Shown piece by piece: positions 1 through 64,000 of a DNA stretch of 64,000 nt. Source of the stretch: Spirochaetia bacterium (GTDB lineage Bacteria; Spirochaetota; Spirochaetia; SZUA-6; Bin103). Positions within the stretch are counted from its first letter, which is position 1; each line of letters starts with the position of its first letter. The stretch covers positions 2,208,001 through 2,272,000 of the forward strand of contig CBDAOI010000004.1 in NCBI GenBank assembly GCA_965198005.1. The letters run 5' to 3'. The translations under genes were made by a program, and so were the position numbers. Under the pieces are notes generated by a model. That model saw nothing but the letters and a program-made list of their open reading frames with translations. It ran no database searches and was not told the origin of the DNA.

Positions 1-532
1 GCCGGACGGAGCGTTCATTGCAGTCTCGATGTACGCCCGCTGGCTGAAGTCGCATCCGAGCGCCCCGGGAGACTGGATCATATCCACCAACTCGTCCCAT
101 AGGATTATTTCCGACCTGGCAGTGTTCATCGGCCATACCGACCCGGCGACCCATCGCATCCTGGCGGCCGGCGATCTGAATATGTTCTACGGGGCCGTTG
201 GCGAGAAGCTGTCGGTTCCAGTGTGGGAGCGTACCGTATGGGAGCGGATGCAGGCACTCGGCATGGAGTTCATGGGGCCGCAACAGCCAAATGGCAGACC
301 GCCGGAGCCGGGAATCATCCCCAAGGACGTGCCGGCCGAGACCAGGAACGTGCCAACGATCTACTACAAAATGGCAAAGGGTGCCGGACCCAAGACAGCA
401 GCCAACCAGTTGGACTATGCGTTTGCGTCCCGTGGTTTTGATCGTCAGGTGTCGGTACGGGCGATGAACGGAATTGAAGAATGGGGACCGAGCGACCACT
501 GCCGGTTGATGATTACCGTTTCCGGCGGATGA
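1..532 (+). CDS. Endonuclease/exonuclease/phosphatase (EEP) family protein, 5'-partial
   Basis: GDLN, LDYAF and SDH motifs; frame is open back to the window start. Confidence 0.75.
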   Translation, partial: PDGAFIAVSMYARWLKSHPSAPGDWIISTNSSHRIISDLAVFIGHTDPATHRILAAGDLNMFYGAVGEKLSVPVWERTVWERMQALGMEFMGPQQPNGRPPEPGIIPKDVPAETRNVPTIYYKMAKGAGPKTAANQLDYAFASRGFDRQVSVRAMNGIEEWGPSDHCRLMITVSGG

Positions 533-756
533 CGGCTGCCAAGCGAGCCGCGGCAAGCCGGCCCCCCTTGGCGCGGGGCCGTTTCAAACTGACCCACTAC
601 CGGCGCGGCTAAACGCGGTGACCGTCGGGTTATCGCCGGCCGGGTGGCCGGGGTATACTGGCTGCCGCACCCAATCGCGATCGCGGCGCTCTCGGCCGCG
701 ACGGTGCGGGAGATTTCCATGTACGACTACGACTTCCCCGTACGTGACGCCGGCGG

Positions 757-3069
757 GTGACCGGTATGACGGCGCGCCGCTGGGCGCTGGTGGCGGTCCC
801 TGCCGGCGCTGCCGTGCTGGTGCTGGCGGCGATTCTCTGGCGGCCGGCGGCCGGCGCGGGGCCGGCGGACGCGCCGGCGGACCTGGCGCGCCTGCCGGCG
901 CAGGGCGACAACGTGGTCGCCGTCGCCGTCGATCTCTCCGCCCGCGCCGGCGACGGGCTGGACGAGGCGAATCTGCGCGTCATTGCCCGCGTAGACGCAT
1001 TCTTCCGCTCGATGGAGGGGCTGCGCGGCTACTCCTCCCCGCTGCGGGCCACCGTGGTCCGGGCGTCGGAGCACGACATCGTCGTACGCCCGTTCATCCC
1101 GCCGGCGTTGCTGGAGGACTACGACGCCGCGACCGCCCAGGAGCTGCGCCGCGCCTACCCGCACTTTCCGGAGATCCATCCCTACTGGAGTGCCGACTTC
1201 CGAGCCGCGGCCTTCTACCTGGAGCTGGGATCGAGAATCGCTCCCACGACGCTGGTGGAACGGCTGGTTCGGCTGCAGCGCACCCTGGCGGAAGAGAGCG
1301 GCGCTGCCGTCCACTTCACCGGCGTGCGCCCGATCGCCGCCGTCACCGGCAGCCTGATGGTGCGCGACCTGCGCGCCCTGCTGCCGCTGGTCGTCGCCGG
1401 CGTCGTCGCCGTCTTTCTGCTCACCTTCGGCACCGCGCGCGGCGCGCTGGTGGCGCTCGCCGCCACCGCCTGCGCGGCCGCGGCCGGGGTCGCCCTGTTC
1501 GTGCTGCTGGCGGGACCGGACACGCCGCTGCTGATCCTGGCGCCGGTGCTCGCCGGCGGGCTGCTCAGCGACTACGCGCTGCACGCCGGCTATCACCTGG
1601 GATGGCGTGGCGACGGTTCTGCGCGCGCCGCCCGCGCCTACCTGGCGGTGCCGCTGGCGCTGACCGCGGCCACCACCGGCATCGGGTTTCTCAGCCTGCT
1701 GGGGCTGGGCAGCACCGCGCATCTGTTCGTGGCCGTGACCGGCGGCGCCGGCGCGCTGGCGGCGCTGGTGCTGGCGCTCTGGTGGCTGCCCCTGGCCGGC
1801 CGCCTGCGGACGCGCAGGGGACGCGCCGGTGCGCGCCACGTGACCCGCCGCCTGCGCCGCCTGCTGGTCGCCGTCCTGCTGGCGCTGGCGCGCCACCGCA
1901 CGGCAGCCGCGATCCTCCTCCTGCTACTGGCGGCGGTTGCCGCGCTGCACCTGGGCCGGCTGCAACCGGAGCCCTATCCCCTGTATCAGCTTCCCGCCGA
2001 GTCGACGATCGTGCAGGCGGAACGGATTTTCAACCGCGAGTTCGCGGGCACGGTGCCGTTCGCACTGGAGCTCGACGCCGGCGAGCCGAACGCCTTCGTG
2101 CGGCGCGGGCCGCTGGAGCAGCTCGGCGCCGTCCATCGGCTGCTCGCCACGGTGCCCGCGGTGGGCCATCAGCAGTCGTTGCTGTCCGTGGTGGAGCGTA
2201 TTCACCGGTACTTCAATACCGGCGGCACTACCGGGGACGCGACGGTGCGGGGCCTGCCGGAGACGCGGGATCCGGACCTGTTCGAACGCATCATCGCCCA
2301 GTACCTGCTGTTCTTCTCCGCCTCGGCCAGTCCCGCGGCCTACGCGGCGCTGGTCGACGATCGGCTCGGCGTGGTGCGCCTGCACGGCATCCTCCGCTAC
2401 GATGATCATGCGACACTGCTCAGCCTGCAGCGCGTCGTGGACACTCTGCGGGACGAGGTGCCGGCCGGCTGGCGGATTCGGCTCACCGGACCGGCGCAGG
2501 AGCTGTTGGAGCACGCTGAACGGCTGCGGCGCAACTGGCTGCGGGCGGTGGTCGCCGGCGGGCTGCTGATCTTCGGCACCGTGCTCGCGGCGTTCCGAAG
2601 CCTCCGGCTGGCCGTGCTCAGCCTGGTTCCGGCGGGCGTGGTCCTGCTGGCCGTTACCGCACTCGCGCCGCGGTTCGGCGTGCGCATCGACGACTACACC
2701 GTGATCGCCCTCGCCATCACCGTGGGACTGACCGTGGATTATACGATCCACGTGATCAACGCCCTGCGGCACGCACCCGCCGCGTCCCTGATCCGGCGGG
2801 CGCACGCCGTGGTGCGCGGCTGCGGGGTGCCGACGTGCATGAGCTTCCTGACCTCGGTGGCGGCGTTCCTCAGCTTGGCGGTCTCGTCGTTCGCCGGCGC
2901 CGTCCACTTCGGCGTGATGATCGCCACCGCGATCGCGGGCGCCCTGGTGCTGAGCCTGTTCATCGCCGCCTGGGAGCTGGCGCGCGATCAGCCCGACCGG
3001 CCCGACCGGCGCCGGCAGTTGCCGAATGCTCGCCGGGGCTGCTACACTGCGGAGGAGGATCGTACGTGA
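757..3069 (+). CDS. MMPL/RND-family exporter
   Basis: 770 aa; two repeats of soluble loop plus TM cluster, GLxxDY motifs. Confidence 0.85.
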   Translation: MTGMTARRWALVAVPAGAAVLVLAAILWRPAAGAGPADAPADLARLPAQGDNVVAVAVDLSARAGDGLDEANLRVIARVDAFFRSMEGLRGYSSPLRATVVRASEHDIVVRPFIPPALLEDYDAATAQELRRAYPHFPEIHPYWSADFRAAAFYLELGSRIAPTTLVERLVRLQRTLAEESGAAVHFTGVRPIAAVTGSLMVRDLRALLPLVVAGVVAVFLLTFGTARGALVALAATACAAAAGVALFVLLAGPDTPLLILAPVLAGGLLSDYALHAGYHLGWRGDGSARAARAYLAVPLALTAATTGIGFLSLLGLGSTAHLFVAVTGGAGALAALVLALWWLPLAGRLRTRRGRAGARHVTRRLRRLLVAVLLALARHRTAAAILLLLLAAVAALHLGRLQPEPYPLYQLPAESTIVQAERIFNREFAGTVPFALELDAGEPNAFVRRGPLEQLGAVHRLLATVPAVGHQQSLLSVVERIHRYFNTGGTTGDATVRGLPETRDPDLFERIIAQYLLFFSASASPAAYAALVDDRLGVVRLHGILRYDDHATLLSLQRVVDTLRDEVPAGWRIRLTGPAQELLEHAERLRRNWLRAVVAGGLLIFGTVLAAFRSLRLAVLSLVPAGVVLLAVTALAPRFGVRIDDYTVIALAITVGLTVDYTIHVINALRHAPAASLIRRAHAVVRGCGVPTCMSFLTSVAAFLSLAVSSFAGAVHFGVMIATAIAGALVLSLFIAAWELARDQPDRPDRRRQLPNARRGCYTAEEDRT

Positions 3070-4001
3070 TGGCCGACCACAATGGACAACGGGAACCGGC
3101 AACGCCACAGGTCCATCAGGCTACGTTGGCATGCTGGATCGGCGGCGCCATCTCGGGCGTCCGGCGCCGAGCCTGTTCATCGGCGCCGTCGGAGCGCGTG
3201 ACTCGAGGCAGCATGCTCGTCGTGGCGCTGTTCACGATGGCCGTTTGGGTGCTGGCGCCACCGGCCTCGGCCCAGACCCGGGACCCGGACGTGGAGCGGA
3301 TCGTCGCCCGCGCCGATGCCCTCATCCAGCCCGCCAATCTGAGCGGCGCCTTGACCATGACCCTCACCGCTCCCGGCGGCGACCGGCGCGTGATCGAGGC
3401 CGTCGCCTACCAGAAAGAGCGCGCGGCCGGGCGCGAAGATCGGCTGTTCGTGTTCACCCATCCCCCCAACGTACGCGACACGGCGCTGCTGGTGCACTCC
3501 AACCTGGAGCAGGGGGCGGACGCGATGTGGATCTACCTGCCGGCGCTGGACCGCGTCAAACGGGTCGATCTGGGCGCGGCCGGCGGCGGCCACTTCATGG
3601 GCAGCGACTTCACGTTCCGCGATCTGGTGAGCCGCGACGAGGCGGAGTACGTCCACGCGCTGCTTCCCGAGACCCGGGACAGCGCCGACTTGTACGTAGT
3701 TGAAGTGCGCGGGCGCACCTCCGAGCTGCAGCGCGAGTTCGGCTACTCGCGCGAGGAGCACTTCATCCGCAAGGACAACTTCATGCGGGAACGGGTGGTG
3801 TTCTACGACCTGGCGGGCGACAAGCTGAAGGAGATGACGGTGCACGCGGTGCACGAGGCCGACGGCTTTGCGTTCCCGTCGCAGGTGCGCATGCGCAACG
3901 TCCAGACCGGGCACGTGTCGGAGATCGTGTTCGACGGGCTGTCGTTCTCGGACGAGATCCCCGACCGCACCTTCACCCAGCGCTACCTGCGGCAGAGGTA
4001 G
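3069..4001 (+). CDS. Outer-membrane lipoprotein-sorting (LolA-like) protein
   Basis: MWIYLPAL..VKR and FMGSDF motifs; start uncertain (3069 or ~3213). Confidence 0.8.
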   Translation: MADHNGQREPATPQVHQATLACWIGGAISGVRRRACSSAPSERVTRGSMLVVALFTMAVWVLAPPASAQTRDPDVERIVARADALIQPANLSGALTMTLTAPGGDRRVIEAVAYQKERAAGREDRLFVFTHPPNVRDTALLVHSNLEQGADAMWIYLPALDRVKRVDLGAAGGGHFMGSDFTFRDLVSRDEAEYVHALLPETRDSADLYVVEVRGRTSELQREFGYSREEHFIRKDNFMRERVVFYDLAGDKLKEMTVHAVHEADGFAFPSQVRMRNVQTGHVSEIVFDGLSFSDEIPDRTFTQRYLRQR

Positions 4002-4007
4002 GTCGAA

Positions 4008-5425
4008 GGTGCTCCGAGCAAAACGGATCGCCGCGACGGTGGCGTTGGCGGTGGCGGTGCTGGCCGCCGCCGGGGCCGACGACGGCGTCGACTTCGACGC
4101 GACCGGATTCGTGCAGCTCGACCACTACGGGCTGGTGGCGCCGGACTGGTTCTACACCAACCAGCGGGTACGGCTCACTGCGGTGACGCAGCTCGAAGCC
4201 GCCGGCGCTACCGGCGACCAGGCGGCGTTCGTGGAGCTGGTGGGATTCGTCCAGCATGGCGTCGACGGGTTCGAGTGGGCGCCCGGCGGGGTGACGCTGA
4301 CGGATCTCGACAACTTCGTCCGGCAGGCGTACGCCGCGTTCCGGTTCGACGCCTTCGATCTCGACCTCGGCAAGAAGTTCGTACGGTGGGGCAAGGTGGA
4401 CCTGCTGAGCCCGCTCGACGTGGTCAACCACGGCAACACCGACCTGCTCGCCCTGGACGACGTGCTCGACGGTGCGCGCGCCGATCCGCTGGTGCACGTG
4501 ACCGCTTATCCGAACGACACGTTGAGCCTCGAGCTGGTGTACGTGCCGTTCCTGGCGCCCGACCTGGTGGCGATCGAAGAACTGGAAATCGACGTGCAGT
4601 TCTCGATCCTTGGCAAGACGTTCGACGTAGATGTCCGGTTCCTCAATCCGGCGGTGACGCCGTTCTCGGAGTGGGCGCACTCGGTGCACGCGGCGCTCTC
4701 CTACACCACGTTCGCCGCCGACCTCCAACTGAGCTACTCGTACTTCCGCGACCAGCTTCTCGACTTCGACCTGAGCGGCCTGGAGGAACGGCGCTCCGAG
4801 GGCGGGAAGCGCCACGACATCAGCGGCGTCGTGACCCCGGCCTACCGGCCGCGCGCACAACTTCGGACTCGGCGCCAGCCTCGCCTGGGGCGGCTGGGTG
4901 GTGTCCGCCGACGCCGGCTTCAAGTTCAGCGCCGACAACCTGTCCGGCTCCCGCATCGACATCAAGAATCCCGAACTGCTCACGGTCGTCCAGGCGGACC
5001 GCGCGTTCGCCATCGGCTCGCAGACGATCAACCTGCTGGCGGGTGTGTTCCACCGGCAGGTGCTGCACGACACGTCGGCGTGGCAGTCGGACTACAGCCC
5101 CTTTCTCGAAGCCTACGTCGGCACGCTGGCCGACCGGCACCTGCTACAGGACCGGCCGCACACCTGGTATCTCGTGGGCCGGCTGCACACCACCTTCCTG
5201 CGCGAGCGCCTCGGGGTCGAAGCGCTCGGCGTCTGGGGGATCACCGAACAGGCGGTCCACCTCGCCCCGCGCATCAGCTACGCCGTCAGCGACACGCTGT
5301 CGGTGGCCGCCGGCGCCAACCTCTGGTGGCTGCTCGACGACCCCCCCGACAGCAACGAGACCGGCCTGCTCCGGCGGGACGACGCCAAGGACAACGTGTT
5401 CGTACGCACCACGCTGCACTTCTGA
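4008..5425 (+). CDS. Putative outer-membrane beta-barrel (DUF1302-like), +1 frameshift near 4846
   Basis: Signal peptide, GKKFVRWGKVD..SPLDVVN, C-terminal Phe; continues in ORF 4898-5425. Confidence 0.6.
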
Positions 5426-5452
5426 CGCCGCCCGCGCCGGAAGCTCGACTCG

Positions 5453-5992
5453 CTAGCTGGAGGCCGGCGTCGCGTCCACCGTCAACGTGAACTCGAGTGC
5501 CATTATCACCAGCGTCAAGGTACGGGCCGTCATGGTCTCAGTAGCCTCTACCGGGGCCGTCCACATTCCGTTCAACGGCGCGGTCGGGTCCATCTCAGCT
5601 GATCTGGCTGCCGTCACCATTCCTTCGGGCACCATCAGCGTCTCCAGCAAAACGCCCGCCACCGTGATCATGGTCATATCCGTCGAAAGTGTGTAAGTGA
5701 AGTCGTGCGTATCACCACCAAGTAGCGCCAGTGCTCCGGCCCGCGCCTCTGCTCCCAATTCCTCACCGTCGTGCGTGATGCCGGCAATGGTCACGGCAAT
5801 AGTCCCCATCAACGGGTTCATAGGATCGGGGTCAGGCATCAAGCTACCCGTGAACACCTGAACGATCGGCGCCGCAGGCATTTCGTCCGGCTCCATCTCG
5901 TCCTTGTCCATCCCGCCCGGGCCATTCCCACAGCCAACCAGCATCATCACCGCCGCGACCGTCGCGGCTCCCACTAACGAAACGATCCTCAT
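5453..5992 (-). CDS. Hypothetical lipoprotein
   Basis: Lipobox LVGC after a hydrophobic N-terminus; GGAGG upstream. Confidence 0.6.
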   Translation of the reverse strand: MRIVSLVGAATVAAVMMLVGCGNGPGGMDKDEMEPDEMPAAPIVQVFTGSLMPDPDPMNPLMGTIAVTIAGITHDGEELGAEARAGALALLGGDTHDFTYTLSTDMTMITVAGVLLETLMVPEGMVTAARSAEMDPTAPLNGMWTAPVEATETMTARTLTLVIMALEFTLTVDATPASS

Positions 5993-6140
5993 CGATCTCC
6001 TCCCATCGCGGATTGTTTCCGCGCTTCATCAACGTACCATACCATTATATCGCGCGACCGTCAACCGTACGCCAAGAGGTCCAGGAGGTCCGGAAGGATG
6101 AAACTGCCGCCGGCCGATCCGGCGCGTGCCGCTGGCGCGC

Positions 6141-7390
6141 CTACAGCGCCGTGAGGGCGGCCCCGGCGGCGGCGCCGATCAGCACTACCAGCCAGGGCGG
6201 GAACTTCCACGAGGCCAGCAGGCCGAACGCGGCGAGGCCCAGGGCGGCGTCGGCCGGCGTGCGAATGGCGGTGGTCCACACGGGGTCGTACAGCGCGGCC
6301 AGCAGCAGGCCGACCACCGCGGCGTTGATGCCGGCCACGGCCGCCCGGAAGCGGACCAGCGCGCGCAGCCGGTTCCAGAACGGGAGGATCCCGATCACCA
6401 GCAGGAACGAGGGCAGGTAGATCGCGCCCAGCGCCAGCAGGCCGCCGCGCCAGCCGCCCGCCGGCCCCTCCATCACCGTCCCCAGGTAGGCCGAGAACGT
6501 GAACAGCGGTCCCGGGAGCGCCTGCGCCAGACCGTAGCCGGCGATGAACCGGTCGCGGGTGACCCAGCCGGCCGGCACCACCTCCGCCTGCAGCAGGGGC
6601 AGCACCACGTGGCCGCCGCCGAACACCAGCGCCCCCGACCGGTAGAACGCGTCCACCACGGCCACCCAGTCGCCGGCCGCGAGCCGGCGGACCACCGGCA
6701 GGCCGGCCAGCAGGAGCAGGAACAGCGCCAGGCAACCGAGCGCGAGCCCGGCGCCGCGTACGTCCGGCCGCCTGCCGGCAGACGCGGGAGTCGGAGGCTT
6801 GAGCGGCGGAGGCCGCCGCCGGCTCCCCCTTCAGCAGCACCCAGCCGATCCCGCCGGCGAGGACGATCGCCGCCATCTGCGCCAGCGGCGTGCGCCACAG
6901 CAGCAGCCCCACCGCGGCCAGCAGGGCGAGTGTGGCGCGCGGCCGGTCCGGGGTCAGGTTGCGGGCCATGCCCAGCACCGCGTACGCCACCACCGCCGCC
7001 GCCACCACCTTGAGCCCCCGCAGCCAGCCCTCGGCCAGCAGCGGGTCGAACGCGGTCACCCCGTAGCCGAACAGGATCATCGCCGCCGCCGACGGCAGCG
7101 TGAACCCGAGCCAGGCCGCCAGCCCGCCGCCGACGCCGGCGCGGGTCATGCCCACCGCGATCCCTACCTGGCTGCTGGCGGGGCCGGGCAGGAGCTGGCA
7201 CAGCGCCACCAAGTCGGCGTAGGCACCGTCGTCGAGCCAGCGGCGGCGGGTCACGTACTCGTCCCGGAAGTAGCCGAGGTGCGCCACCGGCCCGCCGAAC
7301 GACGTCAGCCCCAGCTTGAAGCCCCGCGCCTCGGTCATCAGCGTGTGCCACAGGCCGGTGACCCGGAGCGGGCTGATGCCGCGCCGCCCG
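6141..7390 (-). pseudogene. chrA: Chromate transporter copy, frameshifted, with its N-terminus replaced by an epoxide-hydrolase fragment
   Basis: Near-identical to 9211-10434; net 8-nt loss near 6795; ~7325-7390 matches ~11152-11215. Confidence 0.85.
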
Positions 7391-7437
7391 GATGCGCCCG
7401 GCGGCCGGCATTCCACTACAGCGCCAGCAGTAGCGCG

Positions 7438-8604
7438 CTAGACCAACTTCAGCGCAGCGTGCACGTCGACCAGTCCGCCAGTCGCATCCTCCCCTCGCAG
7501 AGGAGCCTTTCCAGGGTTGCTGCCAGGATGGGCGTGTCCAAAGATCACTTTTCTCGCGCTATTGGTGAGAACTTCACGGATTTCATCGGGTTTGAGTCCC
7601 GGATTCCTCTGTAGTAGTAACGCACACGCGCCAGCAAGTTGAGGCGCGGCCGCCGAGGTTCCGCTGAACACCCCCCATCCGTCGTTGGGTTGCGTACCGT
7701 CAACTATCGCCCGCGCGGAGTCGATCTCGCATCTCGCGGGAATTGGAAGGAGAACGTATGAAGCGCTATTGCTGGCTCGTCCAACAAGACCACTACAGTC
7801 GGGAATCTGACGACCAGCGTAGATTTGACTAAGAAATGCGCTCGCGTAGTCAGATGCTTCCATTCGGCCCGCAGGGTCCACAAACACACCGCCCGCAGAT
7901 ATGACCTCTGGCATCATTCCTGGAAATGCGATGTGCCCGTTCCCGGCCGCACACACGACGGTAATGCCGCTAGCTTCTGCTCCTTGTATTTCGGCCTCCA
8001 GAGCTACAGCCCAATTCGGCAACTGCGTCTTCGGCAAGCCGCTTGTGCGGTCCCTTAGGTCACCTCCAAGACTGATGGAGACAACCCGTGGGTTGTGTTG
8101 CAACGCTTCCTGAAACCCCTCCAAGAGGGTTGCACCTCGTGCTGGATCATTTTCGTTGCTGAGTTTGATGCCGACAAACTCAACGTCCGGCGCAAGTGCA
8201 AGAAGATTCGCAGATTCCCCCGTGCCGTGGCCGTTTCCATCCATGTGTATGTCGGTAGCAGTCGCAGCTATGACCGTACGCGTGTCGTAACCTCTTTCCT
8301 GGAAATACGCGTGGTCGTGTGCGAAGCCGCTGTCGATCATTGCCACGCGTACTCCTTTCCCGGTCAGTCATTCTCTGTGCGCACGATCAGCGTTCAGTAG
8401 CAAGGACACCTCAGAGATGCCGATATGGAAGTAGGAAGAGGTGAGTTGCGGTGTTAGTGGCGACGGCACCGCAGGTGAAAAACGGTGGTTCATGTAGATA
8501 TGTGGCCATTGAATATATGCGCCATCAATGACCTCGTTTAACGTCGGGTTATTCTCCCACGGGGCCAGTGGGACGCTTTCCGCGAAGGGTATGTTTCCGG
8601 CCAA
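7438..8604 (-). pseudogene. S8 subtilisin-like peptidase with an in-frame TGA at 8368-8370
   Basis: IDSG, GHGT and GTSAAAP catalytic motifs; ORFs 8368-8604 and 7438-8346 share a frame. Confidence 0.8.
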
Positions 8605-8712
8605 GGCGCCTTGCAGTTACGAGGCCAGGGCCACCCCGAGATGTCGGAAACGTAATTGCAACACTTACATCCTCTGAAGGTGTGATCGATGCTTGTCCAT
8701 CGCGAAGTATGA

Positions 8713-9123
8713 TCATGGCAACAGGTTGTCCTCCGTGTCTATTAGTTCTCTGCCGTATGTTTCGTTTAGACGAAGGTAAGGTGGCTCGACGCTGATCTGT
8801 TTCACATAGGGAGCGAATCTGTCGGGAAGCTTAAATTCGCAATCGCATGTGAAGCCGCCAGAAATCCCCATGTCTTCAGCACTCGGCGGCCGAGACGGAG
8901 TAGTTTCCGGAACGATTCTGAACAATTGTTCAAACTGGCGTAGTGCAACGCGTGCCGAGATAGTCGATCTACCGACGCCAGAAACCGTAATTCCAACGCG
9001 TTGAAGTTCAGCTCGCAATCGAGCGATTCCTTTCCCATCTGTGACTTGATCAGTCAGCAGAATGGACAAAGGTACAAGCGTGGACTCATCCGTTTTCGTC
9101 CGCTTCACGTTTAACCTCCGCAC
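8713..9123 (-). CDS. Hypothetical protein, possibly peptidase prodomain-like
   Basis: 136 aa ORF in the same lower-GC island, upstream of the S8 gene. Confidence 0.45.
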   Translation of the reverse strand: MRRLNVKRTKTDESTLVPLSILLTDQVTDGKGIARLRAELQRVGITVSGVGRSTISARVALRQFEQLFRIVPETTPSRPPSAEDMGISGGFTCDCEFKLPDRFAPYVKQISVEPPYLRLNETYGRELIDTEDNLLP

Positions 9124-9210
9124 GCTGCATACGACTCTTTGATCTCATACGTCGAGACTACTCCACTAGGGAACCTTCAACAAGGAGGTTCCTCGTGTAG
9201 TGATGGTACC

Positions 9211-10434
9211 CTACCGCGCTGTGAGCGCGGCCCCTGCCGCCGCGCCGATCAGCACCACCAGCCAGGGTGGGAACTTCCACCAGGCCAGCAGGCCGAACGC
9301 GGCTAGGCCCAGGGCGGCGTCATCCGGCGTGTGGATCGCGGAGGTCCACACCGGGTCGTACAGCGCGGCCAGCAGCAGGCCCACTACCGCGGCGTTGATG
9401 CCGGCGACGGCGGCTCGGAATCGGACCAGCGCGCGCAGCCGGTTCCAGAATGGCAGCACTCCGGTCACCAGCAGGAACGAGGGCAGATAGATGGCGCCCA
9501 GCGCCAGCAGGCCGCCGCGCCAGCCGTCCGGCGGTCCCTCCATCACCGTTCCCAGGTAGGCCGAGAAGGTGAACAGCGGTCCGGGAAGCGCCTGCGCCAG
9601 GCCGTAGCCGGCGATGAACCGGTCGCGGGTGACCCAGCCGGCCGGCACCACCTCCGCCTGCAGCAGGGGCAGCACCACGTGGCCGCCGCCGAACACCAGC
9701 GCCCCCGACCGGTAGAACGCGTCCACCACGGCCACCCAGTCGCCGGCCGCGAGCCGGCGCACCACCGGCAGGCCGGCCAGCAGGACCAGGAACAGCGCCA
9801 GGCACCCGAGCGCGAGCCCGGCGCCGCGTACGTCCGGCCGCTTACCGACAGACGCGGGAGGCACGGTGGGAGCGGCTTGAGCGGCGGCGGCCGCCGCCGG
9901 CTCCCCCTTCAGCAGCACCCAGCCGATCCCGCCGGCGAGGACGATCGCCGCCATCTGCGCCAGCGGCGTGCGCCACACCAGCAGCCCCACCGCGGCCAGC
10001 AGGGCGAGTGTGGCGCGCGGCCGGTCCGGGGTCAGGTTGCGGGCCATGCCCAGCACCGCGTACGCCACCACCGCCGCCGCCACCACCTTGAGCCCGCGCA
10101 GCCAGCCCGCGGCCAGCAGCGGGTCGAACGCGGTCACCCCGTAGCCGAGCAGGATCATCGCCGCCGCCGACGGCAGCGTGAACCCGAGCCAGGCCGCCAG
10201 CCCGCCGCCGACGCCGGCGCGGGTCATGCCCACCGCGATCCCCACCTGGCTGCTGGCGGGGCCGGGCAGGAGCTGGCACAGCGCCACCAAGTCGGCGTAG
10301 GCACCGTCGTCGAGCCAGCGGCGGCGGGTCACGTACTCGTCCCGGAAGTAGCCGAGGTGCGCCACCGGCCCGCCGAACGACGTCAGGCCCAGCTTGAACG
10401 CGACCAGCAGGACTTCAATCAGGCGGCGCGGCAT
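9211..10434 (-). CDS. chrA: Chromate efflux transporter
   Basis: SFGGPVAH, QLLPGPASSQ, FGGGHVVLP and AQALPGP motifs. Confidence 0.92.
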   Translation of the reverse strand: MPRRLIEVLLVAFKLGLTSFGGPVAHLGYFRDEYVTRRRWLDDGAYADLVALCQLLPGPASSQVGIAVGMTRAGVGGGLAAWLGFTLPSAAAMILLGYGVTAFDPLLAAGWLRGLKVVAAAVVAYAVLGMARNLTPDRPRATLALLAAVGLLVWRTPLAQMAAIVLAGGIGWVLLKGEPAAAAAAQAAPTVPPASVGKRPDVRGAGLALGCLALFLVLLAGLPVVRRLAAGDWVAVVDAFYRSGALVFGGGHVVLPLLQAEVVPAGWVTRDRFIAGYGLAQALPGPLFTFSAYLGTVMEGPPDGWRGGLLALGAIYLPSFLLVTGVLPFWNRLRALVRFRAAVAGINAAVVGLLLAALYDPVWTSAIHTPDDAALGLAAFGLLAWWKFPPWLVVLIGAAAGAALTAR

Positions 10435-10502
10435 GGGCGCGACGTGGGCGCGGCGCGGCAGTCTCGCGGCGCGGGGCGGCGCGATGCGGAACCTGGATTC
10501 CG

Positions 10503-11648
10503 CTACTGCAGCCCGCGGAACGCCTCCCGCACGTCGTGGGCGAGCAGCTCCGGCTCCTCGGTGGCGGCGAAGTGGCCGCCGCGCGGCATCCGGGTGTACC
10601 GGATCAGGTTGAAGGTGCGTTCCAGCCACTCCCGCGGCGGATAGCTGATCTCCACCGGGAACGACGCGAACGCGGTCGGCACGGTAACCCCGGCCTCCGG
10701 CGTCAGCCGCAGCGGCTCCCGCCCGCTCTCGTAGTAGAGCCGGATCGAGGAGCCGATCGTCCGGGTCGCCCAGTAGATCGTGAGGTGGGTCAGCAGCTCG
10801 TCCTTGCTGAACCGCGACTCGAGGTCGCCGCCGCAGTCGCTCCAGGTGCGCCACTTCTCGATGATCCAGGCCGCCAGTCCGGCCGGGGAATCGTTCAGCC
10901 CGTAGGCCAGGGTCTGGGGCTTGGTGCCGTGCTGGTGGCCGTAGGCGCCCTCGGCGCGCTGCCACCAGTCGCGGTGGCGCAGAAACTCCCGCTCGGCGGC
11001 GGACAGCTCCGACCGCGGCGGCACCGGCGCGGTCCCGGCCGCCATGGTCAGGTGGATGGCGCGCACCCGGTCGGGGTACCCCAACCCGAGCGCCGCGGTG
11101 ATCTGCGCGCCCCAATCGCCGCCCTGGGCAAAGAAGCGATCGTAGCCCAGCGCCCCGGTCATCAGCGCGTGCCACAGGCCGGCGACCCGGACCGGGCTCA
11201 TGCCGCGCCGCGCCGGGCGGTCGGAGAAGCCGTACCCCGGCATCGACGGCACCACCACGTCGAACGCGTCCGCCGGATCGCCGCCGTGGCTGCCGGGGTC
11301 GGCCAGCAGCGGGACGATCGGGAGCAGCTCCACGAACGTGCTCGGCCAGCCGTGGGTGATCAGCAGCGGCCGCGGCGCCGGCCCCGTGCCCCGCACGTGC
11401 ACGAAGTGGATGCCGAGTCCTTCCATCTCCGTGCGGAACTGCGGAAAGCGGTTGATGCGCTCCTCCTGAGCGCGCCAGTCGAACCGTTCGGCCCAGTACG
11501 CGCACAGCTCGCGGACGTAGCCCAGGTTGGAGCCGTAGTCCCAGCCCGCGTCCTCGATTTCGTCCGGCCAGCGGGTCCGGCGCAACCGCTCCCGCAGATC
11601 GTCCAGATCCCTGTCCCGGAGGTTGACGACGAATGGTTGAACGTCCAT
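10503..11648 (-). CDS. Epoxide hydrolase (EHN + alpha/beta hydrolase)
   Basis: HGWP, GGDWG and GGHFAA motifs. Confidence 0.92.
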   Translation of the reverse strand: MDVQPFVVNLRDRDLDDLRERLRRTRWPDEIEDAGWDYGSNLGYVRELCAYWAERFDWRAQEERINRFPQFRTEMEGLGIHFVHVRGTGPAPRPLLITHGWPSTFVELLPIVPLLADPGSHGGDPADAFDVVVPSMPGYGFSDRPARRGMSPVRVAGLWHALMTGALGYDRFFAQGGDWGAQITAALGLGYPDRVRAIHLTMAAGTAPVPPRSELSAAEREFLRHRDWWQRAEGAYGHQHGTKPQTLAYGLNDSPAGLAAWIIEKWRTWSDCGGDLESRFSKDELLTHLTIYWATRTIGSSIRLYYESGREPLRLTPEAGVTVPTAFASFPVEISYPPREWLERTFNLIRYTRMPRGGHFAATEEPELLAHDVREAFRGLQ

Positions 11649-12123
11649 GTGACCTGCGGATGATAGCAGGCTCTACGGAGTTCCGGGCAGGGGGGCGGTA
11701 ACGGCCGGTGTACAACCACCATTAGGGCCATGTGCTCGAATTGGTGCAACCAGGGACGGCTTCGCTACGGCGAGAGCCGCTTTCCTCCGGCTGCGCCGTT
11801 GTCGCTGCGAACACGTGTGATCCTCGGATTCGCCGTGCCAATCATGCTGGTCTTCGGCATGCTCGCGATCACGATATATGTGGTGCTGCGACGCCGTTAA
11901 GCATCCCGGTTACCGATCCGAATCTGTTCTTCGGTCGTGCTGCGCAATTGAATTTGGTGCGGCTCTCTTGCGACGAGCACAGAAGCTCGTGCCATCTGGA
12001 ACGGAGCGATAGTTTCTATTATTTCGTGCCTCCCCGCGAACACCGTAACAGGGCGACCAGGGCGGCGGGTGGGTTGACAAACAACGGGATACACCTAGCC
12101 TACTAGTTTCAAGGGACTTGGCT

Positions 12124-12453
12124 CTAAGGTCCATCTACGTATTGCGAAAAAATACGAGCTACATTATATAGCTCTGAGTGGCCGCACAATGTACAGGTAA
12201 CTACTACAAATAGTGAGAACCTCGAAGCATCAAACGTCGGCTTGTCTCCTTCTATCCCACTGACGGACGGCATGCATACCAAGTGCGTGTTTGTGGCACT
12301 CGCCGCATTTGCGTGGCCCCATGGACATCTTGATCCATACAAGTTCGCGTAACTCTCAAGCCACAAATCAATATGAGCTCTTGCTTCTTTCGTAAGGCCC
12401 CCAGTATCTTTATCGATTACCCGGACCATGATATTCTCTAAGGTTCCACCCAT
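12124..12453 (-). CDS. Hypothetical protein with Cys motifs
   Basis: AT-richer ORF with CPW..H and CTLCGH; overlaps the upstream ORF. Confidence 0.45.
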   Translation of the reverse strand: MGGTLENIMVRVIDKDTGGLTKEARAHIDLWLESYANLYGSRCPWGHANAASATNTHLVCMPSVSGIEGDKPTFDASRFSLFVVVTCTLCGHSELYNVARIFSQYVDGP

Positions 12454-12629
12454 GTGTTCTTACCTCTTGGAGACTTTTCCCATGGACGAGATTCTAGCAG
12501 TCCTTCTATTTTGGCCACTTTAACAGCCAAATCCTTGATATCTCGCAATATGCTCTTCATTTCCTTCCATAGAAACAAACTGACAGCTATCACGATTCCT
12601 GGAGTCAGAAATTCTTGAACAATTTCCAT
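12438..12629 (-). CDS. Small membrane/coiled-coil protein
   Basis: 63 aa; TM helix followed by a heptad segment VAKIEG. Confidence 0.5.
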   Translation of the reverse strand: MEIVQEFLTPGIVIAVSLFLWKEMKSILRDIKDLAVKVAKIEGLLESRPWEKSPRGKNTWVEP

Positions 12630-12759
12630 TCCCCCCCCCCCCCCCTACCTCACCGCGCCGCATGAGTGCTAACTCATTATGCGTCACTCAGGCCCCCCGA
12701 AAGTTCAGACGGAACTAGAACCACGTGTGGCCGCCAATTGACCGACATCAATGTAGACC

Positions 12760-13200
12760 CCGCCTGCGGTGGAGGTCAACACGCTGGCCGTGCGGGTCGC
12801 CGGACGCAGGTCCTCCCGGTGCATCACCACACCCTTCGCGTCGCTGGTGATCACCAGCAGGCCAGCCGCAGGCTCTGCACCCGTGGCCGCAGGCGGCTCC
12901 GAAGCTGCCTGGGCCGCAGCTGCCTGGTGATGCCGCTGCGCGTAGAAGGCGTCAAAGTCCTGCGCCGCGCGCCCCACCAGTTCTTCCACCTGCCGCTTGC
13001 CGATCTCAGCCCCGGTGTACCGACTCAGCGTCTCCACCGTCAGCGTCGGCTCGACGGCGAACCGCGCCTGCCAATCGGCCGCCAGCCGGCTGGCAAAGTT
13101 CTGCACTCGCACCCACGGCAGCACCGGAACCGACTGTTGTTGACTACCCGTTGCAGATTGCGCTCCCGCGTCGGTTCGTCCCAGCCAATCCAGCGGTCGC
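12760..13200 (-). mobile_element. Chimeric remnant: DUF4338-like fragment fused to an ISKra4-family transposase fragment
   Basis: RDRWIGW...VVNNSRF..LPWV followed by GKRQVEELV.RAAQDFDAFY and DAKGVVM. Confidence 0.6.
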
Positions 13201-13202
13201 GT

Positions 13203-14957
13203 TCAGGGAGCGACAAGAGCCTCGTGCAGAGCCGCGATTTCTTGCTTGAGCGTAGCGGCGAGCTGCTCCAGCGGCACGATGCGGCGTTCGGGGTCGGTGC
13301 GCCCGCACAGCTCCACACCGCCGGCGGCCAGGGCGCGCTCGCCGACCACCACCCGCAGCGGCAGGCCGCGCAGGTCGGCGTCGGTCAGCTTGACGCCGGC
13401 GCTCAGCTCGCGGCGGTCGTCGTACAGCACCTCGAAGCCGGCGTCGACCAGCTCCGCGAACAGCCGTTCCGCGGTCTGCCAGGTCTCCTCGGCCCGGCCG
13501 AGGCCGACCAGCGCCACCTGGTAGGGCGCCACCGACACCGGCAGGGCGAGGCCGTTGCGGTCGCGGTGCTGTTCGGCCACGCACTCCAGCAGCCGGTCCA
13601 GCCCGATGCCGTACGACCCCATCACCAGCGGGTGAGCCGCGCCCGCCGCGTCGGTGTAGGCGGCACCCAACGCCTCCGCGAAGCGCGTGCCGAGCTGGAA
13701 GATGGTGCCTACCTCGACGCCGCGCGCCAGCTCCAGGCCGCTGCCGCACGCGCCGCACGGCGCGCCGTCGAAGGCGGCGGCCACCGGGCCCACCACGGCC
13801 GGCTGGTAGTCGCGCCCGCAGCACACGTTGCGCAGGTGGTAGTCGGGCCGGTTCGCTCCCATCACCAGGTTGGGGCTGGCCGCCACCCAGCGGTCGACCA
13901 CGAACAGCGCCGCCCGCGGGTCGATGCCCACCGGCGAGGCGAAGCCCGGCACCATGCCGGTGGCGGCGATTTCATCCTCGTGGGCCGGGCGCAACTCCCC
14001 TACCCCGGCCAGGTTCCGCACCTGGACCGGGTTCACCTCCAGGTCGCCGCGCACCACCGCCGCCACCACCGTGGGGCGCTCGCCCGCGGCGTAGAACACC
14101 ATCTTGGCGGTCTGTTGCGGGGCGATGCCCAGGCAGCCCGCCAGCACGTCGATGGTGACCGCGCCCGGCGTGCGCACCGGCTCCACCGCCGCCGGCTCCC
14201 CGACCGCGGGCTCCAGGCGGAAGTCCGCCACCTCGCAGTTGGCCGCGTAGCCGCACGCCGGGCACAGCGCGAGGCGGTCCTCGCCGCCCGCGGTCAGGTA
14301 GATGAACCCGTGCGCCTCGGTGCCGCCCATCATGCCGGTATCGCTGCGCGCGGCGGTCAGCGGCAGCCCGATGCGGCGTCCGATCCGCAGGTAGGCATCG
14401 TGGTGAGCGCGGTACTGGCGTTCGAGCCCGGCATGATCGCGGTCCAGCGACCAGGAGTCCTGCCGGCGGAACTCGCGCAGCCGGATCAGCCCGCCGCGCG
14501 CCCGCGGCTCGTCCCGAAACCTGGTCTGCACCTGATACACCAGCGCCGGGAGTTGGCGGTAGGAGTTGATCTCGGCGGCGGCGTGGAAGGCGACCGCCTC
14601 CTCGCAGGCCATGGCCAGCACCAGACCGCGCTCGCGCCGGTCGCGCAACCGCACCAGCGTCGCGTCGAGCTCCTGCCAGCGTCCGCTGGCCTGCCACAGC
14701 TCGGCCGGCTGGACCAGCGGCAGCGACAGCTCCTGCCCGCCGATCCGCTCCATCTCCTCGCGCAGAATGCGCTCGAGCTTGCGCAGCGCGCGCCAGCCGA
14801 GCGGCAGCAGCGAGTAGATTCCCGCCGCCACCTGCCGCACGTACCCGGCGCGCAGCAGCAACGCGTGCGACTCCAACTCCGCTTCCGCGGGCGCGTGGCG
14901 CAGCGTGTTGCCGAACAGGTTCGAGACCCGCTGGCCGGCGCGTTCGGAGCTCTTCAC
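13203..14957 (-). CDS. proS: Proline--tRNA ligase (bacterial type with INS editing domain), atypical active site
   Basis: SHALLLRAG, FRDEPR, GSYGIG and anticodon domain LYDDR. Confidence 0.85.
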   Translation of the reverse strand: MKSSERAGQRVSNLFGNTLRHAPAEAELESHALLLRAGYVRQVAAGIYSLLPLGWRALRKLERILREEMERIGGQELSLPLVQPAELWQASGRWQELDATLVRLRDRRERGLVLAMACEEAVAFHAAAEINSYRQLPALVYQVQTRFRDEPRARGGLIRLREFRRQDSWSLDRDHAGLERQYRAHHDAYLRIGRRIGLPLTAARSDTGMMGGTEAHGFIYLTAGGEDRLALCPACGYAANCEVADFRLEPAVGEPAAVEPVRTPGAVTIDVLAGCLGIAPQQTAKMVFYAAGERPTVVAAVVRGDLEVNPVQVRNLAGVGELRPAHEDEIAATGMVPGFASPVGIDPRAALFVVDRWVAASPNLVMGANRPDYHLRNVCCGRDYQPAVVGPVAAAFDGAPCGACGSGLELARGVEVGTIFQLGTRFAEALGAAYTDAAGAAHPLVMGSYGIGLDRLLECVAEQHRDRNGLALPVSVAPYQVALVGLGRAEETWQTAERLFAELVDAGFEVLYDDRRELSAGVKLTDADLRGLPLRVVVGERALAAGGVELCGRTDPERRIVPLEQLAATLKQEIAALHEALVAP

Positions 14958-14996
14958 CGGTGTGGTTCTCCGCCCCGCGGGGCAGAGGCTACCCCG

Positions 14997-16196
14997 CTAC
15001 TCCAACCCGTACAGCCGGGCCGCGTTGGCGAAGCGGATCTTGTGCTTGAGCCCCTCGGGCAGGACGTGCGGCAGCGTCACGGCGGGGTCGTCGGCGTCCC
15101 AGTGCGGATAGTCGCTGGACAGCATGAGGTTGTTGGTCATCGGCCCGAACTGCTCCATCAGCGCGATATAGTCGCTCATGCGCGGCGGCTCCTCGACCGG
15201 CTGGGTGGCCACGTACACGTGGCCGGCGATCACCTCGGACGGCGGCCGCTTGAGGTGCGGGACCTCGCTGCCGAGCAGCTTCCAGGCGGCGTCCAGCCGC
15301 CACGTCAGCGACGGCACCCATCCGAACGCGTTCTCGACCGACACGAACTTGATGCCGAACCGATCGAACACGCCCTCCAGCACCAGGCTGGTGATGTTCG
15401 CCTGCACCGCCTGCGACGGGCTGGTGTGGTCTTCGATGTAGTAGGAGGCATGCCCGGCGCCCGTTATCGGCCACCCGTAGTGGTTGAACGCGTGCGACGC
15501 GACGTGGATGCCATGCTCGGCGCAGGCCTCGTAGATCGGCCAGTACCTGCGGCGCCCCATCGGCTCCTGGCCGCGCCCCTTGAACAGCACCTGCACGAAC
15601 CGCTTGTCGGCGGCGCGGCGGCGGATCTCCGCGGCCGCCCCGACCGGATCCTCCGCCGCAACCGTGATCGAAGCCCGCAGCCGCGGCTCCGGATCGAGCC
15701 ACTCGGCCACCTGCCAGTCGTTGGTCGCCGTGGCCAGCGCGGCGCCCAGCTCGTGATTGAGCTGCGACGCCGCCGGCCCCAGCAGATTGAGGATGCCGTA
15801 GGCGACGTTGTACGGATCGAGGAAGTCGGTGCGCATGAACTCCAGCTCCGACCCGGCGATGCGGCCGGACGGCGGCCGGCTCTCCTCCCGATGGTCGAGA
15901 AACCGGGGATACCAGCCGGCGTTGGGACCCGACTCGCCGTAGGTGTCGAGGTGGTCGCGCCAGCGCTTGGACAGATAGGGATAGAGGTCCCTGGTCGAGT
16001 CCAGCTCATTGTGCAGATCGCAGTCGATGAACGCCGGCGGCCTGGACGGCGCCGGTTGCCGCTCCTGCTCCTGCTGCCGCTCCCGTTGCCGCTCCCGCAA
16101 CTCCAGTTCATGCTCGGTGCCGGTGATGGTGGCCAGCGCCCTGGTTACACTGGGCGGCAGCCCCAGCTCCGGGTCAGCGGTCAACGTGTCAGCCAT
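14997..16196 (-). CDS. Amidohydrolase-fold protein (Amidohydro_2)
   Basis: DCDLH and SSDYPHWD motifs. Confidence 0.88.
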   Translation of the reverse strand: MADTLTADPELGLPPSVTRALATITGTEHELELRERQRERQQEQERQPAPSRPPAFIDCDLHNELDSTRDLYPYLSKRWRDHLDTYGESGPNAGWYPRFLDHREESRPPSGRIAGSELEFMRTDFLDPYNVAYGILNLLGPAASQLNHELGAALATATNDWQVAEWLDPEPRLRASITVAAEDPVGAAAEIRRRAADKRFVQVLFKGRGQEPMGRRRYWPIYEACAEHGIHVASHAFNHYGWPITGAGHASYYIEDHTSPSQAVQANITSLVLEGVFDRFGIKFVSVENAFGWVPSLTWRLDAAWKLLGSEVPHLKRPPSEVIAGHVYVATQPVEEPPRMSDYIALMEQFGPMTNNLMLSSDYPHWDADDPAVTLPHVLPEGLKHKIRFANAARLYGLE

Positions 16197-17322
16197 TTCC
16201 TTGCGCTCCTGTGCCGGGCGAACCGTCCAAACCATAGAGACGGCGGGCGGTCTCGCTTCTGATCTTATTCTGCATGGACTGCGGCACAAGGTCGAGCAGT
16301 TTTTCGCCGGCGTCGAACAGGTGCCGGTGCGGAAAGTCGCTGGTGTACATCAGCAGGTCGTCCGAGCCGAGCTGGTCGACTATCTGCAGCATCTGGGCCG
16401 CGGTGGGCGGCGCGTCGAGCGGCTGAATCCCGATCCGGAGGTGCTCGCGCACGTAGTCGGACGGCGGCCGCCGCACCCACGGCACTAGCCGGCGGAGGTT
16501 CTTCCACTCCTTGTCCATGCGCCACATGTGCGCCGGCAGCCAGGTGAAGCCGGACTCCAGAAACGCGACGCGCACACCGGGGTAGGCGTCGAACACCCCT
16601 TCGACGATGATGCTGACGAGCTGCGTGGCGAACACCTGCGCCATTGCGGCGTAGGTCTCGATGTAGTACGAAGGCCAGCCGGTCGGAGTCGGCGGCGTGT
16701 TGGGCTGGCCGCCGAAGTGGACCGCCGCCACCAGACCGTGGCGTTCGATCGCCTCCCACACCGGGTGGTAGAGGCGGTTCCCAAGTGGGCGCTCGGTTCG
16801 TACCGGCAGCAGCACCTGCACGAAGCCGGGGTGGCCGGCGACCCGCTCGATCTCCGCTACCGCGAGCGCGGGGAGCTGGATCGGAACCACGATGGTGCCG
16901 AGCAGGCGCGGTTCCCGCTCCAGCCAGTGCTCGATCTGCCAGTCATTGACCGCCTTTGCCAGGGCGACGGCGACGTCGGGGTTGCCGAGGCGATCGACCG
17001 GGTAGAGACAGCTCGTCACGGCCGCTTCCACGCCGTCCGCGGCGAGCACCTCCCGCCGCAACCGCTCCAGGCCGCCGCCGCCGTTGACCGCACCGGCGGC
17101 ACGGTTGGCGACCGGCGACTTCGGCGGGTAGTACTGAGGCGCGTGCCAAGTCTTGCGCGTCAGCTTGCGCGCGCCGGGCGCCGGCGGTGTGGGCGGGCTC
17201 GCGCCCCGATCGAGAGACTGCGTGAAGTGCTCGATCCAGTGGTCGGACAGATACGGAAAGAGCGCCTCGAGATACGGGACGTCGACGTGCACGTCCGCGT
17301 CGATGATGGCCGGACCGTTCAT
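16189..17322 (-). CDS. Amidohydrolase-fold protein (Amidohydro_2)
   Basis: DADVH and SDFPH motifs. Confidence 0.88.
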   Translation of the reverse strand: MNGPAIIDADVHVDVPYLEALFPYLSDHWIEHFTQSLDRGASPPTPPAPGARKLTRKTWHAPQYYPPKSPVANRAAGAVNGGGGLERLRREVLAADGVEAAVTSCLYPVDRLGNPDVAVALAKAVNDWQIEHWLEREPRLLGTIVVPIQLPALAVAEIERVAGHPGFVQVLLPVRTERPLGNRLYHPVWEAIERHGLVAAVHFGGQPNTPPTPTGWPSYYIETYAAMAQVFATQLVSIIVEGVFDAYPGVRVAFLESGFTWLPAHMWRMDKEWKNLRRLVPWVRRPPSDYVREHLRIGIQPLDAPPTAAQMLQIVDQLGSDDLLMYTSDFPHRHLFDAGEKLLDLVPQSMQNKIRSETARRLYGLDGSPGTGAQGNG

Positions 17323-17480
17323 TCCGGGAGTACCCCTCCGCCCTCTAATCTCGACGTTTCAGCCGGCGCAATCAAGCAGCGCGTCGGCGTGTCGGCAGAG
17401 TTCCGCTGCTGGCGCGGATCCGACGGCAGATCGTACAGCTCGGAGGTCCAGGACCGTAGGCGCCAAGTCGATCGCGGAGG

Positions 17481-18040
17481 TCATGCCGCCATAGGTGCCC
17501 GGGGGGCAATGTTCGGCACCGAGACCAGCAGCGGCGCGGCGGTCACTTCCTCGTACAGCGGCGACGATCCCCAGGAGGTGTTGCGCTCCACGCCGTCGAC
17601 CATCGAGAACAGCAGCGTCAGCTTGCCGAACAGGCCGCCGTGCTCCCCTCGCCGCAGTAGTTGGCGTGCGCCTTCCGCACCTTCTCGGCGGTCAGTCCCG
17701 CCTTCTTCTGCCAGTAGAACTGTCCGGTTATCTCGAGGAACGACGAGAACCCGCGGTCGTAGTTCATGCCGTTGCGCACGTAGAACGGAGTATCCACCAC
17801 CGCCGCGGTGCTGAATCCCGCCTGCTGCAGAACCTGCGCCACGGTCACCTGGTCCGCCGGCAGCGGCCCCCAGTTCATGAAGCTGCCGGCCCACCGTCCG
17901 GTAAAGTAGTCGGCGCGCGCCGGGACCGTGGGGAAGCTGCCGATGTAGTGGCGGTCGAAGCGGACCGACTTGCGGGCCAGCGCATCCAGCGTGGGCGTAC
18001 GGATCGTGCGGTTGCCGTAGCACCCGAGATGATCCGGATG
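17481..18040 (-). pseudogene. Sulfatase remnant with several deletions
   Basis: DHLGCYGN..IRTPTLD, SFPTVPAR..FTGR, GEHG and LYEE..PL in broken frames. Confidence 0.75.
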
Positions 18041-18055
18041 ACGTTCATGACTGGG

Positions 18056-18457
18056 TTACTCCTCGGCGTATTGCACGACCACCTCGTCTCCGTCCACGGT
18101 TACGGGGTAGGTCTTGACCCGTAGCCGGGCGTCGCCCAGGCAGCTTCCGTCGGTGATGTCGAACGCCCAGTTGTGCCACGGGCAGCGCAGGATCTCGCCG
18201 TCGCGGTCCATGGTCGGGGGGGCGCCGGCGCCGGACGGCGGTCCGTTGGCCACGAACCGGCCGCTCACGTGGCCGGCGCACAGCGGGCCGAGGTTGTGCG
18301 GGCAGATGTTGCGCAGCGCGTAGTACCTGCCCTTGACGTTGAACACGCCGATCCCGGCGCGGCCGCGGAACGGCACCACCAGCTTGCGCGCGCCCTCCGG
18401 GAGCTCCTCCACCGTGCCCACGACCACCCGCCGTGCGGCGGCATTGGCGGCGGCCAC
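18056..18457 (-). CDS. Rieske [2Fe-2S] ferredoxin
   Basis: CPH ... CPWH. Confidence 0.9.
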   Translation of the reverse strand: MAAANAAARRVVVGTVEELPEGARKLVVPFRGRAGIGVFNVKGRYYALRNICPHNLGPLCAGHVSGRFVANGPPSGAGAPPTMDRDGEILRCPWHNWAFDITDGSCLGDARLRVKTYPVTVDGDEVVVQYAEE

Positions 18458-18459
18458 CC

Positions 18460-19593
18460 CTACCCCTGCGGCAGGCGCAGCATCTCCAGCGCGTTGTCGC
18501 CGAAGATGCGCCGGCGCAGGCGGTCGGAAATGCCCGGCAGCGCGGTCACCGGATCGTTCTGGTCGAAGTGCGGGAAGTCGCTGCAGAAGATCAGCGTCTC
18601 GTCGGCGTGCAGCATCTCCAGCATCTGCTGCAACTGCTCGGGACGCTCCGGCTCGTGCATCGGCTGGGTGCCGACCCGGATGTGCTCGCGGAAGTACTCA
18701 CTCGGCAGCCGCTTGAGCCACGGCGTCTGGTCGCGGATCGCCTTCCAGTCGAAGTCCATGTGCCACATCACCGACACCGCCCAGAGCTGCTGCACCTCGA
18801 TGAACGCGAACTTGAGCGTCGGGAACTTCTCGAACACCCCTTCGCAGATCAGCGACGCCGCCTGCGCGCTGGCCGCCGCCGGGCGCGCCATGCGCGTCTC
18901 CATGTAGTAGGTGGGATAGCCGACCGGGGTCATGGTGTTGCCGCTCGCGCCGCCGCCGCCGATGTGCGACACCACCGGCAGGCCGTGCTCGGCGCACGCC
19001 TCCCAGATGGGATGATAGAACCGGTTGCCCAACGGCCGCTCGGTGCTCATCGGGACGTGCACCGCGACCGTGTCCTTGCGCCCGGCGAGGCGGTTGATCT
19101 CGGCCACCGCCTGGACGGGATCGGTGGGCGCCACCAGGATGGCGTGCACCACCCGCTCGTCGCGCTCCAGCCAGTGCTCGATCGTGTAGTCGTTGAACGC
19201 CCGGCACAGCGCGGCGCCCCAGTCCGGGTCGGGCACGCCGGTGGCGCCGTAGATGTCGGACGGCGACCCGGTCAACAGCGCGAGGTCGATGTTCCAGGGA
19301 TCGAGCAGCTCCTGCTGCATGAACTCCAGCGTGAAGTTGAAGTCGCGCCGCTTGAGGTCCGGATCCTTGATGTCGTTGCGCGTCTTGCGGTACGGCGTGT
19401 TGGGGTAGCCGCCACCGCCGAAGGTCAGGCCCTGGTCGTACAGGTGCTCCTGGTAGAACTTCGACAGGTACGGCAGCAGTTGCTCGGCTCGTTCGAAGCT
19501 GTGGTGGACGTCGCAGTCCACGATCCGGACGCCGGTGTCCTTCTGTGCCGTCCAGCCGGGAGCCGCTATCGGAGCGGCGCCTATCATCGGCAT
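18460..19593 (-). CDS. Amidohydrolase-fold protein (Amidohydro_2)
   Basis: DCDVH and SDFPHFD motifs; GGAGG RBS. Confidence 0.88.
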   Translation of the reverse strand: MPMIGAAPIAAPGWTAQKDTGVRIVDCDVHHSFERAEQLLPYLSKFYQEHLYDQGLTFGGGGYPNTPYRKTRNDIKDPDLKRRDFNFTLEFMQQELLDPWNIDLALLTGSPSDIYGATGVPDPDWGAALCRAFNDYTIEHWLERDERVVHAILVAPTDPVQAVAEINRLAGRKDTVAVHVPMSTERPLGNRFYHPIWEACAEHGLPVVSHIGGGGASGNTMTPVGYPTYYMETRMARPAAASAQAASLICEGVFEKFPTLKFAFIEVQQLWAVSVMWHMDFDWKAIRDQTPWLKRLPSEYFREHIRVGTQPMHEPERPEQLQQMLEMLHADETLIFCSDFPHFDQNDPVTALPGISDRLRRRIFGDNALEMLRLPQG

Positions 19594-19752
19594 GCAGTTG
19601 CCTCCATGGGTGGTTGGATGGACCCAGAATAACCAATCTGGAGGCGCTTGACCATGACTACTCGTTGGCCGCCGGTGTAGGCAGGACCTGTTATGTGGTG
19701 CTATTGTCGGACCATCTTGATAGTGAACCACAAGGAGTGACGGTCATGGGCA

Positions 19753-19905
19753 TTAGGTTCTCGGGTAGCCGCTGGGGCCGCCGGCCCAGTTCAGGCGCCC
19801 GTGGCGCTCGGGCTGGAACTTCTCCCCCGCGTAGCGGCCGACGTAGTACTGCGTGCCGCGTGTGTGGCTGATGAACATCAGCACGTGGCGGTCTCCCAGC
19901 GGGCT
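19753..19905 (-). pseudogene. Glycoside hydrolase family 32-like fragment
   Basis: LGDRHVLMFISHTRGTQYYVG...GRLNW. Confidence 0.45.
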
Positions 19906-20126
19906 ATATTGGTAGCTGCTGTATAGCAAGCCGCCCCTGCGCGAACCCGGACCGGATCCCACCACGGGCGCCGGCACGGTCGACGTAGAGCCCGAATGCG
20001 TGCACGTTGATCCGTAGCAGGATCAGGACGAACTGCCGGATGCCGGTGCCGGCGATCTGCTGCCGTGCGCTACCGCTTGGCGGCGTCAGCGAGGCGGGGA
20101 ACGCGCTACCGGTGTGCGGCTCAAGG

Positions 20127-21120
20127 TGCTGCAAGCCTACCTGCCGCAGGCGGTCAGCCGCGAATATCCAAGCCCCACGATCACCTGTTCCGTTCCGTGT
20201 TCGGACAGGAACAGGAAACCGAGGCCGCCAGCCTGCTGTGGTCGAGCCTCAAGTGGCAGTCGGTGAGCTTCATCGACGACCGCCTGCGCGACAGCGAATC
20301 GGACCTGCTGTACGCGATCCGGCGCACGGCCGACGGCGCCGCGGCCTGGCTGTACGTGCTGCTGGAGCACCAGTCGACCCCGGACCCGTGGTTGCGGCTG
20401 CGGCTGCTGAAGTACAGCATCCGGATCTGGGAACGCGATCGGCGGCGGCATCCGCAGGAGCAACAGTTGCGCCCGATCGTGCCGCTGGTTCTGTATCAGG
20501 GCGGGCGCGTCTGGCGCGTAGCGCGCGAGTTTGCGGAGCTGTTCTCCGAGGCGGTGCGGGGTTGGCCGGGAGTGCCGCGCTACGCGCACCTGTTGATCGA
20601 CCAGACGCAGGTGCGACCGGAGGAGCTGCGCGGGGAGTTGCTCGGTCGCATCACGCAACTGGCGCTGATGGCGGCGCACCGGGCGAGTTGGCCGGTGTTG
20701 CAGCGGCTGGTGCCGCTGCTGGCGGAGTTGGCGGAGGTGGGCGGCAGCGAAGACCTGCGGCGGATCGTGGTGTACATTGCGACCACGACGCGGGAACCGG
20801 AGCGCTGGCACAGATTCGCGGAGGCAGTACGGCGACAGGTGCCGGGAGGTGGAGAACTGGTGAACAAGACCGAAGAGATGATCGAGATCTACGGCGATAT
20901 GAGGGAGCGTGAAGGACGACAGGAAGGACAACAGAAAGGCCGTCAGGAAGGACGTCAGGAAGGTGAGTTGCGCGGCAAGGTGCAAACCATCGAGGGATTC
21001 GTGAGACGAGATGTTCCTTGGTCCATCATCGAAGCGGCCACCGGGATCGACGAGGCCACCTTCGACGGGCTCAAGCACCAACTCGACGCCGCTAACGGCG
21101 ACGCCACCCAATCCAACTGA
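20127..21120 (+). pseudogene. Rpn family (YhgA-like PD-(D/E)XK) nuclease, copy 1, rearranged 5' end
   Basis: PHDHLF, SDLLY, LLEHQS; near-identical to 57784-58791 but lacks the native start. Confidence 0.85.
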
Positions 21121-21149
21121 ACCACGCCGAGGCCCGGCAGGTTGAAGAT

Positions 21150-21895
21150 GCCGGTCGGTATCTACTCGGCGATCCGCCCGGACACGGCCGCCGACTACGT
21201 GGGCCGGTCGCTGGCCATCCTCGGCTTGGCCACGCCCAACTTCTGGCTGGCCACCATGGTCATCGTGTTTCCCGCAATCTGGTGGCGCTGGTCGCCGCCG
21301 CTGGTGCTGGTCTCGTTCGCGGAAGACCCGCTCAGGAGCCTGGCCGGGTTCGCCGTTCCCAGCCTGATCCTGGGGACCTATCTGTCCGCGGCGACCATGC
21401 GGATGACGCGGACGATGATGCTGGAGGTGCTCAGACAGGACTACATCAGGACCGCGTGGTCCAAGGGGCTGCTGGAACGCGCGGTGATCCTGCGCCACGC
21501 CGTCAAGAACGCGCTGATCCCGGTGGTCAGCCTGGTCGCCCTGCAGGTGCCGATCCTGGTGGGCGGCTCGGTCATCATGGAGAACATCTTCAACCTGCCG
21601 GGGCTGGGACGGCTGCTGGTGGATGCGCTCACCATCAGAGACTACCCGATCGTGTCCGGCGTCAACCTGGTGTTCGCCACCGTGGTGGTGGCGGTCAATC
21701 TGGTGACCGACCTCTCGTACGCGCTGATCGATCCGCGCGTGCGCTACCGGGGCGCGGTGATCGCCGCCAAGGAGCACGTCTACTTCGAGGCGGCGCGGGC
21801 GGTCGGCAGCTCGCGCTGGCGGACGCTGCTGCACCACCTGCTGCCCAACATCGCGCCGGTGCTGATCGTCATCTACAGCATCAACATCGGCGCGC
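21150..21895 (+). pseudogene. Dpp/Opp permease B 3' half fused to a permease C fragment
   Basis: Matches 40921-41520, then 42012-42157. Confidence 0.85.
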
Positions 21896-21897
21896 GG

Positions 21898-21926
21898 TTG
21901 ACGGCTGTCGCAGGGTCGGCTATGGT
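21898..21926 (+). promoter_or_regulatory. Sigma70-type promoter, orphan copy
   Basis: TTGACG-17bp-TATGGT; homologous to 53996, 62696 and 62790. Confidence 0.6.
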
Positions 21927-22032
21927 GACCGTCTTGGGGTCCCGACGGATGCGGGGAAGAGCTTCGCGCCAATGGCATCCTGGAGCTTCGCGGGCTCCTT
22001 ACAGGGACCGAGTTCAGTGAAGCCGAGCCGGG

Positions 22033-22447
22033 CGCCCCTGCCGTAGGGCGCCGGCTCCGCCAACGCTGGTGGACAGTTCCGTTCGTGCGTGCCGGCAGAT
22101 CGACGCGGCGCGGGTGCGCATCACCGGCGGCGCGTGGCGCGACACGCTGGCCCAGGTCGTCGCACAGGCGGCAGCGGGACTCGGATGCCCTCCCGAGCAT
22201 ACTTCCGCGCAACTGTACAAGCTGTTGGTGTACGAGCCGGGCGGGTTCTTCGCCTCGCACCGGGATACCGAGAAGGTGGACGGCATGGTCGCCACGCTGG
22301 TGGTGTCGCTGCCGGTGGCGGGCGCCGGCGGCGAACTGGTCATCCGTCATGGCGAGCGCGAGGCCGTCGTCGACCTGTGCGCCACCGAGCCCTCCGAGCT
22401 TGCCTTCGCCGCCTTCTACGCGGATTGCGTCCACGAAATCCGGCCAG
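22033..22447 (+). pseudogene. 2OG-Fe(II) oxygenase fragment
   Basis: Near-identical to 33630-34049; first 30 nt are inverted. Confidence 0.85.
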
Positions 22448-22449
22448 TA

Positions 22450-24177
22450 CTACCTGGTGACGGTCAGCAGCGTGCCGGCCGCCAGGCCGTGCGCAGCGCC
22501 GACCACGTCCTCGGACCCGTCCGGCCAGCGGATGCTGAGCCGCTGCGGGCGCTCGCCGGCGGGGAAGCCGAAGTGGACGCGGGGCGGATTGCTCGACAGG
22601 TAGCCGCTGGTCGCCTCCACGTCGCGCCGGTAGCCGGCGGCATCGGTGTCCAGCCGCAACGAGGCGCCGATCGCGAACCGGTTGGCCGTGCCGGACCAGA
22701 TCAGGTCCACCTGCAGGCTCGCCCCGCCGCACAGGCGGTTCTCGAACAGCAGCGACGGCGCCCGGTAGTTGTTGACCACGACGTCCAGGTCGCCGTCGCG
22801 GTCGAGATCGCCCAGCGCCATGCCGCGCCCGCTCTCGGTGGCGCCCAGCCCCCATTCCGGAGCGGCCACGAAGCGCCCCCCACCCACGTTGCGTAGCGCC
22901 TGGTTCTCTTCGACCAGCTCGGCGTCCTCCAGTTTGCCGAACGGGTGGCCGATCATGCCGTTCACGGCGTACAGGTCCAGGTCGCCATCGTTGTCCAGGT
23001 CCCCGAACTGCGCCGACCAGCTCCAGCCGGTGGCGGCGACCCCTGATTGGCCGGCCGTGTCCACGTACGATCCGTCCTCCCGCCGGGTCTGGAGCACGTT
23101 GGCCGCGGCCTGGACGCCGTCGCCCACCGGGGTCGCCGCTCCGCCCGGTTGCAGCAGCGGCCCCCAGGCTTCGTCGATGTCCGCACCCGCGCGGTAGGGG
23201 CTCATGTCCGCCGCGAACAGTTCGATCTGACCGTCGTTGTCCACGTCGCCGGTGGCGAATCCCATGGTGTTGCGGGTGGTCACCGGGAACGGGCTGCCCG
23301 GGCGCCACCACGACCGGTGCGGGCGCGTCGGATCGGGCGTGCGGAGGAACACGTTATCCGGGACGTCATAGTCGTTGCCCACGACGATGTCGCTCAGCGC
23401 GTCACCATCGACGTCGATCAGCACGATGGCCAGTGCCATCGCGCCTTCGGCGAGGTGCTGTGCCCGGAACTGAAACTCGCCCTGCTCGAACGGGCTGCGC
23501 CGGTCGCGCGGCCCCAGGTTCTCGTAGTACCAGACACCCCGCTGCCGGGTTCGGGCCTCGGAAACGTTCCTCGTCACGAAGTTCCGGTATGCCTCCATCG
23601 CCTCGCGCCGCTCCAGCTCGGCGTCGTAGGTGGCGCCGACGAGGTCGAGATCCCGGTCGCCATCGAGATCGCCCCACGCCATCGAGTAAATGGGATGGCG
23701 AGCGATGAACTGTTCGTCGTCCACGATCCGGAAGGCGCGGCCGCCGCTCCCCCGCAGCCACCGCGGACGCTCGTCGGTGCGCGTGGCGACGATGTCCTGA
23801 TGGCCGTCGCCGTCCACGTCCACGATGCTCACCGCGCGCGCCCCGACGAGCTCGAGCGCGACGGCTTCGAACGCCAGATCGCCGAGCCCGCCCCGGTTCC
23901 AGAGCACCTTCGCCGGGCCGTGCAGGCCGCCGAGCACCACGTCGAGCCAGCCATCGCCATCGAGGTCGGCGATCGCGACGCCCGCGCCGTTGCTGTCGAA
24001 CGGCATCGGCAGGTTCGGCACCGGCTGCACCGAGTGCGGCAACGGCCGCGCCACGAACACTCCCGCGCAACTCGACTCACTGCTGATCGGGGTGACTGCG
24101 ACGTGGGGAGCCGCGCCGAGCTGGCCCGCGCCCAGCAAAGCTGCCGCCCACACCGCACCCCTCCAACGTCCTGACAT
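22450..24177 (-). CDS. CRTAC1-family secreted protein (FG-GAP/VCBS repeats + ASPIC/UnbV)
   Basis: Repeated DxDGDGxxD; C-terminal SGYLS..VHFG..WPDG. Confidence 0.85.
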   Translation of the reverse strand: MSGRWRGAVWAAALLGAGQLGAAPHVAVTPISSESSCAGVFVARPLPHSVQPVPNLPMPFDSNGAGVAIADLDGDGWLDVVLGGLHGPAKVLWNRGGLGDLAFEAVALELVGARAVSIVDVDGDGHQDIVATRTDERPRWLRGSGGRAFRIVDDEQFIARHPIYSMAWGDLDGDRDLDLVGATYDAELERREAMEAYRNFVTRNVSEARTRQRGVWYYENLGPRDRRSPFEQGEFQFRAQHLAEGAMALAIVLIDVDGDALSDIVVGNDYDVPDNVFLRTPDPTRPHRSWWRPGSPFPVTTRNTMGFATGDVDNDGQIELFAADMSPYRAGADIDEAWGPLLQPGGAATPVGDGVQAAANVLQTRREDGSYVDTAGQSGVAATGWSWSAQFGDLDNDGDLDLYAVNGMIGHPFGKLEDAELVEENQALRNVGGGRFVAAPEWGLGATESGRGMALGDLDRDGDLDVVVNNYRAPSLLFENRLCGGASLQVDLIWSGTANRFAIGASLRLDTDAAGYRRDVEATSGYLSSNPPRVHFGFPAGERPQRLSIRWPDGSEDVVGAAHGLAAGTLLTVTR

Positions 24178-24237
24178 CGGCGCACATGAAACCACACCCG
24201 CCGGCACGTCCACAAGGCTGCGCGCAGGTCACGCAGG

Positions 24238-25038
24238 TCATGTCAGCAACCGCAGCACGTCGTCTCGGTTGACCAGATCAATCTCTTCCTGGCGTTCGAG
24301 AAACGGACGCAGGTCGGTCACGGCGCGACCCCAATCCATGGCATCCAAGCGCTCGGCGAGCGACCGCCGCCACGTGTGCGGCGCCATCTCCGGACCGCGC
24401 CAACCGGTCTGCCCGAGTGCCGCGTTGAGCAGAGGGAAATTGGGCGGCGGCCATCCCGGGTCGCTCAGATACCAGCTCAGGTCGTACAGGTCGCGTCCCT
24501 TGGTGTAGGGGCGCTGCAGCACGGCATGCAGCTTGCCGGCGAGCAGGGACGCGCGGTCATGGTGAAACAACCGGAGCGTCTCGTGACGGCGTACCAGGCT
24601 GGTGTCCATCGTCGCTCCGGCGGGGGGCCGGGTGTCCACTTCGATCTTGATGGCGAGCACTTCGGCCGGGTGCGGCGACAGACCGATTTCGTACAGCAGG
24701 CCCGGGAACCGCACCAGGGCACTGTGCACCGTGCGGGAGTCCCGAACGCGCAGGTCGATGCGGTAGTGCTCCGCCGCCAGTTCGCCGCGGATCGTTTGCA
24801 GCCAGCCGCGCAGTCGGTACCCACCGTATTCGCCTTCCAAGGCGAAATCGAGGTCTTCGGAATAGCGCGGCAGGCTGAACAGGAAACGCAGGCACGTGCC
24901 CCCGTGAAACGCCAGTGAGGTCATCGCGCCGGCGCGCTGCAGCGCTCCGAGAATGCGCGCCTGCAGGTACTCGCGCGCGACGTTGCGGCCCCGCAGCGGC
25001 CCGCGTCCCTGCACGAGCTGTCGCAGGTGATCCTTCAC
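24238..25038 (-). CDS. AbiEii-family nucleotidyltransferase toxin (type IV TA)
   Basis: FHGGTCLR..RYSEDLDF and KGRDLYD. Confidence 0.88.
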   Translation of the reverse strand: MKDHLRQLVQGRGPLRGRNVAREYLQARILGALQRAGAMTSLAFHGGTCLRFLFSLPRYSEDLDFALEGEYGGYRLRGWLQTIRGELAAEHYRIDLRVRDSRTVHSALVRFPGLLYEIGLSPHPAEVLAIKIEVDTRPPAGATMDTSLVRRHETLRLFHHDRASLLAGKLHAVLQRPYTKGRDLYDLSWYLSDPGWPPPNFPLLNAALGQTGWRGPEMAPHTWRRSLAERLDAMDWGRAVTDLRPFLERQEEIDLVNRDDVLRLLT

Positions 25039-25670
25039 AGGGTGTCGTAGCCCGGCGCCTCGCCGGCAATACGGCGAATGCGGCCGGCGGCGCGCGCCAG
25101 CTTCGGCGTCGCACAGGTCTCGGCAAACGACTCCAACCGTTCGAGGCGCAACCGGTCGAAATCAAGCCGCAACTCGCGGAGATACGCCGCGTCGTCGCCG
25201 CCGGGCTGCAGATGGATCAGGTCGAGCAGCGCCTTCTCCGGCTCCGCCACGAAAGCGCGCTGCCCGTCGCCCAGGTCCACCTGGCGATAGCCGAACAGCA
25301 AGCCGGGCTTCAGGTGGCGGAAGGAACACCTGCCGAACGCCGTATGGCGCAGCTGCGGCCGCCCCGGCGTGACGCTGGTCACTTCGGCCACGTACTCCGG
25401 AATCGCCTGGACCAAGGCCAACGCCGACAGACCGCTGACGTAGGACCCCGGCACCAGCCGGTTCGCCACGAGGAACGGATGCGGGAGCCGTTTCTCCCAG
25501 GGCGGCGCCAGGGTATACAGTCCGCGCCGCAGTTGCCGAATCCTCCCGCTGCGCGTCCAGCGCGAGAGCTGGCGCCGCAGATCGGCAGGGTCAACGGCCC
25601 CCGCCAGCAGCAACCCGGTCTCGAACAGCGGCTCATCCGCCACGATCTCCGCCAACTCCTGAAATCGCAT
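25035..25670 (-). CDS. AbiEi-family antitoxin/transcriptional regulator
   Basis: LRRGLY, SYVS..SAL and EPEKALLD; 4-nt overlap with the toxin. Confidence 0.85.
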   Translation of the reverse strand: MRFQELAEIVADEPLFETGLLLAGAVDPADLRRQLSRWTRSGRIRQLRRGLYTLAPPWEKRLPHPFLVANRLVPGSYVSGLSALALVQAIPEYVAEVTSVTPGRPQLRHTAFGRCSFRHLKPGLLFGYRQVDLGDGQRAFVAEPEKALLDLIHLQPGGDDAAYLRELRLDFDRLRLERLESFAETCATPKLARAAGRIRRIAGEAPGYDTL

Positions 25671-25842
25671 TGCGACAAGTTACCATTTACGGCAGACTGT
25701 TGCCACAGTCAGACCCCCACAAGCCCCACAAAGCGCGGACGGCACGGAGCGCACTGCCTCGCAACGGCGCGCGGATGCGCTGGGGGTGGTGGCGGAGAGC
25801 GCGCTGGCGGGCAAGCTGGATCCGGGCGCGGCCGGTGACCGC

Positions 25843-26218
25843 TTGTGCAGCGCTCATCCTGGACGACGTCCGCGCCGGACTGCGTCTGTCCCTGGATGCG
25901 AGTTGGTCGTTGCTGGGAATCCAGCCTGACCTCTCGGCCTGGGGGAAGGCGATCGCCAGCGGCGAGCCCCTGTCAGCCATCCTCGGCAGCGAGCCCTACC
26001 GCGAAGCGGCCACGTCCATCTTCGTGACCGGATCGCTCTGGTACCAGGGGGCGCCGCTGGCGGCGGCCATCGAGACGCTCGAGCTGCTCGCCGAGGTGGA
26101 CGCTCCGGCCCTGCTGCAGCGCATGGGTCAACTGTTCCGCGACGGCCTCGCGGAGCAGTCCACCCGTTACGGCCACGCGCTCCGCCAGACCGGCCCCCGC
26201 AGATGCCCACCGTCATGT
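25843..26218 (+). pseudogene. Class III aminotransferase fragment
   Basis: Near-identical to ~53322-53697. Confidence 0.85.
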
Positions 26219-26274
26219 ACGACGAGTGCGTTCCGCGATCAACGTCCAGGCATGAGGGAATTGAAGAATCCGCA

Positions 26275-27653
26275 ACATCCGCCTGGGCGTTCGCTGGCAT
26301 GACAAGGCGCCGATGAACGGTCGCGCGCTGACCGCCGCGGACATCGAATTCAACTACCACCGGATGATGGGCCTCGGCAGCGGCTTCACCGAGCGGTTGT
26401 ACGGATCCGATCTTTTGGTCGGCGTCGAGGTCGAGTCGGTAACGGCCACCGACAGCTCGACGGTGGAGTTCAAGCTGGCGAGGCCAAGCGTCTCTGTTCT
26501 TGCCAAGATCATCCAGGGGCCGATTAACTTGATCTATCCGCCCGAGGTCATTCGGGCAGAGGGGGACGGCGAGGACTGGCGGGATCTGGTCGGCACCGGT
26601 CCCTATTCCCTCACCGACTGGACCAAGGGCAGCTCAATCACCTATGACAAGAATCCCGACTACTGGGGCTTCGACGAGAAGTTTCCGGACAACCGCCTCC
26701 CCTATTTCGACCAGTTACACGGGCTGATCATGCCCGAAGCGGCGACGTACCTGTCGGCGCTGCGCACCGGCCAGCTCGACTACGTGGGGGCGCTCACGCT
26801 CACCCAATTGCGGACTATTGATCAGCTGGAGAGCCTGCAGCGGACCAACCCGGAGCTCGTGCCCTCTCCGTATGGCCTACGGTCGGACAATGCGGTCGCC
26901 CCGAACACCCAGGTGGAGCCCTTTGGCGATATCCGAGTACGCAAGGCGCTGCAGATGGCGATCAACCTCGAGGAGATCAACCAGGGATTCTATAAAGGCT
27001 TTGCAGATACCATCCCCCAGGGACAGATCAGCCGCTTCAATGGGGCCGTCGCGGTCCAGTTCGATGAGTGGCCGGCAGATGTCAGGAAGGTATTCGAGTA
27101 TGACCCAGCCGGTGCCGAGGCGCTGCTCGACGAGGCGGGCTATCCGCGCGGCGCCGACGGCGTCAGATTCAAGACCGAGATCTTGCACCTCGAGCGTTAC
27201 GATCTGAACCACACCGAGCTCCTGATCAGTTACTGGGACGCCATCGGCGTCAAGGTAGAGGCCGAGGTGCGAGGGGGAGCTGAGTACGGGGCCAGAAGAA
27301 ACGCTCGAGAATATGAGCTCATCACGGCGGAAGGGGCTTGCAAGTGCCCCGCAATCCAAATTCTGGGGAAATTCCTTCCGACGGCAGGATGGAACACCTC
27401 CAATGTCGACGACCAGTGGTACCAGGCCAAGTTCGACGAGGCCGCTGGCGCGACCACGCTTGACGAGCAAAACGCGGCGCTCCGCGAGCTGGATATGTAC
27501 TCGATCGAGCAGTTCTGGCAGCTCTTCGGGCCAATTGGGCCGCAGTTCAACCTGGTCCAGCCGTGGGTCGCGGGATTCAACGGCGAGTCCACGATGGGAT
27601 GGGCCAGAGCAGTCTTCTGGCGCATCTGGTTCGATAGCAGCCTGAAGCCGTAG
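26275..27653 (+). pseudogene. ABC family-5 substrate-binding protein, N-terminally truncated
   Basis: Begins at IRxGVRWHDKAPMNGR; paralog of 38518-40290; no signal peptide. Confidence 0.8.
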
Positions 27654-27748
27654 AGCACGGCGCGTTTGCTGCTGGGGTGGGGTCGCGCACGGCCGGCGGC
27701 CGGCCCTGCTCCCCAGCTCAGTCCCCCACAAACGATGGAGCGTAATAG

Positions 27749-28558
27749 ATGAGGGCGTATGCCGTCCGGCGGCTGTTGATGGTCATCCCGACCCTGTTCC
27801 TCGTGACCGTCCTGGTGTTTCTGTCGGTCCGCTTCCTCCCGGGCGATCAGGCACTGATGGGCGGCGATACGGTGGAGCAGAGCATCGCCCAGAGACTACC
27901 GGTGACCATTCAGCTTGGCCTGATGGCGATCGTCATCGGGCTGGTGATAGCCGTGCCGGTCGGTATCTACTCGGCGATCCGCCAGGATACCGCCGCCGAC
28001 TACGTGGGGCGCTCGCTGGCCATTCTCGGGCTGGCGACGCCCAACTTCTGGCTGGCCACCATGGTGATCCTGTTTCCCGCCGTCTGGTGGCGCTGGTCCC
28101 CGCCGTTGGTGCTGGTCTCGTTCGCGGAAGACCCGCTCGGGAGCCTGGCTGGATTCGCCATTCCCAGCCTGATCCTCGGGACCTACCTGTCCGCGGCGAC
28201 CATGCGGATGACGCGGACGATGATGCTGGAGGTGCTCAGACAGGACTACATCAGGACCGCGTGGTCCAAGGGGTTGCTGGAGCGATCGGTGATTCTGCGC
28301 CACGCGGTCAAGAACACCCTCATCCCGGTGGTCAGCCTGGTCGCCCTGCAGGTGCCGATCCTGGTGGGCGGCTCGGTCATCATCGAGAACATCTTCAACC
28401 TGCCGGGGCTGGGGCGGCTGCTGGTGGATGCGCTTTCGATCAGGGACTACCCGATCGTGTCCGGCGTCAACTTGGTGTTCGCCACCGTGGTGGTGGCGGT
28501 CAATCTGGTGACCGACCTCTCGTACGCGATGATCGACCCGCGCGTGCGCTACCAGTAG
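27749..28558 (+). CDS. Dpp/Opp permease B with an in-frame internal deletion
   Basis: 52 aa shorter than 40559-41524 after FLPGD. Confidence 0.8.
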   Translation: MRAYAVRRLLMVIPTLFLVTVLVFLSVRFLPGDQALMGGDTVEQSIAQRLPVTIQLGLMAIVIGLVIAVPVGIYSAIRQDTAADYVGRSLAILGLATPNFWLATMVILFPAVWWRWSPPLVLVSFAEDPLGSLAGFAIPSLILGTYLSAATMRMTRTMMLEVLRQDYIRTAWSKGLLERSVILRHAVKNTLIPVVSLVALQVPILVGGSVIIENIFNLPGLGRLLVDALSIRDYPIVSGVNLVFATVVVAVNLVTDLSYAMIDPRVRYQ

Positions 28559-28566
28559 GGCACCGG

Positions 28567-29580
28567 ATGCGCACGTTCGCGGCGTTCCTGACCAACAGGC
28601 GCGGTCGCTCCATGACGCCGAAGCCCGTGCAGACCGGTGCACGGGGTGCGCAGGGTTCGCCCGCTGGAGGAGGTTTCCTGACTCGGCTGCGGCGGGAGAA
28701 GCCGCTGGCGGTGGTGCTCGGGAGCGTGCTGCTGCTGTTGATCGGGGTGGCGCTGTTGGCCGACGTGCTGGCGCCGTTCGCGCCCAACGAGGTGTTCCTG
28801 ATGGACCGGCTGCAGGGCTCCTCGGCGCGCTATCCGCTGGGCACCGACCAGTTGGGACGCGACTTCATGAGTCGTCTGATCTACGGCGCTCGCCTCACCC
28901 TGGGCGTCGGCCTGGCCGCGACCGCCGTCAACGTGCTGGTGGCGCTGGTCGTGGGCGGCGTTGCCGGCTTCATCGGTGGCCGGCTCGACCTGACCGTGCA
29001 GCGCTTCGTCGATGCCTGGATGTCGATTCCCGGCCTGCTGATCCTGCTGACGGTGATGTCGGTGGTCGGCCGGGGGGTGCTGCAGATCATCGTGGTGCTG
29101 GGGGTGCTGGGCGGCATCGGCGCCTCGCGGGTGGTCCGGGGCGCGGTGATCGCCGCCAAGGAGAACGTCTACTTCGAGGCGGCGCGGGCGGTCGGCAGCT
29201 CGCGCTGGCGCACCCTGCTGCGCCACCTGCTGCCCAACATCGCGCCGGTGCTGATCGTCATCTACAGCATCAACATCGGCGCGGTGGTGATCAGCGAGGC
29301 TTCCTTGAGCTTCCTCGGGTTCGGGCTGCCCACTACCGTGCCGAGTTGGGGCGGCATGCTCAGCCGCGAGGGGCGCCAGTACATGGAGATCGCGCCGCGG
29401 CTGGCGGTGTGGCCGGGCCTGTGTCTGACGGTGGTGGTGTACTGCCTGAACATGGTCGGCGACGCGGTGCGCGACCTGCTCGACCCGCGCCTGCGCGGCG
29501 GCAGCGGCCGGCTCGGCGCCTACGGCGCGCAGGCGGTCAGAAAAGCTACGCTGCCCGCACAGCCCGCGCGGAAGCTGTAG
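28567..29580 (+). CDS. Dpp/Opp permease C with a 90-nt N-terminal insertion
   Basis: LGTDQLGRD, EAA loop and SFLGFG. Confidence 0.88.
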   Translation: MRTFAAFLTNRRGRSMTPKPVQTGARGAQGSPAGGGFLTRLRREKPLAVVLGSVLLLLIGVALLADVLAPFAPNEVFLMDRLQGSSARYPLGTDQLGRDFMSRLIYGARLTLGVGLAATAVNVLVALVVGGVAGFIGGRLDLTVQRFVDAWMSIPGLLILLTVMSVVGRGVLQIIVVLGVLGGIGASRVVRGAVIAAKENVYFEAARAVGSSRWRTLLRHLLPNIAPVLIVIYSINIGAVVISEASLSFLGFGLPTTVPSWGGMLSREGRQYMEIAPRLAVWPGLCLTVVVYCLNMVGDAVRDLLDPRLRGGSGRLGAYGAQAVRKATLPAQPARKL

Positions 29581-29594
29581 GTCGACAAATGATG

Positions 29595-29604
29595 GACCAT
29601 GGTC
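29595..29604. promoter_or_regulatory. Palindromic operator candidate for the TA operon
   Basis: Perfect palindrome GACCATGGTC with a second CCATGG just downstream. Confidence 0.45.
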
Positions 29605-29631
29605 ATAATCCATGGTACTATCGGCGGAGAC

Positions 29632-29877
29632 ATGGAGGAGATTCAGATCTCAACGTTCAAGGCCACCTGTCTCGCCGTTCTGGATCGCGTGGGGAAGACG
29701 CGCGTTCCGGTGCTTGTGACGCGATTTGGCAAGCCAGTCGCGCAGATCGTCCCGCCTCCCCCCGCTGCGCCGGACGACGGGTGGCTGGGCTGCATGCGGG
29801 ACCGCACGACAATCGTCGGTGACATCGTTTCCGCCGCGTCGGATCCGTCGGACTGGGACGTGCTGCGCCAGACATGA
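29632..29877 (+). CDS. Phd/YefM-family antitoxin
   Basis: ISTFKATCL..LDRV...VTRFGKPVA. Confidence 0.88.
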   Translation: MEEIQISTFKATCLAVLDRVGKTRVPVLVTRFGKPVAQIVPPPPAAPDDGWLGCMRDRTTIVGDIVSAASDPSDWDVLRQT

Positions 29878-30272
29878 AGCTGCTGCTCGATACCCACATC
29901 TGGGTGTGGAGCGTGGCGGACGAGTCACGCCTGACCGACATGGTGCGGCGCACCTTGGATGACCCAGCGCACGAGCGGTGGATTTCCGCCATCAGCGTCT
30001 GGGAAGTCCTGATCCTGGCTGAGCGAGGACGCTTGATTCTGGAACCCGATGCGCGGAGCTGGGTACGTCAGGCGTTGGCCGATGCACCCCTGCGCGAGGC
30101 TCCTGTCACGATCGAGGTGGCGTTAGCCAGCCGCGGCGTACGGCTACGGAATCAGGATCCAGCGGACCGCTTCATCGCCGCGAGCGCCATGGTGTTCGGC
30201 ATGACGCTGGTCACGGCCGACGGCGATCTGTGCGACTGCCCGGATATCGACGTGCTTCCCAATACCGGCTGA
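29874..30272 (+). CDS. vapC: VapC PIN-domain toxin
   Basis: LLLDTH, SVWE, DPADR and LVTAD. Confidence 0.9.
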   Translation: MKLLLDTHIWVWSVADESRLTDMVRRTLDDPAHERWISAISVWEVLILAERGRLILEPDARSWVRQALADAPLREAPVTIEVALASRGVRLRNQDPADRFIAASAMVFGMTLVTADGDLCDCPDIDVLPNTG

Positions 30273-30329
30273 CCATCCCGCGCGGAAGTGACCCCGCCCG
30301 CGGTCGCCGTAGTTGCGATGCGCAGCTGG

Positions 30330-30890
30330 TTATCCCAGGGACAGGGTTTCCGGTACGAACAGGTCCGCCGGGGCAACCGCTTGCGGTATCTATCCCTGGT
30401 CCACGTTGAACCGGATGAAGGTCTCCAGAGTCTTGCGCGAACTCTCGAAGCTGTAGGGCAAGGGGTCGTCGCCGACGGTCTCCGCCAGCTTCAGCAGCGG
30501 CCGATCCCCGGCGTCGGCGGCGGCGCCGGAGCGCAGGCGGCGCAGGAACTGGGACCTGGCCTCGTTGAACAGGCGAAACAGCTCGGTCGCGAGACCGGCG
30601 TGCGACTGTGGCTGACGGGATAGACCCCGGTCTTGCGGTGCCAGGCGTCGTCGGCCTGGCGCGATGGCGGCGTCGATCTCGCCCGCCAGCAGCATCCGGC
30701 CGAGGTCGTTGTTGGGCGACGCCACCACGTTGGACGGCGCGACGTACTCCTCGACGTGTTTGTCGGTTGCCAGCACCCAGGTGACCGCGCCCAGGTCAAC
30801 GCCGTATTCGGTCGCCAGGATGCCGCGCGTCCAGACGCCCGTCGTGAACCTGTAGCTGCGGACGCCCACCCTCCGGCCTTCGAGGTCACC
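30330..30890 (-). pseudogene. 4,5-dihydroxyphthalate decarboxylase-like / binding-protein remnant, copy 1
   Basis: VGVRSY..TTGVW.RGIL..EYGVD, LLAGEIDAAI and GDDPLPY. Confidence 0.7.
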
Positions 30891-30905
30891 ACCTACGACG
30901 CCGAC

Positions 30906-31135
30906 TCACGACGGACCTCCAACCGGTTGCAGGCGGACTCCTCCCAGGCTTGGCGGGTGAAGGTGCGGCAGGTGACGGGGGTACGGCGGGCGCGGCAGAC
31001 GGCGCGGCGGCGGCGCATGTTGGCGCGCTCGGTCCACCCGCACCGGAAGTAGGAGACGAGGTAGTGGCAACGGTTGCCCGTGCAGCCGATGGCCCGCGCT
31101 GCCGCCTTCCACTGGCGATCGTGGCCGTGCCCCCG
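30906..31135 (-). pseudogene. SprT-like domain C-terminal fragment
   Basis: GHGHD.QWKAAARAIGC..RC. Confidence 0.45.
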
Positions 31136-31139
31136 GCCG

Positions 31140-31345
31140 CAGACGCAAATTCGCGATGTCGTCACTGCCGCCCTGCGCCACCGGCACGATGTGATCGATC
31201 TGCCGCTGCACGGTCCATAACCGCAGGTCACGCCGGTGAGCGGGTCCTGGTAGCAGCAAGCCCCACCGTCCCTCCGCCACACCGCACATCGCCCCGCCGC
31301 CGGAATGTGCGGCCGCCCGCTGCGTGCGCGCGTGGATTCGGGTGC
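31140..31345 (-). pseudogene. HNH endonuclease C-terminal fragment
   Basis: VWRRDGGAC...QIDHIVPVAQGG...NL; paralog at 59660-59930. Confidence 0.7.
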
Positions 31346-31629
31346 TGGTGGCCGCGCCGCCTTGGGTGCAACGGTGCCCACGGTAATCCCTTCGATGGCA
31401 TCGAAGTGCTCCCGGTAAGGGAATTCCTCACTGCCCTGCGGGATGGTGCGATTCTCGACGAGTAGTAGACGAGTAGCATACGTGCGCTTGCTGAGTCGCC
31501 GCACACTTCGATCTTGATGGCGCTTGAGCGAGATCGCGTGTGGTGTACCGGCGGTGCGTGGCGCGGGTGCGTGCGGGTGCGGTGCGTGCGTGGCTTGACG
31601 CCGCCGGCGAGGACACTTACCGTTGCGCC

Positions 31630-32115
31630 GTGCCGCTCCACTCGCTCGACCCACTCGATCCGAAGGTGACGCAATTCATCCAGGACAACCCCCAAGGGGT
31701 GCTGACCACCTACCGTCGGAACGGCAAGGCGCAGATGAGCATCGTCACCGTCCGTCCGCACCGTGGGGTGATCGGTGTGTCGATTACCGAGAGCCGGGCG
31801 AAGTTCAACAACCTGGTGCACAACCCGGCTTGCTCGATCCTCGTGTCAACCGCCGACTGGTGGTCGGGCTTCATCGTGTTCGATGGCACCGCCGAGCTGG
31901 TCTGGTCGGGCAACGCCGACGCAGAGACCGTGCGGCTCGCCAGACGCGAGGTCTACAGCGCAACTACGCGGCGCCGGTCGGCCGATTGGGATGACTACGA
32001 CCGCCTGGTGGACGCCGCTAGACGGGTGGCGCTGATTATCCGGCCCACCCACGTGTACGGGACGTTCTTCAGCACCAGCTGGCCCGGCAGGCGCATCGCA
32101 CCCGGCGGACAGTAG
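31630..32115 (+). CDS. Pyridoxamine-5'-phosphate oxidase-like (PPOX class) protein
   Basis: GVLTTYRRNG.AQ.S.V and RAKFNNL; GTG 7 nt after a TTGACG-17-TACCGT promoter. Confidence 0.75.
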   Translation: MPLHSLDPLDPKVTQFIQDNPQGVLTTYRRNGKAQMSIVTVRPHRGVIGVSITESRAKFNNLVHNPACSILVSTADWWSGFIVFDGTAELVWSGNADAETVRLARREVYSATTRRRSADWDDYDRLVDAARRVALIIRPTHVYGTFFSTSWPGRRIAPGGQ

Positions 32116-32126
32116 GAGCTGGGGGA

Positions 32127-32387
32127 GTGACAACGAACGTGCATGCGGTCGGCTCACCGCCTCGTGATCGCGCTGAGTTCGAACGACGCCTTGGCACGAT
32201 AGTCGCGCGCTACCGCACCGAATGTCTCTGGGATCTGAAGGCCAGTCTGGATCTTGAGCAAGAGCAGGTCGCACGCATGGTGCTGCGACGGGTCATCTCA
32301 TGCGCTGACCGCAACGGTTACATCGAAGCCAGGGGACTTCTGGAGTGGCTCTTACAGACTTCCAACGCAGCGTCTGCCGGCGTCTAG
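32127..32387 (+). CDS. Small putative antitoxin
   Basis: 86 aa; overlaps the downstream nucleotidyltransferase gene; duplicated. Confidence 0.6.
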   Translation: MTTNVHAVGSPPRDRAEFERRLGTIVARYRTECLWDLKASLDLEQEQVARMVLRRVISCADRNGYIEARGLLEWLLQTSNAASAGV

Positions 32388-33157
32388 CGGACCACCGCAA
32401 ACGTGAGGGAGTAAGCTACATTGCCGGCGCGCTGGCTCTAAACCTGCTCCTCGAGTTGCCGCGCGTCTCCCGAGACATCGACATTTTTCACGACGCCGAG
32501 GAGGCGGTCCACTCGTCGTTCGACGCCGACCGGCAGCATTTACAGGCCAACGGCTGCTCGATCACCATGCTGAGGGAGCTGCCCGGCTTCGTGCAGGTGG
32601 TGGTCAGCAAAGCCGACGACGAGGTGCGTATGGAATGGACCCGCGACAGCGCGTTTCGTTTCTTCCCGCTGGTGGAGCACGAAGACCTGGGCCTGACGAT
32701 GCACCCGTTCGACTTGGCGACCAACAAAGTGCTCGCGCTGGTAGGCCGGCTCGAGGTGCGCGATTGGGTCGATGTGATCAACTCCCACGCCAAGCTGCAG
32801 CCGCTGGGCTACCTCATGTGGGCGGCTTGTGGTAAAGATCCCGGCTTCAGCCCGGGATCGCTGCTCGCGCACGCGCGCCGGACGGGACGCTACTCCGCCT
32901 TGGAACTCGCGCAGTTGCAGTTCGAAGGCGACCCGCCGGACGCCGCCGCGCTGGCCGGCAACTGGCACGCAATGCTGACCCAGGCGGGTGAGATCATAGA
33001 CACGTTACCCGCCGAGCAGTCTGGCAACTGCGTCCTTGATGACCGCAGAAATCTGTTCACGGGTAATCGCACCCAGCTAAAACACGCCCGCGACGCAGCG
33101 GCGCTGCGATTTCATGCCGGCACTCTCGGTGGTGCACTCCCCCAGGTCGTCGAGTAA
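32345..33157 (+). CDS. AbiEii-like nucleotidyltransferase
   Basis: YIAGALAL...RVSRDIDIF and NKVLAL.GR.EVRDWVD. Confidence 0.75.
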   Translation: MALTDFQRSVCRRLADHRKREGVSYIAGALALNLLLELPRVSRDIDIFHDAEEAVHSSFDADRQHLQANGCSITMLRELPGFVQVVVSKADDEVRMEWTRDSAFRFFPLVEHEDLGLTMHPFDLATNKVLALVGRLEVRDWVDVINSHAKLQPLGYLMWAACGKDPGFSPGSLLAHARRTGRYSALELAQLQFEGDPPDAAALAGNWHAMLTQAGEIIDTLPAEQSGNCVLDDRRNLFTGNRTQLKHARDAAALRFHAGTLGGALPQVVE

Positions 33158-33214
33158 TCACGCACCAAGCCCACGCCACTCGCGCCAGTCCGCGCTAGTC
33201 TGGCGCCACCTTGA

Positions 33215-33525
33215 CCACCGGAGGAGTTGCGCGGGGAGTTGCTCGGTCGCATCGCGCAACTGGCGATGATGGCGGCGTACCGGGCGAGTTGGCCGGTGTT
33301 GCAGCGGCTGGTGCCGCTGCTGGCGGAGTTGGCGCAGGTGGGCGGCGACGAAGACCTGCGGCGGATCGTGGTGTACATTGCGACTACGACGCGGGAACGG
33401 GAGCGCTGGCAGGGAGGTGGAGAACTGATGAACAAGACCGAGGAGATGATCGAGATCTACGGCGATATGAGGGAGCGTGAAGGCCGTCAGGAAGGTGAGT
33501 TACGCGGCAAGGTGCAAACCATCGA
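33215..33525 (+). pseudogene. Rpn C-terminal fragment, copy 2
   Basis: Matches 58300-58665 with an internal deletion. Confidence 0.85.
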
Positions 33526-33628
33526 GCGGCTGGTGGGACGCGAACAGGGACTGCACCGAGAACGAGCGGGCACGTGCGTTCCTGGCGGACTGCCGGGCCA
33601 TAACCGGTAGCTGCGTTCGCTGGCCGCG

Positions 33629-35887
33629 GTGGCGGAGCCGGCGCCCTACGGCAGGGGCGAGCAGACGCTGGTGGACAGTTCCGTTCGTGCGTGCCGGCAG
33701 ATCGACGCGGCGCGGGTGCGCGTCACCGGCGGCGCGTGGCGCGACACGCTGGCCCAGGTCGTCGCACAGGCGGCAGCGGGACTCGGCTGCCCTCCCGAGC
33801 ATACTTCCGCGCAACTGTACAAGCTGTTGGTGTACGAGCCGGGCGGGTTCTTCGCTCCGCACCGGGATACCGAGAAGGTGGACGGCATGGTCGCGACGCT
33901 GGTGGTGTCGCTGCCGGTGGCGGGCGCCGGCGGCGAACTGGTCATCCGTCACGGCGAGCGCGAGGCCGTCGTCGACCTGTGCACCACCGAGCCCTCCGAG
34001 CTTGCCTTCGCCGCCTTCTACGCGGATTGCGTCCACGAAATCCGGCCAGTGACCGCCGGCTACCGTATCGTCCTCGTCTACCATCTGGTAGTGCGCGGCG
34101 CGGCTGCCCTCGTGCTCCGGGCGGCGCCCGACTACGCCGCGCAGGAGGACCAGCTTGCGGCCCAACTGCGAAGTTGGGAAGCGGCGTCGGCGGCGGGCGA
34201 CAAGTTGGTCTGGCTGCTTGAGCACCGATACAGCGAAGCGGGTCTGTCGTTCGACGGGCTGAAGAACGCCGACGCGGCGCTCGGACGCGTTTTCGCCCGA
34301 GCAGCGCAGCGGGTGGATCACGCGCTGTACGCGGCCATCCTCAGCATTTACGAGTGGGGCACCGTGGACGAATCGGGCGACTTTCCCGATTGGGACGATC
34401 CCGAGGACTACGACTGGGACGACGAAGATTGGGACGAAGAGCAGATCGTCTCCACCCGCGAGCTGCTGGGATTGGTCGCTCCGGACGGCTCGCGGCCCGA
34501 CTATGGCGCGCTGCCGCTGCTGCCGGGGGAACTGCTTCCGGCCGGGGCGCTGGACGACGTGAAACCGGACCACGAGGACAGCCGGGTGACGGGCAACGAA
34601 GGCGTCGAGCTAGCGCGCAGCTATCGCCGCGCGGCCCTGGTGCTGTGGCCGCGGGGGAGGACCTTGGGGACCGTGGCCCGCGGCGGAATCGAGCGCGCCG
34701 TCGCCTGGTTTGGCGACGATCTGGCGCGGCTGGAACAGGATCCGGGCGAACGATCCGAGCTGTGCGGCCTCGCTGCGCAGCTCATTGACGCTTGGCCGGC
34801 GCCGGACCCCGCTCGGTTCTATCGTCGCCATGACCCGGATGGGGCGCAGCAGGGCTGCCGGGAGGTGTTGCGCCTGCTGCGCCGTCTCGGGGATGAGGCC
34901 ACGACCGGGCGCTTCCTCCGCGAGGTTGCCACCCGGCACTACAGCGGTGGGGAGAATGACGAGTTGCTGGCGACGGCGGCAGTGATCACCCCGGATACCC
35001 TGCAAGCCTGGCTGCCGGAGTTCACGGCGAACAACCTCGCGGACTTCCCGGAGGGCGTTCTCGATCTGCTCTGGCGCCTGTGCCCGCGAGCAGAATCGCC
35101 GGACGGACGGGAGCAGCGCCGGCAACCCGCGCTGGCCGCCGCGGCACGCTCTGTCTGCCGGATGTTGCCGGCGGTGGTCGGCGCGGCACCCGCCACCGAG
35201 CCTGCCGCAGGCTTCCGGCCGACGTCGTCGCGCGTCCAACCGCTGAGCGCGCAGGCGATCCGCGCCCTGTTGGGGCTCATCTGGGACTACGCACCGGCCG
35301 CAGTGGCCGACGAGGCGGTTGCCCTGCTGGTGCAGCAGACGGCAGCGCCGCCGCCGGATCGCGCCTTGCCGCAGGCACTGGCGGAACTGGCGCAACCCGG
35401 CGGCGTCACCGGTGCCGCGTCCGAGCCCGCCGGGTTCGCAACCCTGTGGCGGCACGCGGCAAGCTCTCTGCTGACGCGCACCGCGGCGCCGCCGGAGGAA
35501 CCGCGCGACTGGGTCATCGAGACCCGGCTTGCGTGCGACTGCGCGAATTGCGCACGGCTGCAGGCGTTCTGCGCCGACCCGGAGGCCACCACGGTGCGGT
35601 TCAGGATGCGGCAGGATCTGCGCGCGCACGTCGAGTCGACCATCAGGATTCGGCAACTGGACATCGACTGCGAGACCGAGCGCAAGGGCAGTCCGCACAC
35701 CCTGATCTGCACCAAGAACCGAGCCACCTACGAGCGCCGCTGCGCAGAGTACGCCGAGGACATCGCCAACATGCGGCTCCTGGCAGCCGCGGCCCCACGT
35801 AGTGAAAAGGATGCCCTCGGTCCGGCGGATCTGCGTCGCCTGCGCGCGGCGATTGCGCGCGCAGGCGACGCCGCGAACGGCGGCTGA
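33629..35887 (+). CDS. 2OG-Fe(II) oxygenase-domain protein (N-terminus probably truncated)
   Basis: YKLLVY..GGFF..HRDTEK, FYADC.HE and YR..LVY; C-terminal CxCxxC. Confidence 0.8.
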   Translation: MAEPAPYGRGEQTLVDSSVRACRQIDAARVRVTGGAWRDTLAQVVAQAAAGLGCPPEHTSAQLYKLLVYEPGGFFAPHRDTEKVDGMVATLVVSLPVAGAGGELVIRHGEREAVVDLCTTEPSELAFAAFYADCVHEIRPVTAGYRIVLVYHLVVRGAAALVLRAAPDYAAQEDQLAAQLRSWEAASAAGDKLVWLLEHRYSEAGLSFDGLKNADAALGRVFARAAQRVDHALYAAILSIYEWGTVDESGDFPDWDDPEDYDWDDEDWDEEQIVSTRELLGLVAPDGSRPDYGALPLLPGELLPAGALDDVKPDHEDSRVTGNEGVELARSYRRAALVLWPRGRTLGTVARGGIERAVAWFGDDLARLEQDPGERSELCGLAAQLIDAWPAPDPARFYRRHDPDGAQQGCREVLRLLRRLGDEATTGRFLREVATRHYSGGENDELLATAAVITPDTLQAWLPEFTANNLADFPEGVLDLLWRLCPRAESPDGREQRRQPALAAAARSVCRMLPAVVGAAPATEPAAGFRPTSSRVQPLSAQAIRALLGLIWDYAPAAVADEAVALLVQQTAAPPPDRALPQALAELAQPGGVTGAASEPAGFATLWRHAASSLLTRTAAPPEEPRDWVIETRLACDCANCARLQAFCADPEATTVRFRMRQDLRAHVESTIRIRQLDIDCETERKGSPHTLICTKNRATYERRCAEYAEDIANMRLLAAAAPRSEKDALGPADLRRLRAAIARAGDAANGG

Positions 35888-35894
35888 GGCTGCT

Positions 35895-36155
35895 CTGCTG
35901 ATCCTGGTGACGGTGATGTCGGTGGTCGGCCAAGGAGTACTGCAGATCATCGTGGTGCGGGGGGTGCTGGGCGGCATCGGCGGCTCGCGGGTGGTCCGGG
36001 GCGCGGTGACCGTCACGCGGCCGCGGTCTCGATAGTATGTTGCGATGCGCAGCTGGTGGCTCATCGGATAGATTCCGGTCCTGCGGTACCAGGCGACGGG
36101 CCGTGACCATGGAGAACATCTTCAACCTGCCGGGGCTCGGTCGCCTCTTGGTGAC
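35895..36155 (+). pseudogene. Short permease C and permease B fragments
   Basis: LLILVTVMSVVG..VVRGAV and MENIFNLPGLGRLL. Confidence 0.75.
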
Positions 36156-36241
36156 TGCTGCCATGCCTACCAGTGTAGCATGATACACTCCACCGAAAGG
36201 TGCAGGGCCACCCGCCAGGCGTCGTCAACGAGGGTCGAAAC

Positions 36242-37818
36242 ATGCGTTCGTTCAACACCGCTGGTCCCGTCAAGCCCGACAAGCACTATTGCGTCCCGCC
36301 GCTTGAGCGCATCGACCTGGACGACGTCCTTCGGCTGGTGCGAGACGAGCAGTACTTCGTGCTGCACGCGCCGCGGCAGACCGGCAAGACGTCGGCGCTG
36401 CTGGCGCTGGCCGAGGTGCTGAACGGGCGCGGCTACCGGTGCGTGTACGTTACCGTCGAAACCGCCCGCACCGCGCGCGACGACGTGCAGCGGGCGATGC
36501 GCACGGTGCTCGCCACGCTGGCGTCGCAGGCGCGGGCGACGCTGGATGACGGCTTTCTGGACGACATCTGGCCGGACCTTCTGGCGCGAGTCGGTCCGGA
36601 CTTGGCGCTAGGCGTAGCTCTGGGGCGCTGGGCGCAGGCATCGCCGGGACCGCTGGTGCTGCTGATCGACGAGATCGACACGCTGGTGGGCGATTCGTTG
36701 CTGTCGGTGCTCCAGCAACTCCGCGCCGCTATCCCGGCCGCCCGGAGCGCTTCCCGCACAGCGTGGTGCTGTCCGGCATGCGCGACCTGCGCGACTACCG
36801 CATGGGCGCCGCCGGCAGCCCGTTCAACATCGCCGCGAAGTCGCTGCGGCTGGGCGACTTCTCGCGCGAGCAGACACAAGCGCTGCTGGGCCAGCACACC
36901 GAGCAGACCGGCCAGGCGTTCGCGCCCGAGGCGCTGGAGGCGGTGTGGATGCAGACCCGCGGCCAGCCCTGGCTGGTGAACGCACTGGCGTACGGCGCCT
37001 GCTTCGAGAACAAGACGCTGCGCGAAGACCGTTCCCGCACGGTGACCGCCGACGACGTCGCCGCGGTGCGCGAGGACCTGATCGTGAACCGGGTGACCCA
37101 CCTGGACTACCTGGCGGACAAGCTGCGCGAGGATCGCGTACGGCGGGTGATCGAGCCGATGCTGAGCGGCGCGGAGCGGCACGCCTTCACGGACCGCGAT
37201 GTCGCGTACGTGCGCGACCTGGGGCTGGTGGCCCGCGACGCGCCGTTGCGGGTGGCCAACCCGATCTACGCCGAAGTGCTGCCGCGCGAACTCGCGTGGG
37301 TGGTGCAGGAGACGCTGGAGCTGTCGCCGCCGCGGTACCTGAGAACGGACGGCAGCCTGGACGCGGAGTTGCTGATGGCGGAGTTCCAGAGCTTCTTCCG
37401 CCGCCACTCCGAGCACTGGAGGGACCGCTTCGCCTACGCGGAGGCGTGGCCGCAGTTGCTCCTGCAGGCGTTCTTGCAGCGCGTCGTGAACGGCGGCGGC
37501 CGCATCGAGCGGGAGTACGCGCTGGGCAGCGGGCGGGTGGACCTGCTGATCGTGTGGCCGCTGGCGGACCGGGTGCAGGAGTTGGTGGTGGAGTGCAAGG
37601 TGGTGCGCGACCACGACGGGCTGGAGAGCGTCGTAGACGAGGGCGTGGAGCAGACGGCGCGGTACGTGGACCGCAGCGGGGCAGAGGCGGGGCACCTGGT
37701 CGTGATCGACCAGCGGGAGCACCGGAGCTGGGAGGAGAAGATCTACCGCATCCGGCGCCGCTCCGCGCATCTGCGCCGCGGCGGCGGTGCCGTGCCGGTG
37801 GCAGTGTGGGGGATGTGA
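36242..37818 (+). CDS. AAA ATPase with C-terminal PD-(D/E)XK-like domain, -1 frameshift near 36728
   Basis: FNTAGP, APRQTGKT, LLIDEID and REYALGSGRVDL..ECK. Confidence 0.8.
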
Positions 37819-38084
37819 GCGGACTCGCGGACCGTGATCGCACAGGTAGATCAGGAGATGGGGCCGAAGCGGTGCTCATGGACACATGGACAGATGTTTG
37901 ATCACGGTCTACGGTGGCACCCATGGGCACGTTGAGATTCGGCTGGCATATGCCGAGCGGGCCGAGCGGTTGACAGTTTGCCGCCCGCGTGCCACCGCCA
38001 GCGCTGAAGTGCACGTCCTGGCGGAACGCGCGAGGCGCCGCCGGAAAAAAAGTGAAAAATGATGCAATGAGCGCTAATGAGCGC

Positions 38085-38517
38085 TTGACCGCTCTGGCGG
38101 GGATGTGCGATGGTATCGGGGTTGGGGACTCGAACGGATACGGATGATGCTTGACTACGCACTGCAGCCCTGCCATCGGCCCACGCTACTCGCGCCCGAG
38201 CACCGCCGCCCGGCGTGCCGCTTTGGCCCATCCCGTCCCGTCTACCCCCCCCCCCCGGCGAGATCCAAGCACCTCGTAGGGCCTAGCCGCTCACCGCGGC
38301 GCGTCCACACCTACTGCGCCGCCAGCGGCGGCCTAGCTCCCGTAGACACCCACACCCAGCGCACCACGCCCGCGCGCAGCGGCGGTCGCGGCGCCGTCAG
38401 CCCCACGCCGTGGGGCGACCATCTGCACCATGCGAAACGGCCGGAGTTTCCGGCCACACAACAAACAACACGGGTACCGGGATCCATCCCGAGCCCGAAA
38501 CCGAGGAGGAGTACGCT
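38085..38517 (+). promoter_or_regulatory. Conserved promoter/long leader of the binding-protein operon
   Basis: Homologous to 62790-63187; C-tract at 38245-38256; GAGGAGG RBS. Confidence 0.65.
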
Positions 38518-40290
38518 ATGACTCCAAAACTCATTGGGCTGACGCTGGCGTTCGCGCTGGCGGCTACCGTTACGTTCGCCAGCCCCGCCGGCGAGGACGC
38601 GGGCGCGGCAACCGACCGCGAGATGGTGATGGACCCATCCACCGGCGAGATGATAAGCGCGCCGGAGTACGGCGGCACGTTCACCTATGCACTCAAGGAA
38701 GAGCCGGGGGGCATCGACGCCGTGCTCGCCGGTGGTTGGGGATCCATCATCTACAATCTCGTCGTCGAGAATCTGACGATCCAGGACTGGTCAACGCCAA
38801 GAGACGAGCACGACTTTGCGACGGCCCTCCCGCCGACGCACACCATCGGGCTCCTGGCCGAGAGCTGGTCGCAGCCCGACCCTCTTACCTACGTCCTCAA
38901 CATCCGCCAGGGCGTTCGCTTTCATGACAAGGCACCGGTGAACGGTCGCCTGTTTACCGCCGAGGATGTCGAGTTCAACTTCCACCGGTTGTTTGGCATC
39001 GGCAGCGGCTACACCGAACGCAGCGAGTTTATTAATGCCGGCGAGTACACCGGCGTCGAGCTCGAATCGGTAACCGCCACCGACAGCTCGACGGTGGTGA
39101 TCAAGCTGCCAGCGCCAAACAGCGGTGCTCTTGTGGCGATCATCCAAGGGGGCATGAACATCATGTACGCCCCCGAGGTCATCCGGGCAAAGGGGAACGC
39201 GAGTGATTGGCGGGATCTGGTCGGCACCGGGCCCTATACACTCACCGACTGGACCAAGGGCAGCTCCGTTACCTATGACAAGAATCCCGACTACTGGCGC
39301 TTCGACGAGAAGTTCCCGGAGAACCGGCTCCCCTATTTCGACCAGATACGCGCGCTGGTCATGCCCGAGGTGGCGACGTACGTCTCAGCGCTGCGCAGCG
39401 GTCAGCTCGATTACATAGGTGCAGCAGGTGGCACTACCACGTTGCGGGGTGTCGACCAGTTAGAGAGCCTGCAGCGCACCAACCCTGAGCTGAAGGTCTA
39501 TTCGTTTGCGTTACGGTCGGACCAAGATGTCGGCATGAACATTAAGGTCAAGCCCTTTGACGACATCCGGGTACGCAAGGCGATGCAGATGGCCCTCAAC
39601 CTCGACGAGATCGACCAAGGATACTATAAAGGCTTGGCGGATGCCATCCCCCAGGGGCAGATAAGCCGCTTCAATACTGCCGTCGCGACCCCGTTCGAAG
39701 ATTGGCCGGCAGATGTCAGGAAGGCGTTCGAGTATGACCCAGCCGGTGCCGAGGCGCTGCTCGACGAGGCGGGGTATCCGCGCGGCGCCGACGGCGTCAG
39801 ATTCGAGACCGAGATCGTACACCAACCGCGCTACGATCTGAACTACACCGAGCTCCTGATCAGTTATTGGGACGCCATCGGCGTCAAGGCAGAGGTCGTC
39901 ATTCTGCCACTGGCTGAGCACGTGGCCGCAAGAACAGAGGGAAACTATGAGCTCATCACGGCGGAAGGGGCTTACAAGGGCTCCGCAGCGGCTATTTTGG
40001 GGAAATTCCTCTCGACATCATGGAACACCTCCGAGGTCGACGACGAGTGGTACAGGGCCAAGTTCGAAGAGTACCAAGCCGCGACCACGCTTGACGAACA
40101 AAACGGGGCGCTCCGCGAGCTGGAGATGTACTCGATCGAGCAGTTCTGGCAGCTGGCCGGGGCGGTGGGGCCAGAATTCTCGGTGACCCAGCCGTGGGTC
40201 GCGGGATACAACGGCGAGTCGACTTTGACGAAGTCCGGCCAATATCTGGCTTTCGCGCGCCTGTGGTTCGATAGCAGTCTGAAGCCGTAG
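38518..40290 (+). CDS. ABC family-5 (Opp/Dpp) substrate-binding protein, intact
   Basis: Signal peptide, PEYGG, LAESW, GTGPY and KNPDYW. Confidence 0.92.
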   Translation: MTPKLIGLTLAFALAATVTFASPAGEDAGAATDREMVMDPSTGEMISAPEYGGTFTYALKEEPGGIDAVLAGGWGSIIYNLVVENLTIQDWSTPRDEHDFATALPPTHTIGLLAESWSQPDPLTYVLNIRQGVRFHDKAPVNGRLFTAEDVEFNFHRLFGIGSGYTERSEFINAGEYTGVELESVTATDSSTVVIKLPAPNSGALVAIIQGGMNIMYAPEVIRAKGNASDWRDLVGTGPYTLTDWTKGSSVTYDKNPDYWRFDEKFPENRLPYFDQIRALVMPEVATYVSALRSGQLDYIGAAGGTTTLRGVDQLESLQRTNPELKVYSFALRSDQDVGMNIKVKPFDDIRVRKAMQMALNLDEIDQGYYKGLADAIPQGQISRFNTAVATPFEDWPADVRKAFEYDPAGAEALLDEAGYPRGADGVRFETEIVHQPRYDLNYTELLISYWDAIGVKAEVVILPLAEHVAARTEGNYELITAEGAYKGSAAAILGKFLSTSWNTSEVDDEWYRAKFEEYQAATTLDEQNGALRELEMYSIEQFWQLAGAVGPEFSVTQPWVAGYNGESTLTKSGQYLAFARLWFDSSLKP

Positions 40291-40558
40291 GGCGCGGCGC
40301 GCTTGTAGCTGGGGGGTGGGGCCGCCGCACGGCCGGCGGCCGGCCCTGCTTCCCGGCGCTAGCAGCCCGTGGTGGACCCCGGCGTCGCACCGAGAGCGGC
40401 GAGGCGCTCGGCTGGCAAGGCGCGACGAACGAGCATATCGGGCGTATGTGAGCGAGGAGCAACGCAGCCAGCCGGGGATGCATTCGCCGCTCGAATGCAG
40501 CCGGAGTTGCACCACGGGCTGCTCGGTCCTCCCCCCAGCAAATGATGGAGCGTAGTGC

Positions 40559-41524
40559 ATGAGGGCGTATGCCGTCCGGCGGCTGTTGATGGTCATTCCG
40601 ACCCTGTTCCTCGTCACCGTCCTGGTGTTTCTGTCGGTCCGCTTCCTCCCGGGGGATGTGATCGATGTGATGGAAGCGCGCTTACAAGCCACGCAAGGTG
40701 CGACGGGGGGGATCGACCGCGGCGCCCTCGAGCGCCGGCTCGGATTGGATGTGCCGGTCTACGTCCAGTATGGGCGCTGGGTGGGCGGGATCTTCCTCCG
40801 CGGCACCCTCGGCCCATCACTGACGGGCAGCGACACCGTGGAGCAGAGCATCGCCGAGCGGCTGCCGGTGACCGTTCAGCTCGGCCTGATGGCGATCGTC
40901 ATCGGGCTGGTGATCGCCGTGCCGGTGGGCATCTATTCGGCGATTCGCCAGGATACGGCCGGCGACTACGTGTGGCGGTCGCTGGCCATCCTCGGCCTGG
41001 CGACGCCCAACTTCTGGCTGGCCACCATGGTCATCGTGTTTCCGGCAATCTGGTGGGGGTGGTCGCCACCGCTGGTGCTGGTCTCCTTCGCGGAAGACCC
41101 GCTCGGGAGCCTGGCCGGATTCGCCATTCCCAGCCTGATCCTGGGGACCTATCTGTCCGCGGCCACCATGCGGATGACCCGGACCATGATGCTGGAGGTG
41201 CTCAGGCAGGACTACATCAGGACCGCCTGGTCCAAGGGACTGCTGGAGCGCGCGGTGATCCTGCGCCACGCCGTCAAGAACGCGCTCATCCCGGTGGTGA
41301 GCCTGGTTGCCCTGCAGGTGCCGATCCTGGTGGGCGGCTCGGTGATCATCGAGAACATCTTCAACCTGCCGGGGCTGGGGCGGCTGCTGGTGAATGCGCT
41401 TTCGATCAGAGACTACCCGATCGTGTCGGGCGTCAACCTGGTGTTCGCCATCGTGGTGGTGGCGGTCAATCTGGTCACCGACCTCTCGTACGCGCTGATC
41501 GACCCGCGCGTGCGCTACCGGTAG
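40559..41524 (+). CDS. Dpp/Opp permease B
   Basis: RLPVT.QL, QDYIRTAWSKG and DPRVRY. Confidence 0.93.
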   Translation: MRAYAVRRLLMVIPTLFLVTVLVFLSVRFLPGDVIDVMEARLQATQGATGGIDRGALERRLGLDVPVYVQYGRWVGGIFLRGTLGPSLTGSDTVEQSIAERLPVTVQLGLMAIVIGLVIAVPVGIYSAIRQDTAGDYVWRSLAILGLATPNFWLATMVIVFPAIWWGWSPPLVLVSFAEDPLGSLAGFAIPSLILGTYLSAATMRMTRTMMLEVLRQDYIRTAWSKGLLERAVILRHAVKNALIPVVSLVALQVPILVGGSVIIENIFNLPGLGRLLVNALSIRDYPIVSGVNLVFAIVVVAVNLVTDLSYALIDPRVRYR

Positions 41525-41531
41525 GGCACCG

Positions 41532-42452
41532 ATGCGCACGTTCGCGGATTTCTTTGTCCGGCTGCGCCGGGAGAAGCCGCTGGCGGTGGTGCTCGGGATC
41601 GTGCTGCTGCTGTTGATCGGGGTGGCGCTGTTGGCCGACGTGCTGGCACCGTTCGGTCCCAACGAGGTGTTCCTGATGGACCGGCTGCAGGGCTCCTCGG
41701 TCCGCTATCCGCTGGGCACCGACCAGTTGGGCCGCGATTTCGCCAGCCGCCTCATCTATGGCGCTCGCCTCACCCTGGGCGTCGGCCTGGCCGCGACCGC
41801 GGTCAACGTGCTGGTGGCGCTGGTCGTGGGCGGCGTTTCCGGCTTCATCGGTGGCCGGCTCGACCTGACGGTGCAGCGCTTCGTTGATGCCTGGATGTCG
41901 ATTCCCGGCCTGCTGATCCTGCTGACGGTGATGTCGGTGGTCGGCCGCGGGGTGCTGCAGATCATCCTGGTGCTGGGGGTGCTGGGCGGCATCGGCGCCT
42001 CGCGGGTGGTCCGGGGCGCGGTGATCGTCGCCAAGGAGCACGTCTACTTCGAGGCGGCGCGGGCGGTCGGCAGCTCGCGCTGGCGCACCCTGCTGCGCCA
42101 CCTGCTGCCCAACATCGCGCCGGTGCTGATCGTCATCTACAGCATCAACATCGGCGCGGTGGTGATCAGCGAGGCATCCTTGAGCTTCCTGGGGTTCGGG
42201 CTGCCGACCACGGTGCCGAGCTGGGGCGGCATGCTGAGCCGGGAGGGGCGCCAGTACATGGAGATCGCGCCGCGGCTGGCGGTGTGGCCGGGCCTGTGCC
42301 TGACGGTGGTGGTGTACTGCCTGAACATGGTTGGCGACGCGGTGCGCGACCTGCTCGACCCGCGGCTGCGTGGCGGCGGCGGCCGGCTCGGCGCCTACGG
42401 CGCGCAGGCGGTCAGAAAAGCCGGATCCACTCCACCGCCCGCGCGGAAGTGA
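41532..42452 (+). CDS. Dpp/Opp permease C
   Basis: LGTDQLGRD and GDAVRDLLDPR. Confidence 0.93.
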   Translation: MRTFADFFVRLRREKPLAVVLGIVLLLLIGVALLADVLAPFGPNEVFLMDRLQGSSVRYPLGTDQLGRDFASRLIYGARLTLGVGLAATAVNVLVALVVGGVSGFIGGRLDLTVQRFVDAWMSIPGLLILLTVMSVVGRGVLQIILVLGVLGGIGASRVVRGAVIVAKEHVYFEAARAVGSSRWRTLLRHLLPNIAPVLIVIYSINIGAVVISEASLSFLGFGLPTTVPSWGGMLSREGRQYMEIAPRLAVWPGLCLTVVVYCLNMVGDAVRDLLDPRLRGGGGRLGAYGAQAVRKAGSTPPPARK

Positions 42453-42500
42453 GACCCCCGACCGTGGTCGGGCTGCAAGCGGCGTGCAGCGGGCCGGACC

Positions 42501-42708
42501 CTATTCGGTCGACGTTGGCCGAGTGGTTGTAGCCAAACGACGAGCCGGATATCGCACATAAGTGCGACCGCTGGACCGTTGCCGGGCTCTAACGTCCTCG
42601 AGAATGGCTTTGACGTCGTAGCCGAACCGGGCAGCCTCGCGCGCGACGTTCCGGCCCCGTAGCGGCCCGCGTCCCTGCACGAGTTGCCGCAGGTGATCCT
42701 TCACAGGG
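42501..42708 (-). pseudogene. Chimera: start of the AbiEii gene fused to a small-protein fragment
   Basis: 42636-42708 matches 24970-25042, followed by AARFGYDVKAILEDVR. Confidence 0.7.
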
Positions 42709-42728
42709 CCCGCCCGCTGCGCGTCCAG

Positions 42729-43143
42729 CGGCCTGATGGCGATCGTCATCGGGCTGGTGATCGCCGTGCCGGTCGGTATCTACTCGGCGATCCGCCAGAC
42801 ACGGCCGCCGACTACGTGGGGCGGTCGCTGGCCATCCTCGGCCTGGCCACGCCCAACTTCTGGCTGGCCACCATGGTGATCGTGTTTCCGGCAATCTGGT
42901 GGCGCTGGTCGCCGCCGCTGGTGCTGGTCTCCTTCGCTGACGACCCGCTAGGGAGCCTGGCTGGATTTGCCATTCCCAGCCTGATCCTGGGGACCTATCT
43001 GTCCGCGGCCACCATGCGGGTGACGCGCACCATGATGCTGGAGGTGCTCAGCCAGGACTACATCAGGACCGCGTGGTCCAAGGGGCTGCTGGAGCGATCG
43101 GTGATCCTGCGCCACGCCGTCAAGAACGCGCTCATCCCGGTGG
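42729..43143 (+). pseudogene. Permease B internal fragment
   Basis: Matches ~40883-41297. Confidence 0.85.
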
Positions 43144-43200
43144 ATTTCTTCGACTCAGCTGGACTGGCTTGGTTCCAACGTCTACCATACACGCGGGGAG

Positions 43201-43512
43201 TTGTTGGAGGCGATCCGGCAGAAGATCAAAGCCCGTCAATACGAGTATTCCAAACACGCGGTTGGTCAGAGCATCATCCGTCACATCGGTGTGCCGGATC
43301 TTGAGCATGCACTCTTGAGCCGAAGCGAGGTTGTCGAGGACTATCCAGCTGACAAGTACGGAGCCAGTTGTCTCATCTTGGGATTCACGAACACCGGTCG
43401 ACCGTTGCACGTTCAGTGCAGCCATCCGTCCAGGTCGCTGATCAAGATAATAACCGTGTATGAGCCCAGCGCCGAGCATTGGCTCGACTACCGGTTGCGG
43501 CGAGACCCATAA
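43201..43512 (+). CDS. DUF4258 (BrnT-like) toxin
   Basis: YSKHA, EDYP.DKYG.SCLILG and IITVYEP. Confidence 0.8.
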   Translation: MLEAIRQKIKARQYEYSKHAVGQSIIRHIGVPDLEHALLSRSEVVEDYPADKYGASCLILGFTNTGRPLHVQCSHPSRSLIKIITVYEPSAEHWLDYRLRRDP

Positions 43513-43526
43513 GCGGGGTGAACCAT

Positions 43527-43736
43527 ATGAAAGAAACCATGATCGAAACCGAGGTGACATACACTCTGGAATACGAAGGGAAGCTATATGTCGTCGAGCA
43601 CGTACCTGCGCGAGTCTCAATGGAAACAGGCGAGCAATACTTCTCTCCAGAGACGGTCGAGCATCTTCAGTCTATCGTCAGGAGTGGAAGAAAACCTGAC
43701 AAGACCATTGAAACGGCAATGTACGAGTACGTCTGA
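43527..43736 (+). CDS. YgiT-type (MqsA-like) antitoxin
   Basis: VEHVPARV..ETGEQYFSPET. Confidence 0.78.
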   Translation: MKETMIETEVTYTLEYEGKLYVVEHVPARVSMETGEQYFSPETVEHLQSIVRSGRKPDKTIETAMYEYV

Positions 43737-43789
43737 GCCCGCCGTCACCGCGGAGGCTCCAGGAGTCCAGGTGGCGGCAACAGATCCGG

Positions 43790-44731
43790 TCAGCGCGGGA
43801 GCGACAGGCGCGGCATTACCTCCTGCGCGAACAGCTCGATGCCCTCGGTGCTCGGGAAGTCGATGGCGCGCACGATGACGTACTGGACGCCCGCATCAAT
43901 GTAGGCCTGCACCCGTTCGGCGACCTGCTTCGGGGTGCCGACGATCGGATCACTCTTGTGGGGCGAGGCCTCGGCGATGCGCCGCGCCTGCTTCTCGGTG
44001 GCGGCCACGGCCAGTGCCTCCGCCGCCCAGGTCTTGACGATCTGGTGGTAGTCGCGGCCGACCGCGTCACAGTGGCGGCGCAGCACCTCGAGCTTGTGGG
44101 CGTAAGATGCGGGCGTGCCCGCGGTGACGTTCCACCAGTCGGCGTACTTGGCCACCACCCGCAGGGTAAGCTGTTCACCGCCACCGCCGATCAGCAGTGG
44201 CGGTGCGGGGTCCGGCCGCGGCTCGCAGTAGGCGTCGGTGACCCGGTAGTAGGTGCCGTGGAAGGTGGCGGGCGCTTCGGTCCAGAGCTTTCTGACGATC
44301 TGCACGGCCTCCTCCAACTGGGCGATACGCACGGCCGGCTTCGGGAACGCGTAGTCGTAGGCGTGGTACTCGCGCTCGACCCAGCCGGCACCGATGCCGA
44401 ACACGTAGCGGCCGCCGGTCAGCAACTGCAGGTTGGCCGCCGTCTTCGCCAGCACGGCTGGGGTGCGGTAGCTCTGACAGAACACGAACGATCCGAAGGT
44501 GAGGTCCCGATAGACGGTGGCGAAGTGGGCTATGGTGCTGACGCACTCGAGGAACGGCGTGTCCGCAGGCTGCCAACTGGCCCACGGCCACAGGTGGTCG
44601 TCGACCCAGACCGATTCGAAGTGCGGATACAGCCGGTCCAGGGAGGCGCGAACCTGCTCCACGAACAGCCGCCCGCTGCTGCCGTCGACCGGGAACGAGG
44701 GCATATGCCAGCCGAATCTCAACGTGCCCAT
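43790..44731 (-). CDS. LLM-class flavin/F420-dependent oxidoreductase
   Basis: WVDDH, GIGAGW..EY and IGGGGE. Confidence 0.9.
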   Translation of the reverse strand: MGTLRFGWHMPSFPVDGSSGRLFVEQVRASLDRLYPHFESVWVDDHLWPWASWQPADTPFLECVSTIAHFATVYRDLTFGSFVFCQSYRTPAVLAKTAANLQLLTGGRYVFGIGAGWVEREYHAYDYAFPKPAVRIAQLEEAVQIVRKLWTEAPATFHGTYYRVTDAYCEPRPDPAPPLLIGGGGEQLTLRVVAKYADWWNVTAGTPASYAHKLEVLRRHCDAVGRDYHQIVKTWAAEALAVAATEKQARRIAEASPHKSDPIVGTPKQVAERVQAYIDAGVQYVIVRAIDFPSTEGIELFAQEVMPRLSLPR

Positions 44732-44838
44732 GGCCGATTATCCCCAGCGCCCGGACGCTGATCAAGCACCCTGGCTGATATCGAGAACGGGAAAGACCAG
44801 GTTTCATCGGGGAGTCGTCGCGCTACAGCCGCAGCCGA

Positions 44839-45280
44839 ATGCCGAAGACCACGGAAACGGTCCTTGCGGAGGCGCTTCGCCTGGATCTGAAGGGACGGGC
44901 CCAGCTTGTCGGGGAACTCCTCGCAAGTCTTGACGGCCCAGCAGATCCGGATGTTGCTTCTGCCTGGTCCGCGGAGATAAAGCGGCGCGTCGCAGGGCGG
45001 GTTCTTCGCTCCGCACCGGAATACCGAGAAGGTGGACGGCATGGTCGCCACGCTGGTGGTGTCGCTGCCGGTGGCGGGCGCCGGCGGTGAACTGGTAATC
45101 CGTCACGGCGAACGCGAGGCCGTCGTCGACCTGTGCACCAGCGGGTGGATCACGCGCTGTACGCGGCCATCCTCAGCACTTACGAGTGGGGCACCGTGGA
45201 CGAATCGGGCGACTTTCCCGATTGGGACGATCCCGAGGACTACGACTGGGACGACGAAGATTGGGACGACGAGCAGATCG
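44839..45280 (+). pseudogene. Addiction-module antitoxin (TIGR02574-like) truncated by two 2OG-oxygenase fragments
   Basis: AEALRL...RAQL...AWSAEIKRR, then matches 33841-33986 and 34307-34448. Confidence 0.7.
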
Positions 45281-45307
45281 CGCGCAGGGCGTCACTTGAC
45301 CCGTCGC

Positions 45308-46055
45308 TTACGTTGCGGCGCGCCGGCTGCCCACTGCGCTCAGGTTGAGCACCTGCATCGCCTCGTCTCCCATCGCCAGCGCGTAGATTCCGCGCCGTGT
45401 CAGATAGGTCACCAATATCCGCCGGAATACTCAGTGACGAGAACGCCGGCACGATCGGCAGCTCCCGGTACTGCGGAAAGTACAGTGCGAACTCGTCGGT
45501 GCGCAGAAACTCGGCGAACTCTCGCGCGTCACTGGTGCGGGGTGAGGACTTGGTCTCGTTGAGCAGCACAGCCCGGGTGCCCACGTAGAGAGCGTCGAAC
45601 TCGCGCTCACGGGAGGAATCATCGCTGCGTTTGAGGGATACACGGGTGCCGAAGTACTGCATGTCGCCACAGTTGAATACCTCACGGGCCAAGCGGCGGA
45701 CACTGGGTGCGACGATGTCCTCGACGACGGTACCCATCTTGTTGGCCAACTCGCCCCAGCGCTTGTTCATCTCCCGTCGTTCGCGGGCTGCTGCCTCGCG
45801 GTCGCGCTCTGCTGCCTCGCGGTTGCGGGCTGCTGCCTCGCGGTTGCGGGCTGCTGCCTCGCGGTCGCGCTCTGCTGCCTCGCGGTCGCGGGCGCCCTCC
45901 TGCTCCATGCGCTCGATGATGCGCTCGAGGTGCCGGATAGAGCCATCGGTCCGCGCCATCCATTGTTCGGTACGCGCCATGAAGCTGGCCAGGATGGTCT
46001 CCAGACGGTCGGTTTTCTCCTCGACGTCCTGTGTCCGTTGTGCGAGTGTGGCCAC
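45308..46055 (-). CDS. Coiled-coil + PD-(D/E)XK nuclease (DUF3782-like), +1 frameshift near 45413
   Basis: WGELANKMGT.VED and EFD...NETKS; heptad repeats. Confidence 0.7.
45783..45890 (-). repeat. 21-nt tandem repeat, about 5 units (REAAERD/REAAARN)
   Basis: Repeated CTGCCTCGCGGT core. Confidence 0.9.
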
Positions 46056-46197
46056 GGTGCTCGTTCCCTTGTCTGCCGTACGATAGTCCCCGCGCCGCCG
46101 AATTGCAAGCTCGCACCTTCAGGCTCCTAGTGATCGGACGGGATGGGCCAAAAGCGACGCCCCGGGCGGCGGTTTTGGGGCGCTAGCGCCATGCCCG

Positions 46198-47043
46198 TCA
46201 GGATGACGAGCTGGGTGGGTTGTTCTCCTGGACGATATTCTGAGCCCGGGCCATAACCGCTTCTCCGACATCCTGACCCGTTTCCCGGAAGCCCTGGACG
46301 CCGATGTACAGTTGGTCGCGCGCCAGGCCGTCGAACAGGATCTGGGCCAACTGGTCGGTCGTGATTCCTGCGGTCAGCCACCCGCGCCAAGTCTCCCGGT
46401 GCTCGTCAGTCACCTCGGTCGTTTCCCCTTTGAAACGCTCGGGACGTGATTGATCCACGCGGTAAAACTCGGTCGCCACCCAACCCGGGCAGAGCACCGA
46501 CACCTTGACGTGGGGCGCCGACTCGGCCAAATCTTGATAGAGCGACTCGGTCAGGACCAACACGGCATGTTTCGAGACCCCATACGACCCGCCCCCCGGG
46601 AGCACGCCGGAAAGGGATGAGACATTCACCACATGGCTGGGCTGCTTCCGCTTGATCATGCCGGGGACGAATGCACGCAGGCAATAGAGCACTCCGTAGA
46701 AGTTGACCCCCATTACCCAATTCCAGTCGTCCAGTGTGATCTCCAGTGACTTGCCCGGCTGCGCGACCCCGGCGTTGTTCACCAGCAGGTCGACCTGCCC
46801 AAAGGCTTCGATCGTGGCTGCCGCCAGATTCTCCACCTGTTCCGCCTGGGAAACATCCGTCTGGACGATCAGCGTCTCGGCCCCCAGCGCCTCCAGGTCG
46901 GCGGCGGTCTTGGTGAGCGATTCCATCCCGAATCCGGCCAGAACGACCTTCATCCCCTCCTTGGCACAGCGGAGGGCGATCCCGCGGCCGATGCCGCGCC
47001 CTGCACCGGTGATCACCGCGACCTTGTCTCGATAGTCTTTCAT
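46198..47043 (-). CDS. SDR family oxidoreductase
   Basis: TGAGRGIG, NNAG and YGVSK. Confidence 0.92.
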   Translation of the reverse strand: MKDYRDKVAVITGAGRGIGRGIALRCAKEGMKVVLAGFGMESLTKTAADLEALGAETLIVQTDVSQAEQVENLAAATIEAFGQVDLLVNNAGVAQPGKSLEITLDDWNWVMGVNFYGVLYCLRAFVPGMIKRKQPSHVVNVSSLSGVLPGGGSYGVSKHAVLVLTESLYQDLAESAPHVKVSVLCPGWVATEFYRVDQSRPERFKGETTEVTDEHRETWRGWLTAGITTDQLAQILFDGLARDQLYIGVQGFRETGQDVGEAVMARAQNIVQENNPPSSSS

Positions 47044-47188
47044 AGCGCCGCCAGGGTGCCCGCATCCCAGTTGTGGGTCAACCCACAGAATTGAGCGCGA
47101 TGCGCGTGGGGCGGGTGGGGCGCGTCGGGCGGGTCGGGCGGAAGCCCATCACGATCAAGATCGCCCAATGGTTTACACTCATGGGCCC

Positions 47189-48604
47189 ATGAGCGAAGAC
47201 CTTCACTTCAGCACCATCGTCGAGATCGCACCACTCATCAGGTCGCAACGGCTGTCGCCGGTCGAGCTGACCAGGAGTGTGCTTGGCCGCGTCGACCGGC
47301 TCGATGGCGGTCTGCACAGCTACGCGACGGTAATGGAGGAGCAGGCGCTGGCAGCCGCAGCACGAGCCGAGGTGGAGATCGCTTCCGGCAGCTATCGCGG
47401 ACCACTGCACGGGGTCCCGGTTGCGGTAAAGGACCTGTGCTTCACCAGGGGGGTGCGCACGATGGGCGGCGCGCAGGTGCTGGCCGATCACGTACCGGAG
47501 TTCGATGCCACCGTGGTCACGCGGCTGACAGCGGCCGGTGCGGTGCTGCTGGGCAAGCTCAACCTCACCGAAGGCGCCATGGGCGGTTACCACCCGGAGT
47601 TCCCGATCCCCCGGAACCCCTGGGATTCCGGGCGGTGGGCGGGGGCATCCTCCAGCGGCTCCGGCGTGGCGACCGCGGCCGGGCTGTGCTTCGGCTCCCT
47701 CGGCAGCGATACGGGCGGCTCGATTCGCTTCCCGGCCGCGTGCAACGGGACGGTGGGTCTCAAGCCCACCTGGGGCCGCGTGAGCCGCTACGGCGTGCTG
47801 GCCCTGGCCGAGTCGCTGGACCACGTCGGCCCCCTGACCCGAAGCAGCGCCGATGCCGGCATCATGCTGCAGGCGATCGCGGGACCGGACCCCAACGATC
47901 CCACCGCGCTACCCGCTCCGGTGCCGGATATGCTCGAACGGCCTGATCGGAGTATCGAGCGGATCGAGGGTGTCCGCATCGGCTTCGACGAGCGCTACGC
48001 GGTGCGGGACGTCGATCCGCAGGTTTCCGCGGCGGTGGTAAACGCGGTCGAGGTGCTCGACGGGCTCGGAGCCGAAGTCGTCGAAGTGCGGCTCCCCGAG
48101 GTCGATGAGTACGTCGCCGCGTGGGCCGTGTTGTGCACGGCCGAGGCGGTGGCCGCTCACTGCGCTACCTACCCGGCGCGCCGGGACGAGTATGGCCCCT
48201 GGTTCCGCGGCTGGCTGGATCTGGGGGCGCAGGTGAGCGGCGCCGAGTACGCCAGAGCGAACAACGCACGGGCCGCCTGTACGGGGCACCTGCGACGGGC
48301 ATTCGAGCAGATCGATGCCCTTGCCTGCCCCGCTATGCCGGACCTCCCATTCCCGGTCACATCGGAAGCGCAGCGTTCCTCGTCACCGGTCGTCGACGAG
48401 ACATCCTATCGGTTGCAGCGGTTCACAGTGCCGTTCGATTACAACGGCGCGCCGACGCTCACCCTGCCTTGCGGAAGAAGCAGCGAGGGATTGCCCCTGT
48501 CGCTGCAACTGGCAGGCAAATCGCTCGGCGAACCGTTACTGTGCCGGCTTGGCGCCGCCTACGAAGCGGCCACCGAGTGGCACAACCTGCACCCGGACCT
48601 CTGA
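47189..48604 (+). CDS. Amidase-signature family amidase
   Basis: VAVKD, GASSSGS and GSDTGGSIRFP. Confidence 0.92.
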   Translation: MSEDLHFSTIVEIAPLIRSQRLSPVELTRSVLGRVDRLDGGLHSYATVMEEQALAAAARAEVEIASGSYRGPLHGVPVAVKDLCFTRGVRTMGGAQVLADHVPEFDATVVTRLTAAGAVLLGKLNLTEGAMGGYHPEFPIPRNPWDSGRWAGASSSGSGVATAAGLCFGSLGSDTGGSIRFPAACNGTVGLKPTWGRVSRYGVLALAESLDHVGPLTRSSADAGIMLQAIAGPDPNDPTALPAPVPDMLERPDRSIERIEGVRIGFDERYAVRDVDPQVSAAVVNAVEVLDGLGAEVVEVRLPEVDEYVAAWAVLCTAEAVAAHCATYPARRDEYGPWFRGWLDLGAQVSGAEYARANNARAACTGHLRRAFEQIDALACPAMPDLPFPVTSEAQRSSSPVVDETSYRLQRFTVPFDYNGAPTLTLPCGRSSEGLPLSLQLAGKSLGEPLLCRLGAAYEAATEWHNLHPDL

Positions 48605-48679
48605 GTGCCCGCTGGCAGGGCCTCCTTCTCTCTCAAAAAACTTAGTTCTACGCGTTGGAAGATCAAATAAGACCAGCGC

Positions 48680-49433
48680 TGGCAGCAAGCTGGGAAAACC
48701 CTGATCCCAACACGTATATCTTCCACATCCGCCAGGGTGTTCACTGGCACCAGAAGGCCCCAATGAATGGCCGGGAATTAACGGCCGAAGATGTCGTCTT
48801 CAATTATCACCGGTTGACGGAGATGGGCAGTGGCTTCAGCAAACCCGAGGGCATAGGCAGTACAATCGTGTCACTGGAATTCGAATCGATCTCAGCGAGC
48901 GACGAGTATACGGAAGTCGTCAAGTTGACAAAACCCCGCATTGATGCGCTCTGACGATCATGTCGCTGGTCGGACAGGGCCTGCTGCAGCTCATCCTGGT
49001 GCTGGGCGTCACGGGCGGCGTGGTGGCCTCGCGGCTGGTCCGAGGCGCGGTAATCGCGGTCAAGGAGAACGACTATCTGCAGGCGGCCACGGTCCTGGGT
49101 TCACGAAGGCGCCATGGGCGGTTACCACCCGGAGTTCCCGATCCCCCGGTGGGGAGCCTGGTTGCCCTGCAGGTGCCGATCCTGGTGGGCGGCTCGGTCA
49201 TCATCGAGAACATCTTCAACTTGCCGAGGCATCCTTGAGCTTCCTGGGGTTCGGGCTGCCGACCACGGTGCCGAGCTGGGGCGGCATGCCCAGCCGCGAG
49301 GGGCGCCAGTACATGGAGATCGCGCCGCGGCTGGCGGTGTGGCCGGGCCTGTGCCTGACGGTGGTGGTGTACTGCCTGAACATGGTCGGCGACGCGGTGC
49401 GCGACCTGCTCGACCCGCGCCTGCGCGGCGGCC
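48680..49433 (+). pseudogene. Patchwork of binding-protein, permease C, amidase, permease B and permease C fragments
   Basis: Each piece matches another locus in the window (see findings). Confidence 0.85.
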
Positions 49434-49510
49434 GCAACTTAATTGCGGATAAATGGAATCTTTCCGCAGAAGAGTTGCGATATTCCGAAGGAGAGCATAA
49501 GCTCGGGAAC

Positions 49511-50674
49511 ATGACCGTACCGACCGTACCTCGTCGTCTTGATTTGGCTCACGACCTTCGCTCGCGGTCCGTGTTTCTATTCGGCCCGCGGCAAACTGGA
49601 AAAACTACCTATCTGAGCGCGCTGTTTCCGCGCGCTCCGGTCTTCAATTTGCTCCGAGGCGAGGTATTCCTCCGGCTTTCACGCGACCCTGGGCGGTTAC
49701 GGCAGGAGTTGGCCACCGTCGCTCGTTCCTCGGACCCGGTGATCATCGACGAGATTCAGAAGCTGCCCAGCCTGCTCGATGAGGTGCACGATCTTATCGA
49801 ATCTCGCGGACTGCGGTTCGTACTCGCAGCCAGCAGCCCCGCCAAGCTGCGCCGTGGTGGGGTCAACCTGCTTGGCGGCCGCGCCCGGACCCGCCGCCTG
49901 TTCCCATTCGTTTCGGCTGAAGTCCCGCACTGGGACCTGATGCGGGCCATCAATATCGGCGGTATCCCTTCCATCTACTTTTCCGACGACCCGATCGAGG
50001 ATCTGCGTGCCTACTGCGGCAGCTATCTGCAACTGGAAATCCAGGCAGAGGGATTGGTGCGCCGTGTGGAGCGGTTCTCGCGCTTTCTGGCCGCCGCTGC
50101 GCTCGCCTGCGGTCAGCAGGTGGTGTTCGAGCGGCTGGCCTCCGATGCCGCCGTGCCTGCGCGTACGGTCCGCGAGTACTTCCAGGTGCTGGAAGACACG
50201 CTGCTGGGGGAGCTGGTGCAGCCGTTCACACCGCAACGAGCGAGCCGCAAGCCGGTGTCTCACGCCAAGTTTTATCTGTTCGACGTCGGGGTCGCTAACG
50301 TCCTGGCCGGGATAACTCAAATCGAGGCGGGCAGCGCGGCATTCGGGCGCGCCCTCGAGAACCTCATCTTCTGTGAGCTGCGCTCCCGGCTCGGATATGG
50401 TCGTGACGCCCGGCCGCTGACGTTTTGGCGCACGACCGACGGCTCGGAGGTTGACTTCGTCGTCGGTGACAGCTTGGCGATCGAGGTGAAAGCCAGCGCC
50501 GCCGTCGCATCGCGCGATCTGACCGGACTCCGACGGCTGGCCGAGGAAGTGCCGTTGCGCAGGTGCATCGTGGTGTGTAGCGAGTCAGCACCCCGGCTCA
50601 TCGATGGCATCGAAGTGCTCCCGGTGAGGGAATTCCTTGCGGCCCTGTGGGATGGTGCGATTCTCGACGAGTAG
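49511..50674 (+). CDS. AAA_14 ATPase + DUF4143
   Basis: GPRQTGKT, IIDEIQK, KFYLFDVG and EVDF..AIEVK. Confidence 0.88.
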   Translation: MTVPTVPRRLDLAHDLRSRSVFLFGPRQTGKTTYLSALFPRAPVFNLLRGEVFLRLSRDPGRLRQELATVARSSDPVIIDEIQKLPSLLDEVHDLIESRGLRFVLAASSPAKLRRGGVNLLGGRARTRRLFPFVSAEVPHWDLMRAINIGGIPSIYFSDDPIEDLRAYCGSYLQLEIQAEGLVRRVERFSRFLAAAALACGQQVVFERLASDAAVPARTVREYFQVLEDTLLGELVQPFTPQRASRKPVSHAKFYLFDVGVANVLAGITQIEAGSAAFGRALENLIFCELRSRLGYGRDARPLTFWRTTDGSEVDFVVGDSLAIEVKASAAVASRDLTGLRRLAEEVPLRRCIVVCSESAPRLIDGIEVLPVREFLAALWDGAILDE

Positions 50675-50808
50675 TATACATGCGCTTGCTGAGTCGCCGC
50701 ACACTTCGATCTTGATGGCGCCTGAGCGAGATCGCGTGTGGTGTACGGGCAGTGCGTGGCGCGGGTGCGTGGCTTGACGCCGGCGGTGCGGGCACTTACC
50801 GTTGCGCC

Positions 50809-51303
50809 GTGCCGCTCCACTCACTCGACCCACTCGACCCACTCGATCCGAAGGTGACGCAATTCATCCAGGACAACCCCCAAGGGGTGCTGACCACCTA
50901 CCGTCGGAACGGCAAGGCGCAGATGAGCATCGTCACCGTCCGTCCGCACCGTGGGGTGATCGGTGTGTCGATTACCGAGAGCCGGGCGAAGTTCAACAAC
51001 CTGGTGCACAACCCGGCCTGCTCGATCCTGGTATCAACCGCCGACTGGTGGTCGGGCTTCATCGTGTTCGATGGCACCGCCGAGCTGGTCTGGTCGGGCA
51101 ACGCCGACGCGGAGACCGTACGGCTCGCCAGACGCGAGGTCTACAGCGCAACTACGCGGCGCCGGTCGGCGGATTGGGATGACTACGACCGCCTGGTGGA
51201 CGCCGATAGACGAGTGGCGCTGATTATCCGGCCCACCCACGTGTACGGGACATTCTTTAATACCAGTTGGCCCGGCAGGCGCATCGCACCCGGCGGACAG
51301 TAG
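50809..51303 (+). CDS. PPOX-class protein, copy 2
   Basis: Paralog of 31630-32115 with one extra LDP unit. Confidence 0.75.
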   Translation: MPLHSLDPLDPLDPKVTQFIQDNPQGVLTTYRRNGKAQMSIVTVRPHRGVIGVSITESRAKFNNLVHNPACSILVSTADWWSGFIVFDGTAELVWSGNADAETVRLARREVYSATTRRRSADWDDYDRLVDADRRVALIIRPTHVYGTFFNTSWPGRRIAPGGQ

Positions 51304-51314
51304 GCGCTGGGGGA

Positions 51315-51575
51315 GTGACAATGAACGTGAATGCGGTCGGCTCACCGCCGCGTGATCGCGCTGAGTTCAAACTACGCCTTGGCACGATGGTCGCGCGCTA
51401 CCGCACCGAATGTCTCTGGGATCTGAAGGCCAGTCTGGATCTTGAGCAGGAGCAGGTCGCACGCATGGTGCTGCGACGGGTCATCTCATGCGCTGACCGC
51501 AACGGTTACATCGAAGCCCGGGGACTTCTGGAGTGGCTCTTACAGACTTCCAACGCACCGTCTGCCGGCTCCTAG
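51315..51575 (+). CDS. Small putative antitoxin, copy 2
   Basis: Paralog of 32127-32387. Confidence 0.6.
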   Translation: MTMNVNAVGSPPRDRAEFKLRLGTMVARYRTECLWDLKASLDLEQEQVARMVLRRVISCADRNGYIEARGLLEWLLQTSNAPSAGS

Positions 51576-52345
51576 CGGACCACCGCAAACGTGAGGGAGT
51601 CAGCTACATTGCCGGCGCGCTGGCTCTAAACCTGCTCCTCGAGTTGCCGCGCGTCTCCCGAGACATCGACATTTTTCACGACGCCGAGGAGGCGGTTCAC
51701 TCGTCGTTCGACGCCGACCGGCAGCATTTGCAGGCCAACGGCTGCTCGATCACCATGCTGAGGGAGCTGCCCGGCTTCGTACAGGTGGTGGTCAGCAAAG
51801 CCGGCGACGAGGTACGTATGGAATGGACCCGCGACAGCGCGTTTCGTTTCTTCCCGCTGGTGGAGCACGAAGACCTGGGCCTGACGATGCACCCGTTCGA
51901 CTTGGCAACCAACAAAGTGCTCGCGCTGGTAGGGCGGCTCGAGGTGCGCGATTGGGTCGACGTGATCAACTCCCACGCCAAGCTGCAGCCGCTGGGCTAC
52001 CTCATGTGGGCAGCTTGCGGTAAAGATCCCGGCTTCAGCCCGGGATCGCTGCTCGCGCACGCGCGCCGGACGGCACGCTACTCCGCCTTGGAAATCGCGC
52101 AGTTGCAGTTCGAAGGCGACCCGCCGGACGCCGCCGCGCTGGCCGGCAACTGGCACGCAATGCTGACCCAGGCGGGTGAGATCATAGACACGTTACCCGC
52201 CGAGCAATCTGGCACCTGCGTCCTCAATGACCGCAGAAATCTGTTCACGGGTAATCGCACCCAGCTAAAACACGCACTCGACGCAGCGGCGCTGCGATTT
52301 CATGCCGGCACTCTTGGTGGTGCACTCCCCCAGGTCGTCGAGTAA
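51533..52345 (+). CDS. AbiEii-like nucleotidyltransferase, copy 2
   Basis: Paralog of 32345-33157. Confidence 0.75.
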   Translation: MALTDFQRTVCRLLADHRKREGVSYIAGALALNLLLELPRVSRDIDIFHDAEEAVHSSFDADRQHLQANGCSITMLRELPGFVQVVVSKAGDEVRMEWTRDSAFRFFPLVEHEDLGLTMHPFDLATNKVLALVGRLEVRDWVDVINSHAKLQPLGYLMWAACGKDPGFSPGSLLAHARRTARYSALEIAQLQFEGDPPDAAALAGNWHAMLTQAGEIIDTLPAEQSGTCVLNDRRNLFTGNRTQLKHALDAAALRFHAGTLGGALPQVVE

Positions 52346-52346
52346 T

Positions 52347-52623
52347 GCCGCACACTTCGATCTTGATGGCGCCTGAGCGAGATCGCGTGTGGTGTACGGG
52401 CGGTGCGTGGCGCGGGTGCGTGGCTTGACGCCGGCGGTGCGGGCACTTACCGTTGCGCCGTGCCGCTCCACTCACTCGACCCACTCGATCCGAAGGTGAC
52501 GCAATTCATCCAGGACAACCCCCAAGGGGTGCTGACCACCTACCGTCGGAACGGCAAGGCGCAGATGAGCATCGTCACCGTCCGTCCGCACCGTGGGGTG
52601 ATCGGCGTGTCGATTGCCGAGAG
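52347..52623 (+). pseudogene. Third, truncated PPOX copy with its promoter
   Basis: Matches 50696-50981. Confidence 0.85.
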
Positions 52624-52660
52624 TCTTCCGGCTGGGCCGCAAGGCTGGTGATTGCTGGTG

Positions 52661-53866
52661 ATGGTTGACGCGGCACTCCGAAAACGCGCCGAGCGCGTGA
52701 TCCCCGGCGGCATGTACGGCCACATGTCAGTTTATCGGAAGATGCCGGCGGGCTATCCCCAGTTCTATCACCGGGCCGACGGCTGCCGCCTCTGGGACGT
52801 GGACGGCAACGAGTACATCGACTTCATGTGCGCCTTTGGCCCGATGATCGCCGGCTACGGCAACCCGCGGATCGCCGCGGCTGCCGGCGCGCAGCGGGAC
52901 CTGCTGGACATCGCCAACGGCCCGCCGCCGGCCATGGTCGACCTGGCTGAACGCTTCGTGCGCCAGGTAAGCCACGCCGACTGGGCAATCTTCGCGAAGA
53001 ACGGCAACGATGCCACCACCGTGTGCAACATGGTGGCCCGCGCCAGGAGTGAGAAGCGAAACATCCTGGTCGCGACCGGCGCGTACCACGGCGCACAGCC
53101 GTGGGCGAATCGGATGTCGCGCGGAACGCCGGAAGAGGACCACGCGTTGTTTCCGCAGTACACCTACAACGACGTCGACAGCCTGACCGCGGCTGCCGCG
53201 GCGGTCTCGGGAGACCTCGCGGGCATCGTGGTCTCGGCGTTCAAGCACGACGCCGGCTACCACCAGGAGCTCCCCGACCCCGCCTTCGCCCGCCAGGCGC
53301 GCGCGATCTGCGACGCCGAGGGTGCAGCGCTCATCCTGGATGATGTCCGCGCCGGACTGCGCCTGTCCCTGGATGCAAGCTGGTCGTTGCTGGGAATCCA
53401 GCCTGACCTCTCGGCCTGGGGGAAGGCGATCGCCAACGGCGAGCCGCTGGCGGCCATCCTCGGCAGCGAGCCCTACCGCGAAGTGGCCGCGTCCATCTTC
53501 GTGACGGGATCGCTCTGGTACCAGGGGGCGCCGCTGGCGGCGGCCAGCGAGACGCTCGAGCTGCTTGCCGAGGTGGACGCTCCGGCCCTGCTGGAGCGCA
53601 GGGGTCAACTGTTCCGCGACGGCCTCGCGGAGCAGTCCACCCGTTACGGCCACGCGCTCCGCCAGACCGGCCCCCCGCAGATGCCCACCGTCATGTTCGA
53701 GGACGACCCGAAGCGGGAGAAGGGCATGGCGTTCTGCACCCACGCCCTGAACAACGGCGTCTACCTGCACCCGTGGCACAACATGTTCCTGTCGATCGCG
53801 CACACCGAAGCCGACCTCGAGCAGGCGCTGACCGCAACCGCGAAGGCGTTCCAGGCTCTCGGATAG
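52661..53866 (+). CDS. Class III PLP aminotransferase (GSA-aminomutase-like)
   Basis: DVDGNEYID, LILDDVRAG and WGKAIANG. Confidence 0.88.
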   Translation: MVDAALRKRAERVIPGGMYGHMSVYRKMPAGYPQFYHRADGCRLWDVDGNEYIDFMCAFGPMIAGYGNPRIAAAAGAQRDLLDIANGPPPAMVDLAERFVRQVSHADWAIFAKNGNDATTVCNMVARARSEKRNILVATGAYHGAQPWANRMSRGTPEEDHALFPQYTYNDVDSLTAAAAAVSGDLAGIVVSAFKHDAGYHQELPDPAFARQARAICDAEGAALILDDVRAGLRLSLDASWSLLGIQPDLSAWGKAIANGEPLAAILGSEPYREVAASIFVTGSLWYQGAPLAAASETLELLAEVDAPALLERRGQLFRDGLAEQSTRYGHALRQTGPPQMPTVMFEDDPKREKGMAFCTHALNNGVYLHPWHNMFLSIAHTEADLEQALTATAKAFQALG

Positions 53867-53907
53867 CTCTTGCGACCGTAACGCCGGTCGGCCAACGGCG
53901 CGGCTGG

Positions 53908-53975
53908 TCAGCCCAGGGACAGGGTCTCCGGCACGAACAGTTCCTCCGCGGCAACCGCCTGCGGTATCGCGTTCT
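53908..53975 (-). pseudogene. Decarboxylase-like gene 3' tail, copy 2
   Basis: IPQAVAAEELFVPETLSLG*. Confidence 0.7.
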
Positions 53976-53995
53976 GCGAAGGTTCCACACGCCGC

Positions 53996-54024
53996 TTGAC
54001 GGCTGTTGCGGCGTCGGCTATGGA
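53996..54024 (+). promoter_or_regulatory. Sigma70-type promoter fused directly to the binding-protein CDS
   Basis: TTGACG-17bp-TATGGA. Confidence 0.6.
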
Positions 54025-55741
54025 GCAGCCGGCCGCGGCCATGGAGAAGGAGATGGTGCTCGACCCGACCACCGGCGAGATGGTCACCGCCCCGGAGTAC
54101 GGCGGGACAATAACCTTCGTCGTCAAGCTGGAGCCGCCGAGTGCCGACCCCTTGTTCGGCAGCGGGGCGTCACGGGGACCCGATGGCGTCACCGAGAAGC
54201 TGGGCATCGTCAACTGGGGAATCGACCGGGAGGTGTACGACCTCACCGGTGCGTTCTTCTACTTCCGGCTGTCGGTCCTGACCGGCCGGCTGGCGGAAAG
54301 CTGGGAAACGCCTGACGCCACCACCGCCATCTTCAACATTCGCCGGGGCGTTCACTGGCACGACAAGGCGCCGATGAACGGTCGCGAGTTGACGGCCGGG
54401 GACGTCGAATTCAACTTTCACCGCATGTCGGGCAGTGGCAGCGGCTTCACCGAGCCTCCCGGAGGCTACGCCGCCATTTTTGCCACCCTGCCGTTCGCAT
54501 CAATCGAAGCCACCGACGACCACACGGTCGTAATGACCCTGTCGGAACCAAGGCTCGGGTGGGTATCGTCGGTCCTGGTCGACTGGGCGGCGCACGTCAT
54601 GCCCCCGGAGGTGATCAGGGAACACGGCGACGTGAAGGACTGGAGGAACCTGGTGGGTACCGGGCCTTTCATGATGACGGACTGGGTGGACGGCAGCTCG
54701 CAGACCTGGGTCAGAAGTCCGGACTACTGGGGCTTCGACGAGAAATTCCCCGAGAACCGCTTGCCCTATTTCGATGAAGTGCACGGCCTGATCATGAAGG
54801 AAGACGCTACCATTCTGGCCGCACTGCGTTCGGGCACGTTGGACTACGTCGGTTTGGTTGGCGCCGCCGAGATGATCTATACGGCCCAGAAAGAGAGTCT
54901 CGAGCAGTCCAACCCCGACATGCTGTTTTACCCGTACGCGGGTCGCTCGGAGAATGCCATGACGTACAACATGGGCGATGACCAGCCGTACGCCACGGAC
55001 GTCCGGGTGCGCCGGGCGTTGCAGATGGCGCTCGACCTCGAGACGATGCACGATACCTACTTCAAAGGAGCATCCTTCTGGGTACCTCAGGGCACGGTCG
55101 GCAACGCCATCGGCGGGGTCCCATTTGACGAGTGGCCCGAAGAGGTCCGGAAGGGATACATGTATGACCCGGAAGGGGCCGAGGCGCTGCTTGACGAGGC
55201 GGGGTTGCCGCGCGGCGCCGACGGCACCAGATTCGAAATCGCGCTGCAACACTACGAGTTCTTCGACGTGGACTACGCGCAATTGGCCGTCGCCTACTGG
55301 AAGGAGATCGGCGTTGACGTACAGATCGACGTGACGGAACGCAGTGAACACTTGGCCCGTATCCGGGAACGTGGGTTCGAGGGAATGGTCAGCGCGATTT
55401 CCGCCATTTCGTATCTGTCCCCGCTGGTGGCGATCGGCTCCAATTATTCGCAGTCGGCATGGAACCCTCCCGGCCTCGACGACCCGGAGTTCGACCGCCT
55501 GTATGAAGCCGCCCGCGACGCCGCCACCGAGGAGGAGCAGATACGGATGGCCAACCTGGCAGACATGTGGCTGACGGAGAATCACATACGCGTATGGGGG
55601 CCTACCGCTCCCAAGTTCAACGCGGTCCAGCCGTGGCTCAAGGGGTACAACGGTGAATCAATGCTGGGGGGCGATGACCGGTTGGTTCTGTTCTCTCGCC
55701 TCTGGTTCGACCATGCCCTGATGGAGGAAATGGGTCAGTAG
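54020..55741 (+). CDS. ABC family-5 substrate-binding protein lacking a signal peptide
   Basis: Starts at EQPAAAMEKEMVLDPTTGE..PEYGG. Confidence 0.85.
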   Translation: MEQPAAAMEKEMVLDPTTGEMVTAPEYGGTITFVVKLEPPSADPLFGSGASRGPDGVTEKLGIVNWGIDREVYDLTGAFFYFRLSVLTGRLAESWETPDATTAIFNIRRGVHWHDKAPMNGRELTAGDVEFNFHRMSGSGSGFTEPPGGYAAIFATLPFASIEATDDHTVVMTLSEPRLGWVSSVLVDWAAHVMPPEVIREHGDVKDWRNLVGTGPFMMTDWVDGSSQTWVRSPDYWGFDEKFPENRLPYFDEVHGLIMKEDATILAALRSGTLDYVGLVGAAEMIYTAQKESLEQSNPDMLFYPYAGRSENAMTYNMGDDQPYATDVRVRRALQMALDLETMHDTYFKGASFWVPQGTVGNAIGGVPFDEWPEEVRKGYMYDPEGAEALLDEAGLPRGADGTRFEIALQHYEFFDVDYAQLAVAYWKEIGVDVQIDVTERSEHLARIRERGFEGMVSAISAISYLSPLVAIGSNYSQSAWNPPGLDDPEFDRLYEAARDAATEEEQIRMANLADMWLTENHIRVWGPTAPKFNAVQPWLKGYNGESMLGGDDRLVLFSRLWFDHALMEEMGQ

Positions 55742-55793
55742 GGACTACGCAGAGTCGGGAGGCTCAGCTTCCCGGCTCTCTTGGTTGCATCAC

Positions 55794-56749
55794 ATGAGAG
55801 CGTACGTCGTCAGGCGGATACTGCTCATCATTCCCACCCTGTTCCTGCTGAGCATCCTGGTCTTCCTGTCGGCGCGCTTCATTCCCGGCGACATCGTGGA
55901 CACCATGATGGCGTCTGACCAGAACGCCATGTTCGGCGTGGACCGTGAGGCGTTGCTGCGTGCGCTGGGGCTGGACGTGCCGGTCCACGTGCAGTACGGA
56001 CGCTGGCTGGAGGGGATTCTGCTGCGCGGTACCCTCGGCAACTCGCTGCTCGGCGATTGGCCGGTGGAGGAGAAGATCGCGGGCAGGCTCCCGGTCACGC
56101 TCGAGCTCGGCTTCCTGGCGCTCGTGATCGGGCTGGTGCTGGGGGTGCCGATCGGCATCTGGTCGGCGATTCACCAGGATACCACCGTCGACTACGCGGG
56201 CCGTTCGGTCGCCATCCTCGGCTTGGCCACGCCCAACTTCTGGCTCGGAATCATGGTTATGACCTATCCGGTGATCTGGTGGGGTTGGACGCCACGGATG
56301 CAGCTCATTCCGTTCGCCGAGAATCCGCTGGAGAATCTCGAGATGTTCATCATTCCCGGCCTGATTCTCGGTACGGCCCTGTCGGCCGCCACCATGCGGA
56401 TGACGCGCACGATGATGCTGGAGGTGCTGCGCCAGGACTATATCAGGACCGCCTGGTCCAAGGGATTGCGGGAGCGGGTCGTGGTCATCCGGCACGCCGT
56501 CAAGAACGCCCTCATTCCGTCGTGACCCTGATCGGCCTGCAGTTGCCGATCCTGGTCGGCGGCGCCGTCATCATGGAGAATATCTTCAACCTGCCGGGCC
56601 TCGGGCGTCTCATGCTGACCGCGCTCACCGACCGCGACTACCCGGTGATCTCGGGCATCAACCTGTTCTTCGGGACGGTGGTGATCGGGATCAATCTGAT
56701 GATCGACCTGATCTACGGCTACCTGGATCCCCGGGTCCGCTACACCTAG
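55794..56749 (+). CDS. Dpp/Opp permease B, -1 frameshift near 56519
   Basis: NALIP/VTLIGLQ split across frames. Confidence 0.85.
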
Positions 56750-56755
56750 CCAGGT

Positions 56756-57712
56756 ATGGGGACCGAGCGTATGGGGGACGCCGCAAGGACACCATCAGCG
56801 GGGCTGGTTCACTTTCTGGTCCGGCTGTGGCGCGAGAAGCCGCTCGGCACCGCCGGCGGCGTGGTCGTGTTGGGCTTGATTCTGGTGGCGATCTTCGCCG
56901 ACGTGCTGGCCCCCTATCCGTTCGATGAAGTGCACCTGAGAGCGCTGCTGAAACCGCCGTCGGCCGAGCATCTGATGGGTACCGACCAGTTGGGGCGCGA
57001 CTTCCTGAGCCGCAACATCCACGGGGCTCGGGTTTCCATGCTCGTGGGCGTGGTCGCGACCAGCCTCAACGTGCTGGTTGCGGTGCTGATCGGCGGCACG
57101 GCCGGATTCTTCGGCGGCAAACTGGACCTGGTGGTGCAGCGGTTTGTCGACGCCTGGATGGCGTTTCCGGGTCTGCTGCTGTTGCTGACGATCATGTCGC
57201 TGGTCGGACAGGGCCTGCTGCAGCTCATCCTGGTGCTGGGCGTCACGGGCGGCGTGGTGGCTTCGCGGCTGGTCCGAAGCGCCGTGATCGCGGTCAAGGA
57301 GAACGACTACCTGCAGGCGGCCACGGCCACCGGCAGCACCCGAATGGGAGCGCTGGTGCGCCACGTGCTGCCCAACGTGGCGGCGCCGATCATCGTCGTG
57401 TTCAGCATCAACATCGGCGCGGTGATCATCAGCGAGGCGTCGCTGAGTTTCCTGGGGTTCGGTCTGTCGCCCGAGATTCCGAGCTGGGGGACGCTGCTGA
57501 GCCGGGACGGCCGCAAGTACATGGAGCAGGCGCCGTGGCTGGCGCTGTGGCCCGGCCTGTGCCTGACCCTCACCGTCTACAGTCTCAACATGTTCGGCGA
57601 CGCGCTGCGCGACCTGCTGGACCCGCGCCTGCGGGGCGGCGGCGGCCGTCTCGGAACCCACCGCGGCCGGCGGTCGCGGCCCAAACCCGGTCGCAGCCGG
57701 TCACGCGGGTGA
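56756..57712 (+). CDS. Dpp/Opp permease C
   Basis: MGTDQLGRD and GDALRDLLDPR. Confidence 0.92.
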   Translation: MGTERMGDAARTPSAGLVHFLVRLWREKPLGTAGGVVVLGLILVAIFADVLAPYPFDEVHLRALLKPPSAEHLMGTDQLGRDFLSRNIHGARVSMLVGVVATSLNVLVAVLIGGTAGFFGGKLDLVVQRFVDAWMAFPGLLLLLTIMSLVGQGLLQLILVLGVTGGVVASRLVRSAVIAVKENDYLQAATATGSTRMGALVRHVLPNVAAPIIVVFSINIGAVIISEASLSFLGFGLSPEIPSWGTLLSRDGRKYMEQAPWLALWPGLCLTLTVYSLNMFGDALRDLLDPRLRGGGGRLGTHRGRRSRPKPGRSRSRG

Positions 57713-57783
57713 GAGCACCTGGTCGATCCCGACGACGCTAACCAGTCTATCAGCCGTTGACATCGACTGACGTGACACATACC

Positions 57784-58791
57784 ATGGCCCAAGCCATGGC
57801 CGGCGAGGTCTCCAAGCCCCACGATCACCTGTTCCGTTCCGTGTTCGGACAGGAAAAGGAAACCGAGGCCGTCAGCTTGCTGCAAGCATACCTGCCGCAG
57901 GCGGTCAGCCGCGAATTGCTGTGGTCGAGCCTCAAGTGGCAGTCGGTGAGCTTCATCGACGACCGCCTGCGCGACAGCGAATCGGACCTGCTGTACGCGA
58001 TCCGGCGCAAGGCCGACGGCGCCGCGGCGTGGCTGTACGTGCTGCTGGAGCACCAGTCGACCCCGGACCCGTGGTTGCGGCTGCGGCTGCTGAAGTACAG
58101 CATCCGGATCTGGGAACGCGATCGGCAGCGGCATCCGAAGGAGGACCGGTTGCGCCCGATCGTGCCGCTGGTTCTGTATCAGGGCGGGCGCGTCTGGCGC
58201 GAAGCGCGCGAGTTTGCGGAACTGTTTGCCGAGGCGGTGCGGGGTTGGCCGGGAGTGCCGCGCTACGCGCATCTGTTGATCGACCAGACGCAGGTGGGAC
58301 CGGAGGAGTTGCGCGGGGAGCTGCTTGGTCGCATCGCGCAACTGGCGATGATGGCGGCGTTCCGGGCGAGTTGGCCGGTGTTGCAGCGGCTGGTGCCGCT
58401 GCTGGCGGAGTTGGCGCAGGTGGGCGGCAGCGAAGACCTGCGGCGGATCGTGGTGTACATTGCGACCACGACGCGGGAACCGGAGCGCTGGCACAGATTC
58501 GCGGAGGCAGTACGGCGACAGGTGCCGGGAGGTGGAGAACTGATGAACAAGACCGAGGAGATGATCGAGATCTACGGCGACATGAGGGAACGTGAAGGAC
58601 GTCAGGAAGGACGTCAGGAAGGACATCAGGAAGGTGAGTTACGCGGCAAGGTGCAAACCATCGACGGACTCGTGGCACGGGATGTCCCCTGGTCCATCAT
58701 CGAAGCGGCCACCGGAATCGACGAGGCCACCTTCGACCGGCTCAAGCACCAACTCGACGCCGCTGACGGCGGCGCCACCCACTCCAACTGA
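57784..58791 (+). CDS. Rpn family nuclease, intact copy 3
   Basis: PHDHLF, SDLLY, LLEHQS, PIVPLVLY and EGRQ repeats. Confidence 0.9.
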   Translation: MAQAMAGEVSKPHDHLFRSVFGQEKETEAVSLLQAYLPQAVSRELLWSSLKWQSVSFIDDRLRDSESDLLYAIRRKADGAAAWLYVLLEHQSTPDPWLRLRLLKYSIRIWERDRQRHPKEDRLRPIVPLVLYQGGRVWREAREFAELFAEAVRGWPGVPRYAHLLIDQTQVGPEELRGELLGRIAQLAMMAAFRASWPVLQRLVPLLAELAQVGGSEDLRRIVVYIATTTREPERWHRFAEAVRRQVPGGGELMNKTEEMIEIYGDMREREGRQEGRQEGHQEGELRGKVQTIDGLVARDVPWSIIEAATGIDEATFDRLKHQLDAADGGATHSN

Positions 58792-59014
58792 ACCACGCCC
58801 CTCGGCGCCCGGTGGGCGCGCCCTCGATCACCTCATCTTCTGTGAGCTGGGCCTCACTCTATGGCACACGACCGTGGAAGCGGCACGACGCTGCACTTTC
58901 TCCGGCCCCGCCACGAATGCCCGTTGACCGCACGCCCGGACGCGGTCGGTGGGGATGGGACGAAAGCGGCGCCGACAGGCGATGGTTTCGGGGGCGCTTG
59001 CACGTCAGGAGGCG

Positions 59015-59325
59015 CCGTGAACCGTATGAAGGTCTCCGGAGTGTTGCGCGAACGCTCGATGCCGTAGGGCAAGGGGTCGTCGCCCACGGTCTCCGCCATC
59101 GTCCGCAGCGACCGATCCCCGGCGTCATCGGCGGCGCCGGACCGCAGGCGAGGCAGGTATTGAGACTTGGCTTCGTTGAACAGGCGGAACAGCTCGGTTG
59201 CGAGACCCTCGTTCGACGCCAGCGCGGCGTCCTTCGCCACCAGCAAGTGGCTTATGGGATAGACCCCGGTCTGGCGGTGCCAGGCGTCGTCGGCCTGTTT
59301 GTTGCGCGACGACACCACATTGGCC
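59015..59325 (-). pseudogene. Decarboxylase-like remnant, copy 3
   Basis: TGVYPISHLLV and GDDPLPYG. Confidence 0.7.
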
Positions 59326-59332
59326 GGCGCGA

Positions 59333-59447
59333 CGCCCGCGCGCTCCGTACCGTCTCGGACCGGTTACTCTCCGTGGCCTGCGCGATGCTGCGAGATCGAA
59401 CCCAGTTTGATCCACAGCACCGGTCTGCCCGACCGATTCCAGCCTGA
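59333..59447 (+). mobile_element. IS110-family transposase C-terminal remnant
   Basis: RALRTVSDRLLSVACAMLRDRTQFDP. Confidence 0.55.
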
Positions 59448-59659
59448 TCGCAGGTAGTGCGCCGGGCGAAAGATGGTCGGCGGCGCGGCCGACGCGAAGC
59501 CAGCGGCGCTGGGAATCGGCTCTGACGGGAGTTTCAGGGGGTGCCGGCACCGGAGACGATTGCGAACACCTGCTTCCAGGGTATGGCCGATCCGACGCCG
59601 CGTTGATTACGGACGATCTGTGAGCGCTTGACGCACTGATGGCGCGAGACCGACCGCGC

Positions 59660-60280
59660 GAGGCGGCTGGAGCGGGGAGGTAACTGGTGCGTGCGCCGGT
59701 CCCGCCGTCGGTTATGGAACGCGCAGCGGAGACGCAAGTTGACGATCTCGTCACTGCCGCCCTGCGCCACCGGCACGATGTGGTCGATCTGCAACAGGTG
59801 GGTAGAGCCGCAGGTCACGCCGGTGAGCGGGTCCTGGTAGCAGCAAGCCCCGCCGTCCCTCCGCCACACCGCGCGCCGTACCGCCGCCGGAATGTGCCGC
59901 CGCCTCCAGCGCGCGCGGATTCGGGTGCTGCGGCCCGCGTTGCCGCGCCGCCTCCGGGCAGCCGTGCTCGCACCCCCAGGTGCTGCTCCGCCTGGGTCCG
60001 CGAACCAACGCCGCCTGCCTGCGGCGGCGGCTGGTTCTGCGCCGAACCAGTGATGTCGCGCCGACCCTGCTCGCGGCCCAGGGCCGCTACCCGCTGCGCT
60101 CCCCGGTTCGGCGCCGAACCGACGCCGCGTGTGTCGCCGAGGCCGGCGGCGGCCGGTCCGCCTGCGGGCAAGCCGCCATCGACCGAGCCGGGGGCAGCAG
60201 TACCGGCTGCGGGGGCACCGGCATCCGGACCCGTGGCGACTGAACCGCGGGCAGCCCCGGTCGCGGGCATACCCTCGCCA
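59660..60280 (-). pseudogene. HNH endonuclease C-terminal remnant
   Basis: QIDHIVPVAQGG...NLRLRCAFHN. Confidence 0.7.
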
Positions 60281-60283
60281 AGC

Positions 60284-60370
60284 TCAGAGACTACCCGATC
60301 GTGTCCGGCGTCAACCTGGTGTTCGCCACCGTGGTGGTGGCGGTCAATCTGGGCACCGACCAGTTGGGCC
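60284..60370 (+). pseudogene. Permease B tail fused to a permease C snippet
   Basis: RDYPIVSGVNLVF...VNL joined to GTDQLG. Confidence 0.8.
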
Positions 60371-60387
60371 TCAGACGCCTCAGACGA

Positions 60388-60415
60388 TTGACGTACCAGC
60401 CCACGTACGTACAAT
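60388..60415 (+). promoter_or_regulatory. yefM-yoeB promoter/operator
   Basis: TTGACG-16bp-TACAAT with overlapping GTAC palindromes. Confidence 0.6.
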
Positions 60416-60461
60416 ACCATGTGCGGAGGTGCAACACTTGCACGTCAGGAGGCGTAAGGGC

Positions 60462-60743
60462 GTGGCGAATGAGCGGATAACGAACTACACGGCGGCGCGT
60501 CAAAACCTCAAGTCGCTGATGGACGCCGTGATCGAAGATCGAGTGCCGGTGATCATCACGCGGACAACGGGCGATCCGGTCGTCATGATGGCCAAGTCCG
60601 AGTACGACGCAACGATGGAGACCTTCCATCTGCTGCGCTCCCCGCGCAACGCGGAGCGTCTGCGCGAGGCAATCGCCGAGGTCGAAGCCGGCAAGGTCGT
60701 CCAGGCCGACGTCGTCGATGGGGCAATCGTAGAGCGCGCGTGA
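60462..60743 (+). CDS. yefM: YefM antitoxin
   Basis: YTAARQNL and ETFHLLRSPRNAERL. Confidence 0.9.
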   Translation: MANERITNYTAARQNLKSLMDAVIEDRVPVIITRTTGDPVVMMAKSEYDATMETFHLLRSPRNAERLREAIAEVEAGKVVQADVVDGAIVERA

Positions 60744-61015
60744 AACGGCCAGCCCGCCCGGCGGTCATCGCTTTCTCACGGCAGGCATGGGAAGATTACC
60801 AAGCTTGGGTCCAGCACGACCGAACGGTGGCACGGCGAATCGCACGTCTGATCGAGGAGTGCCTGCGCGACCCGTTCCACGGGATCGGAACCCCGGAGCC
60901 TCTGAAGCATGAGCTCGCCGGCTATTGGTCGCGCCGGATCACGCGGGAACACCGGCTCGTGTACCGAGTCGCGGGCGGTCGGTGCCTGGTCGTCCAGGGT
61001 CGCTACCACTACTGA
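60740..61015 (+). CDS. yoeB: Txe/YoeB toxin
   Basis: AWEDY, GIG.PEPLK, WSRRI..EHRLVY and RYHY. Confidence 0.92.
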   Translation: MKRPARPAVIAFSRQAWEDYQAWVQHDRTVARRIARLIEECLRDPFHGIGTPEPLKHELAGYWSRRITREHRLVYRVAGGRCLVVQGRYHY

Positions 61016-61028
61016 TGCTGAGACACGA

Positions 61029-61093
61029 GCCTCGCTGAGCTTCCTCGGGTTCGGGCTGCCTACCACCGTGCCGAGCTGGGGCGGCATGCTCAG
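61029..61093 (+). pseudogene. Permease C snippet
   Basis: ASLSFLGFGLPTTVPSWGGML. Confidence 0.8.
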
Positions 61094-61136
61094 AAGCGTG
61101 ACCGCCGCAACGCCGGGCGGCCAAGGGCGTGGGTGG

Positions 61137-61392
61137 TCAGCCCAGGGACAGGGTCTCCGGCGCGAACAGGTCAGCCGGGGCTATTGCCTGCGGTAGCACG
61201 TTCTGCTCGACGTTGAAGCGTATGAAGGTCCAGAGTCTTGCGCGAACTCTCGACTCCGTAGGGCAAGGGGTCGTCGCCGACCGTCTCCGCCATCTTCCGC
61301 AGCGACCGATCCCAAGCGTCGGCGGCGTCGCCGGACCGCAAGCGGGGCAGGTATCGCGACTTGGCTTCGTCGAACAGGCGGAACAGCTCGGC
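61137..61392 (-). pseudogene. Decarboxylase-like remnant, copy 4
   Basis: TFIRFNVEQNVLPQAIAPADLFAPETLSLG*. Confidence 0.7.
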
Positions 61393-61435
61393 ACGCTTGG
61401 TTGCACGCCGTACGCCAATTGGCTATAAACAAGGC

Positions 61436-61759
61436 ATGGCGATCACGCAACTCGTGCGCGAGGCGCGCCGGCGCGCCGGGCTCAGTCAGGCCGAGTTGGC
61501 GCGGCGTGCCGGAGTCGCACAGTCGACGGTGGGGCGGATCGAAAGTGGTCTGCGTGCACCTTCCACCGACCTCGCGGAGCGGCTGGTGCAGGCGGCCGGC
61601 TTCGAAATCAGGGTGGCGCTCGGCGAGCCGGACCCACAGACCGACGCGCTGTTCGAGCGCGCGCTGCGCCGCACCCCCGCCCAGCGGCTGGCGGACGCCA
61701 CCCGCGCGGCCCGCTTCGTGCTGCGCGGACGCCGCGCGCTGAAACGCGAGAGGCGGTGA
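61436..61759 (+). CDS. XRE-family HTH protein (putative antitoxin)
   Basis: GLSQAELARRAGVAQSTVGRIESG. Confidence 0.85.
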   Translation: MAITQLVREARRRAGLSQAELARRAGVAQSTVGRIESGLRAPSTDLAERLVQAAGFEIRVALGEPDPQTDALFERALRRTPAQRLADATRAARFVLRGRRALKRERR

Positions 61760-62268
61760 CGGGCGGCGAATTCGACCCGGTGCGGATGCTCGCCGCGTTG
61801 CGCGAGGCGGGCGTCCAATTCGTGCTGGTCGGCGGCATGGCGGCCATCCTGCACGGCGACGTGGGTGTGACGGTCGATCTGGACGTGGTGCCGGCGCGGG
61901 CCGCGCGCAACCTGGACCGGTTGGCCGCGGCCCTGCGCACGCTCGGGGCGCGCATTCGGGCTGCCGACGTGCCCGCGGGGTTGCCGTTCGACTGCTCCGG
62001 CGGTTTTTTCCGGAATTTCGCGGAGGACGCGATCCTGAACCTCAGCACGCGGGCCGGAGACCTCGACCTCATGTTCCGCCCGAGCGGCACGCAAGGCTAC
62101 GCCGATCTGAAGCGGGCTGCGGTGGAAATCGAAGCGGCGGAGGGCGTGCGCATCCTCGTTGCCTCGCTGGCGGATATCGTTCGTTCCAAGGAAGCCGCCA
62201 ATCGGGAGAAGGATCGCCTCGCCGTGCCGCGGCTCCGCCGACTACGCGACCGGCTGGGACGGGAGTAA
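61756..62268 (+). CDS. Nucleotidyltransferase-fold protein (putative toxin)
   Basis: VLVGG.AAILHG...TVDLD and SKEAANREKD. Confidence 0.75.
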   Translation: MTGGEFDPVRMLAALREAGVQFVLVGGMAAILHGDVGVTVDLDVVPARAARNLDRLAAALRTLGARIRAADVPAGLPFDCSGGFFRNFAEDAILNLSTRAGDLDLMFRPSGTQGYADLKRAAVEIEAAEGVRILVASLADIVRSKEAANREKDRLAVPRLRRLRDRLGRE

Positions 62269-62428
62269 GGCGTCCCCGGCCGGCTGACCGGGGCGACCGC
62301 GCCCGACCAACTGCGCCGTGGGTGCGCCGCAGCCGGCCACGGGGCGATGTGGCACAAGCCGTGGGCCGGCCTGTGCTATACTGGCGAGGGTCGGATGGCA
62401 CCCCCACATCTACTGGTCAAGCATTTTA

Positions 62429-62627
62429 GTGACAGGACACTAGGTTCTCCCATACCGGCGAAGCCTGAGCGACCTCAGGTTCGAGAAGGCACAGGCCGCA
62501 CTCGAGGATGCCCGCGCGAACTTGGAACAGGACCGCCTCGGCACCTCGGTGAACCGCAGCTACCATGCGGCGCTCAACGCTAGCGGCGGTCGACGCGCTG
62601 CGAAGCCGACTTGTCGCGGAGCTATGA
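62429..62627 (+). pseudogene. HEPN-domain remnant
   Basis: RFEKAQAALEDA.....SVNRSYHAA with an early stop and an internal deletion. Confidence 0.55.
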
Positions 62628-62695
62628 GAACCAAAGCTACGCGACCGTAGTGGAGGAGCAGGCGCTGACCCCTGGAACCTCGACGACACGCGCGC

Positions 62696-62818
62696 TTGAC
62701 GGCTGTTGCGGCGTCGCCTATGATGACCGCCTTGGGGTTCCGGCGGATGCAGATGATGCATGTGTGCGTGACTGCATGACGACACGCGCTTGACGGCTGT
62801 TGCCGCTTCGCCTATGAT
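62696..62818 (+). promoter_or_regulatory. Tandem duplicated sigma70 promoters
   Basis: TTGACG-17-TATGAT at 62696-62724 and 62790-62818. Confidence 0.75.
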
Positions 62819-63187
62819 GAGGGCCTTGGAATCGCGACCGATGGGAATGCATGACCACACGTCCCCGCGCAGCCACCCGTTAGCCTCAATGCCGCCGGTA
62901 CGTCTACCGCTCTACCCCCCCCCCCCCCCGAGATCCAAGCATCCGGTAGGGCCTGACCGCTCACCGCGCCGCCTCCACGTCTCCGGCGCCGCCGGCGGCG
63001 GCGCGGCTCCCGTAGACAGCCACGTCCATCGCACCACGCCCGCCCGCGGCGGCGGTCGCGGCACCGTCAGCCCCACGCCCCGGGGCGACCACCTGCACCA
63101 TGCGAACCAGCCGGAGTTTCCGGCCAAGGAACAACAAACACGGGTACCGGGATGCATCCCGAGCCCGAAACCGAGGAGGAGTACACT

Positions 63188-64000
63188 ATGACTCCAAGAC
63201 TCATTGTGCTGCCACTGGCGCTCGCGCTGGTGGCTACCGTTACGTTTGCCAGCCCCGCCGGCGAAGACGCGGCCGAGGGGATGGAGAAGGAGATGGTGCT
63301 CGCGCCACAGTATGGCGGGACCATGACCTTTGCCGTCCAGCGGGAGCCTCCGACGACCGACCCCATGTTCGGCGGCGGGGCGTCACGGGGCGTCGATGGC
63401 GTTGCCGAGAAGCTGGGAATGGTCGACTGGGGAATCGACCGGGAGGTGTACGACCTCACCGGTGCTTTCTTCTACTTCCCGCTGTCGGTCCTGACCGGTC
63501 GACTGGCGGAAAGCTGGGAAACGCCGGACCCCACCACGACCATCTTCAACATCCGCCAGGGCGTTCACTGGCACGACAAGGAACCGATGAACGGGCGGGA
63601 GCTGACGGCCCAAGATATCGAATACAACTTTCACCGGGTATGGGGCTTGGGCAGCGGCTTCACCGCACCTCATGAGATCTATACCGGCCCACTCGCCAAC
63701 ATACTCGTCGAATCGGTAACGGCGACCGACGAATACACGGTTGCAATTGAGCTGAAGCAGCCACAGCTCGGGGCGTTGCAGGTTATCCTCATCGACTGGG
63801 GTGGGTTCATTCTGCCCCCCGAGGTCATTGAGCAACACGGTGACGTGAAGGAATGGAGCAACCTGGTGGGCACCGGGCCCTTCATGCTGACGGACTGGGT
63901 CGACGGCAGCTCGACTACCTGGACCAGGAATCCGGACTACTGGGGCTACGACGAGAAATTTCCGGAGAACCGTCTGCCCTATTTTGACGGAGTAAGAGCC
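63188..64000 (+). CDS. ABC family-5 substrate-binding protein, 3'-partial
   Basis: GAGGAGG RBS, signal peptide, PQYGG and LAESW. Confidence 0.9.
   Translation, partial: MTPRLIVLPLALALVATVTFASPAGEDAAEGMEKEMVLAPQYGGTMTFAVQREPPTTDPMFGGGASRGVDGVAEKLGMVDWGIDREVYDLTGAFFYFPLSVLTGRLAESWETPDPTTTIFNIRQGVHWHDKEPMNGRELTAQDIEYNFHRVWGLGSGFTAPHEIYTGPLANILVESVTATDEYTVAIELKQPQLGALQVILIDWGGFILPPEVIEQHGDVKEWSNLVGTGPFMLTDWVDGSSTTWTRNPDYWGYDEKFPENRLPYFDGVRA

Follow-up and report, generated by a model that had tools for sequence, protein, structure and literature searches.

The window, i.e., the 64,000-nt stretch of DNA analysed here, belongs to a metagenome-assembled genome (MAG) of 4.9 Mb in 4 contigs and holds five or more eroded copies of a single unit, which combines a binding protein and two permeases with nuclease and toxin-antitoxin genes; their intact and fragmentary parts are collected in Table 1. 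As much as 57% of the sequence between 20 and 64 kb recurs elsewhere in the genome at ≥90% identity, compared with 15% of that between 1 and 20 kb, the repeated share per contig being 24–40% genome-wide. The three ABC genes are represented in the genome by ~130–143 near-full and 71–112 partial loci each, and on the protein-level map all fragments of the binding protein (SBP) and of permeases B and C found in the window lie on the + strand. The second copy of the PNPOx/nucleotidyltransferase module (50601–52353) is 94.5% identical to the first; the AAA_35/AAA_22 + PDDEXK_9 gene is multi-copy in every relative and occurs at high depth in public contigs. Public runs labelled sponge or marine metagenome account for small shares only, and no habitat is claimed here. 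Scans of the window for tRNA genes and Rfam families gave no matches.

Table 1. Genes, gene fragments and short patches in the window, with their positions and strands
Feature	Position	Strand	Remarks
Duplicate of 9210–11216 (chromate transporter + part of epoxide hydrolase gene)	6140–7391	.	745-nt internal deletion
Rpn/YhgA-like (Transposase_31, PF04754) gene, copy 1	20127–21128	+	E 1.2e-31
Inverted 26-nt piece, conserved permease-B motif	21124–21150	-	between end of Rpn copy 1 and permease-B fragment
Permease-B fragment (aa 119–321) fused directly to permease-C fragment (aa 161–209)	21142–21894	+	4-nt overlap CCGG
Truncated 2OG-oxygenase-like gene copy	22033–22448	+	30-nt inverted patch (22033–22062) ahead
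AbiEii/AbiEi toxin-antitoxin pair	24238–25670	-	source locus of 42636–42708 piece
109-nt orphan fragment (multi-copy DUF222 gene), 378-nt aminotransferase fragment, 5'-truncated binding-protein gene	25735–26242	+	1-nt abutment between the first two
Dpp/Opp-like unit copy A: binding protein, permease B, permease C	26268–29574	+	binding protein truncated at ~aa 112; net 156-nt deletion in permease B
PNPOx + AbiEii-like nucleotidyltransferase module, copy 1 of 2, then Rpn fragment (aa 182–309)	31392–33543	+	
Full 2OG-oxygenase-like gene	33626–35887	+	first 31 coding + 3 upstream bases = native form of 22033 patch
Two orphan pieces: permease C aa 127–168, permease B aa 261–280	35895–36159	+	
AAA_35/AAA_22 + PDDEXK_9 gene	36160–37819	+	split across two frames
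Inverted exact copy (34 nt) of LLM monooxygenase gene start	37921–37954	+	
Dpp/Opp-like unit copy B: binding protein, permease B, permease C	38287–42452	+	
73-nt piece (AbiEii codons 1–23 + 4 nt upstream); 20 nt on, permease-B fragment (aa 109–246)	42636–43143	.	piece in minus-strand sense, direct vs source
Two collinear 2OG-oxygenase fragments	44933–45280	+	320-nt internal deletion, 2-nt overlap
Five-piece patchwork: binding protein aa 88–187, permease C aa 131–183, amidase aa 133–149, permease B aa ~244–271, permease C aa 212–282	48646–49435	+	
AAA_14 + DUF4143 gene; PNPOx/nucleotidyltransferase module copy 2; repeat of PNPOx 5' part (277 nt)	49436–52623	+	7-nt overlap at the repeat
Dpp/Opp-like unit copy D, Rpn copy 2 (57757–58791), 36-nt AAA_14/DUF4143 piece (58814–58849)	53996–58849	+	

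The initial annotation had described this region as scrambled by short snippets of other genes, stitched into junctions in either orientation. Direct alignment bears out all five coordinate pairs that it gave: 21125–21150 is identical at 23 of 26 positions to the reverse complement of 56581–56606, 22033–22062 at 30/30 to that of 33630–33659 and 37921–37954 at 34/34 to that of 44700–44733, whereas in direct orientation 42636–42708 matches 24970–25042 (69/73) and 49104–49149 matches the amidase gene at 47569–47614 (46/46). At 58814 the similarity to the AAA gene holds for 58814–58849 (50345–50380, 94% over 36 nt), but its extension to 58874 is unconfirmed, the alignment being weak past ~58851. 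The likeness to the epoxide hydrolase reported at ~7325–7390 stands in a shortened form (7320–7391 with 11144–11216, 90.4% over 73 nt, the latter within a gene having EHN and Abhydrolase_1 Pfam matches), but as a collinear duplicate with a deletion. Some of the pieces deviate from their donors by 2–4 bases, as had been stated.

These matches are real and beyond chance. Indeed, the window contains 4776 direct and 24 inverted pairs of exact 22-mers vs none in either orientation in 30 simulations with an order-3 Markov model, so that the chance expectation is none. Since the inverted loci among the snippets are only three (21124, 22033 and 37921), the occurrence “in either orientation” had been overstated. 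The snippets are embedded among ~100 self-HSPs, the longest of 1.8 kb, and are the smallest elements of a far more extensive duplication mosaic. Genome-wide, the isolated exact matches no more than 40 kb apart are 623 direct and 112 inverted; the number of the former drops with distance, whereas that of the latter is flat, with none below 1 kb.

Scoring of the junctions, which the initial annotation had recommended, yielded for 17 abutting junctions a microhomology of 4 nt (median; range −1 to 14), the joints being non-homologous. The pieces derive from the interior or the 5' end of ordinary genes and adjoin further gene fragments, with which they overlap by −1 to 14 nt, and no duplicated flank is seen, in agreement with the earlier opinion that IS insertion is not involved. 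Most pieces, e.g., those at 7320 and 49092, turned out to be remnants of larger collinear duplications, an outcome that the initial annotation had itself named as refuting its view. Thus, 6140–7320 corresponds to 9210–10398 (94.9%) and is joined to 7320–7391 with a 1-nt overlap, and a longer copy identifies as collinear deletion derivatives the joints at 7320 (745 nt), 45139 (320 nt), 21750, 33411, 30607 and 30665. Less eroded intermediates are also present, namely the C4:1617.8–1618.9k locus, from which the 49092 junction differs by the loss of 865 nt, and the compact units of the relative G001.

The stretch 48951–49435 is a chain of four directly adjoining pieces, which overlap by 1, 4 and 6 nt. 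The amidase piece (49092–49148), overlapping its neighbors by 1 and 4 nt, has in common with C4:1617855–1617911 a 1-nt deletion and ~9 flank bases; the piece with this private deletion is thus found at two loci 590 kb apart whose flanks otherwise differ, one breakpoint being reused within 1 nt. The piece arose once and was copied afterwards, the two loci sharing it by descent, and the joint at 49092, as a later deletion, speaks against a single-event origin of the chain. A different rearrangement is seen in the 5' part of Rpn copy 1, where two pieces of 39 and 72 nt stand in swapped order with respect to copy 2 and to the relatives, which are contiguous like copy 2; the rearranged joints display a 1-nt filler and a 5-nt overlap (TGCTG).

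Collinearity with a longer copy fails at 21124, 22033 and 37921, and these short inverted patches are not accounted for by collinear remnants. The clearest case is 22033–22062, an inverted 30-nt copy of the first codons of the 2OG-oxygenase-like gene, located exactly at the edge of a duplicated block (22063–22448 = 33665–34050, 98%) whose native position is only 5 nt downstream of the template of the patch; its joints have 0–4 nt of microhomology. The native orientation of the gene is kept in all four relatives that possess it (G003, G001, G004 and G005), none of which has the 22033 junction. To generate this arrangement two strand switches, or the capture and re-ligation of a 30-nt fragment, would be needed, and this is the only junction that demands strand switching. 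Fold-back priming, considered on paper, was discarded in that it would yield rc(Y)-X-Y and not rcX-Y. As to the 21124–21150 piece, it matches three other loci at 25/25 positions, and the genome offers no fewer than 25 matches that equal or surpass the proposed one; being a conserved permease motif with so many matches, its donor cannot be named. The third patch, 37921–37954, comprises 2 nt of upstream sequence and 11 codons of the LLM monooxygenase gene (43790–44731, minus strand) and, as a perfect inverted repeat with 44700–44733, brackets 6.7 kb.

In the three cleanest snippets the identity to the best donors, located 1.5–11.6 kb away, is 100%, whereas that of the adjoining blocks is 92–98%, a difference that hints at recent local copying, with the caveat that exact matches are those that catch a reader's eye. 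Three snippets have their first base 2–4 nt ahead of a start codon. An origin by copying of mRNA 5' ends was considered and rejected, there being no genome-wide gene-start pattern: with crude gene calls (2859 ORFs), contact of isolated pairs with a called gene start occurs in 2 of 51 inverted and 6 of 374 direct cases, the value for a random interval being 0.7%, and both inverted pairs fall in the window.

The snippet junctions are specific to this lineage. Six of them are spanned in none of 10 genus relatives, which belong to species other than that of the source; the junction at 37921 is found in 0 of the 10, and those at 21124, 42636 and 58814 are likewise spanned by no relative. The closed, single-contig relative G001 carries a patchwork of its own: the syntenic 100 kb contain 16 partial matches among 42 rows, with 9432 direct and 16 inverted 22-mer pairs, and its units are in compact arrangements.

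Behind the duplications, common orientation, intermediates, microhomology and lineage-specific junctions that are observed we infer an order of events and the enzymes responsible. Microhomology-mediated duplication and decay by deletion, with a few templated patches, is the reading that we regard as rather probable. The region from 20 to 64 kb would be a plastic island founded on an ancestral unit of ~10 kb that underwent five or more segmental duplications in one orientation. This unit would have comprised genes for a Dpp/Opp-type binding protein and two permeases, the remnant of an ATPase, genes of the AAA/nuclease type, toxin-antitoxin modules, and Rpn and LLM oxidoreductase genes. The copies would then have been eroded differently by many deletions, small and large, by local re-duplications and by a few insertions, the joints being produced by homology-independent, microhomology-assisted joining, be it slippage of the replication machinery, a switch of template or end joining. 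Most of the 25–120-nt snippets would be the residue of a gene copy left between two nearby deletions, and a minority short patches templated or captured at a break or stalled fork; 22033–22062 is clearly such a templated or captured patch, and 21124–21150 and 37921–37954 probably are. Against this reading count the three inverted patches, the full identity of the cleanest snippets to donors close by, the snippets that begin near start codons and the reuse of a breakpoint of the amidase piece.

The initial annotation had instead preferred FoSTeS/MMBIR-like repair over simple deletion, a preference that the microhomology of the joints and the 22033 patch uphold but that fails for most pieces, which are co-oriented deletion remnants. 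As in MMBIR/FoSTeS and short-range template-switch mutations (cf. PMC8421209, PMC7954356 and PMC11724301), pieces in the window are templated and joined by 0–14 nt of microhomology, sometimes inverted or chained, and both 49092–49148 and 22033–22062 are copied from identifiable templates with microhomology at both joints; unlike in those processes, direct orientation prevails here by far and there are stepwise intermediates, an origin in one event being established for none of the chains. A more radical version, which we consider unlikely, holds that resident PD-(D/E)XK nucleases (Rpn, AAA + PDDEXK_9 and DUF4143-type) make breaks at which primer-template switching or capture by Ku/LigD stitches nearby paralogs together in single complex events. 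The chains of pieces with 1–6 nt overlaps and no filler and the inverted 22033 patch, templated 5 nt from the breakpoint, fit this proposal, as does the presence in the island of two intact Rpn ORFs (20011–21117, 110 bits, and 57742–58788, 131 bits, with PF04754; Pfam cut-off 21) and of other predicted nuclease-domain genes; Kingston et al. is also cited in its favor. In E. coli, RpnA (YhgA-like, PF04754) promotes RecA-independent recombination, and its nuclease products have been proposed to prime template-switch joining and to help assemble islands (PMC5350276), although since 2023 the E. coli Rpn proteins are also read as toxic antiphage nucleases (PMC10400941). The two PF04754 genes stand at block edges, and 10-kb bins with an Rpn match contain somewhat more isolated matches than the others (6.5 vs 2.8 arms, p=0.019); however, this association is not significant (p=0.057) after stratification for ABC density and removal of the matches inside Rpn genes, so that the earlier idea of breaks supplied by the resident Rpn nucleases is not supported. 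Furthermore, the Rpn genes are themselves fragmented like other genes, and the bias in orientation (4776:24), the absence of isolated inverted matches less than 1 kb apart and the stepwise intermediates argue against single complex events.

The capture branch of this proposal draws on the finding that the genome encodes Ku (C4:657693–658229), a LigD primase-polymerase (C4:662174–662920) and ligase domains (C4:658655 and C4:663068). Many RVT_1 ORFs are present as well, a search for genes of these kinds (Ku/LigD, PrimPol, RT) having been advised. In S. meliloti, NHEJ captures DNA fragments in either orientation at a chromosomal break (PMC6379672), and a 30-nt fragment re-ligated upside-down would give the 22033 junction; the genes in question are, however, 1.5 Mb away from the window on the contig, and a median overlap of 4 nt neither proves nor excludes NHEJ. 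That nuclease-rich islands (Rpn, AAA + PDDEXK_9, AAA_14 + DUF4143) are built and rebuilt in this lineage by break-induced primer-template switching or Ku/LigD capture, pasting 25–110-nt copies of nearby paralogs into junctions, appears quite unlikely; if true, it would parallel in nature the “sequence assembly” by microhomology that has been put forward for E. coli RpnA, and would drive the gain and loss of >130 Dpp/Opp-type operons. Nothing in the data requires an uncharacterised local shuffling process, which had also been suggested. It is very improbable that the snippet junctions are artefacts, i.e., a chimeric consensus or a wrong graph path in a metagenome containing many close relatives and paralogs. 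Assembly-graph mis-joins arise within shared sequence, whereas here unrelated sequences are joined by 0–14 nt; moreover, the amidase piece recurs with its private deletion at two distant loci, contigs of two separate studies are identical to the window over 300–480 nt, the block edges at 31392 and 35895 are crossed by X20 contigs (the latter by one covering 35692–35989 with 0 differences), some pieces differ from their donors, and an independently assembled single-contig relative has the same kind of patchwork. These data weigh more than the 4-contig state of a MAG whose contig ends duplicate internal regions at 99.3–99.8%, the lack of the six junctions in the relatives, the presence of only 58% of the sampled words in the best public run, the failure of any of the public contigs listed to bridge a snippet junction, and the 0 matches of two typed junction strings in JGI contigs, the latter being uninformative. 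Finally, there is a very slim chance that the 34-bp inverted repeat 37921–37954/44700–44733 is a functional inversion switch, flipping 6.7 kb and thereby swapping the LLM upstream region and the orientation of unit copy B; the repeat is perfect, its first base lying 2 nt ahead of the start codon, and recombination would restore an intact LLM gene in either orientation. Nevertheless, none of 90 ORFs (18.4–64 kb) matches recombinase or invertase families, no strand-changing joint is found among the 15 of 55 joints listed, and the case is the sole one of its kind, the two inverted pairs at gene starts both lying in the window. In addition, the LLM gene is contiguous with 262 nt of upstream sequence at two other loci (C4:1572k and G001), so that 44733 is no breakpoint, and on these grounds a simple 6.7-kb inversion with staggered breaks was rejected as well.

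Segmental duplication followed by deletional decay is known from the pseudogene “graveyards” of repeat-rich host-associated bacterial genomes. The present island resembles them in the co-oriented partial copies, the microhomology deletions, the intermediates elsewhere in the genome and the differently eroded copies of sister species, and departs from them in the unusual scale of the family (~130–143 near-full Dpp/Opp-type loci in 4.9 Mb) and in that many pieces are merely 26–110 nt long; in the accessible portions of the literature searched, no description of the lineage or of such a pattern was found. Gene “confetti” can stem from ordinary duplication and deletion under an extreme paralog load, and orientation bias, distance decay, intermediate forms and microhomology offer a checklist for distinguishing remnants from templated patches. 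The inverted patches, above all that at 22033, are clean natural cases of a switch of template or a captured fragment, the bacterium having both Ku/LigD and Rpn genes, and with a strain series they could be used to test whether Rpn nucleases feed microhomology-mediated island assembly. With a quarter of the genome repeated, >130 peptide-type ABC operons and ~100 fragments per gene, the genome is also of interest for symbiont genome evolution.

The initial annotation had read the stretch 20100..61400 as pervasively scrambled by templated insertion of short gene pieces (25–75 nt, hereafter snippets). Pairwise comparison located all five of its coordinate pairs in the sequence (see the table), and chance does not yield such matches: exact 22-mer pairs number 4776 direct and 24 inverted in the window, and none of either orientation arose in 30 order-3 Markov simulations. 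Two looser resemblances fared differently: 7320-7391 indeed matches 11144-11216 (90% over 73 nt), the target gene having epoxide-hydrolase domains, whereas the snippet at 58814 holds over 36 nt (94%) but matches weakly beyond ~58851.

Snippets, unit copies and rearranged copies in the window
Position	Counterpart or content	Match or change
21125-21150	reverse complement of 56581-56606	23/26
22033-22062	reverse complement of 33630-33659	30/30
37921-37954	reverse complement of 44700-44733	34/34
42636-42708	24970-25042	69/73
49104-49149	47569-47614	46/46
6140-7391	duplicate of 9210-11216	minus 745 nt
44992-45280	2OG-oxygenase-like (2OG) gene	minus 320 nt
21750	permease B end joined to permease C middle	
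49092 joint	C4:1618918-1617855	865-nt deletion
~26.3, 38.3, 48.6 (patchwork), 54.0, 63.0 kb	starts of Dpp/Opp-type unit copies	
between unit copies	two Rpn/YhgA genes, one Rpn fragment	
between unit copies	AbiE pairs, Phd/PIN pairs	
between unit copies	PNPOx + nucleotidyltransferase module	duplicated
between unit copies	AAA+PDDEXK_9 gene; AAA_14+DUF4143 gene	
between unit copies	LLM oxidoreductase; 2OG-oxygenase-like gene	the latter with 3 partial copies

The bulk of the pattern is the decay of repeated, co-oriented duplications. Self-comparison of the window gave ~100 HSPs (92–98% identity, the longest 1.8 kb), and 57% of the 20–64 kb portion recurs elsewhere in the genome at ≥90% identity, versus 15% of 1–20 kb. 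Pfam and a protein-level map show that a Dpp/Opp-type unit (binding protein, permease B, permease C) is present at least five times, the map placing all fragments of these three ABC genes on the + strand. Several snippets are plainly leftovers of longer co-oriented copies; the amidase piece at 49092 carries a private 1-nt deletion and ~9 flank bases common to C4:1618918-1617855 and the window, and so had a single origin and was copied afterwards.

The source genome, G000 (4.89 Mb, contigs C1–C4, the window being C4:2208001-2272000), gave 21,430 HSPs at ≥88% identity in a self-search, covering 24–40% of each contig, with ~132 SBP_bac_5, ~143 permease B and ~130 permease C near-full loci and 71–112 partial loci for each; its paralog load is extreme. 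Of isolated matches (exact, ≥22 nt, within 40 kb, with unrelated sequence on either flank), the genome has 623 direct and 112 inverted, the window 20 and 3; per kb of separation, the direct ones fall from 40 at 1–2 kb to 1.9 at 32–40 kb and the inverted ones are flat over distance, with none under 1 kb.

Explaining snippets as remnants of larger collinear duplications accounts for several of them but not for three pieces (21124-21150, 22033 and 37921-37954) that do not match collinear decay. At 22033, a truncated 2OG gene copy (22063-22448) is directly preceded by 30 inverted bases, whose native site lies 5 nt upstream of the 2OG block and whose native orientation is kept in four relatives (G003, G001, G004 and G005); such a junction requires two changes of strand, or the re-ligation of a small piece in flipped orientation; fold-back priming is rejected because its product would differ. 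At 37921-37954, the opening 11 codons of the LLM gene, 6.7 kb away, recur inverted and without mismatch, and the piece at 21124-21150 is a conserved permease motif in inverted orientation for which no single donor can be named. A few joints are real templated patches. The 17 abutting junctions scored for microhomology overlap by -1 to 14 nt (median 4), which is compatible with slippage, template switching or end joining. Support for the template-switch interpretation is partial: it extends to homology-independent joints with microhomology and to a few real patches but not to the bulk, and nothing in the data demands an uncharacterised shuffling process.

Genes for Ku and LigD (ligase and primase-polymerase) are present in the genome, as are 32 RVT_1 hits, including ~15–18 near-identical 538-residue ORFs (e.g., C3:814562, C4:168789), a set that looks like a proliferating retroelement and might, at a guess, be group II intron-like. 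Kingston et al. 2017 (PMC5350276) proposed template-switch joining primed by the products of RpnA, with a possible role in island assembly, and NHEJ capture of fragments has been shown in S. meliloti (PMC6379672). As to the proposed feeding by Rpn nucleases (~20 loci, many fragmentary), bins that contain an Rpn hit have a higher density of isolated matches, with p=0.057 once bins are stratified by ABC gene density and matches inside Rpn genes dropped.

Junction-spanning sequence was found in none of ten same-genus genomes (records of uncultured MAGs) for any of six queries, so that the joints are lineage-specific. The single-contig relative G001 has compact forms of the units, and since its syntenic 100 kb has its own partial matches (16 in 42 rows) and 9432 direct versus 16 inverted 22-mer pairs, the patchwork belongs to the lineage rather than to a single assembly. 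One of these 16 in G001 is a 25-residue FG-GAP fragment (C1:4760662-4760736, L009-L013), 1.6 kb upstream of the full FG-GAP gene; it is similar to the amidase "echo" of the window, which lies 1.5 kb from the amidase gene. The best public runs contain 52–58% of sampled words, and over 30001-50000 they give only short contigs; pieces from two studies match the window exactly, and X20 pieces bridge block edges 31392 and 35895. No piece listed for 30001-50000 spans a snippet junction and two junction strings had no match in JGI contigs, so that these data do not confirm the junctions at the level of reads. Two G000 contig ends recur internally, C1:1-18867 at C4:1721566-1740448 (99.3–99.7%) and C2:1-10317 at C3:796493-806809 (99.8%); the contigs either stop at long repeats or hold strain duplicates.

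Three snippets (37921 LLM, 33626 2OG oxygenase, 25042 AbiEii) begin 2–4 nt upstream of a start codon and cover codons 1–11, 1–10 and 1–23, respectively; isolated matches tested genome-wide gave no pattern of beginning at gene starts. A 29-nt piece at 22001-22029, adjoining the inverted patch at 22033, has many matches in the genome and relatives (93–97%). Absent from the initial annotation is a sharp-edged 109-nt fragment at 25735-25843, whose sequence agrees at 96–99% identity with five complete copies of a DUF222 gene (524 residues) located elsewhere in G000. The 525-residue-type gene at 36160-37819 (AAA_35/AAA_22 with a C-terminal PDDEXK_9 match), here broken across two frames, is multi-copy in all relatives, with dozens of matches in G009 and G012, and reaches 10–40x the depth of adjacent bins in public contigs. 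Directly after the LLM snippet, at 37955-37992, comes an intergenic motif that contains a TTGACA box and is multi-copy, occurring also at C1:58273, C1:60999, C4:821427 and in G001. Short intergenic elements at 46120-46186 (at least 17 copies, folding into a hairpin) and 38033-38256 (at least 6) recur at 86–96% identity, and a short tandem repeat (45779-45893; units ~43–63 nt, 89–96% identity) sits within a minus-strand, coiled-coil-like ORF.
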